Source: Amoebophrya sp. A120
Taxonomy: Eukaryota > Protista > Dinoflagellata
Length of the DNA stretch: 64,000 nt
Reading direction: 5' to 3'
Assembly (NCBI GenBank): GCA_905178155.1
Contig: CAJINV010000017.1
Coordinates: 62,001 to 126,000, forward strand
Made by a program: the position numbers and the translations under genes. Shown here in pieces: positions 1 through 64,000 of the stretch; the stretch's first letter is position 1; each line of letters opens with the position of its first letter. The notes under the pieces are model-generated. The model was not told the origin of the DNA. It made no database searches and saw nothing but the letters and a program-made list of their open reading frames with translations.

Positions 1-46
1 TGCTGTATCTTTTTGAACGAGTCGCCTCCGCATTGCGTATAACACA

Positions 47-3000
47 ATGGCACCACGCCGGCCTGCACGAGTCGCGACGGGCTTCGCACTGCTTGGAAGT
101 GCGCACGCGCGCAGCTCGGCTCTTGGCTCTGAAGAAGGATGGCGCAATGAAGACTCGGGGGCGGAGCGTCCTGAAGGCGATCCCACCGACAATGAACTGC
201 AGCGCATCAAAGATCTCCTTTCCCGCAGTGATCTATCCGCGTCATTGTTGCAAGATCTCCCTGTTCCCGCAGCACTTCCTGTCGACGGCGGAAACCACTT
301 GCCAGAGCGCGCCGACGGCGTCTCTGCGGAATTATCTCGAGGGCACGACGCAACTGCGCATCTATTGGGATCGCCAGCAGCACCTGCCCCGCCGCTTTCT
401 GAGGCAGCACATCAGAGACAAACACAAACCACCGATTTGGACCAGCTGGCGTTGGAGATCGCCAGCTCACCGGAGTTCACCAACCGCGGCGACTACATGC
501 AAGAGCAAGACGCAGCTCCGGCCCTCAGCCCGACGTCCGCCAACTGCACCTGGAGATACTACAATCAGCCACTAGACCACTTCGCGGGGAAGACATATCA
601 ATCAAATTTTGTCTTCGAACAAAGAGTCTGCTTCTATGAGGGATTTGCATCGACGGAACAACGAAAAGAATCGGAACGACAGAACGAAGATGAAGGAGAA
701 GGAGATTTGCAACGAAGCCGAAGCGTTGCTACTGTCACCAGTACAACTCAATCACTGTCATCACCAGCACCAGCAGCTAGTACAACTTTGGCGGCACCAT
801 CAAAACCGTTCGACGTCGCCTTTTTCTACGTCGGCAACGAGTCTCCTCTTGAAGTCTACATCAACAACACCGGTTTGATGTGGAACCTCGGGAGGAAAAT
901 GCGCGCCGCCCTGATTTTCGCGGAGCACCGGTACGAGGGCGAATCCGTGCCGAAAAATTTGAACAACACGAAAAACTGCCTGGCGTATGCATCTTCCAAA
1001 CAGGCGCTCGCGGACTACGCACTGCTGATCGAAACGCTGAAGAAATTTGACCAGAACTACTCCAAAACTACCAAATTCATCGCCTTCGGTGGTTCCTACG
1101 GCGGCATGCTCGCCGCCTGGATGCGGACCAAGTACCCGCACCTGGTGCAGGGCGCCATCGCGGGCTCCGCGCCGATCTACGGCATCCCGACGTTCTTTCC
1201 GCAAATAAAACTCGACAGCTCCGCCGTCACGATTGCGCGGGGCCTCATGAAACCAGGAGGCTTGCCGAACAACGACTGTGCCGAAATTTACCAAATCGCC
1301 TGGCTCCTCCTCCAGTATTGGCTGGCGGAGACAAAGCACGGCGGGGAGGAGATTCAAAAGGCGATGAAGCTGTGCACAAAGCCTCGTATAATCACTATGT
1401 TCTGCTTCTGCACCAGCGGTTTTTTGACTTTCATCAACGTTTTGACCTATTTAGCTTCGAATTTCAGACATCAGTAGAGGTGGATGGCACGAGGACTGGT
1501 GCATGAAAATGGTCTCGTCTGCTAGTCGTGTCGACTATAGAAGCAGTTGTGGTGACGCATGAAAGATGAAAATATAACAACTTTACAGGTCCGAAAGACA
1601 GCCTGGCCCTCCTGACCTTTCTCCAGTCCGCGTTCTTCCTCCTCGCGGAGGGCAACTACCCGTTCCCCTCGGATTACATCACCGGCGCGGTGGGTGGAAA
1701 CATGAGCGCAAAACTGCCCGCGTGGCCGATGAGAAAAAGCTGCTCGAATTTGCTCGATGGCTTCAAACCAGGAGGGCAGCACTACCGAAAGGTCTTGAAA
1801 TTGGACCGGGAGAAATCTTCATCTTCAGACGGGACGAAGTTTAACGTCACCATTTTCAGTGGGAAGGAAGGTGCTGCCGAAAACGACAAGAGCTTAGATG
1901 CAGCATCAGCTTCCGCGGCACACACCGCTGGCATTATTAGCGACGCACTAAAGCAACACACGAAGTCGACTCCCAATAAACAACCTCTCCCGGTAAAAGC
2001 ATCATCTTCATCAGAACGCGCCCCCTCTTACGTGTTCAAATTTCAGATCCAAGTTGACGGAAGTGAATATACGGTTGACAAGAAAACTTCCGACAGTTTT
2101 CCGGAACAAATTGCGTCCGAACTGCTGGAGCGCGTGTCCGCGGGGGTTGCTGTGTGGTACAACGTCACGGAAAGGGTGGAATGTTTGGATTGGGAGGGCT
2201 TTGTGCCCGATGCGGAAAAAAACGATCACGATGAGGATGATGACAGTGATAATTCCGCGTCTTCTGATGTGTCGCACGACCCAAAGAGCAGCAGCACCGA
2301 CATAGTTCAGAAATACCGGCGACGCGCCACGCGGCAGCTTCCGTTCCGGTCTCTCAGTAAGGGAATGCTGATGAACACTATGCTGGCTGCTCCAGCGAGG
2401 TCGTCTTCACTACCGAATAGCAACAGCGAGGGCAAGGCAGCAGCAACGACGTCGACAACCGCGAACGAAAGTACGGGTAAGAGCAAAAAGAAACTGCTAC
2501 TGTCCTCATCCTCTCATGCCGTGCAGCGAGGTAGCAGTTCCATCGCGGAGGAGAATGTTGAAAATAACGACGTCTGCCTGTACAACTCCAACGACCCTGC
2601 AAATCCCAACGCCGTCCCAGGCGCATTTAGCTGGGGTCCGACAGTTTGCAACGACCAAATGTTTTTGGTCAACACGATCTCCCAGGGCTTCGGTCGCGAC
2701 AAATTCTTCTGGCCACCCACTGGCGCGGCGAACCTGACGGAGTTGTACGGGGAGGCTGAGAAGCCGATAATTGAAGTCACGCATGAGAACGAGAATAAAG
2801 CTGCTGGTGCCCCCACGCAACAGCAACAAGCACAAGCATCTACCCCTGCTTCTCCCTGCAGCCAAGAGTACGCGGCGCAGCACCTGTACGGGTTGGCAGA
2901 AAGGAACGACTTCTACGGCCAGGAGCTGTTTTCCTACTACGGCATGATGCTGGAGTCGAGCAACATCATCTTTTCCAACGGCTTACTGGATCCCTGGATC

Positions 3001-3864
3001 GGCGGCGGGGTGTCCGTCCCGCAAGATCTACCGCCGTACCAGAAATATCGCGGGAAAGTGGTGTATCCGGTGAAAAAGGAAGATGAAGTCGGCATCGCGG
3101 CAGATGGCGGAACAATACATCGTCGCCCAAAGCCCGACGACTTACTAGTTGCTCTGATCGAGAAGGGGGCGCACCATCTGGATTTGATGTTTCCGTCGAA
3201 GGGGGATCCGCTGGAAGTAAAATACATCCGGTATGTCGAGCGGAAGTTCATCGAGAAGTGGACGAAACAGCATGTTGAACAGGAGGCGACCGAGCTGCCG
3301 GTTGTGGACAGTGCAAGGATAACAAGAATAAACGAGAAGATTGATAAAAGAGACGCAGGTGGAACAAGCAGCACGAAATCAACAGCAGGCGACGACTACT
3401 TATCAAGCGAAGCGTATGGAGGCGTCAGGTTTGAAATCGTCAGAGTTGGAATAATTTGTAATGCATAAAACGCATGACCCGAGGCACGTGTGTTGCAGAG
3501 CAGGCAAGTGAGGCCGATTGTAAGCCTGTTTGGGGTTACAGCTCGAGCTGCTAAAGTAGCATGAGAAAATCGCTCTGCTTTGCCTAAACAGCATGACAAA
3601 CAGGATTTAGGGACCACCGAGATTTGTCATGCGCCACTTAGAAACTGGGCTCCAACTCGTATCCATTTTATGCATGATAAATTATTTCCTTCGGTCCGCC
3701 TGACTCCACGACCTGGTGGCCGAACCATCTGCGGTGAGGTGCCCTTACAGGTTGTGTAGTGGTTTCGGTCGGTTTAGCATGACAAATTATTTCAACTTTG
3801 TCGATTTCAACTCTGACACATCCATAAAGCGGGTGTCGTGGAGGAGCAGCCCGTCTGGCAGTGA
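47..3864 (+). CDS. Serine peptidase family S28 (prolylcarboxypeptidase/DPP7-like), secreted or lysosomal. Exons 47-1385, 1589-3414, 3832-3864 (stop at 3468 if the terminal element is retained)
   Basis: Motifs QPLDHF, FFYVGNES, AEHRYEGES, QALADYA, GGSYGGMLAAW (catalytic Ser), GNYPFP, SNIIFSNGLLDPW (Asp), GAHHLDL (His). GT-AG intron 1386-1588 joins ORFs 47..1477 and 1690..3468 in frame. Signal-peptide-like N-terminus and long low-complexity insertions. Confidence 0.92.
3415..3826. mobile_element. TIR introner/MITE, TATGGA family, 5-bp direct repeat AAGCG
   Basis: Left end tatggaggcgtcaggtttgaaatcgtcagagttggaataatttgtaatgc matches the reverse complement of right end gcatgacaaattatttcaactttgtcgatttcaactctgacacatccata. 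AAGCG at 3410-3414 and 3827-3831. Homologous to 10939-11244 and 30829-31432. Confidence 0.93.
3689..3776. mobile_element. 88-bp insert inside the introner TIR, flanked by a 17-bp duplication (short copy)
   Basis: gcatgataaattatttc (3672-3688) and gcatgacaaattatttc (3777-3793) flank cttcggtccgcc...ggtcggttta, which is near-identical to the 3' part of 31116-31382. Confidence 0.75.
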
Positions 3865-4654
3865 TCACTGAGCTACAGCTGTTTTGTAGAACAAATGGGC
3901 AGGCGAAATAAGAACATTACAATGCGCGTCCTGTTTGTGTTTGAGCCTTTTTCTTTTATTTTGCAATTTTCTTCTTTATCTTTTGGTTTCCGAACCCGAA
4001 ATCCGTGCGTGTGAGCGGAGACGCAACATGCAGTTCCACATATAAAGACGATATAATGTCGTGAAATGAATCGATATATAAGGTTAAGGTGACACGCAAG
4101 GCCAAGGTGGCAAAGCGAAGCAGCTTGCTCGCTTCCACAGGAAGCGAAGCAGTTCGCTACTTTCACGTAACGAATAAAAAGCTGCCGCTTGTTCTTGTGT
4201 ACCTACTCGAGCATCGCAGACGTGTTGGAAGCCGCTACAGCACCAGCCCCTGCTTGGAAGGTGAAGAGCAGGTAAAGCGTGGCACTTTTCTGATATGCCA
4301 GAGTTGCAAGACCAAGAGTGGAGGAGTCACTTTGAGTAACAGCTGTACTCTGTAACACGTGATAGTTGAGCTTGAGGGGACGAGCGGTGTTTTTTCTGTC
4401 AGGCAGACACAGCAAGCAAGAGAAATCTAAATTCGACGTCCACGTACCTAGTTGTTTCATCTCAGCGCAAGCCCAATCTGGGCGAATCGAACGGCGCAAC
4501 AAAGAATTGATGCCCGCCCGATAACAGACCGCGCGCAGCTCTTCAGCTGCGAAGAAACAGTTCTTTGCTTGCGAGAACGACGGGCAGCACGACAGTTGCA
4601 GCTGCATCGACCTAGCTTGACCGACGTTCTCCTTTGCGTGCATCCGCAACGAAG

Positions 4655-5780
4655 ATGCTTCGTCACTTGGCCAGAAAGTCGCCAGCTGGTCGTGTACCAG
4701 GGCCCATTTCCTGCTCCGCAGTCGCACGACCTTCCGTTGGTGGGTTTTCCATAAGACCAACAGTTTCATCCGGTGGTCCCCGCAACAGTGCTGCTGGCGG
4801 CGCAATACAGCTTGTTTTACAACAGCAATCTACATCGACCTCAAAGCGGTACTTTGGTGGGGGCGGAGAATCATGGAAGCACGGTCGTGAGCACCTGAAG
4901 CCGTCCGGTGGTTTGATCGACGGGCTGGCAAAGATGGGTGAATTCTTCCATGAGACGCCGGTCTCGGAGCTAAACAAATGTATACAGGATTTTCCTTTTG
5001 CAAGACAACCATGACAGAGTCAAAGGCTGATTGAGATTGACAGTGGCGCAGCATGACAAATTTCCGCATTCCAATTATCCAGGCGTTCCGCCGAAGACGA
5101 CTTTCGAACGCGGACAATGGTGGGTACATGGGAATGATCTGAACCACAACCTGCCAGAGCAGTCCGCCTATTGCCACTACATCGATGTACATACATTGAT
5201 TTGAATCTAAATCAATGGAGTTCTTTGGCAGAGCAGTGTAGTGCTCACAGCGATTGCGCCTTGCTCCTTTCGACGGATGAGCGTTGATCGAGGTCTCTCG
5301 CTCTATGAATGTGCAAACTCTTCGTTCCACGACCTGCGATGAAAATAAAAATACGCACAGCCGCAATATTGGTCCCGGGATAAGCAGCGCATGTACGGTG
5401 ACATGGAGTACATGGTAAAAATGGAGTGGTTGCTTTTCTGGGTGCCTAGTTTCATTATCATGGGCCTCGCAATCCCCGGTATTTGCGGCATCTACGCTGC
5501 GGAGGACGCTGTGGATTGCGAGCTGGTGGTGAAAGTGATCGGCAGACAGTGGTAAAGAGTTGCGTTTGAAAATTTCTTGCGTTGTTCTGCATGGTGCATT
5601 TTAAATCTAAAGCTTTGGCTTTTTGCACATGCACTCCCAGAAGTTAGTACCTGGACGAAGAATAAAGGTCTAATCTGTCATGCTGTGAAATGAACATCAA
5701 CCCACGAAACATCCATCTTCAGGTACTGGCTGTATGAGGTCGAGAGTCCGATTTTAACGGAAGAGGACGAGGAGGACTGA
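4655..5780 (+). CDS. cox2a: Nuclear-encoded cytochrome c oxidase subunit 2a (N-terminal half of split COX2). Exons 4655-4979, 5083-5186, 5361-5551, 5723-5780
   Basis: Spliced product ends MEWLLFWVPSFIIMGLAIPGICGIYAAEDAVDCELVVKVIGRQW|YWLYEVESPILTEEDEED*, giving the COX2 TM helix and QWYWxYE motif with the acidic tail typical of myzozoan COX2a. Arg/Ser-rich presequence. Three GT-AG introns keep the frame. Confidence 0.92.
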
Positions 5781-6643
5781 AAAGCGTGCACCTTCGACGG
5801 CTCTGTGTCAGCATGTAAGTCACGGCAATCCACCGCTTGCCTTGCAAGACAGTGCGCTTGACCGAAAAATAAAGTTGTGGTCAAAAACAAAAGCTGCACA
5901 AGAGCGAGCAATATTGCAGTTGTAGTGCGCCAAGAGTAACAAGATCTATCCGTTAACAAGGACGACAACTACATCAGGGCAAATCAAATCATGCCCCTCC
6001 TGCGGTTGTACGGCTATCGCTGTCGTGCGGATAGAGCATACGCGTTCTATTTCGACGAGTTCGTGAAGATGTCAGGTCCAGTGTTAGAGAACTTCAGGAC
6101 GGTACTCGAGAGCAGCTATTTTCGAGTGCATTTGCGCGCCACGGGTGGTGCGTGGTGGGTGAGTCGAAACAAGCTGCTCCAGCAGAACTTGAGTTCTTTT
6201 CAAAAGCAAGACGAGGCGCAATGGTCAGCGTTACGAGTCATCCCGAACAAGAGCGAAAGTCACAGTTCTTAAGAGAGCTGTGCGAGCCGCAGCCACTGCT
6301 GTTATGATTTGGTGTAAGTAGCTCTAGCTGTAGCTCTGCCTCTGTCTGGTCTGAGCTTCTCAACCGCGACGTAAAGATCAGAATTTACACCAAAAATATG
6401 TCGCGCTGTGCTGATTTTTTCACCTCCGGTCTTCGGCGTAGGCGGCGAGCACAATCGGAGCCACAGCGGAGCGTCGGCGAGGAAATGGTGCTTTGCAGGA
6501 ATAGCCTGTGTACTAAGACGACATCGCCGGCACGGCAAGGATCACTGGAATAAAAAACGGCTCCGCGCTCCATAAAAGAAGTGCGAGGAGGTAACGGAGA
6601 CTGGGCACATTGTCCTACGACATCGATAACCACCGCGAGAAAA

Positions 6644-9600
6644 ATGCTGCAGCGCGGAATGAGCCTGGCGTCGGTGTCCCCCGGGGGCCCTGTCGGCAAG
6701 CAAAACTCCACCGAATCTCATTTACCGGCCAAGTCCTCTGCTTCGTTTTTCGCCACGGCGGTTTCTTTTCGGGATAGGATAGCCAGTATTCTGCCCACGC
6801 CCTTCAAAACGGTGGCGTTTGGGGCAGTACCGGAGGTACTTTTGATGGGTTGATTCGCATTTCATTGACTTGTGCTTCTGGCCAAAGCAATCCACTCTAT
6901 CATGCGCGATCATATAGTGATCATGACGTTACTAGCGTTACGGTAGTGTTAGTGGACCAGAAGTAGCAGTACACGACTCAAAACGCACATGCTCGAAAAT
7001 TAGGTCGTTGAAATTGACGCTGCGAGTGGCGACGAAGAAGATTCTTCCTTCGCTTCCCAAGACCTAAACAGTCCCGCGACCAGGCAAGAGAGCGAGAAGG
7101 CGAAGAAGATAAAGAACCGCAGGAAGACGGGTGCGGTGCAACAAAATAATCGGCGGGACTCGAACGCGAGCCAACTGAGTCGGAATTCTTCCAAGTTGTC
7201 CAAGGAAATCGCAGGGGAAAACGACAACTCCGACGAGGACGCGACGCTGGACGCGTCGGAACTCGCCATGAAAGAGGAGCGGAAGGCGCGGAAGCGTGCC
7301 TCGCTGCAGGCCTGCGCGAAGCAGGCGTCGGTGGCGTACAGCATTTTCACGGTGGACGACAGTATCGACACGCGGGTCATCCGTTTTAACTCCGGCTTCA
7401 ACCGGCAGCTGACCGTGATCCTCACGATTTCGGTCCTCTGGACCGCCGGCTACACGCCGTTCTTCATCGCATTTTCAGATCGGATGGAAAAACTGTGGAG
7501 TCGGGACGGGAAAGAAGCAGTGGATACAATGGAAAACGACGAAAGCGTGGAAAACTTGCTTCCCGTCGCGATTTTCAACCTGTTGGTCGATCTGCTCTAC
7601 GCGTACGGGGTTTTTCTCCGTTTGTTCACGAGCGTCTGTGACTTGACGTTCGGGAAGGAGTGGTGCAAATTGAAGACCATCCGGTTCCACGTTTTTCGCA
7701 TGCGGACCTTCTGGCTGGACTCGTTGAGCCTACTACCCTTGCTGCTCCAACCGCTCCCACCGTTCACGAATTTGTTTTTCGGGGATTGGAACTCGGTTTC
7801 GAAAACCTTCGAAGCCTTCAAGCTCCTCCGGCTCTGGCGGCTGATTCTAATCCCATCCAGCCATCTAGAAGCGGAGTACTCCATCTCCGTCCACATTGGC
7901 CGCGTGGTCACCTGGGTTTTTCTCCTTGGGCACGTGCTGGGCTGCTTCTGGTTTCTGATTCTCGAGTCCAACAGCACGACCGATTTGCACGTCGACATTT
8001 CCGACGATATCATGGTGAAGCAGCAGACCCTGCACTCCTGGTATCTCTTCGGGCTGCGGGAGGGGGTTTACATCCTGACCGGCCGGGTACGCCCCGCGTT
8101 TTCCGACCAGGAAATGACGTTGCTCTCGTTGATGTCACCGACGGGGAGCTTCTTTTTCGCCATTGTCTCCGCGAACTGCACGGTGCTGCTGTCGAGGTTG
8201 GACGCGGTGAAGAGGAAACACCACGAACAGATGTGCTTCGTCCGCTCGGCGATGACTAGTTTGAATTTACCGGACGACTTACGATCCAGAATCGAGAAAT
8301 ACCACTTGTTCCTTGCGATCCACCACAACTTGAACGCATACAACTCCCTGTTTCAGGTATAATGTTATGGTGTAGTTCTTCTTCTTGTTGATTTGATGCT
8401 TCGGTTTTCATCTTCCTGGTTCTGGTACTAGTGCAAAAAAAAAAACGAAATAAAACATAGCGGCTCTGGAGGTCGTTTTTTCCGACGATCTCGGTTGATG
8501 TGGTATAGTATATCCAAACCGAAAAATCTTCAACCCGCTTATTTCCAGGGCCTCAGCGTCCAACTGTTCACGGAGTTGAAAGCGACGATTTACGACAAAC
8601 TTTTCCGCAACGCGCCGTTTTTCCGCAACGCACCGGAGGAGTTCATCCATTCCATTGTTCTCGCTCTCGAGGAGACTACCTTCTCCCCCGGCGAGAACGT
8701 CATTATCCAGGGAGAGATCGGCGCGGAAATGTACTGGATCCTCCGCGGCCGCTGCGACGTCATCGACTCCAGTGGGATTCGTGTGGTGGCGACGCTTTGC
8801 GAAAACAACTTTTTCGGCGAAGTCGCGCTGCTCGTGCAAACGCCCCGGCTGTGCTCCGTCCGCGCCGCGACCTATTCCCTGCTCGCACAAATCACCCGGG
8901 ACAAATTTCTCCCGATCATTGACGAGTTTCCGCAGCAGAAACAGTACTTCATCGAGAGGATACGGAGCTACCAGCTGGAGCAGAGCAAAGACAATGACCA
9001 ACAACCGCAAAGCGACGACCCATTCCTGGAGCCGGAAGGCCGCGAGGTCGAGCCGCACGTAAACGCGACGCCGGCCGTCGTGTCGGTTGCTTCGGAACAG
9101 CAGCATAACTACAATGGTATGACAAGTTCAACGACCTCCGGCGCGACTAAGCACCACGTCAGTAGTCCAAGCAGTACTTCGGGGCAGCAGCAAGGCAAGA
9201 AGCAGGCTCTGCTCCTCCTCGATACGGTGGACAAAAGTGTGTCCGACTTTCAGAAGCAAAAATTCCGGAAAACCGGAGTGGCGCCGGCCATTACGATCTC
9301 GAAAGAAAAAAGCTTCGGCGCGGCGGAACAGGGCGAGGAGGAGGACGAGAGCGGCGACAGGGAGGACAAGGTGAATGAAATAACAAAGGTGTACTCCACG
9401 ATCTCACCATTGGCGCAACATCTGCCCCCAGCGGCGCAGCAACACAACAAAGTCCGGTCGAGTTTTGCGCAGCCCGGGAGGGAGAAGATCCTGGGGCGGA
9501 GAACCTCTTTCGCGCAGGGCTTCGGCAGGCCGGGAGAGGACTCAATCGAGTTGGGCGACGGTGCGAGCTCCATACACACGGGCCACCTGGCCGGTGGCGG

Positions 9601-11691
9601 CAAAGGGCTGATGCGGAGAAACACCCGGCAAAGCATCGGGGAGCAGAGCGAGGGCGGAACGAGAATCTACACCGCTTTGGACCAGGAACTAGAGAGCGAG
9701 GTAACTGGTCGTCTGGCGATTCTTCTCCTAGCTACGTAATGTAATTTGGTAGTGCCCGCTAGTCTTGTTACCAAGTAGTGAAAATCATGACTTCAGTAGG
9801 TGTAGGTGTAGGTGAGCGATCTCTCAAATTCTGCCACTGGAGAAAAGATGATGTTGCTGATGTCATTCGAGCACATTGACAGTTACATACGAAGACTTAT
9901 TCGGTCTAGGAAATTGCAGCTGTTGATCTCCTTTCTTGCTCATTTATCGGCATCACGATTATGGTCCGCGGTTTCATTGCGAGTACAACCATCAACCCCT
10001 CGCCCAGGTCGCTCGGCTACATCGCGAGATGGAGCGGCAGACGGCCCAGAAATTCAAGCTGGCGGTGACGAACCCGATTCAAGAAAAAATCCACCAACTT
10101 CGGGTAGAGCACGAGAACGACTCCTCCAAGCGCCGGCTCTCCGCGCTGCCAACAACCGGCGGGGGCGGCGCGAGCAGTTCCTCTGCGCACGACAGCGGCA
10201 CCACTACCAACCGAGTGGTGGGCAGACTGACCACCGCGGTTTCGAAGGTTGTTTTGGGGAACAAGTTGCGCCAAAGCTTTGCGGCCCCCTCCCCGGACAG
10301 CGCGTCGGTGGGCATGTTCGACGACAAAGGCCATGCAGAACTCAAGGACTTTTCCGCTCAGCACCAAGCGCAGAAGAAAAAGGAGTTGGGCCGCCGCGCG
10401 AGTCAGGTCAGCAACCACCACGTCGTCTCCCTAAACGCCATGCTGGCCAACCCAAGTTTTGCGAGGAAACAAACTTCTGCGTTGGTCTTTTCAGCGGTCT
10501 ATTGAGTCAATGCCAAGAGGACTGCACAAAGTGAAGAAAGATGTTGCTGCAGCTCATCATCGATCTCTGCTGGAATATACTTGCATGAAATAGCAGGACT
10601 GCACCCGCCACGGACAGCAGCTCACTTTTGGCGGCGTGCGCTCGCGGTAAAGTACTTAGTTGCAGCATATCGAGGACTATTTGTATTTCCGTTTGTTTGA
10701 CAACTCGACGCATCGGCTTTTGTCCTTTCATACGTGTGGCAGTTTGAACATTTGCAATCCAAAGAGCACGGGTAGCGGAAGTGGAGGGGGCGGTGGTAAT
10801 CTTCTTTTTCTCGGGTTTTTGTCGTCCTATGAAGAGTGTAATATGCGAAATCATTTTATGATCTAGCGAAGGTCATCAAGTTGCGAACTGAACGCAAATT
10901 TGTCCTCGCCCTTTTGACTTTACGGACTGCAGATCAATTATGGAAGTGTCAGAATCGAAATTGACAAAATCGAAAAACTTGTAATGCATAAAATCGATAC
11001 GAGTTGGAGCCTCAGTTTCCAAGTGGCGCATGACAAATTTAGGATGCACTAAAATCCGGTCTGTCATGCTGTTTGGGCAAAGAAGACTTCTCCTGTCATG
11101 GTACTCTGGCAGCGCAGCGCCTTCCCCTAAACAGGCTTGCCACCGTTCTCGTTTGCTTGCTCCCCAACACAGGCCATACGTGCTCTACATTTCATGCATT
11201 ACAAATTTTTCGATTTTGTCGATTTCGATCCTGACAGTTCCATATCAATGATCTACTGTCGAGCTGCCCCTACTTCATCTTCTCACATATCACCCAACAT
11301 GCCAGGTCTCGCCGTGAGTTCCGTGTTGAGCGAGCAGCGCATGTTGAAGCAGCAGATTCTTGAGCCGTTGAAGGAAGAGCTGCACGTGATTCGCGAGTTG
11401 GTGGAGGACGTGCTTGTCCAACAAGAAACGATCGAGATGCAGATTCGCGTTTTGGATTCGAACCAAACGCAGCTCCAAATGACCCACAACCAAAGCATGA
11501 AAAAGCTCGAATCGGTCGGCGGGGGAGGAGGTGGTCAAGGTCAACAACAACTCGCAATGGCGCCAAGCAGATCCACCAGAGACGGCGACCAACTCGAGCA
11601 CCTGCAATCGCTGGGCGCTCTCGATTCATCTGCGGTTGGGGACAGCGGGGGACATGTGCCTTTCGGGGGGCCCTTGCTGGAAAGCGACTAA
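6644..11691 (+). CDS. 6-TM ion channel with C-linker and cyclic-nucleotide-binding domain (KCNH/HCN/CNG-like). Exons 6644-6835, 7004-8356, 8549-9700, 10008-~10480, 3' exons uncertain, ending 11691
   Basis: S1 WTAGYTPFFIAF, FWLDSLSLLPL, S4-like FKLLRLWRL, LLGHVLGCFWF, C-linker LPDDLRSRIEKY, CNBD FSPGENVIIQGEIGAEMYWI...FFGEVALLVQTPRLCSVRA, and a C-terminal coiled coil. GT-AG introns 6836-7003, 8357-8548 and 9701-10007 are in phase. Confidence 0.88.
10939..11244. mobile_element. TIR introner/MITE, TATGGA family, 5-bp direct repeat TCAAT, probably inside an intron of the channel gene
   Basis: tatggaagtgtcagaatcgaaattgacaaaatcgaaaaacttgtaatgcat ... atgcattacaaatttttcgattttgtcgatttcgatcctgacagttccata. 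TCAAT at 10934-10938 and 11245-11249. The core is the reverse complement of the 3415-3688 core. Confidence 0.92.
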
Positions 11692-13349
11692 TTGAAAATG
11701 TTTACGCCGCTCCTCCGAGGGAACCGGAATATAGAAATTCGCTGTTGGTCCCGCGAAAAGGCTCTCGCTCTTGCACCGAGGTGGGCGCCTTCAACCGGGA
11801 TGGATGACAAAATGAAATTTTACTACATCTACTTTGCAAAATAAAAAGTCACAGTGTGTTGTGAGTCCGAAGATGTACTAGATGACTAGATGAAAGCTCA
11901 CGATGGACGAGGAGCCGTCGATTACTATGTGAAGGACGAGATCCAACAATATTGAAATTCTAAACTACGCTAGTTCTAATCGACGAGTAAAAGTAGTGAA
12001 AGTGGCAGAGGCAGTGAGTGAATAGATGAATAGCAAAAGCTTGCACTATGGAATGCCGAGGAAGTCGAGGACCTCGCACTTCTCGCAAGGGAACCTGGAG
12101 GACATTCTCCGCGCAAGAGGGACACTTCCTTCAGGTGCGCTTAGGTTCAGCTAAGTAAATCATAAAGAAGTTTAAAGTGATCATCGTCATGGCTAAGGGA
12201 TTTTTTTTCAAGAGTACAAAGCCGGAGGCACATGGTAGTGAAAAACTACCCTGTCTCATCTCACATGCTATTCGACGACGAGGAGCTTTATTTTGTAGAT
12301 AGACATTATTGCTGTACAAAAAAGATCGTAGCGTGCGAATGCGATATGGTCAGTGTCAATGCTACGTTCGAAGGCATCAAAGAACTCGTCATGAAAAGTC
12401 CGTGCGTGGTAGATGACCGCGTAGCAAATAGCAAGCGACATCACCGTTCTGGTCGTTAATGGCGACTTGCGCAACCATCTCTGTTTGAAATTGCAGGACA
12501 GGAACTGGCGTAGCCACGAAACGTGAAAGGATAATACCGCTGCATGTCTGGCAGTGTTTGATGTCGTGATTAACGTTGTAGTACCACCATATTTTTTGAG
12601 GTGAGGTGCCATGCGCCATTAGTGAGATTGGAATTATGATGGAGTCGCAATCAGTAGCACGCTCGGTTTCGTTCTTCGGTTGTGTCGTTCTTTGGAATCG
12701 TGAAAGTCAAAATCTTGTCGTGGCTGATCTCACAAAGAATTTCAGTATACGGTCGTTGCCTCCCTCGTCCTCCAATACCGTGTCGTCTTCGTTTCGTCCG
12801 CTGAGGCAATCCTCTTGACCTGCTAAGTGTAAGCCGTGCATCCGTACCTCCACATTGTGATTGTTTTCGTTTATGATGTCCTCCACGTCGTACGAGACAT
12901 CTCACTCTATTTTGAAGAACCTCTACTGCGTGGAAATGAAGAATCGCAGAATGATGTCCATACTGCAGATGTTGCACCATGCCAGCCATGTAAAAAACAG
13001 CACCATTGACATATCCCCAACCTCCAAGGTTTGTCTAGAATACAACCCCCCGCCGCGTAGTTTGTTTCAAAGAATTCCCCTATTTGATTTGTCCCCGACC
13101 GTCAAGCACGATTTTTTTTATTTTCTCCCACCTGTCGAAGACTGACTCTTTACCCTTATTTTCGTCTAGGTGTAGTAAACTTACATTTTGCAAGAGTTTT
13201 GCCACAGAATCTACGTGTGCCACCATGTTCTCCCGGCTCTCTCTTGTCGATGGTTGAAGATTCCTCGCGGCTGGAGCATCCGTTTTTCCACGAGCTGAAG
13301 AAACTCCTAGCAAATTCTGGTACCGGGCAGAAGCAACTGCGAAGCGGTC

Positions 13350-14852
13350 ATGAGTAGAAGTGGATGTAGACCGGAGACGAGGGCGTCCAACATCAACATG
13401 CTCGTGGCTCGTCGTAGTTTTTTTGCCAGGAAGGTCCTGTCCTTTGATCATGTTCCAGTGAGTTCTACTAACCTCCTGTACCTGTTCCAGTTGGTCACGT
13501 CGTCCATGCTGGTGGGCCTGCTGGGCGATGTTTTTCTGGGAGACATCGTACAGCCGCTGCGAAATAAATTGGAGGGAAATCTCTTTGTGCTTTCGGACGA
13601 CGATGATGTCAAGGACTGGAAGGGTAGTGGACCTTCAAAAACCAGGACTTCGTTAGCTCTGCTTCAACCGACGCACCAAAAAAGTGGCGCCGACGAAGTA
13701 GACCTCGGTGGAAGGGATTGTTCTATAGCGTCCGGCGACAGGAGTTCGAAGAACTGTCGTGGGTCTTTGTTTCGCTCCTCTTTCTTATCGAAAAACCGCA
13801 GCAGAAAAGCCGAGAAGAAGCACAAGAGAAAAAATCACGCGGGGAAGATTATCCTGCCACCCGTTCATCATCAACTTGAAGATTCTTCTGGAGGTACTAG
13901 TAGAGGACGTAGTAGGTTTTTCCTGTTTGCCCAGGCCGTGAACCTGCACCCCCAGATAAAACAGCAGCATTCCTCCCGGAGAACAACGAGCAAGGGGTCT
14001 CTGCTGGAAAAGAAACGGGCCAGGAATCTTAACACAAGGAGAGCACCACGACGAGCAGCGACTGAGACGCTGAGTTCATCGCGGGTCTCCTTCAATGAAC
14101 CCGAAAATGAAGACGAAGTTGCAAAATTTGATGCAACTTCTAATCCGGAGCGGGAGCAGCTTCTGCTCCTTCACCCACCGCGCCGAGCAACCAGTGGCGC
14201 TTTGTCCGGCGAGGACGAGGAGGACTTGGTAGAAAGCATCGGTGACGGTGCGACAAATCTTGAACTACAGAAGAAAGAAGGATCGACGCAAACCAGTAGC
14301 GGAGATCCTTCTACGAGTAAGACGAGGAGGGGAGAAAGGACTAGTTCTTCATCTTCCAGCACCAAAGCCGTTTCTGATCCGGCCAGCACGACGGCGAAAG
14401 CTATGTTGCAAAAAGAAGAGCAGCAGAGAATAAGTTCAAGAAAAATGAAATCCGAAACCACGAGCAAGAAGACATCAACTACTGAGATGAAGGTTGATCA
14501 TTACGACCGGGCAGCACAAAAGAACCAAAACCTTAAAAAGGCTCAGGTTCTCAATTTGCAACAAGAAAATCTCGTTGCGCGCGAAGGAACAGGAAGTCGT
14601 CAAGATATTAATCAACCTGACGATGCAGATTCCGATGCTGAAGCTGACGGTAACGTCGACGAGCCTGCTTCCACGGTCAACCCTTATCCTGTCGAAAAGC
14701 GTCCCACTCCCCTACTCGCGAAACAGATCATGCGTGTGCAACGTTCTTGTGTGCTTTGTGGCAGCATTCTTGCTTTTTTGTGGTTGTGGTCCGTCGTCGA
14801 GGTCCACTGCAAGAGATCAAGGAAGAGCCTCCTGCATGATGCATGTTCTTAG
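13350..14852 (+). CDS. Hypothetical low-complexity protein with an N-terminal hydrophobic segment; probably spliced to downstream exons
   Basis: 500-aa ORF with S/T/K/E-rich composition like other genes here; no recognisable domain. Confidence 0.55.
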   Translation: MSRSGCRPETRASNINMLVARRSFFARKVLSFDHVPVSSTNLLYLFQLVTSSMLVGLLGDVFLGDIVQPLRNKLEGNLFVLSDDDDVKDWKGSGPSKTRTSLALLQPTHQKSGADEVDLGGRDCSIASGDRSSKNCRGSLFRSSFLSKNRSRKAEKKHKRKNHAGKIILPPVHHQLEDSSGGTSRGRSRFFLFAQAVNLHPQIKQQHSSRRTTSKGSLLEKKRARNLNTRRAPRRAATETLSSSRVSFNEPENEDEVAKFDATSNPEREQLLLLHPPRRATSGALSGEDEEDLVESIGDGATNLELQKKEGSTQTSSGDPSTSKTRRGERTSSSSSSTKAVSDPASTTAKAMLQKEEQQRISSRKMKSETTSKKTSTTEMKVDHYDRAAQKNQNLKKAQVLNLQQENLVAREGTGSRQDINQPDDADSDAEADGNVDEPASTVNPYPVEKRPTPLLAKQIMRVQRSCVLCGSILAFLWLWSVVEVHCKRSRKSLLHDACS

Positions 14853-15119
14853 CAACAAGAATTTGTGATGGTGCGCCCCTCAACATCATGATGAGAACTC
14901 GGATCTATCATGGATCATCATTTGACGGCACTTTTAGCCACCGACTTTACATAACATAGTTTGTTGCACCCGCGCAGCCGAAAATTATTAGGATGTCGGT
15001 GTGCCAGAACCCGCACCATGAATGATTATTTTAATTTTTCGATTTGCAGCTACTTCTGTATAGCAAACGATTTCAAATGGTAAAGCTAGAGTTGGGTAGT
15101 TGAGGACTTTTTCGCACAG

Positions 15120-16057
15120 GATAACCCGCTCGCGCAGTTCATCGCGGAAGATACAACGGCAGACGAAGCGATGAAAGCGGCAGACGAGAAAATCGCAGAA
15201 ATCAAACAAGCAGCGGCTGAGGCCACCGCCGCACCCGGGACTGACGATGACTATCCAAATGAAGTAAATGGCCATGAATCTCTATGTTGAGTCCTCTCCT
15301 ACACGAAAACGAAATATATGCAAGACATAATTCCGCTGATGAGTTTTATATCTGATACAGCTTGCACTTGTAGAATAAATATGAAATGATCGAGTGGATA
15401 TCCAACTTAATCCCAGCTTGTACGGTACTCCGCGAATCGTGTGGTGTAGCGGGGACCCTTTAGGAGTTCTGCGTTCGAGCTTGACAAGCATTGCAATTGC
15501 AAAGAAAAAAATCATGACTCACGAAACTACATTTTTTTTTTGGTTCGTGGGAAGGGTTCAACATCAACACAGAAATGGTCATTTTTTGCTTGGATACATG
15601 ACCGGCCGGAATTTTTTCAGATCCGAAAGTACTGACAATCGTGGCGGGCGGCGGCATCGCGGTTGTGGTTTTGCTGATTGTCCTTCTCTTTTCCTGCATG
15701 GGTAGGGGAAGCAATGCTCCACAGGTTGGCGTAGCAAGCGCGGCAGCCGGGAGTGGAGTTATCCAGAGTCCCGGGAGCACAGGCAGCAATGGCGACGCCC
15801 TTGCCCTCTCGGTACAAGCACACCAGTATCCCGCGAAGCCCAAAGCAAAGGCGAAGGCACATAGTAGCAAACCGAAGTCAAAAACCACAAAGGTGGCAGC
15901 AAAACCGAAGAGCGCTAGCCACGCGAAGCCAAAAAGTGCCGGTACTGCTAGTGCCGACCACGCAAAACCAAAAAGCGGCGACGCCGAGGCTGCAGAAAAA
16001 CCCAAAACCTTCGCAGAAAAGGCCGCGGCGAAGAAGGCACATCCGAAGTCGAAGTGA
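15120..16057 (+). CDS. Probable 3' exons (about 15120-15263 and 15621-16057) of a membrane protein with a TM helix and AKPKS-rich tail; likely the same gene as 13350
   Basis: Acceptors cacag|gataac and ttcag|atccg. Peptides DNPLAQFIAEDTTADEAMKAADEKIAEIKQ and PKVLTIVAGGGIAVVVLLIVLLF followed by KPKS repeats. Exact phase linkage is unresolved. Confidence 0.45.
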
Positions 16058-17053
16058 GAAGCTTTGACCGCCGAGGGAACAAAGAAGTGCCACCGATTCC
16101 ACATAGATGGATCACTTGTATTTCAATCACAAAATGATAGAGCACGAAGGGCTCTACTACGACCACATCCACAAAAGACCTGGACAAAATTACTTTCTAC
16201 TTTTTTTCAGCGTGTGAGCATGAGGCTTAGTGTGGTCTCTAGCTCGACGTTGTTTCGTGCCTCAGTATACCCTAGAGCTAGATCATGCTCGAAGGGCGCT
16301 TTCTTTTGTTCTTTCTTCGCTCCTGTGGCGAAATTACCTGTCTCTAGCTTTTAAATTTACATTTCCAGCCAGGAACTACCCAGGCACAAAAAAAAGTCGT
16401 CCTTCTGTTCGACTTTTGACGCATGTATGATTATCACTTTTGGCATGAACATGCACACAGCTCCAGTTTTTTTTCCATGATCATCGCCAACATTCACAAT
16501 ATGTCGAACCTCCGCCCACAATGAATTTATCTCGGAGCAGCTACACCATATGTGGCAAAAGAAAAAGATACAGAGATAAGCTCAGAACAGCAGTAGGAAA
16601 AAGTATCCCAGTTGTAAAATAGTAGTTCGAAACAAGCCACTGACACGTCTTGACGCAGCGTGGTCCTCGACACCGCCGCTGCGGCCGCGGCAAAGAGCGG
16701 TTTAGTATGTTGTGGCAGAAGTTTTTCTTTTTCCTTCTTTGTTCACCAGGGTTTGCCTCTGGTTTCGTGGTCAAGAACATCTGGCACTAGAGACGACGAC
16801 GACAGCAAAGGTGGCGTTTTGTTAAGTAACAGTCTGACATAAGCAGGACGCTGGCTTGTCGTGTCGGTATAATTTTTTCTGGGCAACAAGCACCTCTGTT
16901 GCCGCGGTCTTGAGTGAGTCATCATCTGTTACGGTTTTATTTCAGGGAAATATCGGCAGAGCAGAGAGAGATGTTACCGCACACCATTTTTTTCGAGAGA
17001 AACGGATCTGAGTTGTGCCTGAGCACGAGTTGCTTGTTTCTTGAGTTTTACAG

Positions 17054-20000
17054 ATGTTGATGTTTATTTTGTTCTACATGAAGGCGAACGCGAAGCAAGA
17101 CCTTCTCTCCAGGCGGTTGACTCACCTCCAGCAAACTGATCGTATGAAATCAGTACCAAAAATGTCGCTAATATCCGGCTCATCAGTTGTATCAGACTCT
17201 GCGTCATCTGCCGCCTCTTCGTCATCTTCGACGAACCTGCTACCAGCAAAAAAACCGCCCTGCTCCGATTGCACAACAAGAACTTCCGTTTCTCTTGGCG
17301 CAGATCAACAGCACGTCCGGGTCGCGCGCATCTCCAGTCACGTGCTACCATTTCCACATGCGGAACAGCCGCAGAAGCAGTCTGTCTCCAGTCTTAGGGC
17401 GAATCACTGCTCCGCCTCCTCGTCCAATGTTCTTGCTGCAAAGTCAATCACCATCTCCGACTTTTCCAATGTCGGAGATCCGGGAATGTTGTCGGGCTCA
17501 AAAAAGGTGGCGCTGCAAAATTTCGTGAACGGTGAGTGGGCGACAGCGACTAGTACTTCGAGTAAAAACAACTGTAAGAAGTACATTCCGATCCTCGATC
17601 CCTTAAATGGCGAGGAGTTCATCCACATGCCGGATACCGGAGCCGATTCCACAAGTGAACTGGCACCCTTTCTGGAGAAGATGCGCACTGTCCCGAAGTC
17701 CGGGTTACACAACCCTCTGAACAACGTGGACCGCTACACCCTGTACGGCGAGGTCTCCTTTCAATTGGCAAAATGCCTGGACGACCCGGCGATTTCAGAC
17801 CACTTTACGCGGCTGATCCAGCGTGTGGTGCCGAAGAGCTACGCCCAGGCTTATGGGGAAGTCAAAATCGTGGCGAAGTTCCTGCAAAATTTCGGGGCAG
17901 ACCAAGTCCGGTTCTTAGCAAGGGGGTTCACGGTATGATGTAGATAGTTGTTCAAGCACTGATGTGATCGTCATCGTTTTCGTTTCATCGATCATTACTT
18001 CGTCGCTCTGCCATGTTTGGTGCTGGCGGAAGTGCAATAGCTCTAAGACACATGCTAGGTTAGCTTTCGTGAAACTTCTTTTGTGCTGTATGCGAGAAAT
18101 TAGGAATAAAAAAATGAAAACCCCATAAATCATAGGTCTCCGGCGACCACGACGGTCAGCAGTCGCAGGGGTACCGCTTCCCCTACGGCGCGGTGATGAT
18201 TATCGCGCCCTTCAATTTTCCGCTCGAGATCCCGGTTTTGCAGCTGATGGGCGCGTTGTACATGGGCAACCACGTGACCATCAAGGGCTCGGAGAAGTGC
18301 TCCATCGTGTTGGAAGAGTGGCTCCGGCTGATGTTGAAGTGCGGCATGCCGAAAAACGACGTGAACCTGCTCCACGGCACCGGGGTCGGCACCAGCCAAC
18401 TCGTGAAAGCCGCCGCGTCGTCCAAGATTCTCCGCTGCATGCAGTTCACCGGCAGCAACAAGATCGCACGAGAGCTGCTCGCCGTCACGGAGGGTAAGGT
18501 CAAGATCGAGGACGCGGGGTTCAACTGGAAGGTGTTCGGGCCGGACGTCGATGTGGTATCCACAGTAAATGATCTGGCTGTTATACAGGAATCTCAACGA
18601 GTAAATCTCAATACTATGCACGGCCTTATGCTAAAACACGAAGGAAATCTTGCGAAGTCTCTCATGTTAAAAACGAGTAAATCTCAACGGTTGCGCCCCA
18701 ACGCTTTGAGACGCCTCAACGGATTCGCGATGAGCTCAACGACTGGTCTCAACGGTCTGCGCGCAGAAGAACTGCGTGGCGTGAAGGTGCGCATCAAGCC
18801 CCTGCAACAAACCTCTCAGTGGTCCTGCCAACACGAGTGCCGGCGAGCGGGCTCCTAGGTAGTTTTAGAAAAACGCGCGAAGGCTGCGCGCATAGTAAGA
18901 CACAGGGCACACAAGCCAACGGACCGCGCACAACGGGCCGCGCAACAAAAGCGCAGGAGAGCGAAAAGAGAGTCTTCGGGCAGGGCAGCCGCCGCCGCCG
19001 GCCGGCGGCGGCTGCCCTGCCCGACGACCCTAGACCCCAAATCCTAAACCCGACACCCTAAACCGCTGCTGGTCGTTGAGATATATTTCTCAACGTTGAG
19101 CTGTGAGGTCTCAACGTTGAGATCCACAAGCACCGTTGAGATACCTGTAGTACAACCAAATGATCTCCTGTACACGTACAAATGTGGCTTCTGCATGACA
19201 AAACTGGGCTTCTGTCCTAGTTTAGCATGACAATTCTTACAACACTCCAAATTGGTGAAGCTTGTCATGCATTTTGTACATGTACGGGAAATCGAAATTT
19301 ACGTTGCATATGTGGCCCTGGTGGACTACATCGCCTGGATGTGCGATCAGGACGCCTACGCGAACTGCGGCCAAAAATGGTATGCATCGCATAAAAACGC
19401 ATCGTAAAAACTTCAATAACCGTGGGTGTGACTTTACTTGCAGCTACAGCTGCGGAACTGACAATCGACCACAACGCGACACGACCGAGAAATTTATCTA
19501 CTCAAACTGGTGACCCGAAACGGCAGTACAAATGAGCATTGCGACGTCTTCTGGCCTGAAAAAGCAAGTCAGATTCGCATAAAGCTGCTGACACGTCAAT
19601 TTATTCGATCGTTTTGTTTTGCAATGCATAACTGCTCAGCCACGTCCATCCTGATTCTGCACAAAAACTGGAGTGACTGCGACTTGGTGGGGAAGATGAA
19701 AAAAATTGCCAGCGAGCGCACACTGGAAAAGCTCACAGTGACACCGGTAAGTGGCGAAACTAGTGCACGTGATTGTTTTTTTCAGCCCGCGACTACAAAT
19801 TGCTAGAGTTGATGTTTCCGTTGATTCTACGTGGTTTTGGAACAAGGCTACGCAGCCCCGCGCTACGTGGTTGCCACTCAACCAGGTAGATGTGAATACA
19901 TTCACGAGGTAAAACTAGAAGATGAAACTTCTACACAACTACAGGTCCTGACACAAACCACGGAGCAGATGCTTTCCCACCTGGCGAAGTTGCAGCAGAT

Positions 20001-20705
20001 ACCAGGCGCAAAACTGCTTTTTGGCGGGAAGGAACTGAGAAACCACAAAATTCCGAAGTGCTATGGGGCCATAGAACCGACCGCGGTGTTTGTGCCGTTG
20101 AGGGAAATTCTGAAAGACGAGGAGACGGTGAAGCTGGTCACTACCGAGATCTTCGGCCCGTTTCAAGTCGTGACCGAGTACGGGAATGATACGGAATTGG
20201 AAGACTGTGTTTTTCCCTTACTCGAGAAGATGGAGAACCACCTGACCGCCTGCGTTTGCTCCAATGACGTCAAGTTTCAGAACAAGGTATCCGACAGAAA
20301 AGCTGACATCGTGTCGACCCCTAGCAAAAATCCAAAACCAAATCAGATTGATTTTGTAAATTCAAAAGTGCGTAAGCGTAATTTCACTGAAGAAGAAGAA
20401 GAACGTGTGGCGAAGTTGTGGTTGATCGCACGGTAATACGCGGTACAGATCGACGGTCGTCGTGCGAGTGATTTTCTGTCGCATACCAAGTTCTGGGCAA
20501 AACCGTGAACGGCACCACGTATTGCGGGCACCGCGGGCGCACCACCGGCGCGCCCCAAAACCACTGGTTCGGACCCTCGAGCGATCCGCGGGCGGCGGGC
20601 ATCGGCTCGCCGGAAGCCATAAAATTGGTGTGGAGCGCCCACCGGGAGATAATCCACGATGTGGGACCGGTGGCCGCGGATTGGAAGAGACCGGCGCCTA
20701 CCTGA
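17054..20705 (+). CDS. ALDH12A1: Delta-1-pyrroline-5-carboxylate dehydrogenase, ALDH12 (plant/alveolate) type. Exons ~17054-17932, 18136-18555, 19315-19379, 19635-19746, 19945-20286, 20490-20705
   Basis: VPKSGLHNPL, PKSYAQAYGEV, DQVRFLARGF, PFNFPLEIPVLQLMGALYMGN, FTGS, KIEDAGFNWKVFGPDV, DYIAWMCDQDAYANCGQKCSA, TTEIFGPFQVVTEY, VNGTTYCG.RGRTTGAPQNHWFGP. Two GT-AG introns plus three TIR elements must be removed. Start codon uncertain. Confidence 0.95.
18576..19157. mobile_element. Nested non-autonomous DNA transposon (GG...CC ends, 9-bp TSD, Mutator-like geometry)
   Basis: TSD aaatgatct at 18567-18575 and 19158-19166. TIR ggctgttatacaggaatctcaacg / cgttgagatacctgtagtacaacc. Multiple subterminal ctcaacg (left) and cgttgag (right) motifs. 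Confidence 0.85.
18976..19064. repeat. 22-bp perfect GC-rich hairpin (18976-19024) followed by degenerate CCCTAAA telomere-like repeats
   Basis: tcgggcagggcagccgccgccg-ccggc-cggcggcggctgccctgcccga, then ccctaga ccccaaa tcctaaa cccgaca ccctaaa. Confidence 0.75.
19381..19630. mobile_element. Degenerate TIR introner interrupting the catalytic Cys codon of P5CDH
   Basis: tatgcatcgcataaaaacg ... cgttttgttttgcaatgcata. Imperfect direct repeat aatgg/actgc. No AG at the 3' junction. Removing 255 nt restores GQKCSATSIL. Confidence 0.85.
20288..20485. mobile_element. Degenerate TIR introner in the P5CDH CDS
   Basis: tatccgacagaaaa ... ttttctgtcgcata. Flanks caagg/ccaag. Removing 203 nt restores FQNKVLGKTVNGTTY. 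Confidence 0.85.
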
Positions 20706-21507
20706 GTGGAGATGATGGAGTCGCACGACCATTGCGACTTCTGCAGTTACTTTTGTAGATTGGTTGTCCTCGGCCGGAATGCTTTCTTTGTTTGAACATT
20801 GAAACAAGTATGCTTGATTGATAGCCATGTGTAATGAATTTTTCAATTCTTCTTCTGACTTTTTGGTTTTTCGTTCTTTCAAATCGTAAAAGCATGTTTT
20901 CGCAATCTTCTGCTCGGAATAGCTCGAGTCCGACGAGCAGACGAGATGCACTGTGTTACAAAAACGTGAACAAAATGTAAGCGACAATATACTCTGTGCT
21001 CCTGCAGCAGGTGGATAGTAGCTTGTTTCGATGCAGAAGCTGCATGAAGATTAGCAACCGATTTTACACTAGGGTCAGATGCAAGCAGTTGCTCGCTATC
21101 GCTGACTACATTAAGTTTTTTTGTTCTATGGACTGTACTTCTCCTACGAGTTGTGTCTGTGTTGGCGTTCTCCGTGGCGCCTACGAGAGTTTTCTGTGCC
21201 CCCGCTGCGATTGACAATAGAGCTACCCACGAGGGGTGGTTTGAGTGCTTTTGTGGACGATACTTGCATGGAAACGCAGGTGAGCCTCTTCTTACAACTC
21301 CAACCTGACAGAACCCTACCCATGCCCGAGTAAAGTTAATCTCGTAGCAGTGACCCGCCACACCTCCCACGAGCGCAGCCCTGCTGTGCTGAAATTGTTC
21401 TTCTTGGCACGCATGTCTTACTTACCTGTAGTTGAAGATTCCTAATCACGTAATTTGCTTCGTTCAGCAATGCTTTGTTTCCGAAAGTTGCTTGCTGAAG
21501 AGAAGAT

Positions 21508-24420
21508 ATGCTCGTCCACTTACAACGCCAACGGAACAAGAGCAATCTGTTGACGCGTCATCTGAGCAGGGCCACAAAATCCACGACACAGTTCGGCTTC
21601 TCGTCGATCCGAAGTGCAAGTGGAACCAGCCGCACGGTCTTGTTACACCAAATTAATCTACCTTCCCCTCTCGTTCGTCCGACTCGGTGGACTCACGCTC
21701 ATCTGTTGTCCGGGAGCATTAGAACTCGAACCCGTAGTAGTCGAAACTACCACAATACCGTCATGACTGTGTCCTTTTCCCCAACAAACCGGGCACCAGG
21801 AGCTCCAAATCACCAGCACAAGATGTCGTTTTCCACGCGAGCCAATCTGGAGTACCAGCAGTGGCCCCAAGTCAATCCCACCCGGATCGGGCGGTACATT
21901 GACCGGGAGTTTGAGACGGACAACACCACAAAAACCCCGATCATCACGCACGTGGACGAGCACAAACCGACCGAGGTCACCATCCGGTCCGGCCGGGAAT
22001 TTGACGCGGATTTGGACAAAGAAGGCTTCACCTTCGTGCAGAACCGGGAGCTCCCGACCGCGTGCGAGGACTTCTCAAACCCGGACTTGATAAAGACCGT
22101 GTACTATGACGAAATCAAAAATTTGGTGAAGGAAAAGCTCCAGTGCGACAAAGTCCTCGTGTTCGACCACACCTTGCGGAATTCGGGGAAGCAGAACCTG
22201 AACGTGCTGACCGACACGAAAGCAGCGGCCGCGGCGGTGCAGCGAGTGCATTGCGACTACACCGCGGACTCCGCTCCAATCCGGATCCAGCAGCTGTCCA
22301 AAACGGAAACGTACACCGGGGAGCGCATGATGACGGAAAAGGACTGCGAGGACATTCTGAAAAACAAAAAGCGGTTTTGCTTCATCAACCTCTGGCGGTC
22401 CATCGACCGCGAAAACTGCGTCAAGGTGAAGCCGTTGGCGGTGTGCGACTACCAAAGCGTCGACTGGAAAAACGACATGCTTCTCTACGAATTGGTGTAC
22501 AAAGGTATAAAGAACAAGCTTTCATCAAGATATGCATCGGTCGTTTGGACGGCAGTTGGGGTAGCTGCTTTCGCTCCTGCAAAGAGTATGAAAGCCGTTC
22601 TGCGTAGTAATGAGAGAGCAAGATTTTGTATTTGTTTGGATCTGTTTCTGCTCCAAACACATCTAAAAATATCTAAAATCCTCAGATCGCGTCGGCGAGA
22701 ACTATTCCCTGTCTCCGCACAATGCGCAGAATCACCGGTGGTACTACTACCCCGACATGACAGCCGACGAGATTATCATGTTCAAGGTGTACGACCGGAA
22801 CCAGTCAAAGGCGCCCTTCGTCTTCCACACTGCGTTCGAGGATCCGAACACCAACGACACGGACCCAAACCGAAAATCCATCGAAGTCCGGGCGATTGCC
22901 ATCTGGGACGAGGAGAAGGTGCCGTCCATGGTGGAGACGAAGGTGGAGGTCATGAACAACCAGCCCACGCCGTGCTTGTACGACATGGTCCACAGTAACA
23001 ACTCGGCCCGGTGCCGCCTGTGGCTGCAATTGAAAGGGGTGCCGAAGGAACTCTGCGACATGAAGATGATCACCTACGCGGACATTAACAGTCCCGACTA
23101 CTTGAAGGTCAACCCACTGAAGAAAATCCCGGCCATGCAGGCCTGGAGAAAGTGCGTTAAAAAACCAGGTAGAGAAACCATATAATTATAGATATGATTT
23201 GATTTTCTTTTTGTCTGTTCATGATCATGGCGTGCAGTAATTTTGCAACAATGTGAATATGAATAAAGTAACTATTGAATAGTTACTTTATTCACATTCA
23301 CATGCAACAACTTCAATAGGAGCAAAATCAAAAGGGGCGCGCGCGCAGCTCGTCCAAATTCAAATACCCATCGAAACCACGACCCAGGCGACTCGCCGCC
23401 CCCAGACTCCGGCACGGATGATCCATCCAACAAGAAAGACATCGACCGCGTTTCCTACAAGAAGGAAACGGCCTGGAATTACTACTACGAGTCCTTGCCG
23501 CTCTTCGAGTCCCACGTGATTATGCAGTATTTGGAGGACAAATTTGGAAAGGCGGTGAACCCGGACCGGATTTTTGTCCCACAAAACCCGGAAGACAACG
23601 CGGTCATGAACTTGCTCATCCGCGTGCACGATATCTACATATCCAGTCCCAACTGCACGCAGCCCAATTTCGCACACACGCAGGGCTGCATGTACCTCGC
23701 CCCCTACCCGACAAAGTGGTGCGCGCCCGAGCGATGTATGGACAAGGAGTCCAGATCGAAGAAATTGAAGGAGATTTGGAAACACTTGTGCTGGTATTTA
23801 GAGATTCTTGCTGCTGCTCAGCAGCCGTGTCTGTTCTTGTGTTTTTTTTTTCCTGGTGCGCAGGGTGATGCTTGGGCTTTGTGCGCAGGGTGATGCCAGG
23901 GCTTTTTTAACCTGTTGTGCTGTGTAACCTTGACTTTCACTTCGACTTCTGTGATCTGAAATTCAACATCAAAACTCGTACCAGGCTCGACTGCCAGTTG
24001 GAGCTGCGCGCCGACCCGTATATGTGTGGCGAGCAGCTTACCCACGCCGACATGACGTGGTTCCCGACGGTCTGCTTTATGGAATACCTCCTGCCGAACA
24101 ACTTCCAGTGGGCCGACATCACGAAGATCGAGACCGACGCCGAGGCAAATGCGAACTACCCCAACGACGCCAACCCCTTTCCCTTCCTGGCCTTGTGGTT
24201 CCAGAACATGCGGTCGAAGCACAAGGAGTTCGATGAGGTGAGGACCGGGGTGTACAATTTCTTTCACAAAAACGACCTGGACGGCATGTTCGAGTCTATT
24301 CGGAACGAAACAAAGGACACCCGGTACAAATGGCACTACAGTATCGAGGACCTGGATGAAGAAAGAAGAAAATCACTGACGGGTGCTCTCGGAAGCAGAA
24401 TCAGCAACATCGCGGGCTGA
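21508..24420 (+). CDS. Fusion of a CmcJ/NvfI/AsaB-like (Fe/2OG-type) oxygenase domain and a glutathione S-transferase. Exons ~21508-22504, 22686-23168, 23320-23793, 23985-24420
   Basis: LDKEGF, VYYDE, VLVFDHTLR, VHCDYT, FINLWRSI, PLAVCD, HRWYYYPDMT.DE..MFK.YD, HTAF.DP, RKSIEVR. Then GST-N (SNNSARCRL...KVNPLKKIPAM...LFESHVIMQYLEDKF) and GST-C (YMCGEQLTHADMTWFP). Three in-phase GT-AG introns. Start uncertain. Confidence 0.85.
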
Positions 24421-25625
24421 CGGGGGGAGTACAGGTCGGGCTTGCTTTTTCATTGTGGACGATGAACTTGAATGATAAAAAATGTGGATTGCAGCACTTC
24501 AGTACCTACCTTTGAATTTTTGTAAAAAAAGCCAAGACTTATTTTACACGTTTCAGACGGGCAGCGGAGGACACAACTCCGGTTTACGATGAACCTTGCC
24601 CTTTTAGATCTAATCATAGCATCAAAAGCAGCGCTGCGTCCGTTTTCCTGTATGATCCAAAACACCTCCCTTCTGTAGTTACTTTTTCAACGTCAGCGCC
24701 TCGCGCTGCCGCTGCGGTTTTGACGCCCTGTACTTCTAGAAGATCTTGTTGAACCTACAATGCTACTTCCCAGGAACTGAAACTGAATCGCATCTATTGC
24801 AGCGGCAGCGACAGGAGTACTAAGCAACACTGATCCACTTCCTTGCCGCCAAAGTATGGTTGAAACCGTGTTTAAGTGTTAGCGACGTATTGATGATTCT
24901 ACTGATGCTTTCGAAGAACCTCTGCAGCCGGACCAAAAATCTGCTTTGCGGAAACGAGTTTGTGACCGAGGCATCTTGGCACCAGAGGCTTCGTGTAAAT
25001 AAAAAATGAAGATGAAGAACTATTAATTTCCTGAGAAGTGGTCTCACCTTTCACAGCGACGCTCCAATCGCTTCCGAAAAGGACCCTCCGCAGCGTATTG
25101 CGCCACCGCCTCGATTTTTTCCCGGAGTCAGCGCCAATCACTGTAATTTTGGCAACTGATAGCATTGCAGTGTTTGCCTGCGACTAGCCCCCCCCCCCTC
25201 GAAGAGATTATTGGTTTGTGCTTGCTCTTTCCAGTATGCCGTTTGTGCGTTTGATATGATAACACTGTAAAACTAGAAAATACCAGGCGATTTCGATTTC
25301 CATCATGTATCATGCCATGAGAAAGATCTTCATCTTCTGACTTTTTGGCGGCCGCTGCTTGTTTTTGATTTTTCCGCGATCGAGGTTGATTTTGCTTGAT
25401 CTCTCTTGCCGTTCGGACACTGACATGACCATGACTATTTTCTTTTTTGTTTCTCTCACGACTTGAACTCGTTGCTTCGAAAAATCTGCGAGAAAGGAAT
25501 ACGCCTACAAGAACAACAGCCAACAACAGCAACGCGGGGACTGTTGCAATAGTAGCTGCATTATAAGACCACATCCACGACACCAAACATGTTGTGGATG
25601 CACAAAAATTGTTGAGTTGGCGTGA

Positions 25626-28600
25626 ATGGGGGCCATGGCAGCTTCGCGGTTGATTTCGTGCGAAAACTTTTTCAAACTGCCGATTTCATCCCGAAAGAAG
25701 ATGCACGTGACCATGGCAGCCACGGCGCCCGCACGATCGGCATCGACTGTAGGAGGACGAGGAGGGGCTCAAGCTCGCTCAAAGTCACCTGTTCTTCTGA
25801 CATTTTCGTGGTCGATCTGCCTCTTCTATCTGGGCATCTTTCTCTCCTCCACCATCGAGCCCAGTTTCGCCGCGTTGTTCTATTTCGGGAATAAGGGCAC
25901 CACCCCTTCACCTTCCGCGCGACCTTTTGACGTAGCGTCTGCAGCAGCGGGCTTCGCGAGTGGTAAGCGCGAAATAAACGGTCATATGCAACACGACCAG
26001 CATCGGTACAATCCCTTGAGCGATCAGGAGGTCGGGCCGCCGTTAATTAGCGAAGCTGCTGGATGTGGAGCCTCATCGTCGATACCAGTGGACCAAAGTG
26101 CTGGCATAGTTGCAGCACGGACGACCACGACGTCTAAAGAAGACATCAGCGGCAGTGCGGCTAACGGTCATCAGCTTTCAGCACCGGTGCCGGAGGTCAC
26201 GACAGACTTCTCGCGCAACTCATCCCAGCCCGGGCCGGACCCGTCGTCGACAAACAGCCACTCCAGACAGACCTCCAGAGACTCGCAGAAATCCGGCGGC
26301 AATAACTCCGTCGGGTCGAGCGGCGGGGGCGGGAACAGGTCGGACGATGAAGAGGAACAAGACGGAGAAAATGCGATAAAAACAGCAGTTTGCGGACTGT
26401 TCACAGGATGCTGTCTCACTAATCTAACGTCACCCACTTCGCAGGACAACTACTACGGTCAGGGTCATGCTCATGGTCCTCGCAGTAGAAGCCTTCCCGA
26501 CTGTATGGACTCCGGTTGCTACTTGCAGCTGTGCGGAGAAGAGGACATCGAGCAGGACGGCGCCGAGGAATCCGATAACAGCAGGAGATCCTCCTCCGCC
26601 GCAGCCAATAAGCGCGAGGAAATCCAGACGAAGAAGTGGCCGCCGCTGTTTGGAGGGGCAGCCACCGCGGCGCGGCAGCGGGCACAGATGCCGACGGCCG
26701 CGCGACCACTGAGTCAGGCCGACGAAGACGACATTCACGGGGTTGCGAGTAATGGCGGCGCGAGGAACAACTCCAGCACGCCGACCAGACGCGGCAGCGG
26801 CTTTGGTTTCGGCGGAGGTTCCCTCCCGACCCTGGCACAGTACAAAAGCTCGTGGCAGACCCAGTACGGGAGTAGATTGCGGTCCTGCAGCAGTGCCTTC
26901 GGCGGTGGTGTCGTGCAGCACAAGCGGTTCGTGTTGAACCCTTTGCAACAGATATTGAATGAGCAAGAGGAAGCGAGGAAGGCCAAGTTGCTGGAAGAAC
27001 AGCAAAACGCTGGTGCGCAGACAGTAGTCGGAAGTACAGCTGCTGCGTTAGGACCACCTGTACTTGGGGGGCAGCTGCAGCAAGTGCAGCAACCCTTGCA
27101 AGGAAATGTGGACAGAATTCAGCATGGCGCAGCGGCAGGAGCTCCTCCGGGTGGAGCGCAGGGACACCAGCTCATCTCTGCAGTAGATCAACAGAAAATA
27201 GCTCAGGATAACTTGATCAACCTGTACTGGCAAAGGGTCGAAACCGGAGCGGGTGGCGACTGTTTTTTCTCCTCAGTATTGCGGATCTTTCTGATCGCGT
27301 GGAAACAGCAGCAAAAGGAGCGGATACGACAGGAAGAGATTCAGGCGTTGTATGGAAGCAGCTCGTCAAGTGCTGCCAGGAGTGTATCTTCGCCAGAGTT
27401 CTTTTCAAAAAATGTAACTCCAACTACAACTACTGTCGGCCATACTGCAGGTGCAGCAGCCTCCTCTTCCTTAGTGCCACCAAGTGCAGGTGAACTGCAA
27501 AAGGCTACAGGGGCAGCGGTATTTTTACCTGCCGGAGCAGTGCCACAGCCACACTACCAGACTCTTCATTTCGGAATCACCCCTCGTGGAAATCCAAATC
27601 CAGCCTCCTCCACCACCCCTTCGTCCTCCACGCTCCTTCCCCACCAGCAGCAGCAGCCTCCACAACTTTCCGCATCCGAGGTCGAAGAGACACCGCGGGA
27701 CAAGGCGGCCCGACTGCGCACGGAGTACGAGAACGACCTTGAGCAGCTTGCGTACAAGGCGTTTCGGTTGCAGCACTTTGACGTGACCAAAATGCTGAAA
27801 AAAGTCCGCACACTCATCGCGGTCCAAAAGCTGCAAGCGGACTGGCTACAGCAGCAGCGAATCAACGCAATCCGCCGGGAGCGGGAGGAGGGAAAAGCCA
27901 GAGGAGAGTACAATGCAAAGCTGGACTACTCCTCGGGAAGCGTAGTGACCAACAACACCAGATTTCATTTCTACGATAATCAGGGCTCGACGTTGGAAAT
28001 CGTGCAGAAGGCGTTCTGTGGTACAACGAGCAACAGGTCAGGCAGCACGGTCGGCTCCTCGAGCGGAAAGAGGATGAACTACCTCCTCGGCGACGCCTTC
28101 TGCGCCAGAGCCGCCGCCCTGTGGAGCCCCGTGGCGAAAGTGCTGACGAAAGGAACCACAGGGCGAAGTAGTGGGGAGGACCAAGAGAGCGGGCTGGAAA
28201 AGAGTTTTTTGGAATTGGAAAATAACGAACCGGGGCGGGGGTCTTGTGGTGATGAAGAGCAGCAAGCGAAGGAGGGAGCGACATCCTCTAGCGCAACTCC
28301 TGCTGGCGCCCCCACCTGTAAAACTCCCAGCGAACAAGCTACATTTGTGGAAAAGAAGTCTTCTGCAGCAGCTTCCAGCGCCGAGGCTGGATTTCTGATC
28401 CGCGAACAGACACCGAGTACGAAATGCACCGACAATATGCAGGATGACTGTTCGGTGGATGAAGGTGCGGAGCAGAAGAGCAAATTTTATCGGGAACTGC
28501 ACCCGTTGCAGCTGCCTCCGGACGAGCGTCGAGCTCGTGAAGACCAACAGCAACAACGGGAAATCATGGCCGAAAGGGACGCGCAAATCGGGTTCTACTG

Positions 28601-29771
28601 TGGAACTCAGGGCCTACGGGATGCACAGCGTGTGGCGGAGGAGCAAAAGATGACAGCGCAACAAGATGATAAATCCACCTCGTCTCCGATATTAAACAAC
28701 TGCTCTCCCAGCAATTTTCCAGAATACGAGCAACTGCCCCCGATTGACCCAAACAACCTGCCAGAAATCCCCGATGTCGATACCCATTCGATGGTCACAA
28801 TTTCGGAACTTCGCGAGGCGCTGCTGCAGCAGTCACGGTCGACCACCCGCCCGCGCTTGGAGGAGCAAGAGGATGAGCTACTCCGGAAGAAAGAGGTGCT
28901 GAAGCAGAAGAAACGAGCAGCCACCCCGACGAACCGGTTTTCCTTGGTACCGACGAAAATTTTGAAAGAAGAAGAGAAGTTCCACAAAGAGGTCAAGGAT
29001 TTCGAGTACAACCAGAACGAATACCGGTCGACCATGCGGCGGCTGAAGCGCAAAGAGGACGACGGCTACGCGTGGGACCCGGAGGTGCGCCTGGCCGCCG
29101 AGCTGTTCAACGTGGCCATTTTGGTGTACGGCCCCCATTTTGGCCACTGCGCCCCCTCCACCTGGAACGTAGTTGGGGGCAAAAGATTCGACACCAATTT
29201 GAACACGATTCTGACGGACGAAACGCAAGTGATCTTCCCGCTGTTCTGGAACGGCGTCAACCACTACCAGGCAATTTTACCCACCGTCGCGAGGTTCGAT
29301 CTCGAGGGGATTCAGCGCGAAGTGGGGCGACTGGAGGAGCTCTATGCGGTGGACAGGGAGAGAAGCTGTGGCGAAAATGTTGTTGGTGCCGGCGTCGGAG
29401 GAAGCTCTAGTACTCCACTTGCGCCCGGAGTCGTAGCTGCGCCGGGATTCTTACCCGGTGCACTGCAGCCGCCGGAAGGGGGGCAACAGGAGGGGCAGCA
29501 GCTGCAGGTGGAAGGGACATCACAAGGCGGAGCACCACACCACCAGGGGCAGTATTCTACGATCACCGGTGCTGCTGCGCATGGAGGACCAGAGGACGCA
29601 GCGACTGGCGCACCAGTGGCAGATATTGTCGATCCGGTAGCACGTGCGCGGAGCCAGAGCGAGGCTAGCGGACGAGCAGGTGGATCGCAAGCAAACACGC
29701 CCCCTAGTCCGGCGTTTCTGCATAGATCAGGTACATTATTGTTGCGAGATAACGTTGAAAATGTTGATTGA
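25626..29771 (+). CDS. 1381-aa protein with a split OTU-like cysteine protease (deubiquitinase) domain and an N-terminal hydrophobic/signal segment
   Basis: Cys box VETGAGGDCFFSSVLRIF (Cys codon 27261). DGYAWDPEVRLAAELFNVAILVY and His box LFWNGVNHYQAIL (His codon 29262). Hydrophobic FSWSICLFYLGIFLSS near the N-terminus. Confidence 0.72.
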   Translation: MGAMAASRLISCENFFKLPISSRKKMHVTMAATAPARSASTVGGRGGAQARSKSPVLLTFSWSICLFYLGIFLSSTIEPSFAALFYFGNKGTTPSPSARPFDVASAAAGFASGKREINGHMQHDQHRYNPLSDQEVGPPLISEAAGCGASSSIPVDQSAGIVAARTTTTSKEDISGSAANGHQLSAPVPEVTTDFSRNSSQPGPDPSSTNSHSRQTSRDSQKSGGNNSVGSSGGGGNRSDDEEEQDGENAIKTAVCGLFTGCCLTNLTSPTSQDNYYGQGHAHGPRSRSLPDCMDSGCYLQLCGEEDIEQDGAEESDNSRRSSSAAANKREEIQTKKWPPLFGGAATAARQRAQMPTAARPLSQADEDDIHGVASNGGARNNSSTPTRRGSGFGFGGGSLPTLAQYKSSWQTQYGSRLRSCSSAFGGGVVQHKRFVLNPLQQILNEQEEARKAKLLEEQQNAGAQTVVGSTAAALGPPVLGGQLQQVQQPLQGNVDRIQHGAAAGAPPGGAQGHQLISAVDQQKIAQDNLINLYWQRVETGAGGDCFFSSVLRIFLIAWKQQQKERIRQEEIQALYGSSSSSAARSVSSPEFFSKNVTPTTTTVGHTAGAAASSSLVPPSAGELQKATGAAVFLPAGAVPQPHYQTLHFGITPRGNPNPASSTTPSSSTLLPHQQQQPPQLSASEVEETPRDKAARLRTEYENDLEQLAYKAFRLQHFDVTKMLKKVRTLIAVQKLQADWLQQQRINAIRREREEGKARGEYNAKLDYSSGSVVTNNTRFHFYDNQGSTLEIVQKAFCGTTSNRSGSTVGSSSGKRMNYLLGDAFCARAAALWSPVAKVLTKGTTGRSSGEDQESGLEKSFLELENNEPGRGSCGDEEQQAKEGATSSSATPAGAPTCKTPSEQATFVEKKSSAAASSAEAGFLIREQTPSTKCTDNMQDDCSVDEGAEQKSKFYRELHPLQLPPDERRAREDQQQQREIMAERDAQIGFYCGTQGLRDAQRVAEEQKMTAQQDDKSTSSPILNNCSPSNFPEYEQLPPIDPNNLPEIPDVDTHSMVTISELREALLQQSRSTTRPRLEEQEDELLRKKEVLKQKKRAATPTNRFSLVPTKILKEEEKFHKEVKDFEYNQNEYRSTMRRLKRKEDDGYAWDPEVRLAAELFNVAILVYGPHFGHCAPSTWNVVGGKRFDTNLNTILTDETQVIFPLFWNGVNHYQAILPTVARFDLEGIQREVGRLEELYAVDRERSCGENVVGAGVGGSSSTPLAPGVVAAPGFLPGALQPPEGGQQEGQQLQVEGTSQGGAPHHQGQYSTITGAAAHGGPEDAATGAPVADIVDPVARARSQSEASGRAGGSQANTPPSPAFLHRSGTLLLRDNVENVD

Positions 29772-30003
29772 AAATGCTAATTCCGACATAGAGCGACGAA
29801 GTTAAAGCAGCAAAAGAGAAATGGAAGTTTCATCGCTGACGTGACCAATTAACAACAGCATCCGCCGCCTCTCCAATTTCTTTTCCAACAAAAAAAGATT
29901 CCATCAGGTGACCTCCGTTGGCTCGGGGAGGTAAAGTACCAAGCGGTAAGCCCGATCGGTGACCGCGACCGCGACGATCGCGATCTGGACGTGAGGTACG
30001 GCA

Positions 30004-31968
30004 ATGGAGGCTCCCCTCAGAGCCGTACACCCACCCGCTGCGGGGCTGGTTTACGTAAGGGCTGCGGGTATAGTCAACGCGGAAGGACGAGCAGAAATAG
30101 TAGGTCCCATGGTCGCGGCCGTGGTCGTGATGGAGCAGTCTCCGACAGCGGTAGCGTATCCTCGCCAAAAGTGTCGCATTCGTACTGAGTTTTGCAGCGC
30201 ATGATCATGCAGAGAGAGTTTGACAGATCTGCAGATCGTTTTCTACAGCACCGAGCTAGTATTTCAGCATTCAATACAAATTTTTTGGAAAAGCTACTGC
30301 TGCAAATTCCACTTGGAACTGTGACACTTTATTTGCAATGCATAGAAAGAAGGCACGAACAATTCTCAATCCCGCAGCCAGGAGATGTACTGCGACGACT
30401 ATTTCTTTACCGCGGTCGACCACTGCGACCGTCTATCTAAGAAGTTTAGCAAAATGTGGCGCAGGTGTTTTCCGAAAAGTGGCGGGAGTTCGTGCTGTGA
30501 TGGAAGTAGAAATAACAGATCAACATCTTCGAGCAATCACCGAGGGGACAATCAAGACAGGAGCACAAGGCGCACAACAAAAACCGCTACCACCACAGGG
30601 AGCCGGTGTTGTAGCCGAGACGACAGAACAAGTGGCAGCTCCGAGGGAGGCGGAACATCATCTCCTGCGGCTTCTCCCTGCGACTCGCGTCCGCAGGAAG
30701 ACGAAGACCATGCTAGTGCGCATAAGTGTAGAGACTGTTATGCTGGAGCTGTAGCAGCAGCCACCGACACCCGCACCACTTCAGATGACGGCCAAGAGGG
30801 TGACGAAGGTGAGGAGAAGATCACATTCTATGGATCTGTCAGGATTGAAATCGTCAAAGTTGAAATGATTTGTCATGCATAAAATCGATACCAGTTGCTG
30901 TTGCAAGTCCAATTTGTAAGCGGCGCATGACAAATTTGAGTAGAGCCGAAATCCAGTTTGTAATGCTGCTTGGGTAAGGAGAACGTCTTTTCCTTTTGTG
31001 ATGCTACTTGAGCAGCTCTACTTCTACCCCGAAACAGGGTCACAATCTGCCTCCCTTGCCTCCTCTGCAAGACAGGCATTTTCTGCGTTGCATTTTATGC
31101 ATGACAAACTATTTCTGCGTTGGCATTTTCTGTTGGCAAAAAGTTGGGAATGTTGGCGAACAATAAACGCATCTGTTGGCGCAATGTAAGGATCGTTGGC
31201 GAACGTTAAACGCATGTTGGCGAAGTGAGGACTGTGTGCGAAAGTAAGGAAAAGGTGGCGTAAAGTTGGATGTGCCCGGGGATGATGGTGATGGCTTCGG
31301 TCCGCCTGACTCCGCGACCTGGTGGCCGAACCACGTGCGGTTCGGTGCCCTTACAGGTTGTGTAGTGGTTTCGGTCGGTTTAGCATGACAAACTATTTCA
31401 ACTTTGACGATTTCAATCCTGACAGTTCCATACATTCGCCCAGTTTTGTAAGCGGGAGAAAGGAACTGGAACTGGAACAGCACGACACAATAAATCCTCC
31501 GAGGAAACAAGAAATAACTACCAGTCACAAGAAGCGCGCAACGACCGTGAGCCCTGTTGCACCTCCGCCTGTTTCTGCTCCGCCCTGCAAGAGGAATTTG
31601 GGATGTTATGCTGCGGCGATGACACCACCGGTGTTCTCAGGGCCAACAAGGAAACAAGGACCCACAAATGGTTCTACGAGGAAGATCTCACCTATAGTCT
31701 CCAAGGGGTACGAAGAAGCGGACTAGATCTAGAAGACCGTCAGCACTTACCGTTCGACGACTACTACAGCTACTCACCGACGGAAAAGGGTGGTGGTTTG
31801 TACGGTGGCACTAGCAGTGGCGCGACAGCAAGGCCAAATCTGGGATATTCGTCCGGTGGCTTGTCCAGCAGCTCCTATCGAAGGACCACCCTCCCAAGCA
31901 GCGGTACGAGTCGAGCGAGGACGCGGTCCGGAAGAAGCCGGGCGGGGAGAGGGAAGCGACCCATGTGA
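30004..31968 (+). CDS. Hypothetical Cys-containing low-complexity protein. Exons 30004-30170 (tentative), 30378-30828, 31438-31968
   Basis: ORFs 30385..30882 and 31603..31968 join into one stop-free frame (EEKITF|AQFCKREK...MLCCGDD) once element 30829-31432 and one direct repeat are removed. A tentative GT-AG intron 30171-30377 is in phase. Confidence 0.65.
30829..31432. mobile_element. TIR introner/MITE, TATGGA family, 5-bp direct repeat CATTC
   Basis: tatggatctgtcaggattgaaatcgtcaaagttgaaat ... atttcaactttgacgatttcaatcctgacagttccata. CATTC at 30824-30828 and 31433-31437. Confidence 0.94.
31116..31382. mobile_element. 267-bp insert inside the introner TIR, flanked by a perfect 17-bp duplication (long copy)
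   Basis: gcatgacaaactatttc at 31099-31115 and 31383-31399. The 5' part carries gttggc(g) repeats; the 3' ~88 bp match 3689-3776. Confidence 0.78.
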
Positions 31969-33334
31969 TAGAACAGCCTGCGGGAGTCGTGTCTGTTACA
32001 TTGCGTGTCCTCGAGATGGAAGGGATTCTCAGTCGTCGGAGCTTTGCCGTGTGATATGATCGAGGACCACTAGCCGCGTTCACAGCCCGGGAATGATACC
32101 AACAAGCGAAAAATGAAGTACTGACACTTTTGATTTTGATTTAAAGGATCACGAAGTATTGCTCTCCTGAGAACAAAGTAGATTTGAATCGAAGGATACT
32201 GTTCTGAAAATAAATTTTGGTTCCATGCATTGAATCGCTACACATACACGACCACGAGAACGCCATTGTACCCCCTTGCTTCACAACGACAAACACAATA
32301 GCCCGAACGCCACATCACAGAGAAACATAATTAAGTACAAGCCTGCTCACTCTGCTTCTGTCTGAGCATGAAGGGCAGCATGAGAGACACCCGATTTGAA
32401 TACCACTTCAACATGGAGCTGCGAAACGAAAAAAATCAATTGTGATTCTGGCTACTTATTTTGGAAATTGTAAAGAATCTAATATGTAAAAGTTTCCGCG
32501 GTACGGACTTCGACTTTTGAATTAATATCGGTGCAAGTTTGTACTACTCTGTCTGAGATTAGTAAGAAGTGCCAAGTGTTCACCTGCTTCTGGGTCGCAG
32601 TGCTGGAGGGTCGGTTTCAAATTGATTAATGAATTCTATTGTCGTGTGCATGTTGTAGTCCAAGAATAAGTGTCAGTCATTGACATGGAGCGAACACACC
32701 CCAATGAGCCAATCAATAAAAGGTGGAGCTTTCTTCATCTTGAGCGACTTATCTGTTTCAAATCTTAAATTCTGTTTCTTGGCTAAGCATGCTGGAGCAT
32801 GTTTAAGGGCTGGCCCCAATGCTGGCGGAGTGAATCATTCCAAGACACGGCAAAACCAGACGAGGGGGGAGTAGTCGTGCTATGAAATTGTAGTTGACCA
32901 TGCCAGTGCTTCCTTCAGGATTCTAAACTCGGTCGTGCATTTCATACTCGGGACGACTTCCGTAGTTTGCTTGAACTGTAGTCCCCTCTACTTCTGAGGC
33001 AATACTAAACTAAAAAACTCGGTCGTCAAAGACCAGAACAAATTTGCTCTGGCCCAGGTCTCCAAAGTAAAGAAAACCCAGCGTCGGCAAAAGCCGTCGC
33101 CGTTGTAAGTATAATCAGGATTAGGATTGCAGTCAAAAGCAGTAGAATTTAAGGCGTAGTGTGCTGTATTAGCATACTGAAACCAAATTGCCTCTAACTA
33201 CAGCCTCAAGAAGTGCTGGTTGCAAATATCTAAATATACTCTCACGGACATCAAAAAACTTTTTAGCAAAGTCTCGTCTTTTCGAGAACCGTTGAAATCT
33301 TTCGAACACTTGCGAGTCGGCGTCTTAGAGCAGA

Positions 33335-35716
33335 ATGGGAGCCTGTGGCGGCAAAGCCGAGGGCATGACGGCCGACCAGAAGGCGGCGGTCGAGACCGTG
33401 CAAACCATGTTTGGCATGTGGGGCCAGGGTAAGTTTGCCACCGCCCAGGGTGAAGCTGACTTCATCAAGGTAAGTACTTACTTTGACAATTGTAATGCTG
33501 CGGTAGCTGCTGCTGCTCAGTGATCTGATGTCGATGTGAATAGTTCCAAAGAATTTCAGCTGCGAACGTGGTCCAGCAAAGCAAAAGAGATGGCTGTGGT
33601 GCTAGTTTTGAATTACAGCACATTCATTTTGTTCGCACCAATTCGACATAAATTTAAATCAGTCCATGGAAACCATCAACACCCCGGATGCTACCTGGGA
33701 TTTCACCGGACCCGGACCCGAGATTTACAAGACGTACACGGGAGCCAAGGCATTCATGCCTTGGATGAAGTACCTGGAAGAGGTACTATTTTCGAAACGG
33801 TGGTTTAGATTACGAAAAAGAATTTTATTTGTGCTGGTGTGTGCTGGTGAAGCGTTGACGTTCATCTTCATAAAACCGCAAAAAAATAACAGTTCGACTT
33901 CCCGAACATGAACCCGAGCTTCTTCCCCGGTCCCCCGGGCTCCAACATCGCCATCATGTACATGAACTATGACATGACGCACAAGGAGTCCAAGGCGGCC
34001 ATGACCAAACAAACCGACGTTTTCGTGTTCACCGTAAAGGGCGGCAAAATCGCCAGCGCCAAGCAGTACTGGGGCGATGTGCAAGGGATTAACAAGGTAA
34101 AATTTCTCAATTATTGCATGAAGTCATTGTCTTTCTCCCTGCGCGCATCCATTTAGATGCCTTTTAAAGGTTTACGTCAATACGGATTGCACAAAGGCGT
34201 CGGTCACCGAATGCTAATCCTAATCTTCTTTGGGCAATGCAGCAGCGGCCGGAGAATAAGCTGAGAAGGTATAGAAGTAGGTGAGAAGTTAAAGTGTCAA
34301 AAACTCACCACAGACCCTGGGGCCGGTGCACAACTACACTGGTGGTACCCCGGACCAGGCGGCTGCCATGAAGACCGTTCTGACCGCGTTCGGCATGTGG
34401 GGCGAGGGCAAGTTCAAGGCCAGCCAGAGTGACGAAGACTACAAGAAAAACTTGGGTTCCATCTGGTGCGCGGACCACGTGCTGGACGTCCGCGGCCCGG
34501 CGTCGCCGTTCCACAAGGTATTTAAGAGATGAGGCTTTCCTGCTGGTCAGTCATGCGCATTGTACTGTCAAGAACACCTTAAGGCTCTGCAGATTTAAAA
34601 ACATGTGTTCGAGCGCCATCAAGCGATGCACATTGGCCGTAGTCCACGACAACTTCGCACGACCTGAATTGCTAAAAAATCCTTAACCAGGAATACAAGT
34701 CCGGCGGTGACATTTCCGGCACCAAGGACTGGATCAAACTATCAAATGCAAAAATGTCTGTGTCTGGAAGGATGCAAGTTTGTCATGCTTGTCTGGCATG
34801 ACTCGAGAATCTGTGTTGCATAGGCGCGAAAAGGCCCTCTAGCCTGTCATGCAAAAACGCAGTTTGCCATGCGGAATACGTAAGACATGGCAGCCAAAAA
34901 AATTGTCTTGCGTGGCTGCGTATTGCAGTGCGTCTACCACTCACTTTTAGCATTACAAGTTTCCAGACCCAGACATTTTTACATTTGATACAAGCTGTTG
35001 GACGCCCACGAGTTCACCCGCATGGTGCCGACCTTCACCCCCGGCCCCGCGGGTTCGAACATATGCATGGCAAAAGTATCGCATTCGTATTGCACTCATA
35101 CATTACAAATATTTTTCGTAGGGTAAATCAGCATTACAAAATTATATTTCTCATGCTGGGGAAATTTGTAATGCGTTTTCATTTATACGAGTGCGATACT
35201 TTTCCAATTCATAGAACAAGGTGTACTGCAACATGGAGTACGACATCAAGTACAAGGGCGCGGAGGTGAAGGACTATCAAATGTAAAAATGTCTGGGTCT
35301 GGAAGAATGCAACTTGTCATGCTAAATCTGAAGCATGCAAAAATCTGTGCTGTGTGATTACCAAAAGTCGGCCAGTTTTGACCGAGTCGGGGGGCAGTTT
35401 CTCATGCAGGATAGGCATGAGAAAGATCGCACAGAATCTGTCATGCTAGGTCCTGCATTTAAGACCTCATGGGTCATGGAAAAGCTGCATGACAAATCGC
35501 GCATCTGTTTAGCATGTGTGTCGCAGTCGCACTTCTGTTTAGCATGACAAATCGCGCATTCTTCCAGACCCAGACATTTTTGCACTTGATAAGGACATGG
35601 TCGACACCATGGTGTTCACCGTCAAGGACGGCAAGGTCTACTCCCTGAAGCAGTACTGGGGTGACCCAGTCAAGGTCACCGAGGCCTTCGGCGAGCTCTG
35701 GGAGATGCCTGCGTAA
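33335..35716 (+). CDS. Protein with two tandem SnoaL/NTF2-like domains and an N-terminal MGACG acylation motif. Exons 33335-33469, 33663-33782, 33893-34096, 34314-34517, 34691-34739, 34996-35061, 35219-35274, 35597-35716
   Basis: Repeat 1 ...MFGMWGQGKF...PGPPGSN...VFVFTVKGGKIASAKQYWGD aligns with repeat 2 ...AFGMWGEGKF...PGPAGSN...TMVFTVKDGKVYSLKQYWGD. Four GT-AG introns and three TIR elements. The fold assignment is from pattern recognition only. Confidence 0.8.
34740..34990. mobile_element. TIR introner, TATCAA family, direct repeat caaac/caagc
   Basis: tatcaaatgcaaaaatgtctgtgtctggaa ... ttccagacccagacatttttacatttgata. Removal restores KDWIKLLDAH. Confidence 0.93.
35062..35213. mobile_element. 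TIR introner, direct repeat GAACA
   Basis: tatgcatggcaaaagtatcgcattcgtat ... atacgagtgcgatacttttccaattcata. GAACA at 35057-35061 and 35214-35218. Removal restores PAGSNKVYC. Confidence 0.93.
35275..35591. mobile_element. TIR introner, TATCAA family, direct repeat AGGAC
   Basis: tatcaaatgtaaaaatgtctgggtctggaagaatgc ... gcattcttccagacccagacatttttgcacttgata. AGGAC at 35270-35274 and 35592-35596. Removal restores AEVKDMVDTM. Confidence 0.94.
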
Positions 35717-37357
35717 AGAAGCAGGGGTGAAAGCATGAACATGATGCTAGTTCGTTGTATCGGGGCTTCTTGTGACAAGTTTGTCATATAGAACAAACAG
35801 CTTTCTGATCTGGTTTTACCGGCCGTCATGGTCTTGTATGATGCTATACCACCTCTGTCGAAGAATAACTCCTACTGCGTTAAAACCACTTTGCCACCTC
35901 ACTGTACCTCTAAGAATTTGATGGTTATTCCAAGACCTGATTTTTTTCTGTCGGACGCAAAGAGCTTTCTGTATTTGCGCTAGTTATGGCTCAAATTCTT
36001 CAACGATAGACTGAGCTGTGACTTGTTAAGTAAGTGCGGTTTTCTTATTTGCTCGTCTGACTCAATGAACAACTGCTTAGTACACTCACATATTTTTATC
36101 GTTTTAACATGATTTTATTTCTTTCCAAGAAACTTGAAACCGTCAGCCAGCACAGCAGCGTCGATGTCTTCTGGAGGTGCCGCAGAAGCAGAAGTATCTG
36201 CTTCGACAATGCCGCCCTGGAGGACCTTTCTAAAACGTGCTGTGTTTGTTGGACTCTGTTGCGAAAGTCTGGCACTAGTACTAGTGTGGCATTCCAGATT
36301 TACTTCTGGCGTGACCGCTCTGTTTGCCGAAAAACTGCGCAGAGAGTCATGTTTATGTTTCGTCGAACTTGACACATACTACATGCTTGTTTCCACCAAT
36401 TTGAATTTTTCAATCGTGATCGTGAGTGCTTCATTTTCACGGTTTTATGATTTTTTCGAAATCTAGTTGTTCATCTGAGGAGGAGCCCCGCTCGGATTTG
36501 AACCCGGGTCGTTTCTCTGATGTGCTAGTGTCACCAGCAATCCTAGTACTAACTACGCAATAACCCGTTTAAGGCTATGGGAAGAAGATCTGGTTTTAGA
36601 TTTGTCACAAATGCAAAGAACTCTGTATAGATCTGCACAGCGCCTTTATGTTTAGTACGAGTTATAGGTTTCATCCAAGCCTCGCAGTATCATCCTTTCT
36701 GTCGGGATAACTAAAGAAGCCGGTCGGGTAAAAAAACAGCCTTTACTTTTGTGCACTTTATGCTAGTATCCCTTCAGTGAGTGATCTTTGGTTTGACAAG
36801 GAGCGTCATGTGAAATTTTGGGAAAAGAATACACGTTCTGGCGGAATGGTCTTTTCATCATGTTGCGCAGCGGAAAGAGCGGCTAAAAGTTTAGAAGAGT
36901 TTGCGGAGGTGGTGCTCCTTCGGGTGCACGTAGTATCCATGGCTGCATGGATGCTCGTGTTCGCGCAGCGGCTGAAAGGACAATGTTTTTCTTAAGGTGC
37001 GTCACCTACAACGAGATCACTAGTGAAAGGGATCGTTTTGGGCACGCCCTATGAAGGAAAACATGTTGCGTTGATCAAATGAGATGAAAAGCAAAAGTGA
37101 TCACAACGTCCACGCATGAGGTTCTGGTTCCTACTGGTAGAGAAGATGAATTTACACGCTGGGGTCCGCCTGGTCCACTCTGATCCACTTTTCCTGCCTT
37201 TCTAGTGTGATTTGATCCCTTCCTGTTGTGCAATGTTCCATCGAATGAGACTAGCCAAGTCTCAGGAGTTGTAGCGTTTGCCTTGGTGTGGCACCTTTGA
37301 CGGCTCAATTTTCATCGTTGCAGCGCAGTAAACCCTTGTTCGTTCTTGTTGACGATC

Positions 37358-38173
37358 ATGAGAACCTTCACAAGCGCGCCACTGGCGCCGATTGGAAGGA
37401 CAATGTCGCGAGCGACAGTGTTTGCAGCACCACGGCGGTTAGTAACAAAGGCGCCCAGCTATGCGTCTTTTCTTGGAATGTTTCCACTTGATCGCAGAAT
37501 GCCGGCGGTGATTGTTTCTCGCGGCGAACGCCGATGCAGCGGCCTCGCTACCCTAGCGGTAATGGCAACACCACCTCCCCAAGATGTTGAGGTGAAAATA
37601 ATACCAGAGGACACGACAACCACACCGTCCGGCACAGGCCAAGTGCACAGAAAAGCCGGGATCGTCGTTCGCAAGGGTCCCAAGTTCGGGTACATCAAAA
37701 CCATAAACGAGCACACAGGCGAGGAAGAAAACCAGTATTTTCGGGCGAGAGATTGTTTCAAAACCTGGGTTCAGCCGGGCGACGAAGTCACCTTCGAAGA
37801 ATATTTCGACGAGGCAACTGGGAGGAAGTTCATCACAAAAATCGTTGGTGGAACAGGTGGAGAAAAGCCGGAAAGGTGTGTTGAGGCTTCAGAGGCTGAA
37901 GCGCAAGAGAAAGGTAGACGGACTGCAACATCGCGTCAGGCCGCATCAGAGTTTGACCACAGCTTGGAGCAGCCTCTCTTTGAATCGGGAAAGGCATCGC
38001 GTCACACGCACGAGAAAATCGTTGGTGGAAGCGATAGTTCCTTACATGGCGGGGAAAAGCACCAGGAGCTGCGGAACGTCGTCGACAAATTACAAGCGGA
38101 AGTGATCGAGCTGCGATCACAAGTTTCTGATCTCCAAAAGCAGATCACTGTGTTACATGCGGACGCGTTGTAA
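37358..38173 (+). CDS. Divergent cold-shock-domain (OB-fold) protein 1 with a presequence-like N-terminus and C-terminal coiled coil
   Basis: KAGIV...KFGYIK...YFRARDC...PGDEVTFE...KIVGGTG; heptads LRNVVDKLQAEVIELRSQVSDLQKQI. Confidence 0.75.
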   Translation: MRTFTSAPLAPIGRTMSRATVFAAPRRLVTKAPSYASFLGMFPLDRRMPAVIVSRGERRCSGLATLAVMATPPPQDVEVKIIPEDTTTTPSGTGQVHRKAGIVVRKGPKFGYIKTINEHTGEEENQYFRARDCFKTWVQPGDEVTFEEYFDEATGRKFITKIVGGTGGEKPERCVEASEAEAQEKGRRTATSRQAASEFDHSLEQPLFESGKASRHTHEKIVGGSDSSLHGGEKHQELRNVVDKLQAEVIELRSQVSDLQKQITVLHADAL

Positions 38174-38595
38174 AGCTAAAAATGACGAGTGCATCTCCTT
38201 TACAGCGTTTGTGTGTTGAATTGCAAAGTAGAGCGCTTGGCGGCGCGCTTGAGTTGTTGTAGGAAATAAAACTAGACGTAGACTAAGTTGTGTTGTTCGC
38301 TGCACTACAACCACGATGATGACGCTTCCACGATGTGCTTTGTCTTTGCTTTATGTTGTCTTTGCCGGATCAGAATCTATCTAAGGATCTCAACTGCAAT
38401 TCGTCGCGAAGGTTAATTACATTGAATCTCGGGCAGGAGCAAGCCCAAGCGGTAAGCACAAAAGATTCGTCTTTTCCCTTGTGCAATCTTCGTGCCGCGT
38501 TCATGTATTTGATCTTGTTGTTACAGCTGAAAATTGAAATACTAATACCGGAGAAGGGAGAACGGTTTTGTAAAGCCCAGAGAACTACACAAAAC

Positions 38596-39420
38596 ATGTT
38601 CAGCAAACTTACCCACGTCGCCCGCGCGGCAAGACTGCGTAAGGCCAACCTCATCCAGCCACTGCATCAGCGTTCTGCCGTCTTTGGTTTAAATCAGGGA
38701 ACAGGCGCATTTCACGCACGTTGCTTCAGTTCTGCCGACGCCGCTGCAATGGCTACCTCCAGCATCGAAGAGGGTACAGCTGCTGGACATCAATCTGACG
38801 CTCTGAATGGTGACGCGGAACTACAAAAGGATTCTGCTGTCGGCACCTCCACCCCACCTGCCACTGCTCCTGGTTCTTACCAAAAGAACTTCACCAAGAA
38901 AACCGGTACAGTCGTGCAGATCGGCAACGCCTTCGGATGGATCAAAGTCGACGGCAGCCAGGAGGGCGAGCCAGACGCGTATTTCCGGATGAAGGAGTGC
39001 GAGGCGACGTGGGTTCGTGCGGGGGACAAAATCGAGTTTGAGGAGCATGTGAATTTCAAGGGCTGGAAAAGCGTGCGCAAAGTCACCGGCGGTACCGGGT
39101 TTGCGAAACCAGCAGAACGGCCGCCGCTGCCGCAGAATGGTGGAAGAGGTAATACGTTCAGTGGTGCGACTTCTGGATCTTCACATCAGGAGAAAACTAA
39201 CGGGCAACATCAGCAGATGATGGCGAGCGGCAAGCAAGGCGCCGAAGACGTGACGGCCAATCCGCACAATATGGTGGAGTTGCGGAGCATGTTTTCCGGT
39301 TTGGTGTCGATGGTATCGGCACAGCAGACGGAACTGTCCGCGATCAAGAAGCAGGTGCAGAAAATGGACGAGTTGCAGAGCCAGATCGCAAAGCTGGCGC
39401 GGAAGGAGTCGGCCGCGTGA
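38596..39420 (+). CDS. Divergent cold-shock-domain protein 2 with a mitochondrial-like presequence and coiled coil
   Basis: MFSKLTHVARAARLR...ARCFSS; KTGTV...FGWIKVD...DAYF...GDKIEFE...KVTGGTG. Confidence 0.8.
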   Translation: MFSKLTHVARAARLRKANLIQPLHQRSAVFGLNQGTGAFHARCFSSADAAAMATSSIEEGTAAGHQSDALNGDAELQKDSAVGTSTPPATAPGSYQKNFTKKTGTVVQIGNAFGWIKVDGSQEGEPDAYFRMKECEATWVRAGDKIEFEEHVNFKGWKSVRKVTGGTGFAKPAERPPLPQNGGRGNTFSGATSGSSHQEKTNGQHQQMMASGKQGAEDVTANPHNMVELRSMFSGLVSMVSAQQTELSAIKKQVQKMDELQSQIAKLARKESAA

Positions 39421-39882
39421 AAGAAACATGACGCGCACTTGTTCTTGTGACCAGGCGAAATAAATTTGGACAAACTACAACTATGCGAATCTGGTGGCTT
39501 CGCTCCCGGAATCGTCAAGAACAGAGCGCGCACCCACTATATCAAAAATCAACTTGTCTTGCACAAGAGGTTCACTTCTTTGTGTTGGGCAACTTGTTCT
39601 CCATGGAGGTTGTTCAATGACAACGAAAGGCAAAGGACCATGCTGTTGTGTGTCCTGATTTTTTGGTCGCCTCAGCACCGGGCTCCTGCGAAGTTCATTT
39701 CTCCAAGAATCGTGGTCTTGGTGTCGCGCTCGTGTGCTACTTACCTACTGGATGAATACGACGAGTGTCATAATCGTGACCTGAAGATAATCTACTTCTC
39801 TTATCAACTACAATCTATTAATCACAATCTATCAATCAAGTTTGTTGTATTCAACAATCAAAATAAAACAGTTTAGGAAACC

Positions 39883-41448
39883 ATGCCCAGCACCAATTAC
39901 ATCGCGACCGGCCCGACTGCAGCTTCTTCTCGAAGCTCGATCGCAGCACCAGCCGCACATAAGAATCCAGGAGCCCCAGTATTATGGAAGAAGCGGCCCC
40001 GTTTTGTGCCCGAGGAGCAGTTCCAGGAGTTTCTGTGGGGTGATTTTCGTGTGGTAGTGCGGCACCTGGACGAGTTGCAGAAGAACCTCCAAAGTCTGTC
40101 TGAACGGATCCACATCCTAGAGGAAACGAAAGGCGGCGTCTCGTCGAAAGCGGCCAGCAAAAGTTCTACTGGCGCAAGTTCGTCTAGTGTTGCAGCATCA
40201 TGGGTACGGGTAGGAGCAGAATCTGAGCCACCGGAACGGGGACGTTTGCTGCGTGGAGACGTGCTGGAAGACCACAGCTCTGTTGCAGCAGGACGAAGAA
40301 AAACCCGAATGGCGCCGTCAACATTTCCTGGAAGAAGCCACGTGAACACTCGTTCCAACTCCAAAAACGACAAGCGTCACCAGGACGTGGACGGAGCAGC
40401 CGCAGAAATTCAAGACCACCTGGACAACTTCAGCCTGTCCCCGAAGTGGAGCGCCTCCTCTAGCCGACGAAGATTGTCGCGAGAGCAAATGGCGCGGCGA
40501 CGCGGGCGGAATGATGAGCAGTCCACTGTTTTACTAGAGGATGGTAAAATGACGTCAACTGCTCATCTACCCGTGGTCTCGATGGCCAACACCGTGCAGA
40601 TGAACTCCCTCGACGCCGTCCTGGCCGACCGGCTGGGGGTGCTGGAAAAGGCGGTTAGTGAACTCGAGAAAGCCGCCCGCGGGTCCACGAGCGCTGAAAG
40701 TCAGAATGGTGATTTTTCTAGTGCTGCGAAGGCATCCGCATTTTCCACATTATTACGAGGCCCAGCTACAGCGCCACGCGATGAAAAGGCTGGCGCAGAA
40801 TTGCAGCCCACCGAGGAAGCAGAAGGAGTTGTAAAAATAAAAAAGAACGACACAGGTATTGGGGCAGTCCAGACAAAGCAACCTGCTTCGAAGTCCACGT
40901 CTGCTAGCTCGAAAGATACCGACACAGGAGTAGAAATGTCGATCTCGGTTGCACCGAAGCCCCCTTCTGCGGATCCTAATGACGACACCGCCCGGATGAA
41001 ATCAACTGTGCCGCATCCGCTGTCCCCACTCCCGCAGCAGCCCGATGAGTTGGAAAATAAGGAACAGCAGCAACACAATCTGCTCCGGCTCGATGGTATA
41101 GAACGGCAGCAGCAGATTATCCTTGAAGCACTGAAGACCAAAGTCACCTCCCGTGACGACGGACTGCTGCTGAGCCGCAACGTGCGCACGCTCGAACGCA
41201 CTGCAAACGCTGAACTGTTGAAAATCCAGACGAAGATGGACAAGAGTTTTCTGCAGGTAGACGCGTCCTTGGAGCAGAAGGCAAGTCTGCAAACGGTGAG
41301 GGGCTTGCAAAAGGAATTAGCACTGAAGGCCGACATGAAGGACATTTTGGTTCTTCTGGAAGATGTTGCGGCTTCTGCGGGTGGTGCTGTTGGGTGCGCT
41401 GGCGAAGCCAGTGAGCAGCAGCAGCTGCCATCGATGGAGGCGGGTTAG
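39883..41448 (+). CDS. Hypothetical coiled-coil protein
   Basis: 521-aa ORF with heptad segments (LDELQKNLQSLSERIHILE; LEQKASLQTVRGLQKELALKAD); no family recognised. Confidence 0.65.
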   Translation: MPSTNYIATGPTAASSRSSIAAPAAHKNPGAPVLWKKRPRFVPEEQFQEFLWGDFRVVVRHLDELQKNLQSLSERIHILEETKGGVSSKAASKSSTGASSSSVAASWVRVGAESEPPERGRLLRGDVLEDHSSVAAGRRKTRMAPSTFPGRSHVNTRSNSKNDKRHQDVDGAAAEIQDHLDNFSLSPKWSASSSRRRLSREQMARRRGRNDEQSTVLLEDGKMTSTAHLPVVSMANTVQMNSLDAVLADRLGVLEKAVSELEKAARGSTSAESQNGDFSSAAKASAFSTLLRGPATAPRDEKAGAELQPTEEAEGVVKIKKNDTGIGAVQTKQPASKSTSASSKDTDTGVEMSISVAPKPPSADPNDDTARMKSTVPHPLSPLPQQPDELENKEQQQHNLLRLDGIERQQQIILEALKTKVTSRDDGLLLSRNVRTLERTANAELLKIQTKMDKSFLQVDASLEQKASLQTVRGLQKELALKADMKDILVLLEDVAASAGGAVGCAGEASEQQQLPSMEAG

Positions 41449-42005
41449 ACCCCTGACGAAGACGTACATTTTTGTCTAGAATACGCATCTTCTTCATCTC
41501 TTGACATCTACAAGAAGAGAAAACCAATTAGAATGGTGAAGAAAGGATGATGAGATTTTTTTCGCACCGACAGCCATCGTGTACACCCTGTCCATGCACT
41601 TCGCATGCGACCCCGACCTTAGTATCAACAGGACGCCAGTATCTGGAAAGAGTGTTCGTCTTTTTTTTGTGTTATTTTTTACTTTCCCCAAGATCACCAG
41701 GTTGATCAGAGCCCAAGAGCGGCTCACGGACATGGATCTTCATTTTGGGTTTCCCGCGATCGAGGATTGATCATGATGTTACTATTCGTGGCCGTGAAAC
41801 ATGATAACGAGTATGTAAGAACGAGGAGTACAGCTATCACCCTACTGAAGGTGGAGCCTACCACGGCGCTTCGAGAAGTGAAAGAGGATCATATGATGCG
41901 TTATCTTCACGTACTTATATCGTTTCAGAAGCGAAGCTTAGAAGCGCTGAGCGCAAGTTGTATCTATGTACGTGCGTAACTGTGGGACAAACAAGCAAAA
42001 ACAAA

Positions 42006-42893
42006 ATGTTGACTAGAGGTCGATCCGTCGTCCTCCATCGCATCAATGTTGCGACGAGAATGAGAACAAGAGCCGGTTTATGCCATAGCGTCGTGGAGCA
42101 GGGGGGTCTCTGTGGTGTTGACCCTGTAGCATTGAAGACGTGCTGTGGTATGGAGGGCAGTACTAGACGCTACGCCGGGAGCAGTGCAGGCTCGGCTGCA
42201 GCAGTTGCTACGACAGGGGAACGAGACACATCCGCTAACGAATTTCGCTACACTGGTGCGAGTGTCGAGGATGTTTTTTCAACTGAGGAGAATACAACGG
42301 CTTACAGCACCTCCTCAACCCGCAATGCCAACCGGAAGCGATTCGCCGGCCGAAATGACAGCGGCATTCCTTGGGGCGCCGAGGATCTCGGCGAAGCTAC
42401 GGGAACGGTAATTCGTACGGGAAAACAGTTTGGGTATATCAGAATCGACGAAGGAGTGAAGCCAAAAGACGGGGAAGGTGATGACTTTCTGCAGGCGAAG
42501 GAAGTGCACTTCCGCATGCGGGAGTGCATCGATCACTGGGTGCTTCCGAACGACAAAGTCACTTTCAGGAGGTTTTTCTTGTCCAAAAAGCGAAAAGTTA
42601 TCGTCGCGGAAGTCCGGGGCGGCAGTGGAAATGTAAAGCCGGAGAGGGGCAGTTACGGAAATAAGATGAAGCACGGCGACAGTGGTAGTTCAGCGCCGCA
42701 ACATCGTGCCTTTCCGGTTGCGAGCGAGGATGCCGGAGTGCTGGCGTCAAACCATGCCACTCTTGGTGAGGGATCCGGGAGTTCGCAGCAGCAAATTTCG
42801 GAGCTGGTTCACTTGATGAAGAAACAACAGGCACAGCTGGAGGAGATGAAGGAAGACCTTCGGAGAATAAGCGTAGAAGTGGTGGAGAAGTGA
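42006..42893 (+). CDS. Divergent cold-shock-domain protein 3
   Basis: Arg-rich N-terminus; ATGTV...FGYIRID...EVHFRMREC...NDKVTF...EVRGGSG; coiled-coil tail. Confidence 0.75.
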   Translation: MLTRGRSVVLHRINVATRMRTRAGLCHSVVEQGGLCGVDPVALKTCCGMEGSTRRYAGSSAGSAAAVATTGERDTSANEFRYTGASVEDVFSTEENTTAYSTSSTRNANRKRFAGRNDSGIPWGAEDLGEATGTVIRTGKQFGYIRIDEGVKPKDGEGDDFLQAKEVHFRMRECIDHWVLPNDKVTFRRFFLSKKRKVIVAEVRGGSGNVKPERGSYGNKMKHGDSGSSAPQHRAFPVASEDAGVLASNHATLGEGSGSSQQQISELVHLMKKQQAQLEEMKEDLRRISVEVVEK

Positions 42894-43442
42894 CTTTAGA
42901 ACAAAGAACCAGAAATTTATCACAATCCGGATTTCAACATCTTGCAGAAATTTCTTTTTCTACCCTCGCAAAGAGAAGAAGAGCCACTCTTTTTCATCTA
43001 CCCTCGCGAAGAGAAGAAGAGCCACGATCCGATGGAAGTGAAGCATCAAGACGAAGTGGAGACACGTACTTTTGGACTGCGTGATCATATTTTTCGTGTG
43101 ATCTACAAAGCAAAAAGCGGTATTCATGTTTCGTGCAGCCTGTGCAGATTCTTCAAATACAAACGGATCCAGTGCCCGCTGGCGTTGCAAGAAGAAGAGC
43201 TCCTACTTCTTTGCAATTCGGAGCAGCGCTTAAAAATCCTCATTCTTTTGTATCGGAGTCCATTCTCTTCGAATTTGATTTATGTCACGTACTTAGGCAA
43301 CACTTTCCAAGTGCCAGCTTGCAGTTCCAGCTCTGACATAAATTCATTTGAGCTTCGTGGCCACCTAGAATTTCCACATAATTTTTCAAAAACGTCTTAC
43401 GAGCTTCGGACAATTCGATCACTCTGCAGGGAGGTACTGAAC

Positions 43443-44423
43443 ATGAAGATGATTTCCGCTAGGGGCAGCGTTACAAAAAACGCCCCTGTTGCTGCACTTG
43501 TGCAGGTGGTTGCTCCTGCTACCTCGCGCTGTCACAAGCTCCTCCCTACGATAGGTTTTTCAGGCGGTTGCGGATTTCGAAGATGTTCCTTGCCGTATCC
43601 GTGCTTCAAGCCGAACAGGGTTAGATTTTTCTCCGTGGTCGCCAGTCACCTACAATCTTCATTTTCCAACACTGCGGCAGAGCGACCGGTGGAAGGATCA
43701 TCTGCGACCACGACGGTGCCCGCATCATCCGATAATGAGGGAATGGCTTGCTCCACCAAGGGCGAGAATTTAGAGGAAACCAACAGCAACAGCACTTCAA
43801 CCAGCCCGACGGTCGTTCCATCCGTTGGAACTACTGAAGATGTCGGCGCCGTTTTCGGCTCAACCACAGCTGTCTCTACTACGAATGAGCCCGCCGCGGC
43901 GGGGGCTCGTCCGTCGGGATCAGTACCGAAAAAGATGACTGGTACTGTGAAATTTTCTGCCCACGGTTTTGGGTACATTGCGGTGGACGGTGAAACGAAT
44001 AGACAGGGCGATCCATTAGAAATCCGTTTCAACAAGAATCAGTGCGTCGAGCGGCTTCCGAAGAAGGGAGACAAGGTGGAGTTCGAGATGGAAACGCTGG
44101 CGGCATCTGGGAACACGGTGGCGAGGAAAGTTGTGGGTGGCACCGGGCCGGAGAAGGGCAAGGCGAAGGCAGCAAAGCTTTTGGCAACGGCCGCGGCGGG
44201 CGCCGGGGTAAATGAGAAGCAGCCCCTTCCGATGGATCTCTTTTCGTCAAATGTTGCCGCGAACGAGTCCTCGAGTGTGGCGAGCATGAACGAGGTACGA
44301 CACATGTTTTCCAGTCTGGTCAGCTTGATTTCCGCGCAGCAAGCTCAGCTCGCGCAGATGCAGGATGAGATTGCGAAGCTTGGAGGCAGGAGGGGTGCTG
44401 CTATCGCAGTAGGGAAAAAATGA
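43443..44423 (+). CDS. Divergent cold-shock-domain protein 4
   Basis: ...NRVRFFS presequence-like; MTGTVKF..HGFGYIAVD...KGDKVEFE...KVVGGTG. Tail EVRHMFSSLVSLISAQQAQL is homologous to paralog 2 (ELRSMFSGLVSMVSAQQTEL). Confidence 0.8.
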   Translation: MKMISARGSVTKNAPVAALVQVVAPATSRCHKLLPTIGFSGGCGFRRCSLPYPCFKPNRVRFFSVVASHLQSSFSNTAAERPVEGSSATTTVPASSDNEGMACSTKGENLEETNSNSTSTSPTVVPSVGTTEDVGAVFGSTTAVSTTNEPAAAGARPSGSVPKKMTGTVKFSAHGFGYIAVDGETNRQGDPLEIRFNKNQCVERLPKKGDKVEFEMETLAASGNTVARKVVGGTGPEKGKAKAAKLLATAAAGAGVNEKQPLPMDLFSSNVAANESSSVASMNEVRHMFSSLVSLISAQQAQLAQMQDEIAKLGGRRGAAIAVGKK

Positions 44424-45180
44424 TAGTGCGAGGACGAGTGAAGACATTGTTACGGACGGCGCGGTACTACGAAGTGACTGACTGCTCTGATAACGCGAGG
44501 AACTACAAGGCGCGGGACATGTATACAAAGACAAAAATAGAATCAGATCGCACCAGGCGCTTCGAAAGCGGCCCATGGAAGATAGATAAATTGCTTTTTC
44601 ACTTTTTGTCTCTCCTGCATGCGATCGACCTGGTGTAGTTTCTGGCCGACGACCGATCCGATCATCGATTTTTCGGAAAGTGCGTCGCATCGATAAAGAA
44701 GATCAGTTCAAAAACAGGATCTTTCTTTCATCTGAGCGAGGTGAAAAAATGCTGTATTTCCAAAAATGGAGCGTTAACGTTCTGAATTTGATCTGATGAA
44801 GATCTCGTCATGATTTCTATAGTCGAAGAGGGGACGAATGGCAGCAGTGGCGTACAAAAGGTCAACGTCAACCGCTCTCGTCAAGCATGATAGCACATGA
44901 GTTCTTTGCCTGCGGGTGCATGTGCAACATAATGGAATGAAGGAATCCTGGTGATGATCTGAAAGAGTTTGCGCTTTATCCTCAACGCTCCGGCTTCCAT
45001 CAAGCAACTACAGCAATGTTGTATTGTCTTCATTCATCCCTACCTTCATTTCATATCGAATCTTAGAAGCAGTGTAGTGCTGGCGCATTCGGTTCTCTTT
45101 ATATTCGATTGTCTTCCTCCACCCTGATTACAATTCGAACTCGTACCCCACCAGAAGAAGACCAACACCTAAAAATAATC

Positions 45181-46278
45181 ATGGCCGCGATGATCTCCCC
45201 AGCACCGCCGGGCTCCTTTGCCAAGTACAGTTGGGTTAGGTTGCAAAACCTGCAATCCTGCCCGGAGTTGAACGGGCGCATCGGCCAAGTCTTCGACTAC
45301 AAGTTCAACGAAGAAAAGCAGGTCGGACGTTTTGAGGTTTTTGTCCCCGAACTGGATGGCGTTTCCGAGGCGGAGTTCTGTAAGGCATTCGAGGTAGGTT
45401 ACGGCGAAGAGGATGTCCACGGTGATGAACTGCGCCTGCTTACGTGTCAATCTCCACTGCATGACGGGCTCGCGACGAGAATCTTTCCGGCGTTAACCGA
45501 CGAAAAGTACCGCAAGAAGGTCCAGGCTCACAAACTCCTGAAGCCGGAGAACTTGATCCCTTACGAGGGACAGCTGGTCACCGCGACGGTGGTGCACGGC
45601 AGCCGCCACCCCCCGTCCGGGAAGTGGGAAGAAGTCCAGCTGCCGTTGGAACACCCAATTTTCTCAATGTCTGCGGAAATGGCAACCAAGGGCGGGAACT
45701 CCGGAGTTTTGAACCGCTTCGGAGTGCCGCTGATGGTCGTCCGACTTCCGACGGACCGCACGAGCGAGGATCGCGAGATGTACCAGAACCAGGTTGCGAC
45801 TTTTCTGAAGGTGCCCGTCCTTGTGAAAGATGGTGACGGGTTAGGGTTTGCGCCGCTGCATTGGCAAGACTTCGTCGGTCCAGTGGTCATTTTTCGGCCA
45901 TGCTACCACGCCAAGAACGCCGGTCGTCCCGCGAGCGAGGCAGAAACGGTTGCAGGAACAGCAGCTCCGAAGCACTTCACGGAGCTAGACCTGGAGGTCG
46001 TCTGGGAAATCCTGTACAACTATGTGGAGGACTCGGAAAGCATCAAGGAAAAGGACCTGACTCCTGCCATTTTTGAGAAGAAGGTGAAAAACTATCTCAG
46101 CGCAGCGGATGATTGGAACCGGAAGTCCATGGCCATTTTGAACGACGACCAATCCATCCCCATCGAAATCAGGGAGCAGCGGTTGCTCGAGCATCAGAAG
46201 ACGATGCCGGGGCGGGGCCCGGGTGAAAGGTTCTTCCAGCAGAATTTGGTGCCGACCACCGAGGGCGCGTTGGCGTGA
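45181..46278 (+). CDS. Hypothetical protein
   Basis: Intronless 365-aa ORF with GC3-rich codons. The N-terminal VRLQNLQSCPELNGRIGQV motif is of a type common in algal/dinoflagellate proteins; function unknown. Confidence 0.75.
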   Translation: MAAMISPAPPGSFAKYSWVRLQNLQSCPELNGRIGQVFDYKFNEEKQVGRFEVFVPELDGVSEAEFCKAFEVGYGEEDVHGDELRLLTCQSPLHDGLATRIFPALTDEKYRKKVQAHKLLKPENLIPYEGQLVTATVVHGSRHPPSGKWEEVQLPLEHPIFSMSAEMATKGGNSGVLNRFGVPLMVVRLPTDRTSEDREMYQNQVATFLKVPVLVKDGDGLGFAPLHWQDFVGPVVIFRPCYHAKNAGRPASEAETVAGTAAPKHFTELDLEVVWEILYNYVEDSESIKEKDLTPAIFEKKVKNYLSAADDWNRKSMAILNDDQSIPIEIREQRLLEHQKTMPGRGPGERFFQQNLVPTTEGALA

Positions 46279-47105
46279 GAAACCACACAAGAACGCGCTG
46301 ACAGCGTCAGGATTTCTTAATTAATACTCACCCCCACAGTTATTTGCCCCCGAAGCTGTCAACTTGAGCCATGATGTCGGTCTGACGCTGACCGTAAAGA
46401 ACTAGATGACGAAAAGATAAAGAATTTATATACCCCTCGCAGTCGCAACCGCATTTACATTGGGTTTGCATTTGAGCTGCTTGTTGCTTTTTCTAACCTA
46501 CACCAACAATTTTAGCACGAGAAAACTGCGCCCTGAAATAAAAGACTAAAATCAAAATGCGAAAAACATCCTTTAAAAATTTTATGTTTATCTTCTTACT
46601 TTGAAACGTGAAGTCAAGAGAACACCTGAAAGAATAAAACCCGATGAAAATGATGCACGAACTAATGGGTGAATAAGAAAAGGAAGACATCTACAACTCG
46701 TCCGCTCGATTTTCTCTTCATCCTCTCACTGCACGACCGGCCATCTTGTTAAGTGATGCTCTCGTCACTTTCGTCTTTCAGTATCGTGGTGGATAGTTTC
46801 TGGAGGATAGCACGAAATTATTTGCGAGTAACTTTTTGTGTATACGATGAACGACGAGAGACAATTGATTGCACATGGACCACCGTGTGCTGAGAGTTGT
46901 ATGATTCAACATGGCAAGAACTACTTGGTGCTATAAGTAAGCGTTCTCACACTGCTAATCAATGTTGCCAACAGCAGTGAATGACAGCAGTCATTGATGT
47001 TATTTTATTTTTCTCGAGTTGTCGTGCAACCCCCGCTTCCGTGTTTAAACTTTTCTTTGTCCTTGTTGTGTGCTAGGCTTCATTCTCTTCTGTCGCTTAC
47101 AAAAC

Positions 47106-49646
47106 ATGTTCACCGCAACAGCTGCTACCGCGAGCTGCAGCTCGACTGCGCGCTGCTGGTTACGGCACGGCGCCGAGGCCACTGCGAGATACAACCGACG
47201 CAGCCCCCCGCACCAGCAACTCCAACTTGTAAAGATGCTCCAGGCCGCCACACCAAGTGCCTACAGGAGATCGAAGATTTATTCCAGACGAAGCACCACT
47301 CGATGTTTCTCGTCCGCGTCTGACGTGCCGATAGTCCCGATGATCATCAACGGGGAAAAGATCATCTCCAAAACGGAAAAGTTCTTTGACGTGCACAACC
47401 CTGCCACCGGGGAGCTGATCGCCAAAACGCCTTTGTGTCTCCCCTCCGAAATGGAGGAAGCGGTGGCTGGGTGCAAGGAGGCGTTCAAATTTTGGAAGAA
47501 GGTCGCGCCGAGCAGCCGTGCCCGTGTGATGCACAAGTTCGAGGCGAAAATACGGGAAAACACGGAGGAGTTGGCACAACTCATCACCAAGGAACAGGGG
47601 AAGACCATTGCGGATGCAAATGGTGAAATTGAATGTCGAAATTCATGAATTAGAATTTCCATATTAAGATATCTCATCTGTGTGTTCGTCCGCATCCATG
47701 TGGGACGACCTTGCAGAAGCGCAACATATCAACAAAAAGAATCTACTTACGACCAAAAAACACGCAGGCGACATCTTCCGCGGTCTCGAAGTTGTCGAAA
47801 TGGCCTGCGCTCTCCCCTCCTGGCTGCAGGGCGAGTCTCTGCAGAACATCGCGGACGGCGTGGATTGCCATTCCTACCGAACGCCGTTGGGCGTCACCGC
47901 CGGGATCGCGCCGTTTAACTTCCCGGCGATGATTCCTCTATGGATGTTCCCCTTTTCCGCCGGTTGCGGGAACACCATGTTGATGAAACCGTCGGAACGA
48001 GTGCCGTTGTCCTATTCAGAGGAAAAATCCCCCCTCCCCATATCAAAACGAAGTTTCTGATGCTGGATTTGCGTACACAAATCAGATTTGTCTTGCTGGA
48101 GAGGACGGCAGGCTTATACTAAGCCCGAACTGGGAGGCTTTGATCTAGGCACTGAGCATGGCAAACGTGTAGTCTCTAGGGCCAACAGCATCACAAACCG
48201 CCAACAGCGTGCGGCAGAGCCTGCGCGGTTGCGTCCTTGCAAGACAGAGACGATTTGAGGTCACAAATCAGCATGACAAATTTTCTGGGGCGTGCCTTTT
48301 CGATATGGGGAGGGGGGATTTTTCCTTACGATATGTCCACCATCCGCCTCATGGAGCTCGCGAAGGAATCCGGCCTGCCGGATGGGGTCTGCAACGTGAT
48401 CCACGGCACCTTTGACGCGGTAAACTTCATCTGCGACCACGAAGACATCAGGGCGATCTCCTTTGTGGGCGGGAATTCCGCCGGGGAGCACATCTACGAA
48501 CGGGCGGCCAAAACCGGAAAGCGCGCGCAGTGCAACATGGGCGCGAAGAACCACTGCATTGTGCTTCCGGACGCGGACCCGGACACGGTGGTGAACGCTT
48601 TAGCCGGGGCTTCTTGCGGCGCCGCCGGGCAGCGGTGCATGGCGATCTCCGTGGCGATCTTCGTCGGCAGCGCGAAGGAAATGATCCCGAGGATCGCAGA
48701 AGCGGCATCGACGCTGAAAGTGGGGAGAGGTACTACCAAAGGAGGGCGTTTGATGGCAAGTTTGTAATATTTGTTTTGCTGAAATGATAGATTTTTTGGA
48801 AGTAGATAGTGACGGCACTCAAAGCAAATGCACTGAGCCTTCACCTTCTGAAGATGCCTAACCTGCTAAATAAATCCGTCCTCCAGGTACCGAGCCCGGC
48901 GTGTCTATCGGTCCTCTGATTTCCAAGGAGGCCAAGTCCCGCGTTGAAACCGCAATCCAGTCGGGAATTGACCAGGGCGCCGAGCTTCTGATCGACGGCC
49001 GGAATCCTACCCTTTCGGACGCGAGTCTCCAGAACGGATATTTTGTGGGTTCCTCGGTGTTCAGCAAAGTCACAGCCGACATGGACATCTACCAGAAAGA
49101 GATTTTCGGGCCGGTGCTCAGCTGCATGGAAGTGGAGACGTTTGATGACGCTTTGCAAATTTCGAACAATAACCCCTACGGAAACGGGTGCGCGGTGTTC
49201 ACGCAGTCCGGGTTCAATGCCAGGAAGTATGTGGATGAGGTACTGAGCGTACTAGTACTGATTGTGATGAAGGGCTTTATTCGTCGTGTCTTGTCACTTC
49301 ATGTTGCGTCTTTACATTTGAGTGGGCACGGCTTATGAAGTAGCAGCACCGGTGATCGCGATTCAGCATGAGACGAAATTTTTTTTGCAAGACAAGATCC
49401 CGATCGCAAAAAATCCTTGACCCCCCACAGATTGAAGCGGGCCAGGTAGGTGTGAACCTGCCCATTCCAGTTCCGCTTCCCATGTTTTCCTTCACGGGGA
49501 ATAAGAAGTCCATCCGTGGGGACCTGAATTTCTACGGGAAGGCCGGCATGCAGTTCTTTACACAATGGAAGACCGTGACGAGCAATTGGCGGCAGACAAA
49601 GAGCAGCGAGCAAAAGGTGCAAGCGAGCATGCCGATCATGAAGTAG
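47106..49646 (+). CDS. ALDH6A1: Methylmalonate-semialdehyde dehydrogenase (acylating), mitochondrial. Exons 47106-47622, 47768-48012, 48339-48729, 48887-49239, 49431-49646
   Basis: [107 protein letters not shown]. Confidence 0.97.
48013..48333. mobile_element. TIR introner in the ALDH6 CDS, direct repeat TGTCC
   Basis: tattcagaggaaaaatcccccctccccatatcaaaa ... ttttcgatatggggaggggggatttttccttacgata. TGTCC at 48008-48012 and 48334-48338. Removal restores [17 protein letters not shown]. No GT-AG pair at the ends. Confidence 0.95.
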
Positions 49647-50396
49647 GTGGTTGAAATTCAACACGGGATTTTTTCAACAATGACTGTTCTTGTGTAACCA
49701 TAGCATCAGTTACTTCACCAGCTTAAGGGAGTTGTATGGGCCACGTAGCTACTTAGATTTTTGCAGAGCTATCAATTTGCGCACGGATTTGCATATTGGT
49801 TGTGATCAAGAACGCTGGACGACTTGCAACTATACCAGAGGTGGCTCGCAGACAAGTAGTTGTACATCTCTTAGGTGGACGAGGTGGTGTTCTCTTCCCA
49901 ATATCTGCAGTACCAGGCTCTTATTGGTAGAGCGTAAAAACTCTGTTTTTTTCCGTTTGAAGATGACAAGATCGACCGGCGCACGACTACGTCTACTTAA
50001 GGCCGCGCATACAAGTGCAGATGTTTCGTCAAGCGATGCTCCCACCGTGGCCGCTGTGGAGAGCAAAAATAAGATCCCGTCGTGAGCAACCTTCTTGCTG
50101 GTGTGGATGTCGTGCTTTGATCCGCATCGAGGTTCGTTTCCCTCTAGTCTCGGTGAGGCTCTGTATCTTCGTTATCGTAATTGTTAAGGTATTAAAGAAC
50201 ATCTCCTCGTCAGGTATTTTCAAATTGTGTGATCGTGTTTGTGATCATCATCTCTCTGAGATCATTGAGTATGTAGCAACAGTACCGAGAAAACTACACG
50301 TGAAAAAATACACGACTACGCGGACTTAGATTTACGATTTTTAATCCGAACCAGCACCAATAAAAGCAATAACTCTACCCCAAATAAACAGACGCG

Positions 50397-53300
50397 ATGA
50401 AAACAGACACAATGACCTCTGAGCAAGACGAGGACGAAGAGGACCTTTTGGTCGAGGAAATTTTCAAGTACCGAAAGCTTCTCGAGGAGACCCGTGACAC
50501 GGTGGAATATATCCTGGAACAGCAAGACAAATCCCAGATCGGAGATTCCCTCGACCTTCCCAACTCCCTTTTTTGGCAGACGAGATTTTTTATCCACAGA
50601 GCACTATCTGGACTACATCATAAAGCACATTGTTCGAAAAAAGAGAAAGTTTTTCACAAAAAGGACGCGGCTTGGAAGGACCATTCCGAGTATTTCACAG
50701 CGGAAAACTTAGTCCGCGAGGTTGTATATTGTTCGGACAGCAACAGCCTGTCAAGCGGGGAACAGCAGTCCTACAGTCTCTTAACGGCTTCGGAAGTTCG
50801 GTCCTTGGCCGTTGTCTTCGCGTTCCGCTTGCTGTTCCGAAGATGCTTCAAACGGAAAAGCGAGGAAACGACGGCGAAAAACGTCGCCCAAAAGGTGAAA
50901 GAGGTGAAGTTTCTACGAGAGTTCGTGCAGAAACTTTTGGATTTGCGACTACTCAAGGGAGATGAAAACACCACGACAGATAATTTAGACACACGACATC
51001 AGAGTTGTTGGGAATACGCTTTGCAGTCCAGCCCCGCAACTTCGAGCAGCTCAACAGGGGAACAAGGTCGCCAGAGCAGTTCCTGTAGTCCTGTAACGGA
51101 ACTACAAGTAGTAGATTCGAGCTGCTCGGGCGGAACTGGTATCAATGCAGAACAAGCTGTTGAAAGTGAAATTCAACATTTTCCCGCTGCTCCAGGGTTC
51201 TTGTCGAAGGGAAAGAAGAAGAAGCTGAGAAAGAAGAAAAAAGAACAGCAGCTCGCCGCCTCGCCATCGCCGGTGGATGGAGATCAACATTATGGCGCGA
51301 CGTCGGAGGCCGAGGCGGGTTGGAACATCAAAGATGAAACCCACGACAATCATCATGTGCCCATCTGGTCAGCGAAAAGGATCGGAGAAGCGATTGCGGC
51401 CGCCGTTGCCATTGAGTTGCGAGTTCGAGACCGGGACCGGCGAGAAAAACGCGCCACACAGGCACATCTACAGGCCCCCGTCCGAGAGGAATCCGAGACG
51501 TCTTTTTTTGCCAAAAACACCTTCTGCTGGTTCGCGGAGACGCAAGCAGGCCTCAACTTTTCCCAACTCGCCGCGGGGCTACTCGCGTTGGCGAAGGACA
51601 ACGTGAATGATCTTTACTTCAAGGAGCGAATGGCATCGAAGAAATGTTTATCGGAGTCCGCGAATATGGACAGCGAAGTCGCCGGGGCGATTTTGCAAAG
51701 CGCTTACCGATACGGGAATCAGAAGACCGGTCCGATCGGTTCTGCGTCGGATCTATGGCTGGATTCTCTCGTCGCCTGCTGCCCACCGCCGGCGACCATG
51801 GGAGGTAGTTTGGGCAGCTCTGTTGACCCGGACACGAAGAAAGTGTCGCACGAGGAGGACGAGGAGGTGCATCTTCGTCCGGACTACACCAGTAATTGTA
51901 ATGTGTACACGCTCAGCTCGCTTTTCTTTTCCTCAACGTTGCCAAACACGGCTCAGGAATTGGTATTGTGGTTTGCGGGAGCGGATACGATAGTTGATAA
52001 GAGAAACGAGGAACCGTGGACGACCAGCTCCGACAAGAACAAAATTGAATGTACAAATACAAGGCAACCGCAAAAATTATCGCCTGGAAATTGTTCGATA
52101 CAAAGCAACCGTTCGCAGAGCGAGTCGCTTCTCCCTCTGAAGCAAATCTTCCAGCTCTGCCGGCCCGATATCGGAGGCAGCTGGAGCTTTATTCCGACTT
52201 TGAAGCAGCTGGTGGCTGTGATCGTCTCTGATGCGTTTTGGAAAAATAAAGGCCGAAAACCAGAAAACGGAGGCGCGCCGACTATAGTAAATCGACGCGG
52301 AAGGGACCACGACGAATTCGAGTTGGAGTCAGCCCGTGGAGCAGATCCACCGACGTCGAGCACAAGCTACCGTGAAGCAGCAGGACATGTACATGATATC
52401 ATAGACCCGGCAAAGGTTCTTCGATTTTACCGCGACTTTGCCCAAACACTTACCGACCAGCTCCCGGCGAACCACAAGGACTCAATCGATTGGCCGGAAG
52501 TGCTGTTTTCTGGATTCACGATCGAAATTTTTAGCTTGATCGAAGCGCCAGAGGGGGTGGAAGACAAGGCAATCGTGGAGATCATGCGGGGCTTCTTATT
52601 CAGCGAAGCAGGGGAGTCCGCGTCCTACCCTTTTTGCATCACCAAGTACGCCACGGATGCCGAGTGCCTGCGGTTTTTCTACTTCTGCCACGCGGTCAAG
52701 GTGTTTCAGCCTGCTCGAGGGCCAAAGGCACTTGGAAAGCAGCATGTTGACATAAAATTCGATGAAAGAAAGCAGAAAGTCGATCTCCAAAAAGATGACG
52801 CCGGAGTGGCACGCGCACAACTTCTGGAAACCGAACGAACAGAGCCAGTACTACATCCTGAAACTGTCCAAATCGAACTCCTGCCCTTTCTATACCCTTG
52901 GGGAGCTGGTGGCGTAACCAACGCGGTGAAAAAACAGACACGGATGCTGACGGAGGATTGTGAATTCCCGGTGTCGCAGGAGTTTGTGATGAACAAAATG
53001 TATGTGGAGTATCCGGAAATTTTCGCCACGGAAAATGGCCCGAACTGCGAAACCTCCCCGACGACGAGATGGCGGCTTCTACTCTTTTTGATCAAAGCGC
53101 ATGCGATCCAGAGTGCATACGATTCCGCGGGCGAGGGAAGATCATCGCGTTGCGATAAAGATAAAGATAAAGCGGCCACCATGGAAGAAGTTGCCCCGCC
53201 GCTTCCCTTCGAACTCGTCTTGTCGTGCTGTGGAAAGGTTCTCGACTCAATCGGCGGCTTGGAGGTCGAGGACCACAGCGCACAGGACCTGTCTTCTGCG

Positions 53301-56300
53301 GAAAGCGGCGAAGATCGTATTTCGGTGGACCGAAATTTTAAGGGAAGGCAGCAAATCGAAATTCCGGCCTTCTCCAGCCTAGATTTCCTTGCCTCACTCT
53401 TCCGCCTCCCGGAACTCGCGGACCGAGGGGAATTGAGCCAGTGGCCGCCGGTGCACTACCCGGCAGAGGTGGAGGGTGTTACTATCGAAAATTGCGATGG
53501 CACTTGTTCCTCGTCGAGAGGGAAAAGCTACAGACCCACCCCGAGCCCGTCGATCAACAGCAACATGCTGTGTTTCTACGACCAAATGGTGCGGTTGGCG
53601 TGCGGGCCGGTAAATGGTGCGAAATTGCTCGACCACTACGACGAGCAGGAGGATGCACGAGCAATGCCCTGTGCGGCACATCGACATCATAGCAGGCTGC
53701 TCAAGCAGCAGATGGTGGTGAATTTAGGAAAGCTGTATCCAAGAAAAAACACCCATCCCCATCCAATTTGTCATGCAGAACATGCATAAAATCCGCTATA
53801 TGTCATGTAAAAAATGGATGGGGATGGGTGTTTTTTTCTCGATAAGCTGCTAGGAATTTTGGAAGCAGACAGGAATAAAACTACGTCAACTACTTTACTT
53901 ACGCCAGGAAATAGTAGAACAGTAACAGCAGGTCAAGAAGGGCAACGCAACTACAAAATCGATGCCGCGAGACAAAAGCTTTTGCAGTTTATCGACCAAG
54001 AAACAGTGGCAATTCATCTAGGGAGCTGCGCTGATCTCCATTCCAAGCAGAATGACGCGTCGAAGAGCGTGCCGGAACAAGAACAAACTGTCCCTCTCCT
54101 ACGCAGCAGCTCGAGCAGCTCCGCGAGGACATGTTCTTCACAACTAACAAGTGTGAACAACCTCCGACAGCTGTTTTGGGACAAATATCGCATCTTCCTT
54201 CTACCGGACCCCGCGTCCCGATTGCGCTGCAAAGATCGAGGACCACCAGCGCCTGCTCCAGGTCTTTCTGCAGCGGCAATGGAGAACAACAACAAAGAGA
54301 GCGTCGATATTCAAGGCGGTAGAAACAAAAAACCCAACCCGAAGAGCAAAAAGAAGAAGGATAAGGCAAAAACAAGTGACAGCAAGAACGCAACATGCTC
54401 GACGTCACGACCCGTGATCCAGCCAGGAGTAGAAAGTGAACAAGCAAAGCCGCGTGGTGATGAAACTTCAACTTCTGTGGATTTTCATCCCGAGTGCGAG
54501 TTGCGAAGGGTTGCGCAGAGTGTTAAGGCGATTCGTGGTTTAATTGAGAACAGTATCGCCCTGGCGGACGCCAGACAACAGGTGGACGATGCGATGGCGA
54601 TGCAGGAAATTGAAGACGATTCTTCAGGAGAGGATAGTAGCGTGATATCCGTCGCTGTCCGCTCAGAGCCATGCGCCGTGGTGAAGAACATTGCTGATAC
54701 AACAGAACAACAAAATAACTCTCGCCGTGCTTCATCGCCTAAACGTTCCAACCTTTCATCTGGTTCGACCGACAAGAATGCCGCTATCTGCAGCAGTATT
54801 GTGCGTGAGCAGGAGATCCCGGTGCCTCTCCTCGCAGATGAAGGTTTGCAAGCTGCAGGGAAAGAACAAGTGGTTCGTGGCGTACTAGCAGAGAAAGAGA
54901 CTGTCAACATGAACGTCGAAGACCCGCCAAATAACGTGACAGCAGCTATTTGTGTCGATGATCTCACCGCACCAGACCACGCGGACCAGCAGCAAAATGT
55001 TGATGCCCCACAGCTGTTGATTGGACAAGAACAGCTTGACGAAGCTGAGGATCAGCATGATGTCGAATCGCGTGATGTTGAAAACCAGGCACTACATCAA
55101 GGTGGGCAACAACTAACCGCGACTCTGAGTGTAACTTCCTATCCCTACGACCCGGAAAATCCGCCGCGGTCCGAGTCGGAGGAGGACGGGATCGACGAAA
55201 ACCAGAACAATCCGCCGTGGTGCGACGAAATTAAGCAGTGCCGACCGGTCATTTTTGGAATTCGGGAAGAGGAGGAGGAGGACATTGACGAAGAAGATGA
55301 CTCCTTCGAAGAAGTAGACTTGATGAACGAGAGCATCCTGAACTACTTGCCTGGCAATTTGGACGACCAGCACGAAGGACTATTTTTACCAACCCAACCC
55401 CTGCACCCAAACGCCGTGTTCCTCAGCACTACCGCGAGAGCGTCCGCCGGGGCGGGGGGTTGGATTGATTTCGAAGTCCTCGATGAGCAGATGAACTCTC
55501 GTGGTGCAACTTCTGAGATGGCGCCAACATCGTCGCAGGGGAACTACCGAGCAGCGGAAAAACTGGCGGCGCCACATCACGGGGAGAGGGCACGACCAGC
55601 ACACGAGAAGTTATACCACTCGACTTTGCCGAACGTGCACGATGGAAAACAAGTACCGGGAGGTGAAACAAGCATTGTTGATGCATTCGACAGTCGTTGT
55701 ACTGTGGACCAGCGAACCTTTCCCGAAAAAGAAACCAGATCACCTGGTGCACGATCAGTTGTTCAATCAGATTTATCGTTAGCAGAACGTGGAAGCTTCT
55801 TGAGTCCGAAGCCGAGCACAACTTCCGCTCCTCGACCAGACCCTCAGCCCTCACTTGCGCAGGTGCTCCAGACGAAAATTCTAGCGCCAGTACGGGAGCG
55901 ATATTGCTGCACGACCACGGCAGTAAATCTTCACAACATGGACGACGACCACGGGGGACCAAAGGAAGCCGAAGACGCAAAGCTGCAGCGGATTTCGGTG
56001 GAAGCGGAAATTGGCAAGATTTTGTCAAATCTCGAAGCCTTAACCGAACAGGAAAAGTTTGTGGAGTTGTACCAAACACCTACGGCAGACGAAGTTCTCG
56101 ATCAGCAGGCGATGAGCACAACTAGAAGAGCAGCTACTTACAGGAACCACGAACAGGAGTTGAAGACCTTGGTTCGGAGGCAGGGCGAGGAGATGGCGGA
56201 TGTGCTACGAAGAAATCAGGCGGCGATGTCTTCTTCTTCTTCTTCTCGAAGAAATAAGAGCGGAACAACAAGCGGAGCAAATGCTTCTACAACTTTTGCA

Positions 56301-59300
56301 GCTGAGCACGACGTTGCTAGCGTTCTCGCTTTTTCTATTGTGTGCAACAAAATCTGCTTCTCCTCTCTTGATTCTTGCAAGGATTTTCTAAAAGTCCAGA
56401 TCTTCATCCTCTTTCTGCTGGACCCAACCATCGCGAACGCCTCCCTCCAGCAGCTCTGCGTGCAGTTGACGTACGAAGCACTTCAGCAGCTCTTAGAGGT
56501 CGAGAATCTCCGGAACTACGGACGAAACTTCCTCCAGTACCAAATGATCTTGAAGAATTGCGCGCATTTCCTTGGGCAATTGACGCTGGCGCAGAACCGA
56601 CCGTTGAAGAGCAAATTCTTGGATTTGAAGGGGTTGCTGAAGCTCGCCGATGAACAAGAGGAGCTACAAGGAGTTGACCAACATCAGCGGCAACATAGAA
56701 ATAGAGACCGTTTTCAGTTAGTGGGCATCGTTCTCCCCTTCGTCACCACCATTCTCCGGTCCTGTAAAGCCAGCAAGGTGTTCTGCCCAAAGAACCCGTG
56801 GACGGAAGCGATCTTAACCCGGTTGGCGGAGCTGTGGGGGGCCGCGATGAATCCGATGAATGCTGTTTGTGACGCAGATGTTGCGGATCAGCATCTGCGT
56901 CAGCGCCAACAGCAGCATCGCCGTCAAAGTAGTACATCGAGAGTGCAGCTGGACAGCATAAAGCGGAACGCTTTTCTGGAAGTGGACTGGCTTTTCAAGG
57001 AACTGGGTTTGAAAGTGGAAACTTATTGTGCCGATGTAGCAAATACGAACACAATAAACACCAGTTCTGGGGTCGTGGTAGCATCCCACGGAAGTGGTGG
57101 ACCGACAGGAGGGGTACAAGAGAACAGTGTCTGTGGTCCAGCGACAACTCTGGAAATCGATGTCGTGGAAGACATCGCCGCTCTGTTTGGAGATCAGAAT
57201 CTGCAGCAGACAGCGTATAATACTGGGGTCATAGAACTACAACTAGACCAAACAGATTCACGTGGGGCAAGAACAGGAGCGGCGTCTCGAGTGCTGGAGC
57301 AAGCGGCTCTGGACTCGTTCTTGGGCAAGCGAAGCAGAAACGATGTAGCTTTATTTCAGCAGCAAGAAAAAGAAAAAGTAAGGGACCCCGAACGGTGTGC
57401 AGCTGCAGCGCCCCGATTTGCCTCGGAAAATGATCTGCAGAACACGATTGACGTGGCTTTTTCGGATGTTTCAATGTCTGCTGCAGCAGGACAAAGTCAG
57501 AGAACGGCACAGGAAGACCTCAAAGATAAGCCTCCAGGTACTGCAAGCGCAATTACCACTGGCACGACGACCACCGGCGTAGAAAGTTTTCCCATCGAAA
57601 CCGCATCAGGTCCTCCACCTCCTACTTCTCTCGAAAAAATCGTCGCGAACGCCTTCCAAAGGGCAATCGACGAGATCCTGCCCAATGTCGAGGAGCGCGC
57701 CGTTTCCATCGCCTTGCAAAACACCACTGCGGTCGTGAAAAAAGACTTCGCCAACGCCACCACGAGTTTCGCTTTCGCGGCTGCTAATCAACAGCATGTT
57801 GCGAAAAACAATACAAACTTGATGACGACGGGCACTTCGGCTGGTGATTCTTGTTCCGATGCTGACAATCTTCACGCGAAGCAGCGTGAGGACGATCGCG
57901 AGGTGGAGAAGAAAGCGGCGCAGCTGATGATCACTTCGGTCGCTGGTTCCTTAGCCGTGGTGCTTTCGCAGGAAGCGCTGTGGAATACCGCTTCGTTTTA
58001 TGTCGAACAGGATTTTGAGGAATTGTCGGGGACCACGAGGTTCGATTCCGAAGTAGTGGTCAAAGGCTTCGAGGAAGACTCCGCTGTCTTCGACATGGTG
58101 TTCCACAAGGAATTCTATACCGGCTGCCAAAAAATCGAGAAGGCGATCGTAGAGAAGAGCTTGGAAGCGATTGAGCAGCAGTACCGCGGGGAGAGGCAGC
58201 TTAAGGAATTATTACCCCTTGCTGGCTTTAACGATGAAAAGGATGGCGCAACAAGAACCACTAGAGGTAGAACTGCAAAGGAGGCGACTGGTACTGAGCA
58301 CCAGGAAGACGTCGTCGACCATGACCAAGAACACAGGCAATGCCCCGCCGCTCAGGTTGTATTTGTACCACCACAGGAGAAGGAGATCCTTTCCCCATCC
58401 TGCCTACAGATCTACAAAGATTTCATGAATTTGAAGCAGAAAGAGGCCGACACAGCTAACGGTGCAATAAATACAGCGACTTGGTCCGCCGTCGCAAACT
58501 CCCCCTCGACCACTGCGTCGAGTTCGCAAGCGGGAGGTGGTGGGCTCGGGTTTACATTTCCGTCCGATGAAGACTTAGTTGGGCATCAGAACAATGTTGC
58601 GCCGCGGGGGCAGCTGCAGCAGAGTTGCAAAACGGGAAGCGCAGCTCCTGTCGCTGCGGCTGAGACAGAGAACTACATTAGCGCGGCAAGTAGTTTTCAC
58701 AACTCTTACGGTCATCATTCTCAGAAAGATCACCATCTGCAGACCCTTTACCCGACACTGTCGATGTCTAGTTCGTCGTCTGGCGCATCTTCGGGGGCGT
58801 CAAACGAAAAAGCACAAGAACCTCGCCCCGCTGGTAGTAGCAGCACACGAAGTCTTAAAGATGTTGCTCATGATCCCCCACGTCCTGCGCGGACAAAGTC
58901 ATATCAAGGAGGTGCGGGTAGAGGAAAGGGCAAAAATCCGCCGAGCTTCTACGAAGATCAGGAATCATTTCTTGCGGACGAGTACCAAAAGCAGGCTCAA
59001 GAGCAACGGTATCACCACGTCGAGTCAAGGAGGATTAGTCGTGCTCAAGCTGACCACATCCATGAGGATCTTCCACTCGCGATCAAGATCGTGAGCAGTA
59101 GGGATGTGGAAGTAGCACAACTGGAGCATGATCCGCATAAACATAATCCGCAGCCGCACCAGCAACCACACTCGATTTACGACACTTTTTTTGCAGCTCA
59201 AAGTCGAGTGCAGGAAGACGACGAGGCGTCTGCTTATCAAGGCCGAAGAACGTCATCCCATGATAAGACGCTTGGCGGTGATGTGTCGAGTGGCTCGGTC

Positions 59301-62300
59301 TATGATGAAGTTGCTCATCCCTGTTCTTCTGCTTCTCCAGCGGCGACAAAGGCCACGACGGGTTGTACAATTTCTGTAGACGTGGACAACACCGCACAAC
59401 TGACACTGCAGGCCGCCCCAGTGTCTTCGAAAAGCACGTCGAGATTGCCAAAAGAGTGCTTCGAAAATCTATCAGCAGAGGAGGACGCCCGCGGTTCCTC
59501 GCCGCAATCAGTGCAGCTGTCGAAGAGGAAGACGAATGAAGCGAGAAGAACAAGTCCTACTCTCGCTGACAGTGTTCCCATTGCCGCAGAGACCGCAGGT
59601 GGGGGCGCTTGGTCAGCAGGGGTGCGTGAAGGCACAGAAAAGAAGCGGTCGCCGCCCAAATATCCTTCGGGTGACCCACCACCCGGACTTGAGCCGCCTG
59701 ACGATCCGGCACTTCTGCATCAGGGGCCAAATAGCTTCTCGGTTTTTCCATCCTCAAAGCACAGATCAACAGACGTCAAGACAGCAGGAGCAAGTGGTGC
59801 AGCTGGTACGACTAGTACCACCACCACCGTCAAGGTGATTACAACGGGCGCCGCAACATCAGCTACGGCTGCGCCGGCACCGACGGGCGCAACAACGAGA
59901 CACCAACACACAGCCGCTCACGATGTGCAGCAACCGAACAACCGTGCTCGTGCTCTTGTTCAACAGAATCATAGCCACTACCTCCAGCACCAGCCCGTCG
60001 AGCTGCACTTCTGCCCTTTACCAGAAGTGACGCAATGGCTTATCGCCTTCGAATGCAGATTCTTCCAAAGATCTACTAGTAGGAAAGCGAAAGAAAAAGG
60101 AAATAATATCTACTGCAAGTATGATGACGAAACAGAAGCAGATTTAGCCAAGCCACCAGTCGATCGCCTGTATCAAAAATTCCGCGAAGACCCCAATGCG
60201 GAGCTTTTCAAGCGGATGAAAGAGCTGCCAAAGATGCTGATACGGAACCAGTTCAACTTTTTTGAGCTGCAGGGGTACCCTCAAAAGCACACTGGTTCTT
60301 TGCCGTTGACGGTGTCAGCGGCAAATCCCGGATCTATTTCAACAAACAGCTCCAGTTGCTATCTCCACCCTTGCCTCACCTCGGAGATCCTTCCGGCACT
60401 CGGCGGCTGGGATTTTTTCGATCTGTTCTCGAACGAGCAACTGATCGGGGTTTACGTTTCCTGGCGGTTTTTCCAAACCGGTGTGGGTAAAGCCTGGCAG
60501 AACCACATATCGGAAGATGCCGCGCCGTCCGACCCGAGACCTCCTCCACAATTGGGGGCCAAACTACCTTCGGAAGAGCTGCAAGACAGGCGGGACAATA
60601 TCAACGAGGAAGACCGCCAGCGCAACAGAGAGAAACTCGATGGGGAGCTGACGTTTGAACTGTGTTTGGTGATTCTCAAGCTCATCAAAGAGGAATTTTT
60701 CCTGGAGGAAACATCAGTGCCCGAGTGTTACTTCGAGACCACTGAGCACGATGTTGGTTCAGCGAGCGCTGAACAGATGAAGGCGAACAAGACCAAATTG
60801 AATGTCAAACGAACAGCAGAAGGAGTAGGAGCTCCTGCAGCACGTCGTGCAACTACTTTTCCCGGCACCAGCGGTTCATCTCCTTTCAGCCGTGCTTTGG
60901 TCCGTTGGATTTTCTACTTTTTGCGACAGAAGGACAAGCAGTACGACAATGAAGTAAATGCGTTCCCGGGCGACCTCAAGTTCGTTCGCTTCGTGGTAGG
61001 AAATTTTTGCCGCTATGGATTGCTGGACGTGGTCGAACTTGACAAAACACTGCAAAGAATGGTGCAGCGCATGCACTTCAGGCTGATAAAAGACGGAAAA
61101 AAGAACGGGAAGATTGATGCTGAAATTGAAGTAGACACCAGCACGCGAGTAGAGTATGATCGGATTCAGCAGGTCGACCAGCTATTCCGAACGCTTGAAG
61201 CAGTGGAAAAGGCCGCGGCACTCACCAGGACTTCTAGTGCCGCTTCCACTGGAAGAACAGAGCTCGAGCCGCCCACGAAGACCACTACAAGAGGCTGCAA
61301 AAGGAGTCTAGCGGCCGAGCGAGAATTAGTTCTCAATTACACCAGGCAAGCGGCGAGGAGCCTCCTTCTCATCTCGACGTTGCGCGATGACGTAATGTCA
61401 GAGGACGTTGAGCATGAACAGGAAAACTATGCTACTACATCATCGGGGACTGCACCAAAAATAAACAGATCTGGTTTAGTTGTATCTGATTATGGCACTA
61501 TTCGAAATCAGCTCCGGGAAAGGGTGTACAAGAAAAGCGAAAGACTGTCGCGATTCTGCAAGGGCGAAATGAAATCTGAAGAAGACACGCGCGACGCACT
61601 TCGGTTGCAACAAGAGCAGCAGACCAGGAAAATATTCGAGTTTACAAGCCCAAGCCTCGTCTTGGAAAACAAACCGGAGGCGGAGCGAGCAGTTTCTCTA
61701 AGCAGTACCATCACCACGAGAAATGTGTACCGTTGGAAAGATTTTTGTAGCTCAACGGCTGCCGGATCGCGAAATCCCGCCGCGCACGACGAGCCGAGTC
61801 TTGCGTCGATGCCGGTTCTGTCTTTGTGGAACAGATGGCTTCGGATTTTCACGAACCAAGGCATAGGCACTAGTGCTATGGAGGGACTGCAACAGGCAGC
61901 AAGTTTCTCCGGAGGACGATGCGAAGCTGATGGACTTGGGCAATCACAACGGCAAGAGGAAATAGCTCGCCCTGCACATAATTCTTCCACTAGCATCGAG
62001 ATGATGCAAAACGAACGCAGCACCGACGCCGACCGCTCTACCAACAGAAGCGAGTCCGCCGCGAGTAAGAAAAACACTGGGACAATCTGGGATGACGAAG
62101 AAGACGAACACTCTGCTTCCTTGTCTTGCAGTAACGACCAAAGTAGTAGTAGCCACGAAGTTGACCAAGGACTGCATCAAGCTGCGGAAAACTACTCAAG
62201 TCTGGGCTTTCGACCTGAAAATAATCGACAAGGAAGCGTTGTTTCGCTGGAAACACATCTGGCGCTATTCGTTGAGGCGTTCTGGGAAAGTTTGATGACA

Positions 62301-64000
62301 TTCGCCTGTTCTAGTACTAGCAGTGGAGATGAAAATGCAGAAGTAGATCAGGCTACCGCGTTCGCCCGTTGCATGGAAGCTTGCGAGCTTTATTTCCAGC
62401 ACATTCTAGAGCGAGAAGTGCTCGTGGTCCAGAAGGTGACTGGAAGTGGAACCGACAACATCAAGGACGGTGCATCCGCTGCTGACGCATGGACGGGTTT
62501 TGTGAGTATAGTGATCATGACTTCGAGAGTTTTGGTAGGAAAGTTGCAACCTTTCGGAGCTGCAGTACCTGGCGAAACGGCAGGAGCTCCTTCATCCGGG
62601 GCCGCTCAATTCCCAGCTGCAAAATCGAAGACGGTGAACTCTTCCTTCGCAAACATGGTAGCGAGTATACAATCGCAACTCTTTACCCGCACTCTAGTGG
62701 TGCTGTCTCGCGTCGTGGATGCGAACCAAAGCGAAATATCCCAGGAGGGGAAGATGAAAGGCGGCACCAAAAGAACCGTAATTGGCCGGGCGGAGAAATG
62801 TCTAGTTGTACCGACAGCAGTTGTATTATCCGCCCGTATAGCAGCAGGCCTGATGCGGTTCATGAGCGGCATCCTGCGGACCGGCGGCGCTTTCTCAACA
62901 GGTGGAAGTTCGTCCTCTCCACAGCAGCCAGCTTTGCCCCTGACGGCGGTTTTGCGCGCCATTCACATCGAACAAACGGGAACAACAACTGGAGGCAACA
63001 CGTCCCTTCAGCCAGTGCGACCAGCTGTGACATCAGAGAGTGCACAGGAGCAAGCGCTGCCGGGGGTTGTGGCCGCCGAGGAGCAAGCGTCCACCTGCAC
63101 AAGAAGCATTTTCGCCGCCCCACCAGCGGTTATTTTCAGAAGCGGTCACATGATTTGTCTCCCCGCCTCTGCTGCCTCGCCAGCAGCATCAAGTGCAAGA
63201 CCATGCACGGCGCCAGCGCCAAATGGCATTTTGCTGAAGCAACAGTGGCAACTTTTATCCGCCATTGTCAGCTTCCTGTGGCACAGTAGCTCTTTTTTTT
63301 CCGAAGATCTTTCACGCGCAAAGGAGAGCGTCGCTCAGCATCGATCAGGAAGCAAGCAAAAGAACAATCGAGATGGACCAGTCCCCACTACAACCTTCCT
63401 GCACAGTCTTCTCAGCAGAGGGTTGCTTTGGGTGGAGCTGCTGCAAAGCCACAACTTTCTTCCCTTCTTGCTCAACTACAAGGACAGGAAAGGCTGGCTG
63501 CCGTTTTGCCGGCTGCTGGTGAAGTGGCTGCGGTTTCTGCACGCAGTTTCTGTTCAGTTGGAGAACTACGTGCACAATTCGAACAAGGGCAGCGGAAAGC
63601 GATTGAACCAAGCAGAAGTTCACACTAAGAGAAACGAAAAAGCCTCGAACTGTACGACCAAAACCGCCGAAGCTGCTGCTCTGGAGCCCAGCTTGAGGAA
63701 AACCACCGAGTTGCTTTTGCTCCTACTTCACGACTACCCGGACTTCCTGTCTGAGTACTACCAGCTGCTACTGAACGCCCTGCCATATGAAATCGACAAG
63801 CCGAAAAACTCCAGTACCCGTACCGCACAGGCACTGCAGCTAATGGTGCGTGGCGAGCAAAACCAAAACCTTCAACGTAGCACATACCGTCACGACTGTA
63901 CCACGAAAGGCCCTGCTACAGGCGATTGCTTCACGCAGATCAGAAACATCATCAGCTTTGCGCATCCAGCGAAGTTTTTCACAGAGCCGCCGAGTATCTG
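50397..64000 (+). CDS. NOT1: Highly expanded CCR4-NOT scaffold subunit NOT1 (3' end beyond the window). Exons 50397-53735 and 53850->64000
   Basis: CAF1-binding MIF4G motif LKNCAHFLGQLTLAQNRPL...LPFVTTIL...KVFCPKNPWT (~56545-56830). DUF3819-like AFQRAIDEILP.VEERAVSIA..TT.VVKKDFA (~57640). C-terminal LLLLLHDYPDFL and QIRNIISFAHP. No ORF is listed in this frame from 53850 onward, consistent with one frame open to the edge. Assignment of the 50397-53735 part rests on the frame join. Confidence 0.85.
53736..53844. mobile_element. Minimal 109-bp TIR introner in the NOT1 CDS, direct repeat AGCTG
   Basis: tatccaagaaaaaacacccatccccatcca ... tggatggggatgggtgtttttttctcgata. AGCTG at 53731-53735 and 53845-53849. 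Carries an in-frame TAA at 53787-53789. Confidence 0.94.

What the first reader, a model, noticed from the sequence alone, without database searches (positions are those of the whole stretch)
3410..53849. Window-wide system of TAT...ATA hairpin elements that must be removed precisely from coding sequence without GT-AG ends
Seen: 11 elements (3415, 10939, 18557, 19381, 20288, 30829, 34740, 35062, 35275, 48013, 53736) from several unrelated TIR families. All start TAT, end ATA and have a 5-bp direct repeat; 8 show TAT-N7-AAA at one or both ends. Ten lie in CDS. In ALDH6, ALDH12, NOT1 and the SnoaL-like gene, removing the element plus exactly one repeat restores the frame or conserved motifs, and no exact-removal register gives GT-AG. 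Knowledge: IR/DR non-canonical 'introners' have, to my recollection, been reported from Amoebophrya genomes, so the class is not new, but its excision mechanism and mobilising enzyme are unresolved as far as I know. Inference: ends are defined by the TAT/ATA stem rather than by U1/U2AF-type signals. Removal could be structure-guided RNA splicing or, less likely, IES-like DNA excision. No transposase is present in this window.
Basis: partly seen in the sequence, partly recalled or inferred. Interest (0 to 1): 0.85.

Follow-up and report, generated by a model that had tools for sequence, protein, structure and literature searches.

The report
Hairpin introns cut by fixed ruler
These are the already described transposon-like introns of the marine parasite Amoebophrya A120, which are missing from its spliced transcripts although they lack the usual GT-AG ends; the new detail is that the cuts likely fall at a fixed place, 1 base before and 4 bases after the hairpin ends, which gives a precise target for finding the unknown splicing machinery.

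Summary
The elements are real and the class is known. The window is Amoebophrya sp. A120 (two proteins 100% identical), and Farhat et al. 2021 describe these TAT-N7-AAA inverted-/direct-repeat introners. All 11 claimed elements exist; 8 have a perfect 5-bp repeat and 3 a decayed one. Four more were missed. Transcript contigs skip six elements, always element + 5 nt, even where the repeat has decayed. Only one register fits all six: N-TAT…ATA-NNNN (chance 0.02–0.04). That paper calls the border variable or unknown. DNA contigs keep the elements, so IES-like excision is unlikely. In 200 oriented copies from another public assembly the target duplication is strictly 5 bp, with no excess of GT or AG. 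The TIR families are probably not unrelated: a subterminal GCAT[GTC]ACAA motif is in 233 of 245 copies. It is absent from five spliced, decayed elements, so it is likely a mobility signal, not a branch site. Best guess: MITE-like insertions removed by a modified spliceosome (canonical donors here all start GTA); a separate nuclease-ligase is the main rival. No transposase was found.

The parts
3415..3826 (+). TAT…ATA element, family A (TATGG…TCAG), perfect repeat AAGCG; at the 3' end of an S28 peptidase ORF; predicted intron 3414-3830
   Evidence: no reads laid here, removal unverified
10458..10732 (+).
   Evidence: loose end at 10736 in 4 of 4 runs equals window 10426-10455; allowed offsets -2..0; open frame
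10939..11244 (+). Family A element, perfect repeat TCAAT, lying inside a canonical GT-AG intron (10796-11305)
   Evidence: joint 10794->11305 in 4 of 4 runs
14685..15123 (+).
   Evidence: joint 14678->15123 in X3, X4, X6; offsets -6..-1
15252..15596 (+). Pins the -1/+4 register
   Evidence: joint 15250->15601, both=0, in X3, X4, X6
18557..19310 (+). Element in the ALDH12-like gene, repeat TGTGG; 759 nt (754+5) skipped; intron 18556-19314
   Evidence: joint 18550->19310 in 4 of 4 runs
18576..19157 (.). Nested 582-bp TIR insertion with a 9-bp duplication (AAATGATCT) that breaks the left arm of element 18557; the host element is 163 nt without it
19381..19630 (+). Element in the ALDH12-like gene; repeat AATGG/ACTGC; 255 nt skipped, restoring GQKCSA; intron 19380-19634
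   Evidence: joint 19377->19633 in 4 of 4 runs; offsets -3..-1; 680-aa ORF
20288..20485 (+). Element in the ALDH12-like gene; repeat CAAGG/CCAAG; 203 nt skipped; intron 20287-20489
   Evidence: joint 20286->20490 in 4 of 4 runs; offsets -1..+1
30157..30344 (+).
   Evidence: offsets worked out by hand from the mapped ends
30829..31432 (+). Family A element, perfect repeat CATTC; skipped (604+5) in annotated protein P0001
34740..34990 (+). Family B element in the SnoaL-like gene; repeat CAAAC/CAAGC
   Evidence: P0002 maps across it; co-linear with two homologues
35062..35213 (+). Element in the SnoaL-like gene; perfect repeat GAACA
35275..35591 (+). Family B element in the SnoaL-like gene; perfect repeat AGGAC
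   Evidence: X5 contig piece begins at 35591 and the record runs on elsewhere
48013..48333 (+). Element in the ALDH6-like gene; perfect repeat TGTCC
   Evidence: Aldedh profile 81-168 ends and 167-303 resumes at its ends
53736..53844 (+). Element in NOT1; perfect repeat AGCTG; removal joins a 1,116-codon and a 3,383-codon frame (4,499 open codons to the window end)

Best explanation
These are short, non-coding, MITE-like insertions with 5-bp target duplications that are absent from the spliced transcripts, likely cut 1 nt before the terminal TAT and 4 nt after the terminal ATA, probably by a modified U2-type spliceosome. Shown: the elements are in the DNA; six are skipped in transcript contigs, always as element + 5 nt; neither the repeat nor GT/AG is required. 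Inferred: 1 + 4 equals the duplication length, so any new insertion is removed without a scar. The 5' cut would read N-U-A-U, the local GUA(U) donor with a free first base, which could pair with the U6 ACAGA box without U1. The 3' cut would be measured 4 nt from the ATA that pairs with, or is bridged to, the TAT. Inferred: spread is by one DDE transposase acting in trans on TAT ends and the shared GCAT[GTC]ACAA subterminal sites; an integrase-like (Ginger2/Tdd-type) enzyme is the likeliest candidate. Odds: removal at RNA level about 0.95; fixed -1/+4 register about 0.75; spliceosome as catalyst about 0.55.
For:: five joints plus one loose end skip element + 5 nt; contig X5-11 skips two GT-AG introns and three elements, so these contigs are spliced RNA; offset -1 is the only one common to all six (P 0.038 for 6 registers, 0.016 for 8); 15252 fixes it alone; annotated protein allows -1 or 0 at 30157; all 9 top A120 boundary pairs in Farhat Table S4 have T at +2, and all 9 top A25 pairs start TT; 236 of 361 TAT…ATA pairs have an exact 5-bp repeat (0 with 6, 4 with 4); in 200 oriented copies +1 G is 58 vs 61.5 expected, 3' AG 21 vs 17.6, GT-AG 6 vs 4.7, and 57 of 64 possible end pairs occur.: +5 is the best frame-keeping removal in 184 of 245; four copies interrupt RPB1 coding sequence in locus L063; 14 of 14 canonical donors read start GTA. 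A120 keeps U2, U4, U5, U6 and nearly all spliceosomal proteins, with U1 snRNA not found. U6 ACAGA pairs with U+4 and U+2 of a GUAUGU donor; motif in 233 of 245 copies from all 8 rough arm groups, mostly 31-43 nt from an end; 25 hits in 4,921 bp of window elements vs 2 in 59,079 bp outside; none in the five decayed spliced elements or 30157.
Against: No lariat, circle or branch point was observed, and no branch motif was found. Known spliceosomes use the first and last intron bases (established knowledge), and here these are free. The register rests on six junctions from at most 2 samples of 1 study, and the decisive one (15252) comes from one sample; these runs may be the data behind the annotation. 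A DNA-only test of the register (GC-to-AT polarity of repeat mismatches, 50-61 elements) was not significant (p 0.10-0.61), and position 3 leaned the wrong way, 7 to 2. The 5' and 3' arms show no asymmetry in young copies. The spliced 10458 element has TTT, so A+3 is not essential. Single changes in TAT/ATA occur in 14 further copies, several in coding-like context. Annotated A120 families show AT donors at 14-20% against 31% predicted by this register. In-register end pairing is predicted near 0 for 18557 and 30157. No transposase was found.
Confidence: 0.55

Rival explanations
1. A separate structure-guided nuclease and ligase (Euglena-type non-conventional splicing, or an RtcB-type ligation) recognises the closed TAT/ATA stem and cuts with a 1-nt 5' and 4-nt 3' overhang, independently of the spliceosome.
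For: End dinucleotides are completely free. Arms are symmetric, and positions 11-13 pair in 95-97% of 250 copies. Euglena introns follow an analogous offset code, N3CDG…CH'GN5-6, and are released as circles. No branch motif was found.
Against: Spliced 18557 and 30157 have almost no predicted in-register terminal pairing, and 19381 about 0.35. The 5' cut puts UA(U) exactly at +2..+4, matching the 14 of 14 GTA canonical donors. U1 snRNA is missing even though 35% of introns are GT-AG, so the spliceosome is already unusual.
Confidence: 0.33
2. Removal is at RNA level but the cut slides anywhere within the duplicated 5 bp (variable border, as Farhat et al. drew it); the common -1 offset is coincidence.
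For: Farhat Fig. 3 legend calls the sites variable. Only six junctions were tested. The DNA polarity test was inconclusive.
Against: Where the repeat has decayed, each contig shows one product, and all fit -1 (P 0.016-0.038). T at +2 in all 18 top pairs of Table S4.
Confidence: 0.2
3. IES-like precise excision from DNA at one life stage.
For: TA-rich inverted ends and exact restoration resemble ciliate IESs (recalled). DNA and RNA runs came from different samples, and 330 joint rows were not shown.
Against: DNA contigs of run X1 run from unique flank into the element ends at single-copy depth (35567-48041, 48306-53764, 34250-34768, 35147-35297; depth 32-46). Transcript contigs also carry element ends joined to other flanks. 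10939 leaves as part of an ordinary intron. An organism with one kind of nucleus would lose the elements for good (inference).
Confidence: 0.03
4. The genes are pseudogenes or use cryptic GT-AG sites.
For: 3415 was not covered by reads and its retention would only change a short C-terminus.
Against: Exact skips in transcripts; intact ALDH12-like, NOT1, SnoaL-like and RPB1 frames.
Confidence: 0.01

Closest known systems
Introner elements (IEs) / non-canonical introns of Amoebophrya sp. A120 (Farhat et al. 2021, PMC7789003; read: abstract, sections 10-12, 16, 25, 34, 36, supplement legends and rows of Tables S4, S6, S7; figures not held)
   Same: Same organism (P0001, P0002 100% identical). Same TAT + 7 + AAA inverted repeat, 3-5-nt direct repeats (5 bp in Fig. 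S19), RNA-seq-supported removal, no internal transposase; 29,850 copies reported.
   Different: The paper calls the border variable or unknown and finds no family relation. Here one fixed -1/+4 register, a strict 5-bp duplication, independence from the repeat and a shared subterminal motif are found. Its logos could not be seen and may already show part of this.
A120 introner families of Gozashti et al. 2025 (PMC12130899; passages, 19 of 58 A120 rows of supplementary file 8; files 13-14 not searched)
   Same: Mostly 'TIR DNA, unknown superfamily' with mixed ends; family 38 carries integrase-like homology between TIRs.
   Different: Automated TSD calls range 2-5 bp; no boundary rule in the rows seen; link of family 38 to these TAT elements not tested.
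Euglenid non-conventional introns (PMC12501133, PMC11282704; passages) and hemistasiid diplonemid introns (PMC12621601; passages)
   Same: No GT-AG, paired ends at fixed offsets from the cuts, direct repeats that make borders slidable, probable MITE origin.
   Different: Offsets 3 and 5-6 with CDG/CH'G against 1 and 4 with TAT/ATA; euglenid introns are released as circles, unknown here; unrelated lineage.
Micromonas/Aureococcus introners and Fritillaria non-canonical introns (as reviewed in PMC11282704, passages; PMC13326754, listing and one find)
   Same: Transposon-born introns with TIR and TSD, removed by a spliceosome.
   Different: They carry or co-opt specific end dinucleotides; here no base is preferred at +1, -2 or -1.
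Ginger2/Tdd DNA transposons (PMC2836005; passages)
   Same: TIRs; TDD-4 and TDD-5 make 5-bp TSDs; termini TGT, one transition from TAT.
   Different: Termini TGTNR, not TAT; no transposase found here; Gozashti et al. report no homology of A120 family 38 to known Gingers.

Membership tests
Amoebophrya A120 introner elements | Occurs in A120 | tested here: met
   P0001 and P0002 100% identical to window exons
Amoebophrya A120 introner elements | Terminal inverted repeat starting TAT, with AAA after 7 nt | tested here: met
   TAT in 14 of 15 window elements; AAA in 8 of the 11 claimed and 222 of 245 related copies; family A lacks AAA
Amoebophrya A120 introner elements | 3-5-nt direct repeat at the borders | tested here: met
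   5 bp exact in 8 of 15 window elements, decayed in 7; 236 of 361 in related loci
Amoebophrya A120 introner elements | Removed from RNA with non-canonical ends | tested here: met
   six junctions
Amoebophrya A120 introner elements | Repeated in the genome | tested here: met
   families A and B each recur in the window; summed DNA depth at element ends far above single copy
MITE / non-autonomous TIR transposon | Short, TIRs, fixed-length TSD, no coding capacity | tested here: met
   median 262 bp, range 109-972; longest stop-free stretch 85-151 aa in six long candidates
MITE / non-autonomous TIR transposon | A cognate autonomous element with transposase | not testable with these tools
   no genome held; no transposase domain in 56 + 62 + 4 proteins scanned
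U2-type spliceosomal intron | GT/GC…AG ends | tested here: not met
U2-type spliceosomal intron | Branch point and lariat intermediate | not testable with these tools
   only contigs were available for this strain; the one shared internal motif is absent from spliced elements
Euglenid non-conventional intron | N3CDG…CH'GN5-6 signature | tested here: not met
   ends are N-TAT…ATA-N4
Euglenid non-conventional intron | Release as full-length circle | not testable with these tools
   needs RNase R-treated RNA reads
Ginger2/Tdd transposon | TGTNR termini | tested here: not met
   TAT in 209 of 223 end pairs counted, TGT/ACA variants in 2
Ginger2/Tdd transposon | Gypsy-integrase-like transposase | not testable with these tools
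   no autonomous copy found
Ciliate-type IES | Element-free alleles in somatic DNA | tested here: inconclusive
   DNA contigs of one run keep the elements at single-copy depth; rare or stage-specific alleles not excluded

The most novel reading that the evidence does not exclude
Amoebophrya A120 has a second splicing code with no information in the end dinucleotides: N-TAT…ATA-NNNN, a ruler whose offsets (1 + 4) add up to the 5-bp duplication of its transposon, so any insertion is scarless. A U1-less spliceosome, or a new enzyme, reads it, and one still unidentified integrase-like transposase spread all TIR families through a shared GCAT[GTC]ACAA site.
Probability: 0.5. Interest if true: 0.75.

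Novelty: already known. Interest (0 to 1): 0.45.

Why it matters
The class is published, but its borders were reported as unknown and its removal is an open question. A fixed register would let some 30,000 A120 introns be re-annotated and would tell experimenters which ends to look for in lariat or circle sequencing. It would also show that a eukaryote can splice with no constraint on the first and last intron bases. Offsets that sum to the target duplication would explain how a transposon can enter essential genes such as RPB1 and NOT1 without harm. The same arithmetic may apply to Euglena (3 + 5 or 6); that is speculation.

Tried and rejected
No whole genome is held, so no genome-wide search for autonomous elements or snRNAs was possible. 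Raw RNA runs X9 and X10 gave only 11 and 3 reads (another strain) and show nothing on these junctions. The joint table was filled by repeat-derived DNA contigs (15 rows shown, 330 not). No listed holder was on record as RNA; X3-X6 are treated as RNA because they skip GT-AG introns. Candidate 36446-36666 (perfect repeat, 12/20 arm) is read through by an X5 contig and was rejected. GCAT[GTC]ACAA as branch site was rejected. The GC/AT polarity test of the register was inconclusive. An A at -7 shared with canonical introns was seen in only 8 of 13 counted by eye and was dropped. The family A TIR pattern found nothing in viral contigs. Rfam: 0 matches. L047 holds a lone TIR-like match with no element. 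The relation of loci L001-L148 to A120 is unsettled: no overlap outside elements, best RPB1 hit 86% with no A120-labelled hit among the 120 listed. Earlier scan notes on this genome: none. Searches listed no later paper that fixes the A120 border; subscription papers and the figures of PMC7789003 could not be seen.
Full report
Observation. All 11 claimed elements are present at the stated starts and end in ATA. Eight have a perfect 5-bp direct repeat and three a decayed one (19381, 20288, 34740). Seven pairs with a perfect repeat and at least 14/20 arm matches compare with a mean of 0 in 30 Markov controls. TAT-N7-AAA occurs in 8 of 11, and no exact-removal register gives GT-AG in the 13 elements tested. 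Gene identities hold: two aldehyde dehydrogenases, NOT1 and a SnoaL-like protein. Four more elements turned up: 10458, 14685, 15252 and 30157, making 15.

Identity. Two exon queries return NCBI proteins of Amoebophrya sp. A120 at 100%. Farhat et al. 2021 (PMC7789003; sections 10-12, 16, 25, 34, 36 and supplement text read, figures not held) describe this class in that strain: inverted repeats starting TAT, seven looser bases, then AAA; 3-5-nt direct repeats; RNA-seq support; 29,850 copies; U1 snRNA not found; no A120 transposase found. The class and its motif are therefore known. Their Fig. [quoted passage not shown]

Removal is at RNA level. Four contig sets (2 samples, 1 study; RNA status is the tool's guess) laid on 10600-21100 skip 444, 350, 759, 255 and 203 nt at five elements, each element + 5. 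A loose end in all four runs gives a sixth skip of 280 = 275 + 5 at 10458. One contig skips two GT-AG introns and three elements together, so these are spliced transcripts. The joints give a 680-aa ALDH12-like frame with GQKCSA restored. Element 10939 leaves as part of an ordinary GT-AG intron. Annotated proteins skip 30157, 30829, 34740, 35062 and 35275; the SnoaL-like protein aligns without gaps at those junctions to two homologues. Removing 53736 opens 4,499 codons of NOT1. DNA contigs of run X1 run from unique flank into the element ends at single-copy depth. Rare empty sites are not excluded, because contigs drop them and 330 joint rows were hidden.

The register. Where the repeat has decayed, the transcript shows which copy was kept. 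Allowed intron starts relative to TAT are -2..0, -6..-1, exactly -1, -6..0, -3..-1 and -1..+1; only -1 is common. With independent random registers a common offset arises in 1,776 of 46,656 cases (0.038), or 0.016 with eight registers. The annotated protein at 30157 allows -1 or 0. All nine top A120 boundary pairs in Farhat Table S4 have T at +2, and all nine for A25 start TT, though aligner bias may contribute. The intron is thus most likely N-TAT…ATA-NNNN. Against this: the sample is small; the decisive joint is from one sample; a DNA-only polarity test was not significant, and position 3 leaned the wrong way; annotated families show fewer AT donors than predicted.

Population view. One family B pattern retrieved 148 loci (472 kb), nearly all from one other public assembly whose relation to A120 is unsettled. 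Of 361 TAT…ATA pairs, 236 have an exact 5-bp repeat, 4 an exact 4-bp and none a 6-bp repeat. A coding model trained on the window oriented 12 of 12 window candidates correctly and 250 of 306 copies in the loci. In the 200 with perfect repeats, G at +1 (58 vs 61.5), AG at the end (21 vs 17.6) and GT-AG (6 vs 4.7) are at chance, and 57 of 64 end pairs occur. The ends therefore carry no dinucleotide information, unlike Micromonas-type introners. Four copies interrupt RPB1 coding sequence. Pairing is best kept at arm positions 11-13 and loose at 4-7. Fourteen copies have a single change in TAT or ATA, several in coding-like context but unverified by RNA.

One mobility signal. GCAT[GTC]ACAA occurs 25 times in 4,921 bp of window elements and twice in the other 59,079 bp. 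It is in 233 of 245 related copies across all eight rough arm groups, mostly 31-43 nt from an end. It is missing from the five decayed elements seen spliced in RNA and from 30157, so it is not needed for splicing. It most likely marks transposase-binding sites (inference), which makes the TIR families clients of one enzyme. A 5-bp duplication with T-R-T ends resembles Ginger2/Tdd and integrase-type elements, and Gozashti et al. report an A120 TIR family with integrase-like homology. No transposase domain was found in the proteins scanned.

Mechanism. In the -1/+4 register the 5' end reads N-U-A-U. All 14 canonical donors examined start GTA, and U6 ACAGA pairs with U+2 and U+4 of GUAUGU-type donors. 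A120 keeps the rest of the spliceosome, and a U1-less spliceosome has precedent in Cyanidioschyzon (search listing). I therefore favour a modified spliceosome (0.55) whose 3' cut is measured 4 nt from ATA. The main rival (0.33) is a separate nuclease-ligase, as suspected for Euglena, whose introns follow a similar offset code and leave as circles. It is favoured by the free end bases and the missing branch motif. It is weakened by spliced elements with little predicted end pairing, including 18557, whose left arm is broken by a nested 582-bp insertion. DNA excision (0.03) and pseudogenes (0.01) are disfavoured.

Verdict. A real and already described system. The fixed register, the independence from the repeat and from GT/AG, and the shared subterminal motif were not found in the text read or listed; the unseen figures of PMC7789003 may show part of it. 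Interest 0.45; 0.75 if the ruler rule holds genome-wide.

Noticed in passing
window 18576-19157: A different TIR element (GG…CC ends, 582 bp, 9-bp duplication, Mutator-like by that length, label recalled) is nested in element 18557; it has a long internal palindrome and CCCTAAA-like repeats.
   Followed up: partly
window canonical introns (10796, 17934, 19748, 29731, 33470, 33783, 34097, 34518): All donors start GTA, and the 3' ends are A-rich with no polypyrimidine tract, so ordinary 3' site recognition may also be unusual here.
   Followed up: partly
loci L001-L148: Insertion phase is biased: 95, 54 and 51 of 200 copies, the excess being phase 0 in the -1/+4 register (chi-square p 1e-4). Could be target preference or selection.
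   Followed up: partly
window 15252-15596 and 20288-20485: Both show the pattern XXXX-n-TAT…ATA-C-XXXX, a repeat shifted by one base on the right, where the ruler pushes the last repeat base into the exon; it may be a recurring insertion or repair product.
   Followed up: no
L060 68-228: A copy ending AAA instead of ATA lies in a Rab-like GTPase frame (motif recognised by eye); if spliced, ATA is not strictly needed.
   Followed up: no
window 35275 (runs X9, X10): Raw RNA reads of another strain carry a related family B end joined to a different flank (7 reads), so the family is not confined to this strain.
   Followed up: no
window 53850-63998: One stop-free frame of 3,383 codons (NOT1) runs off the window end.
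   Followed up: partly
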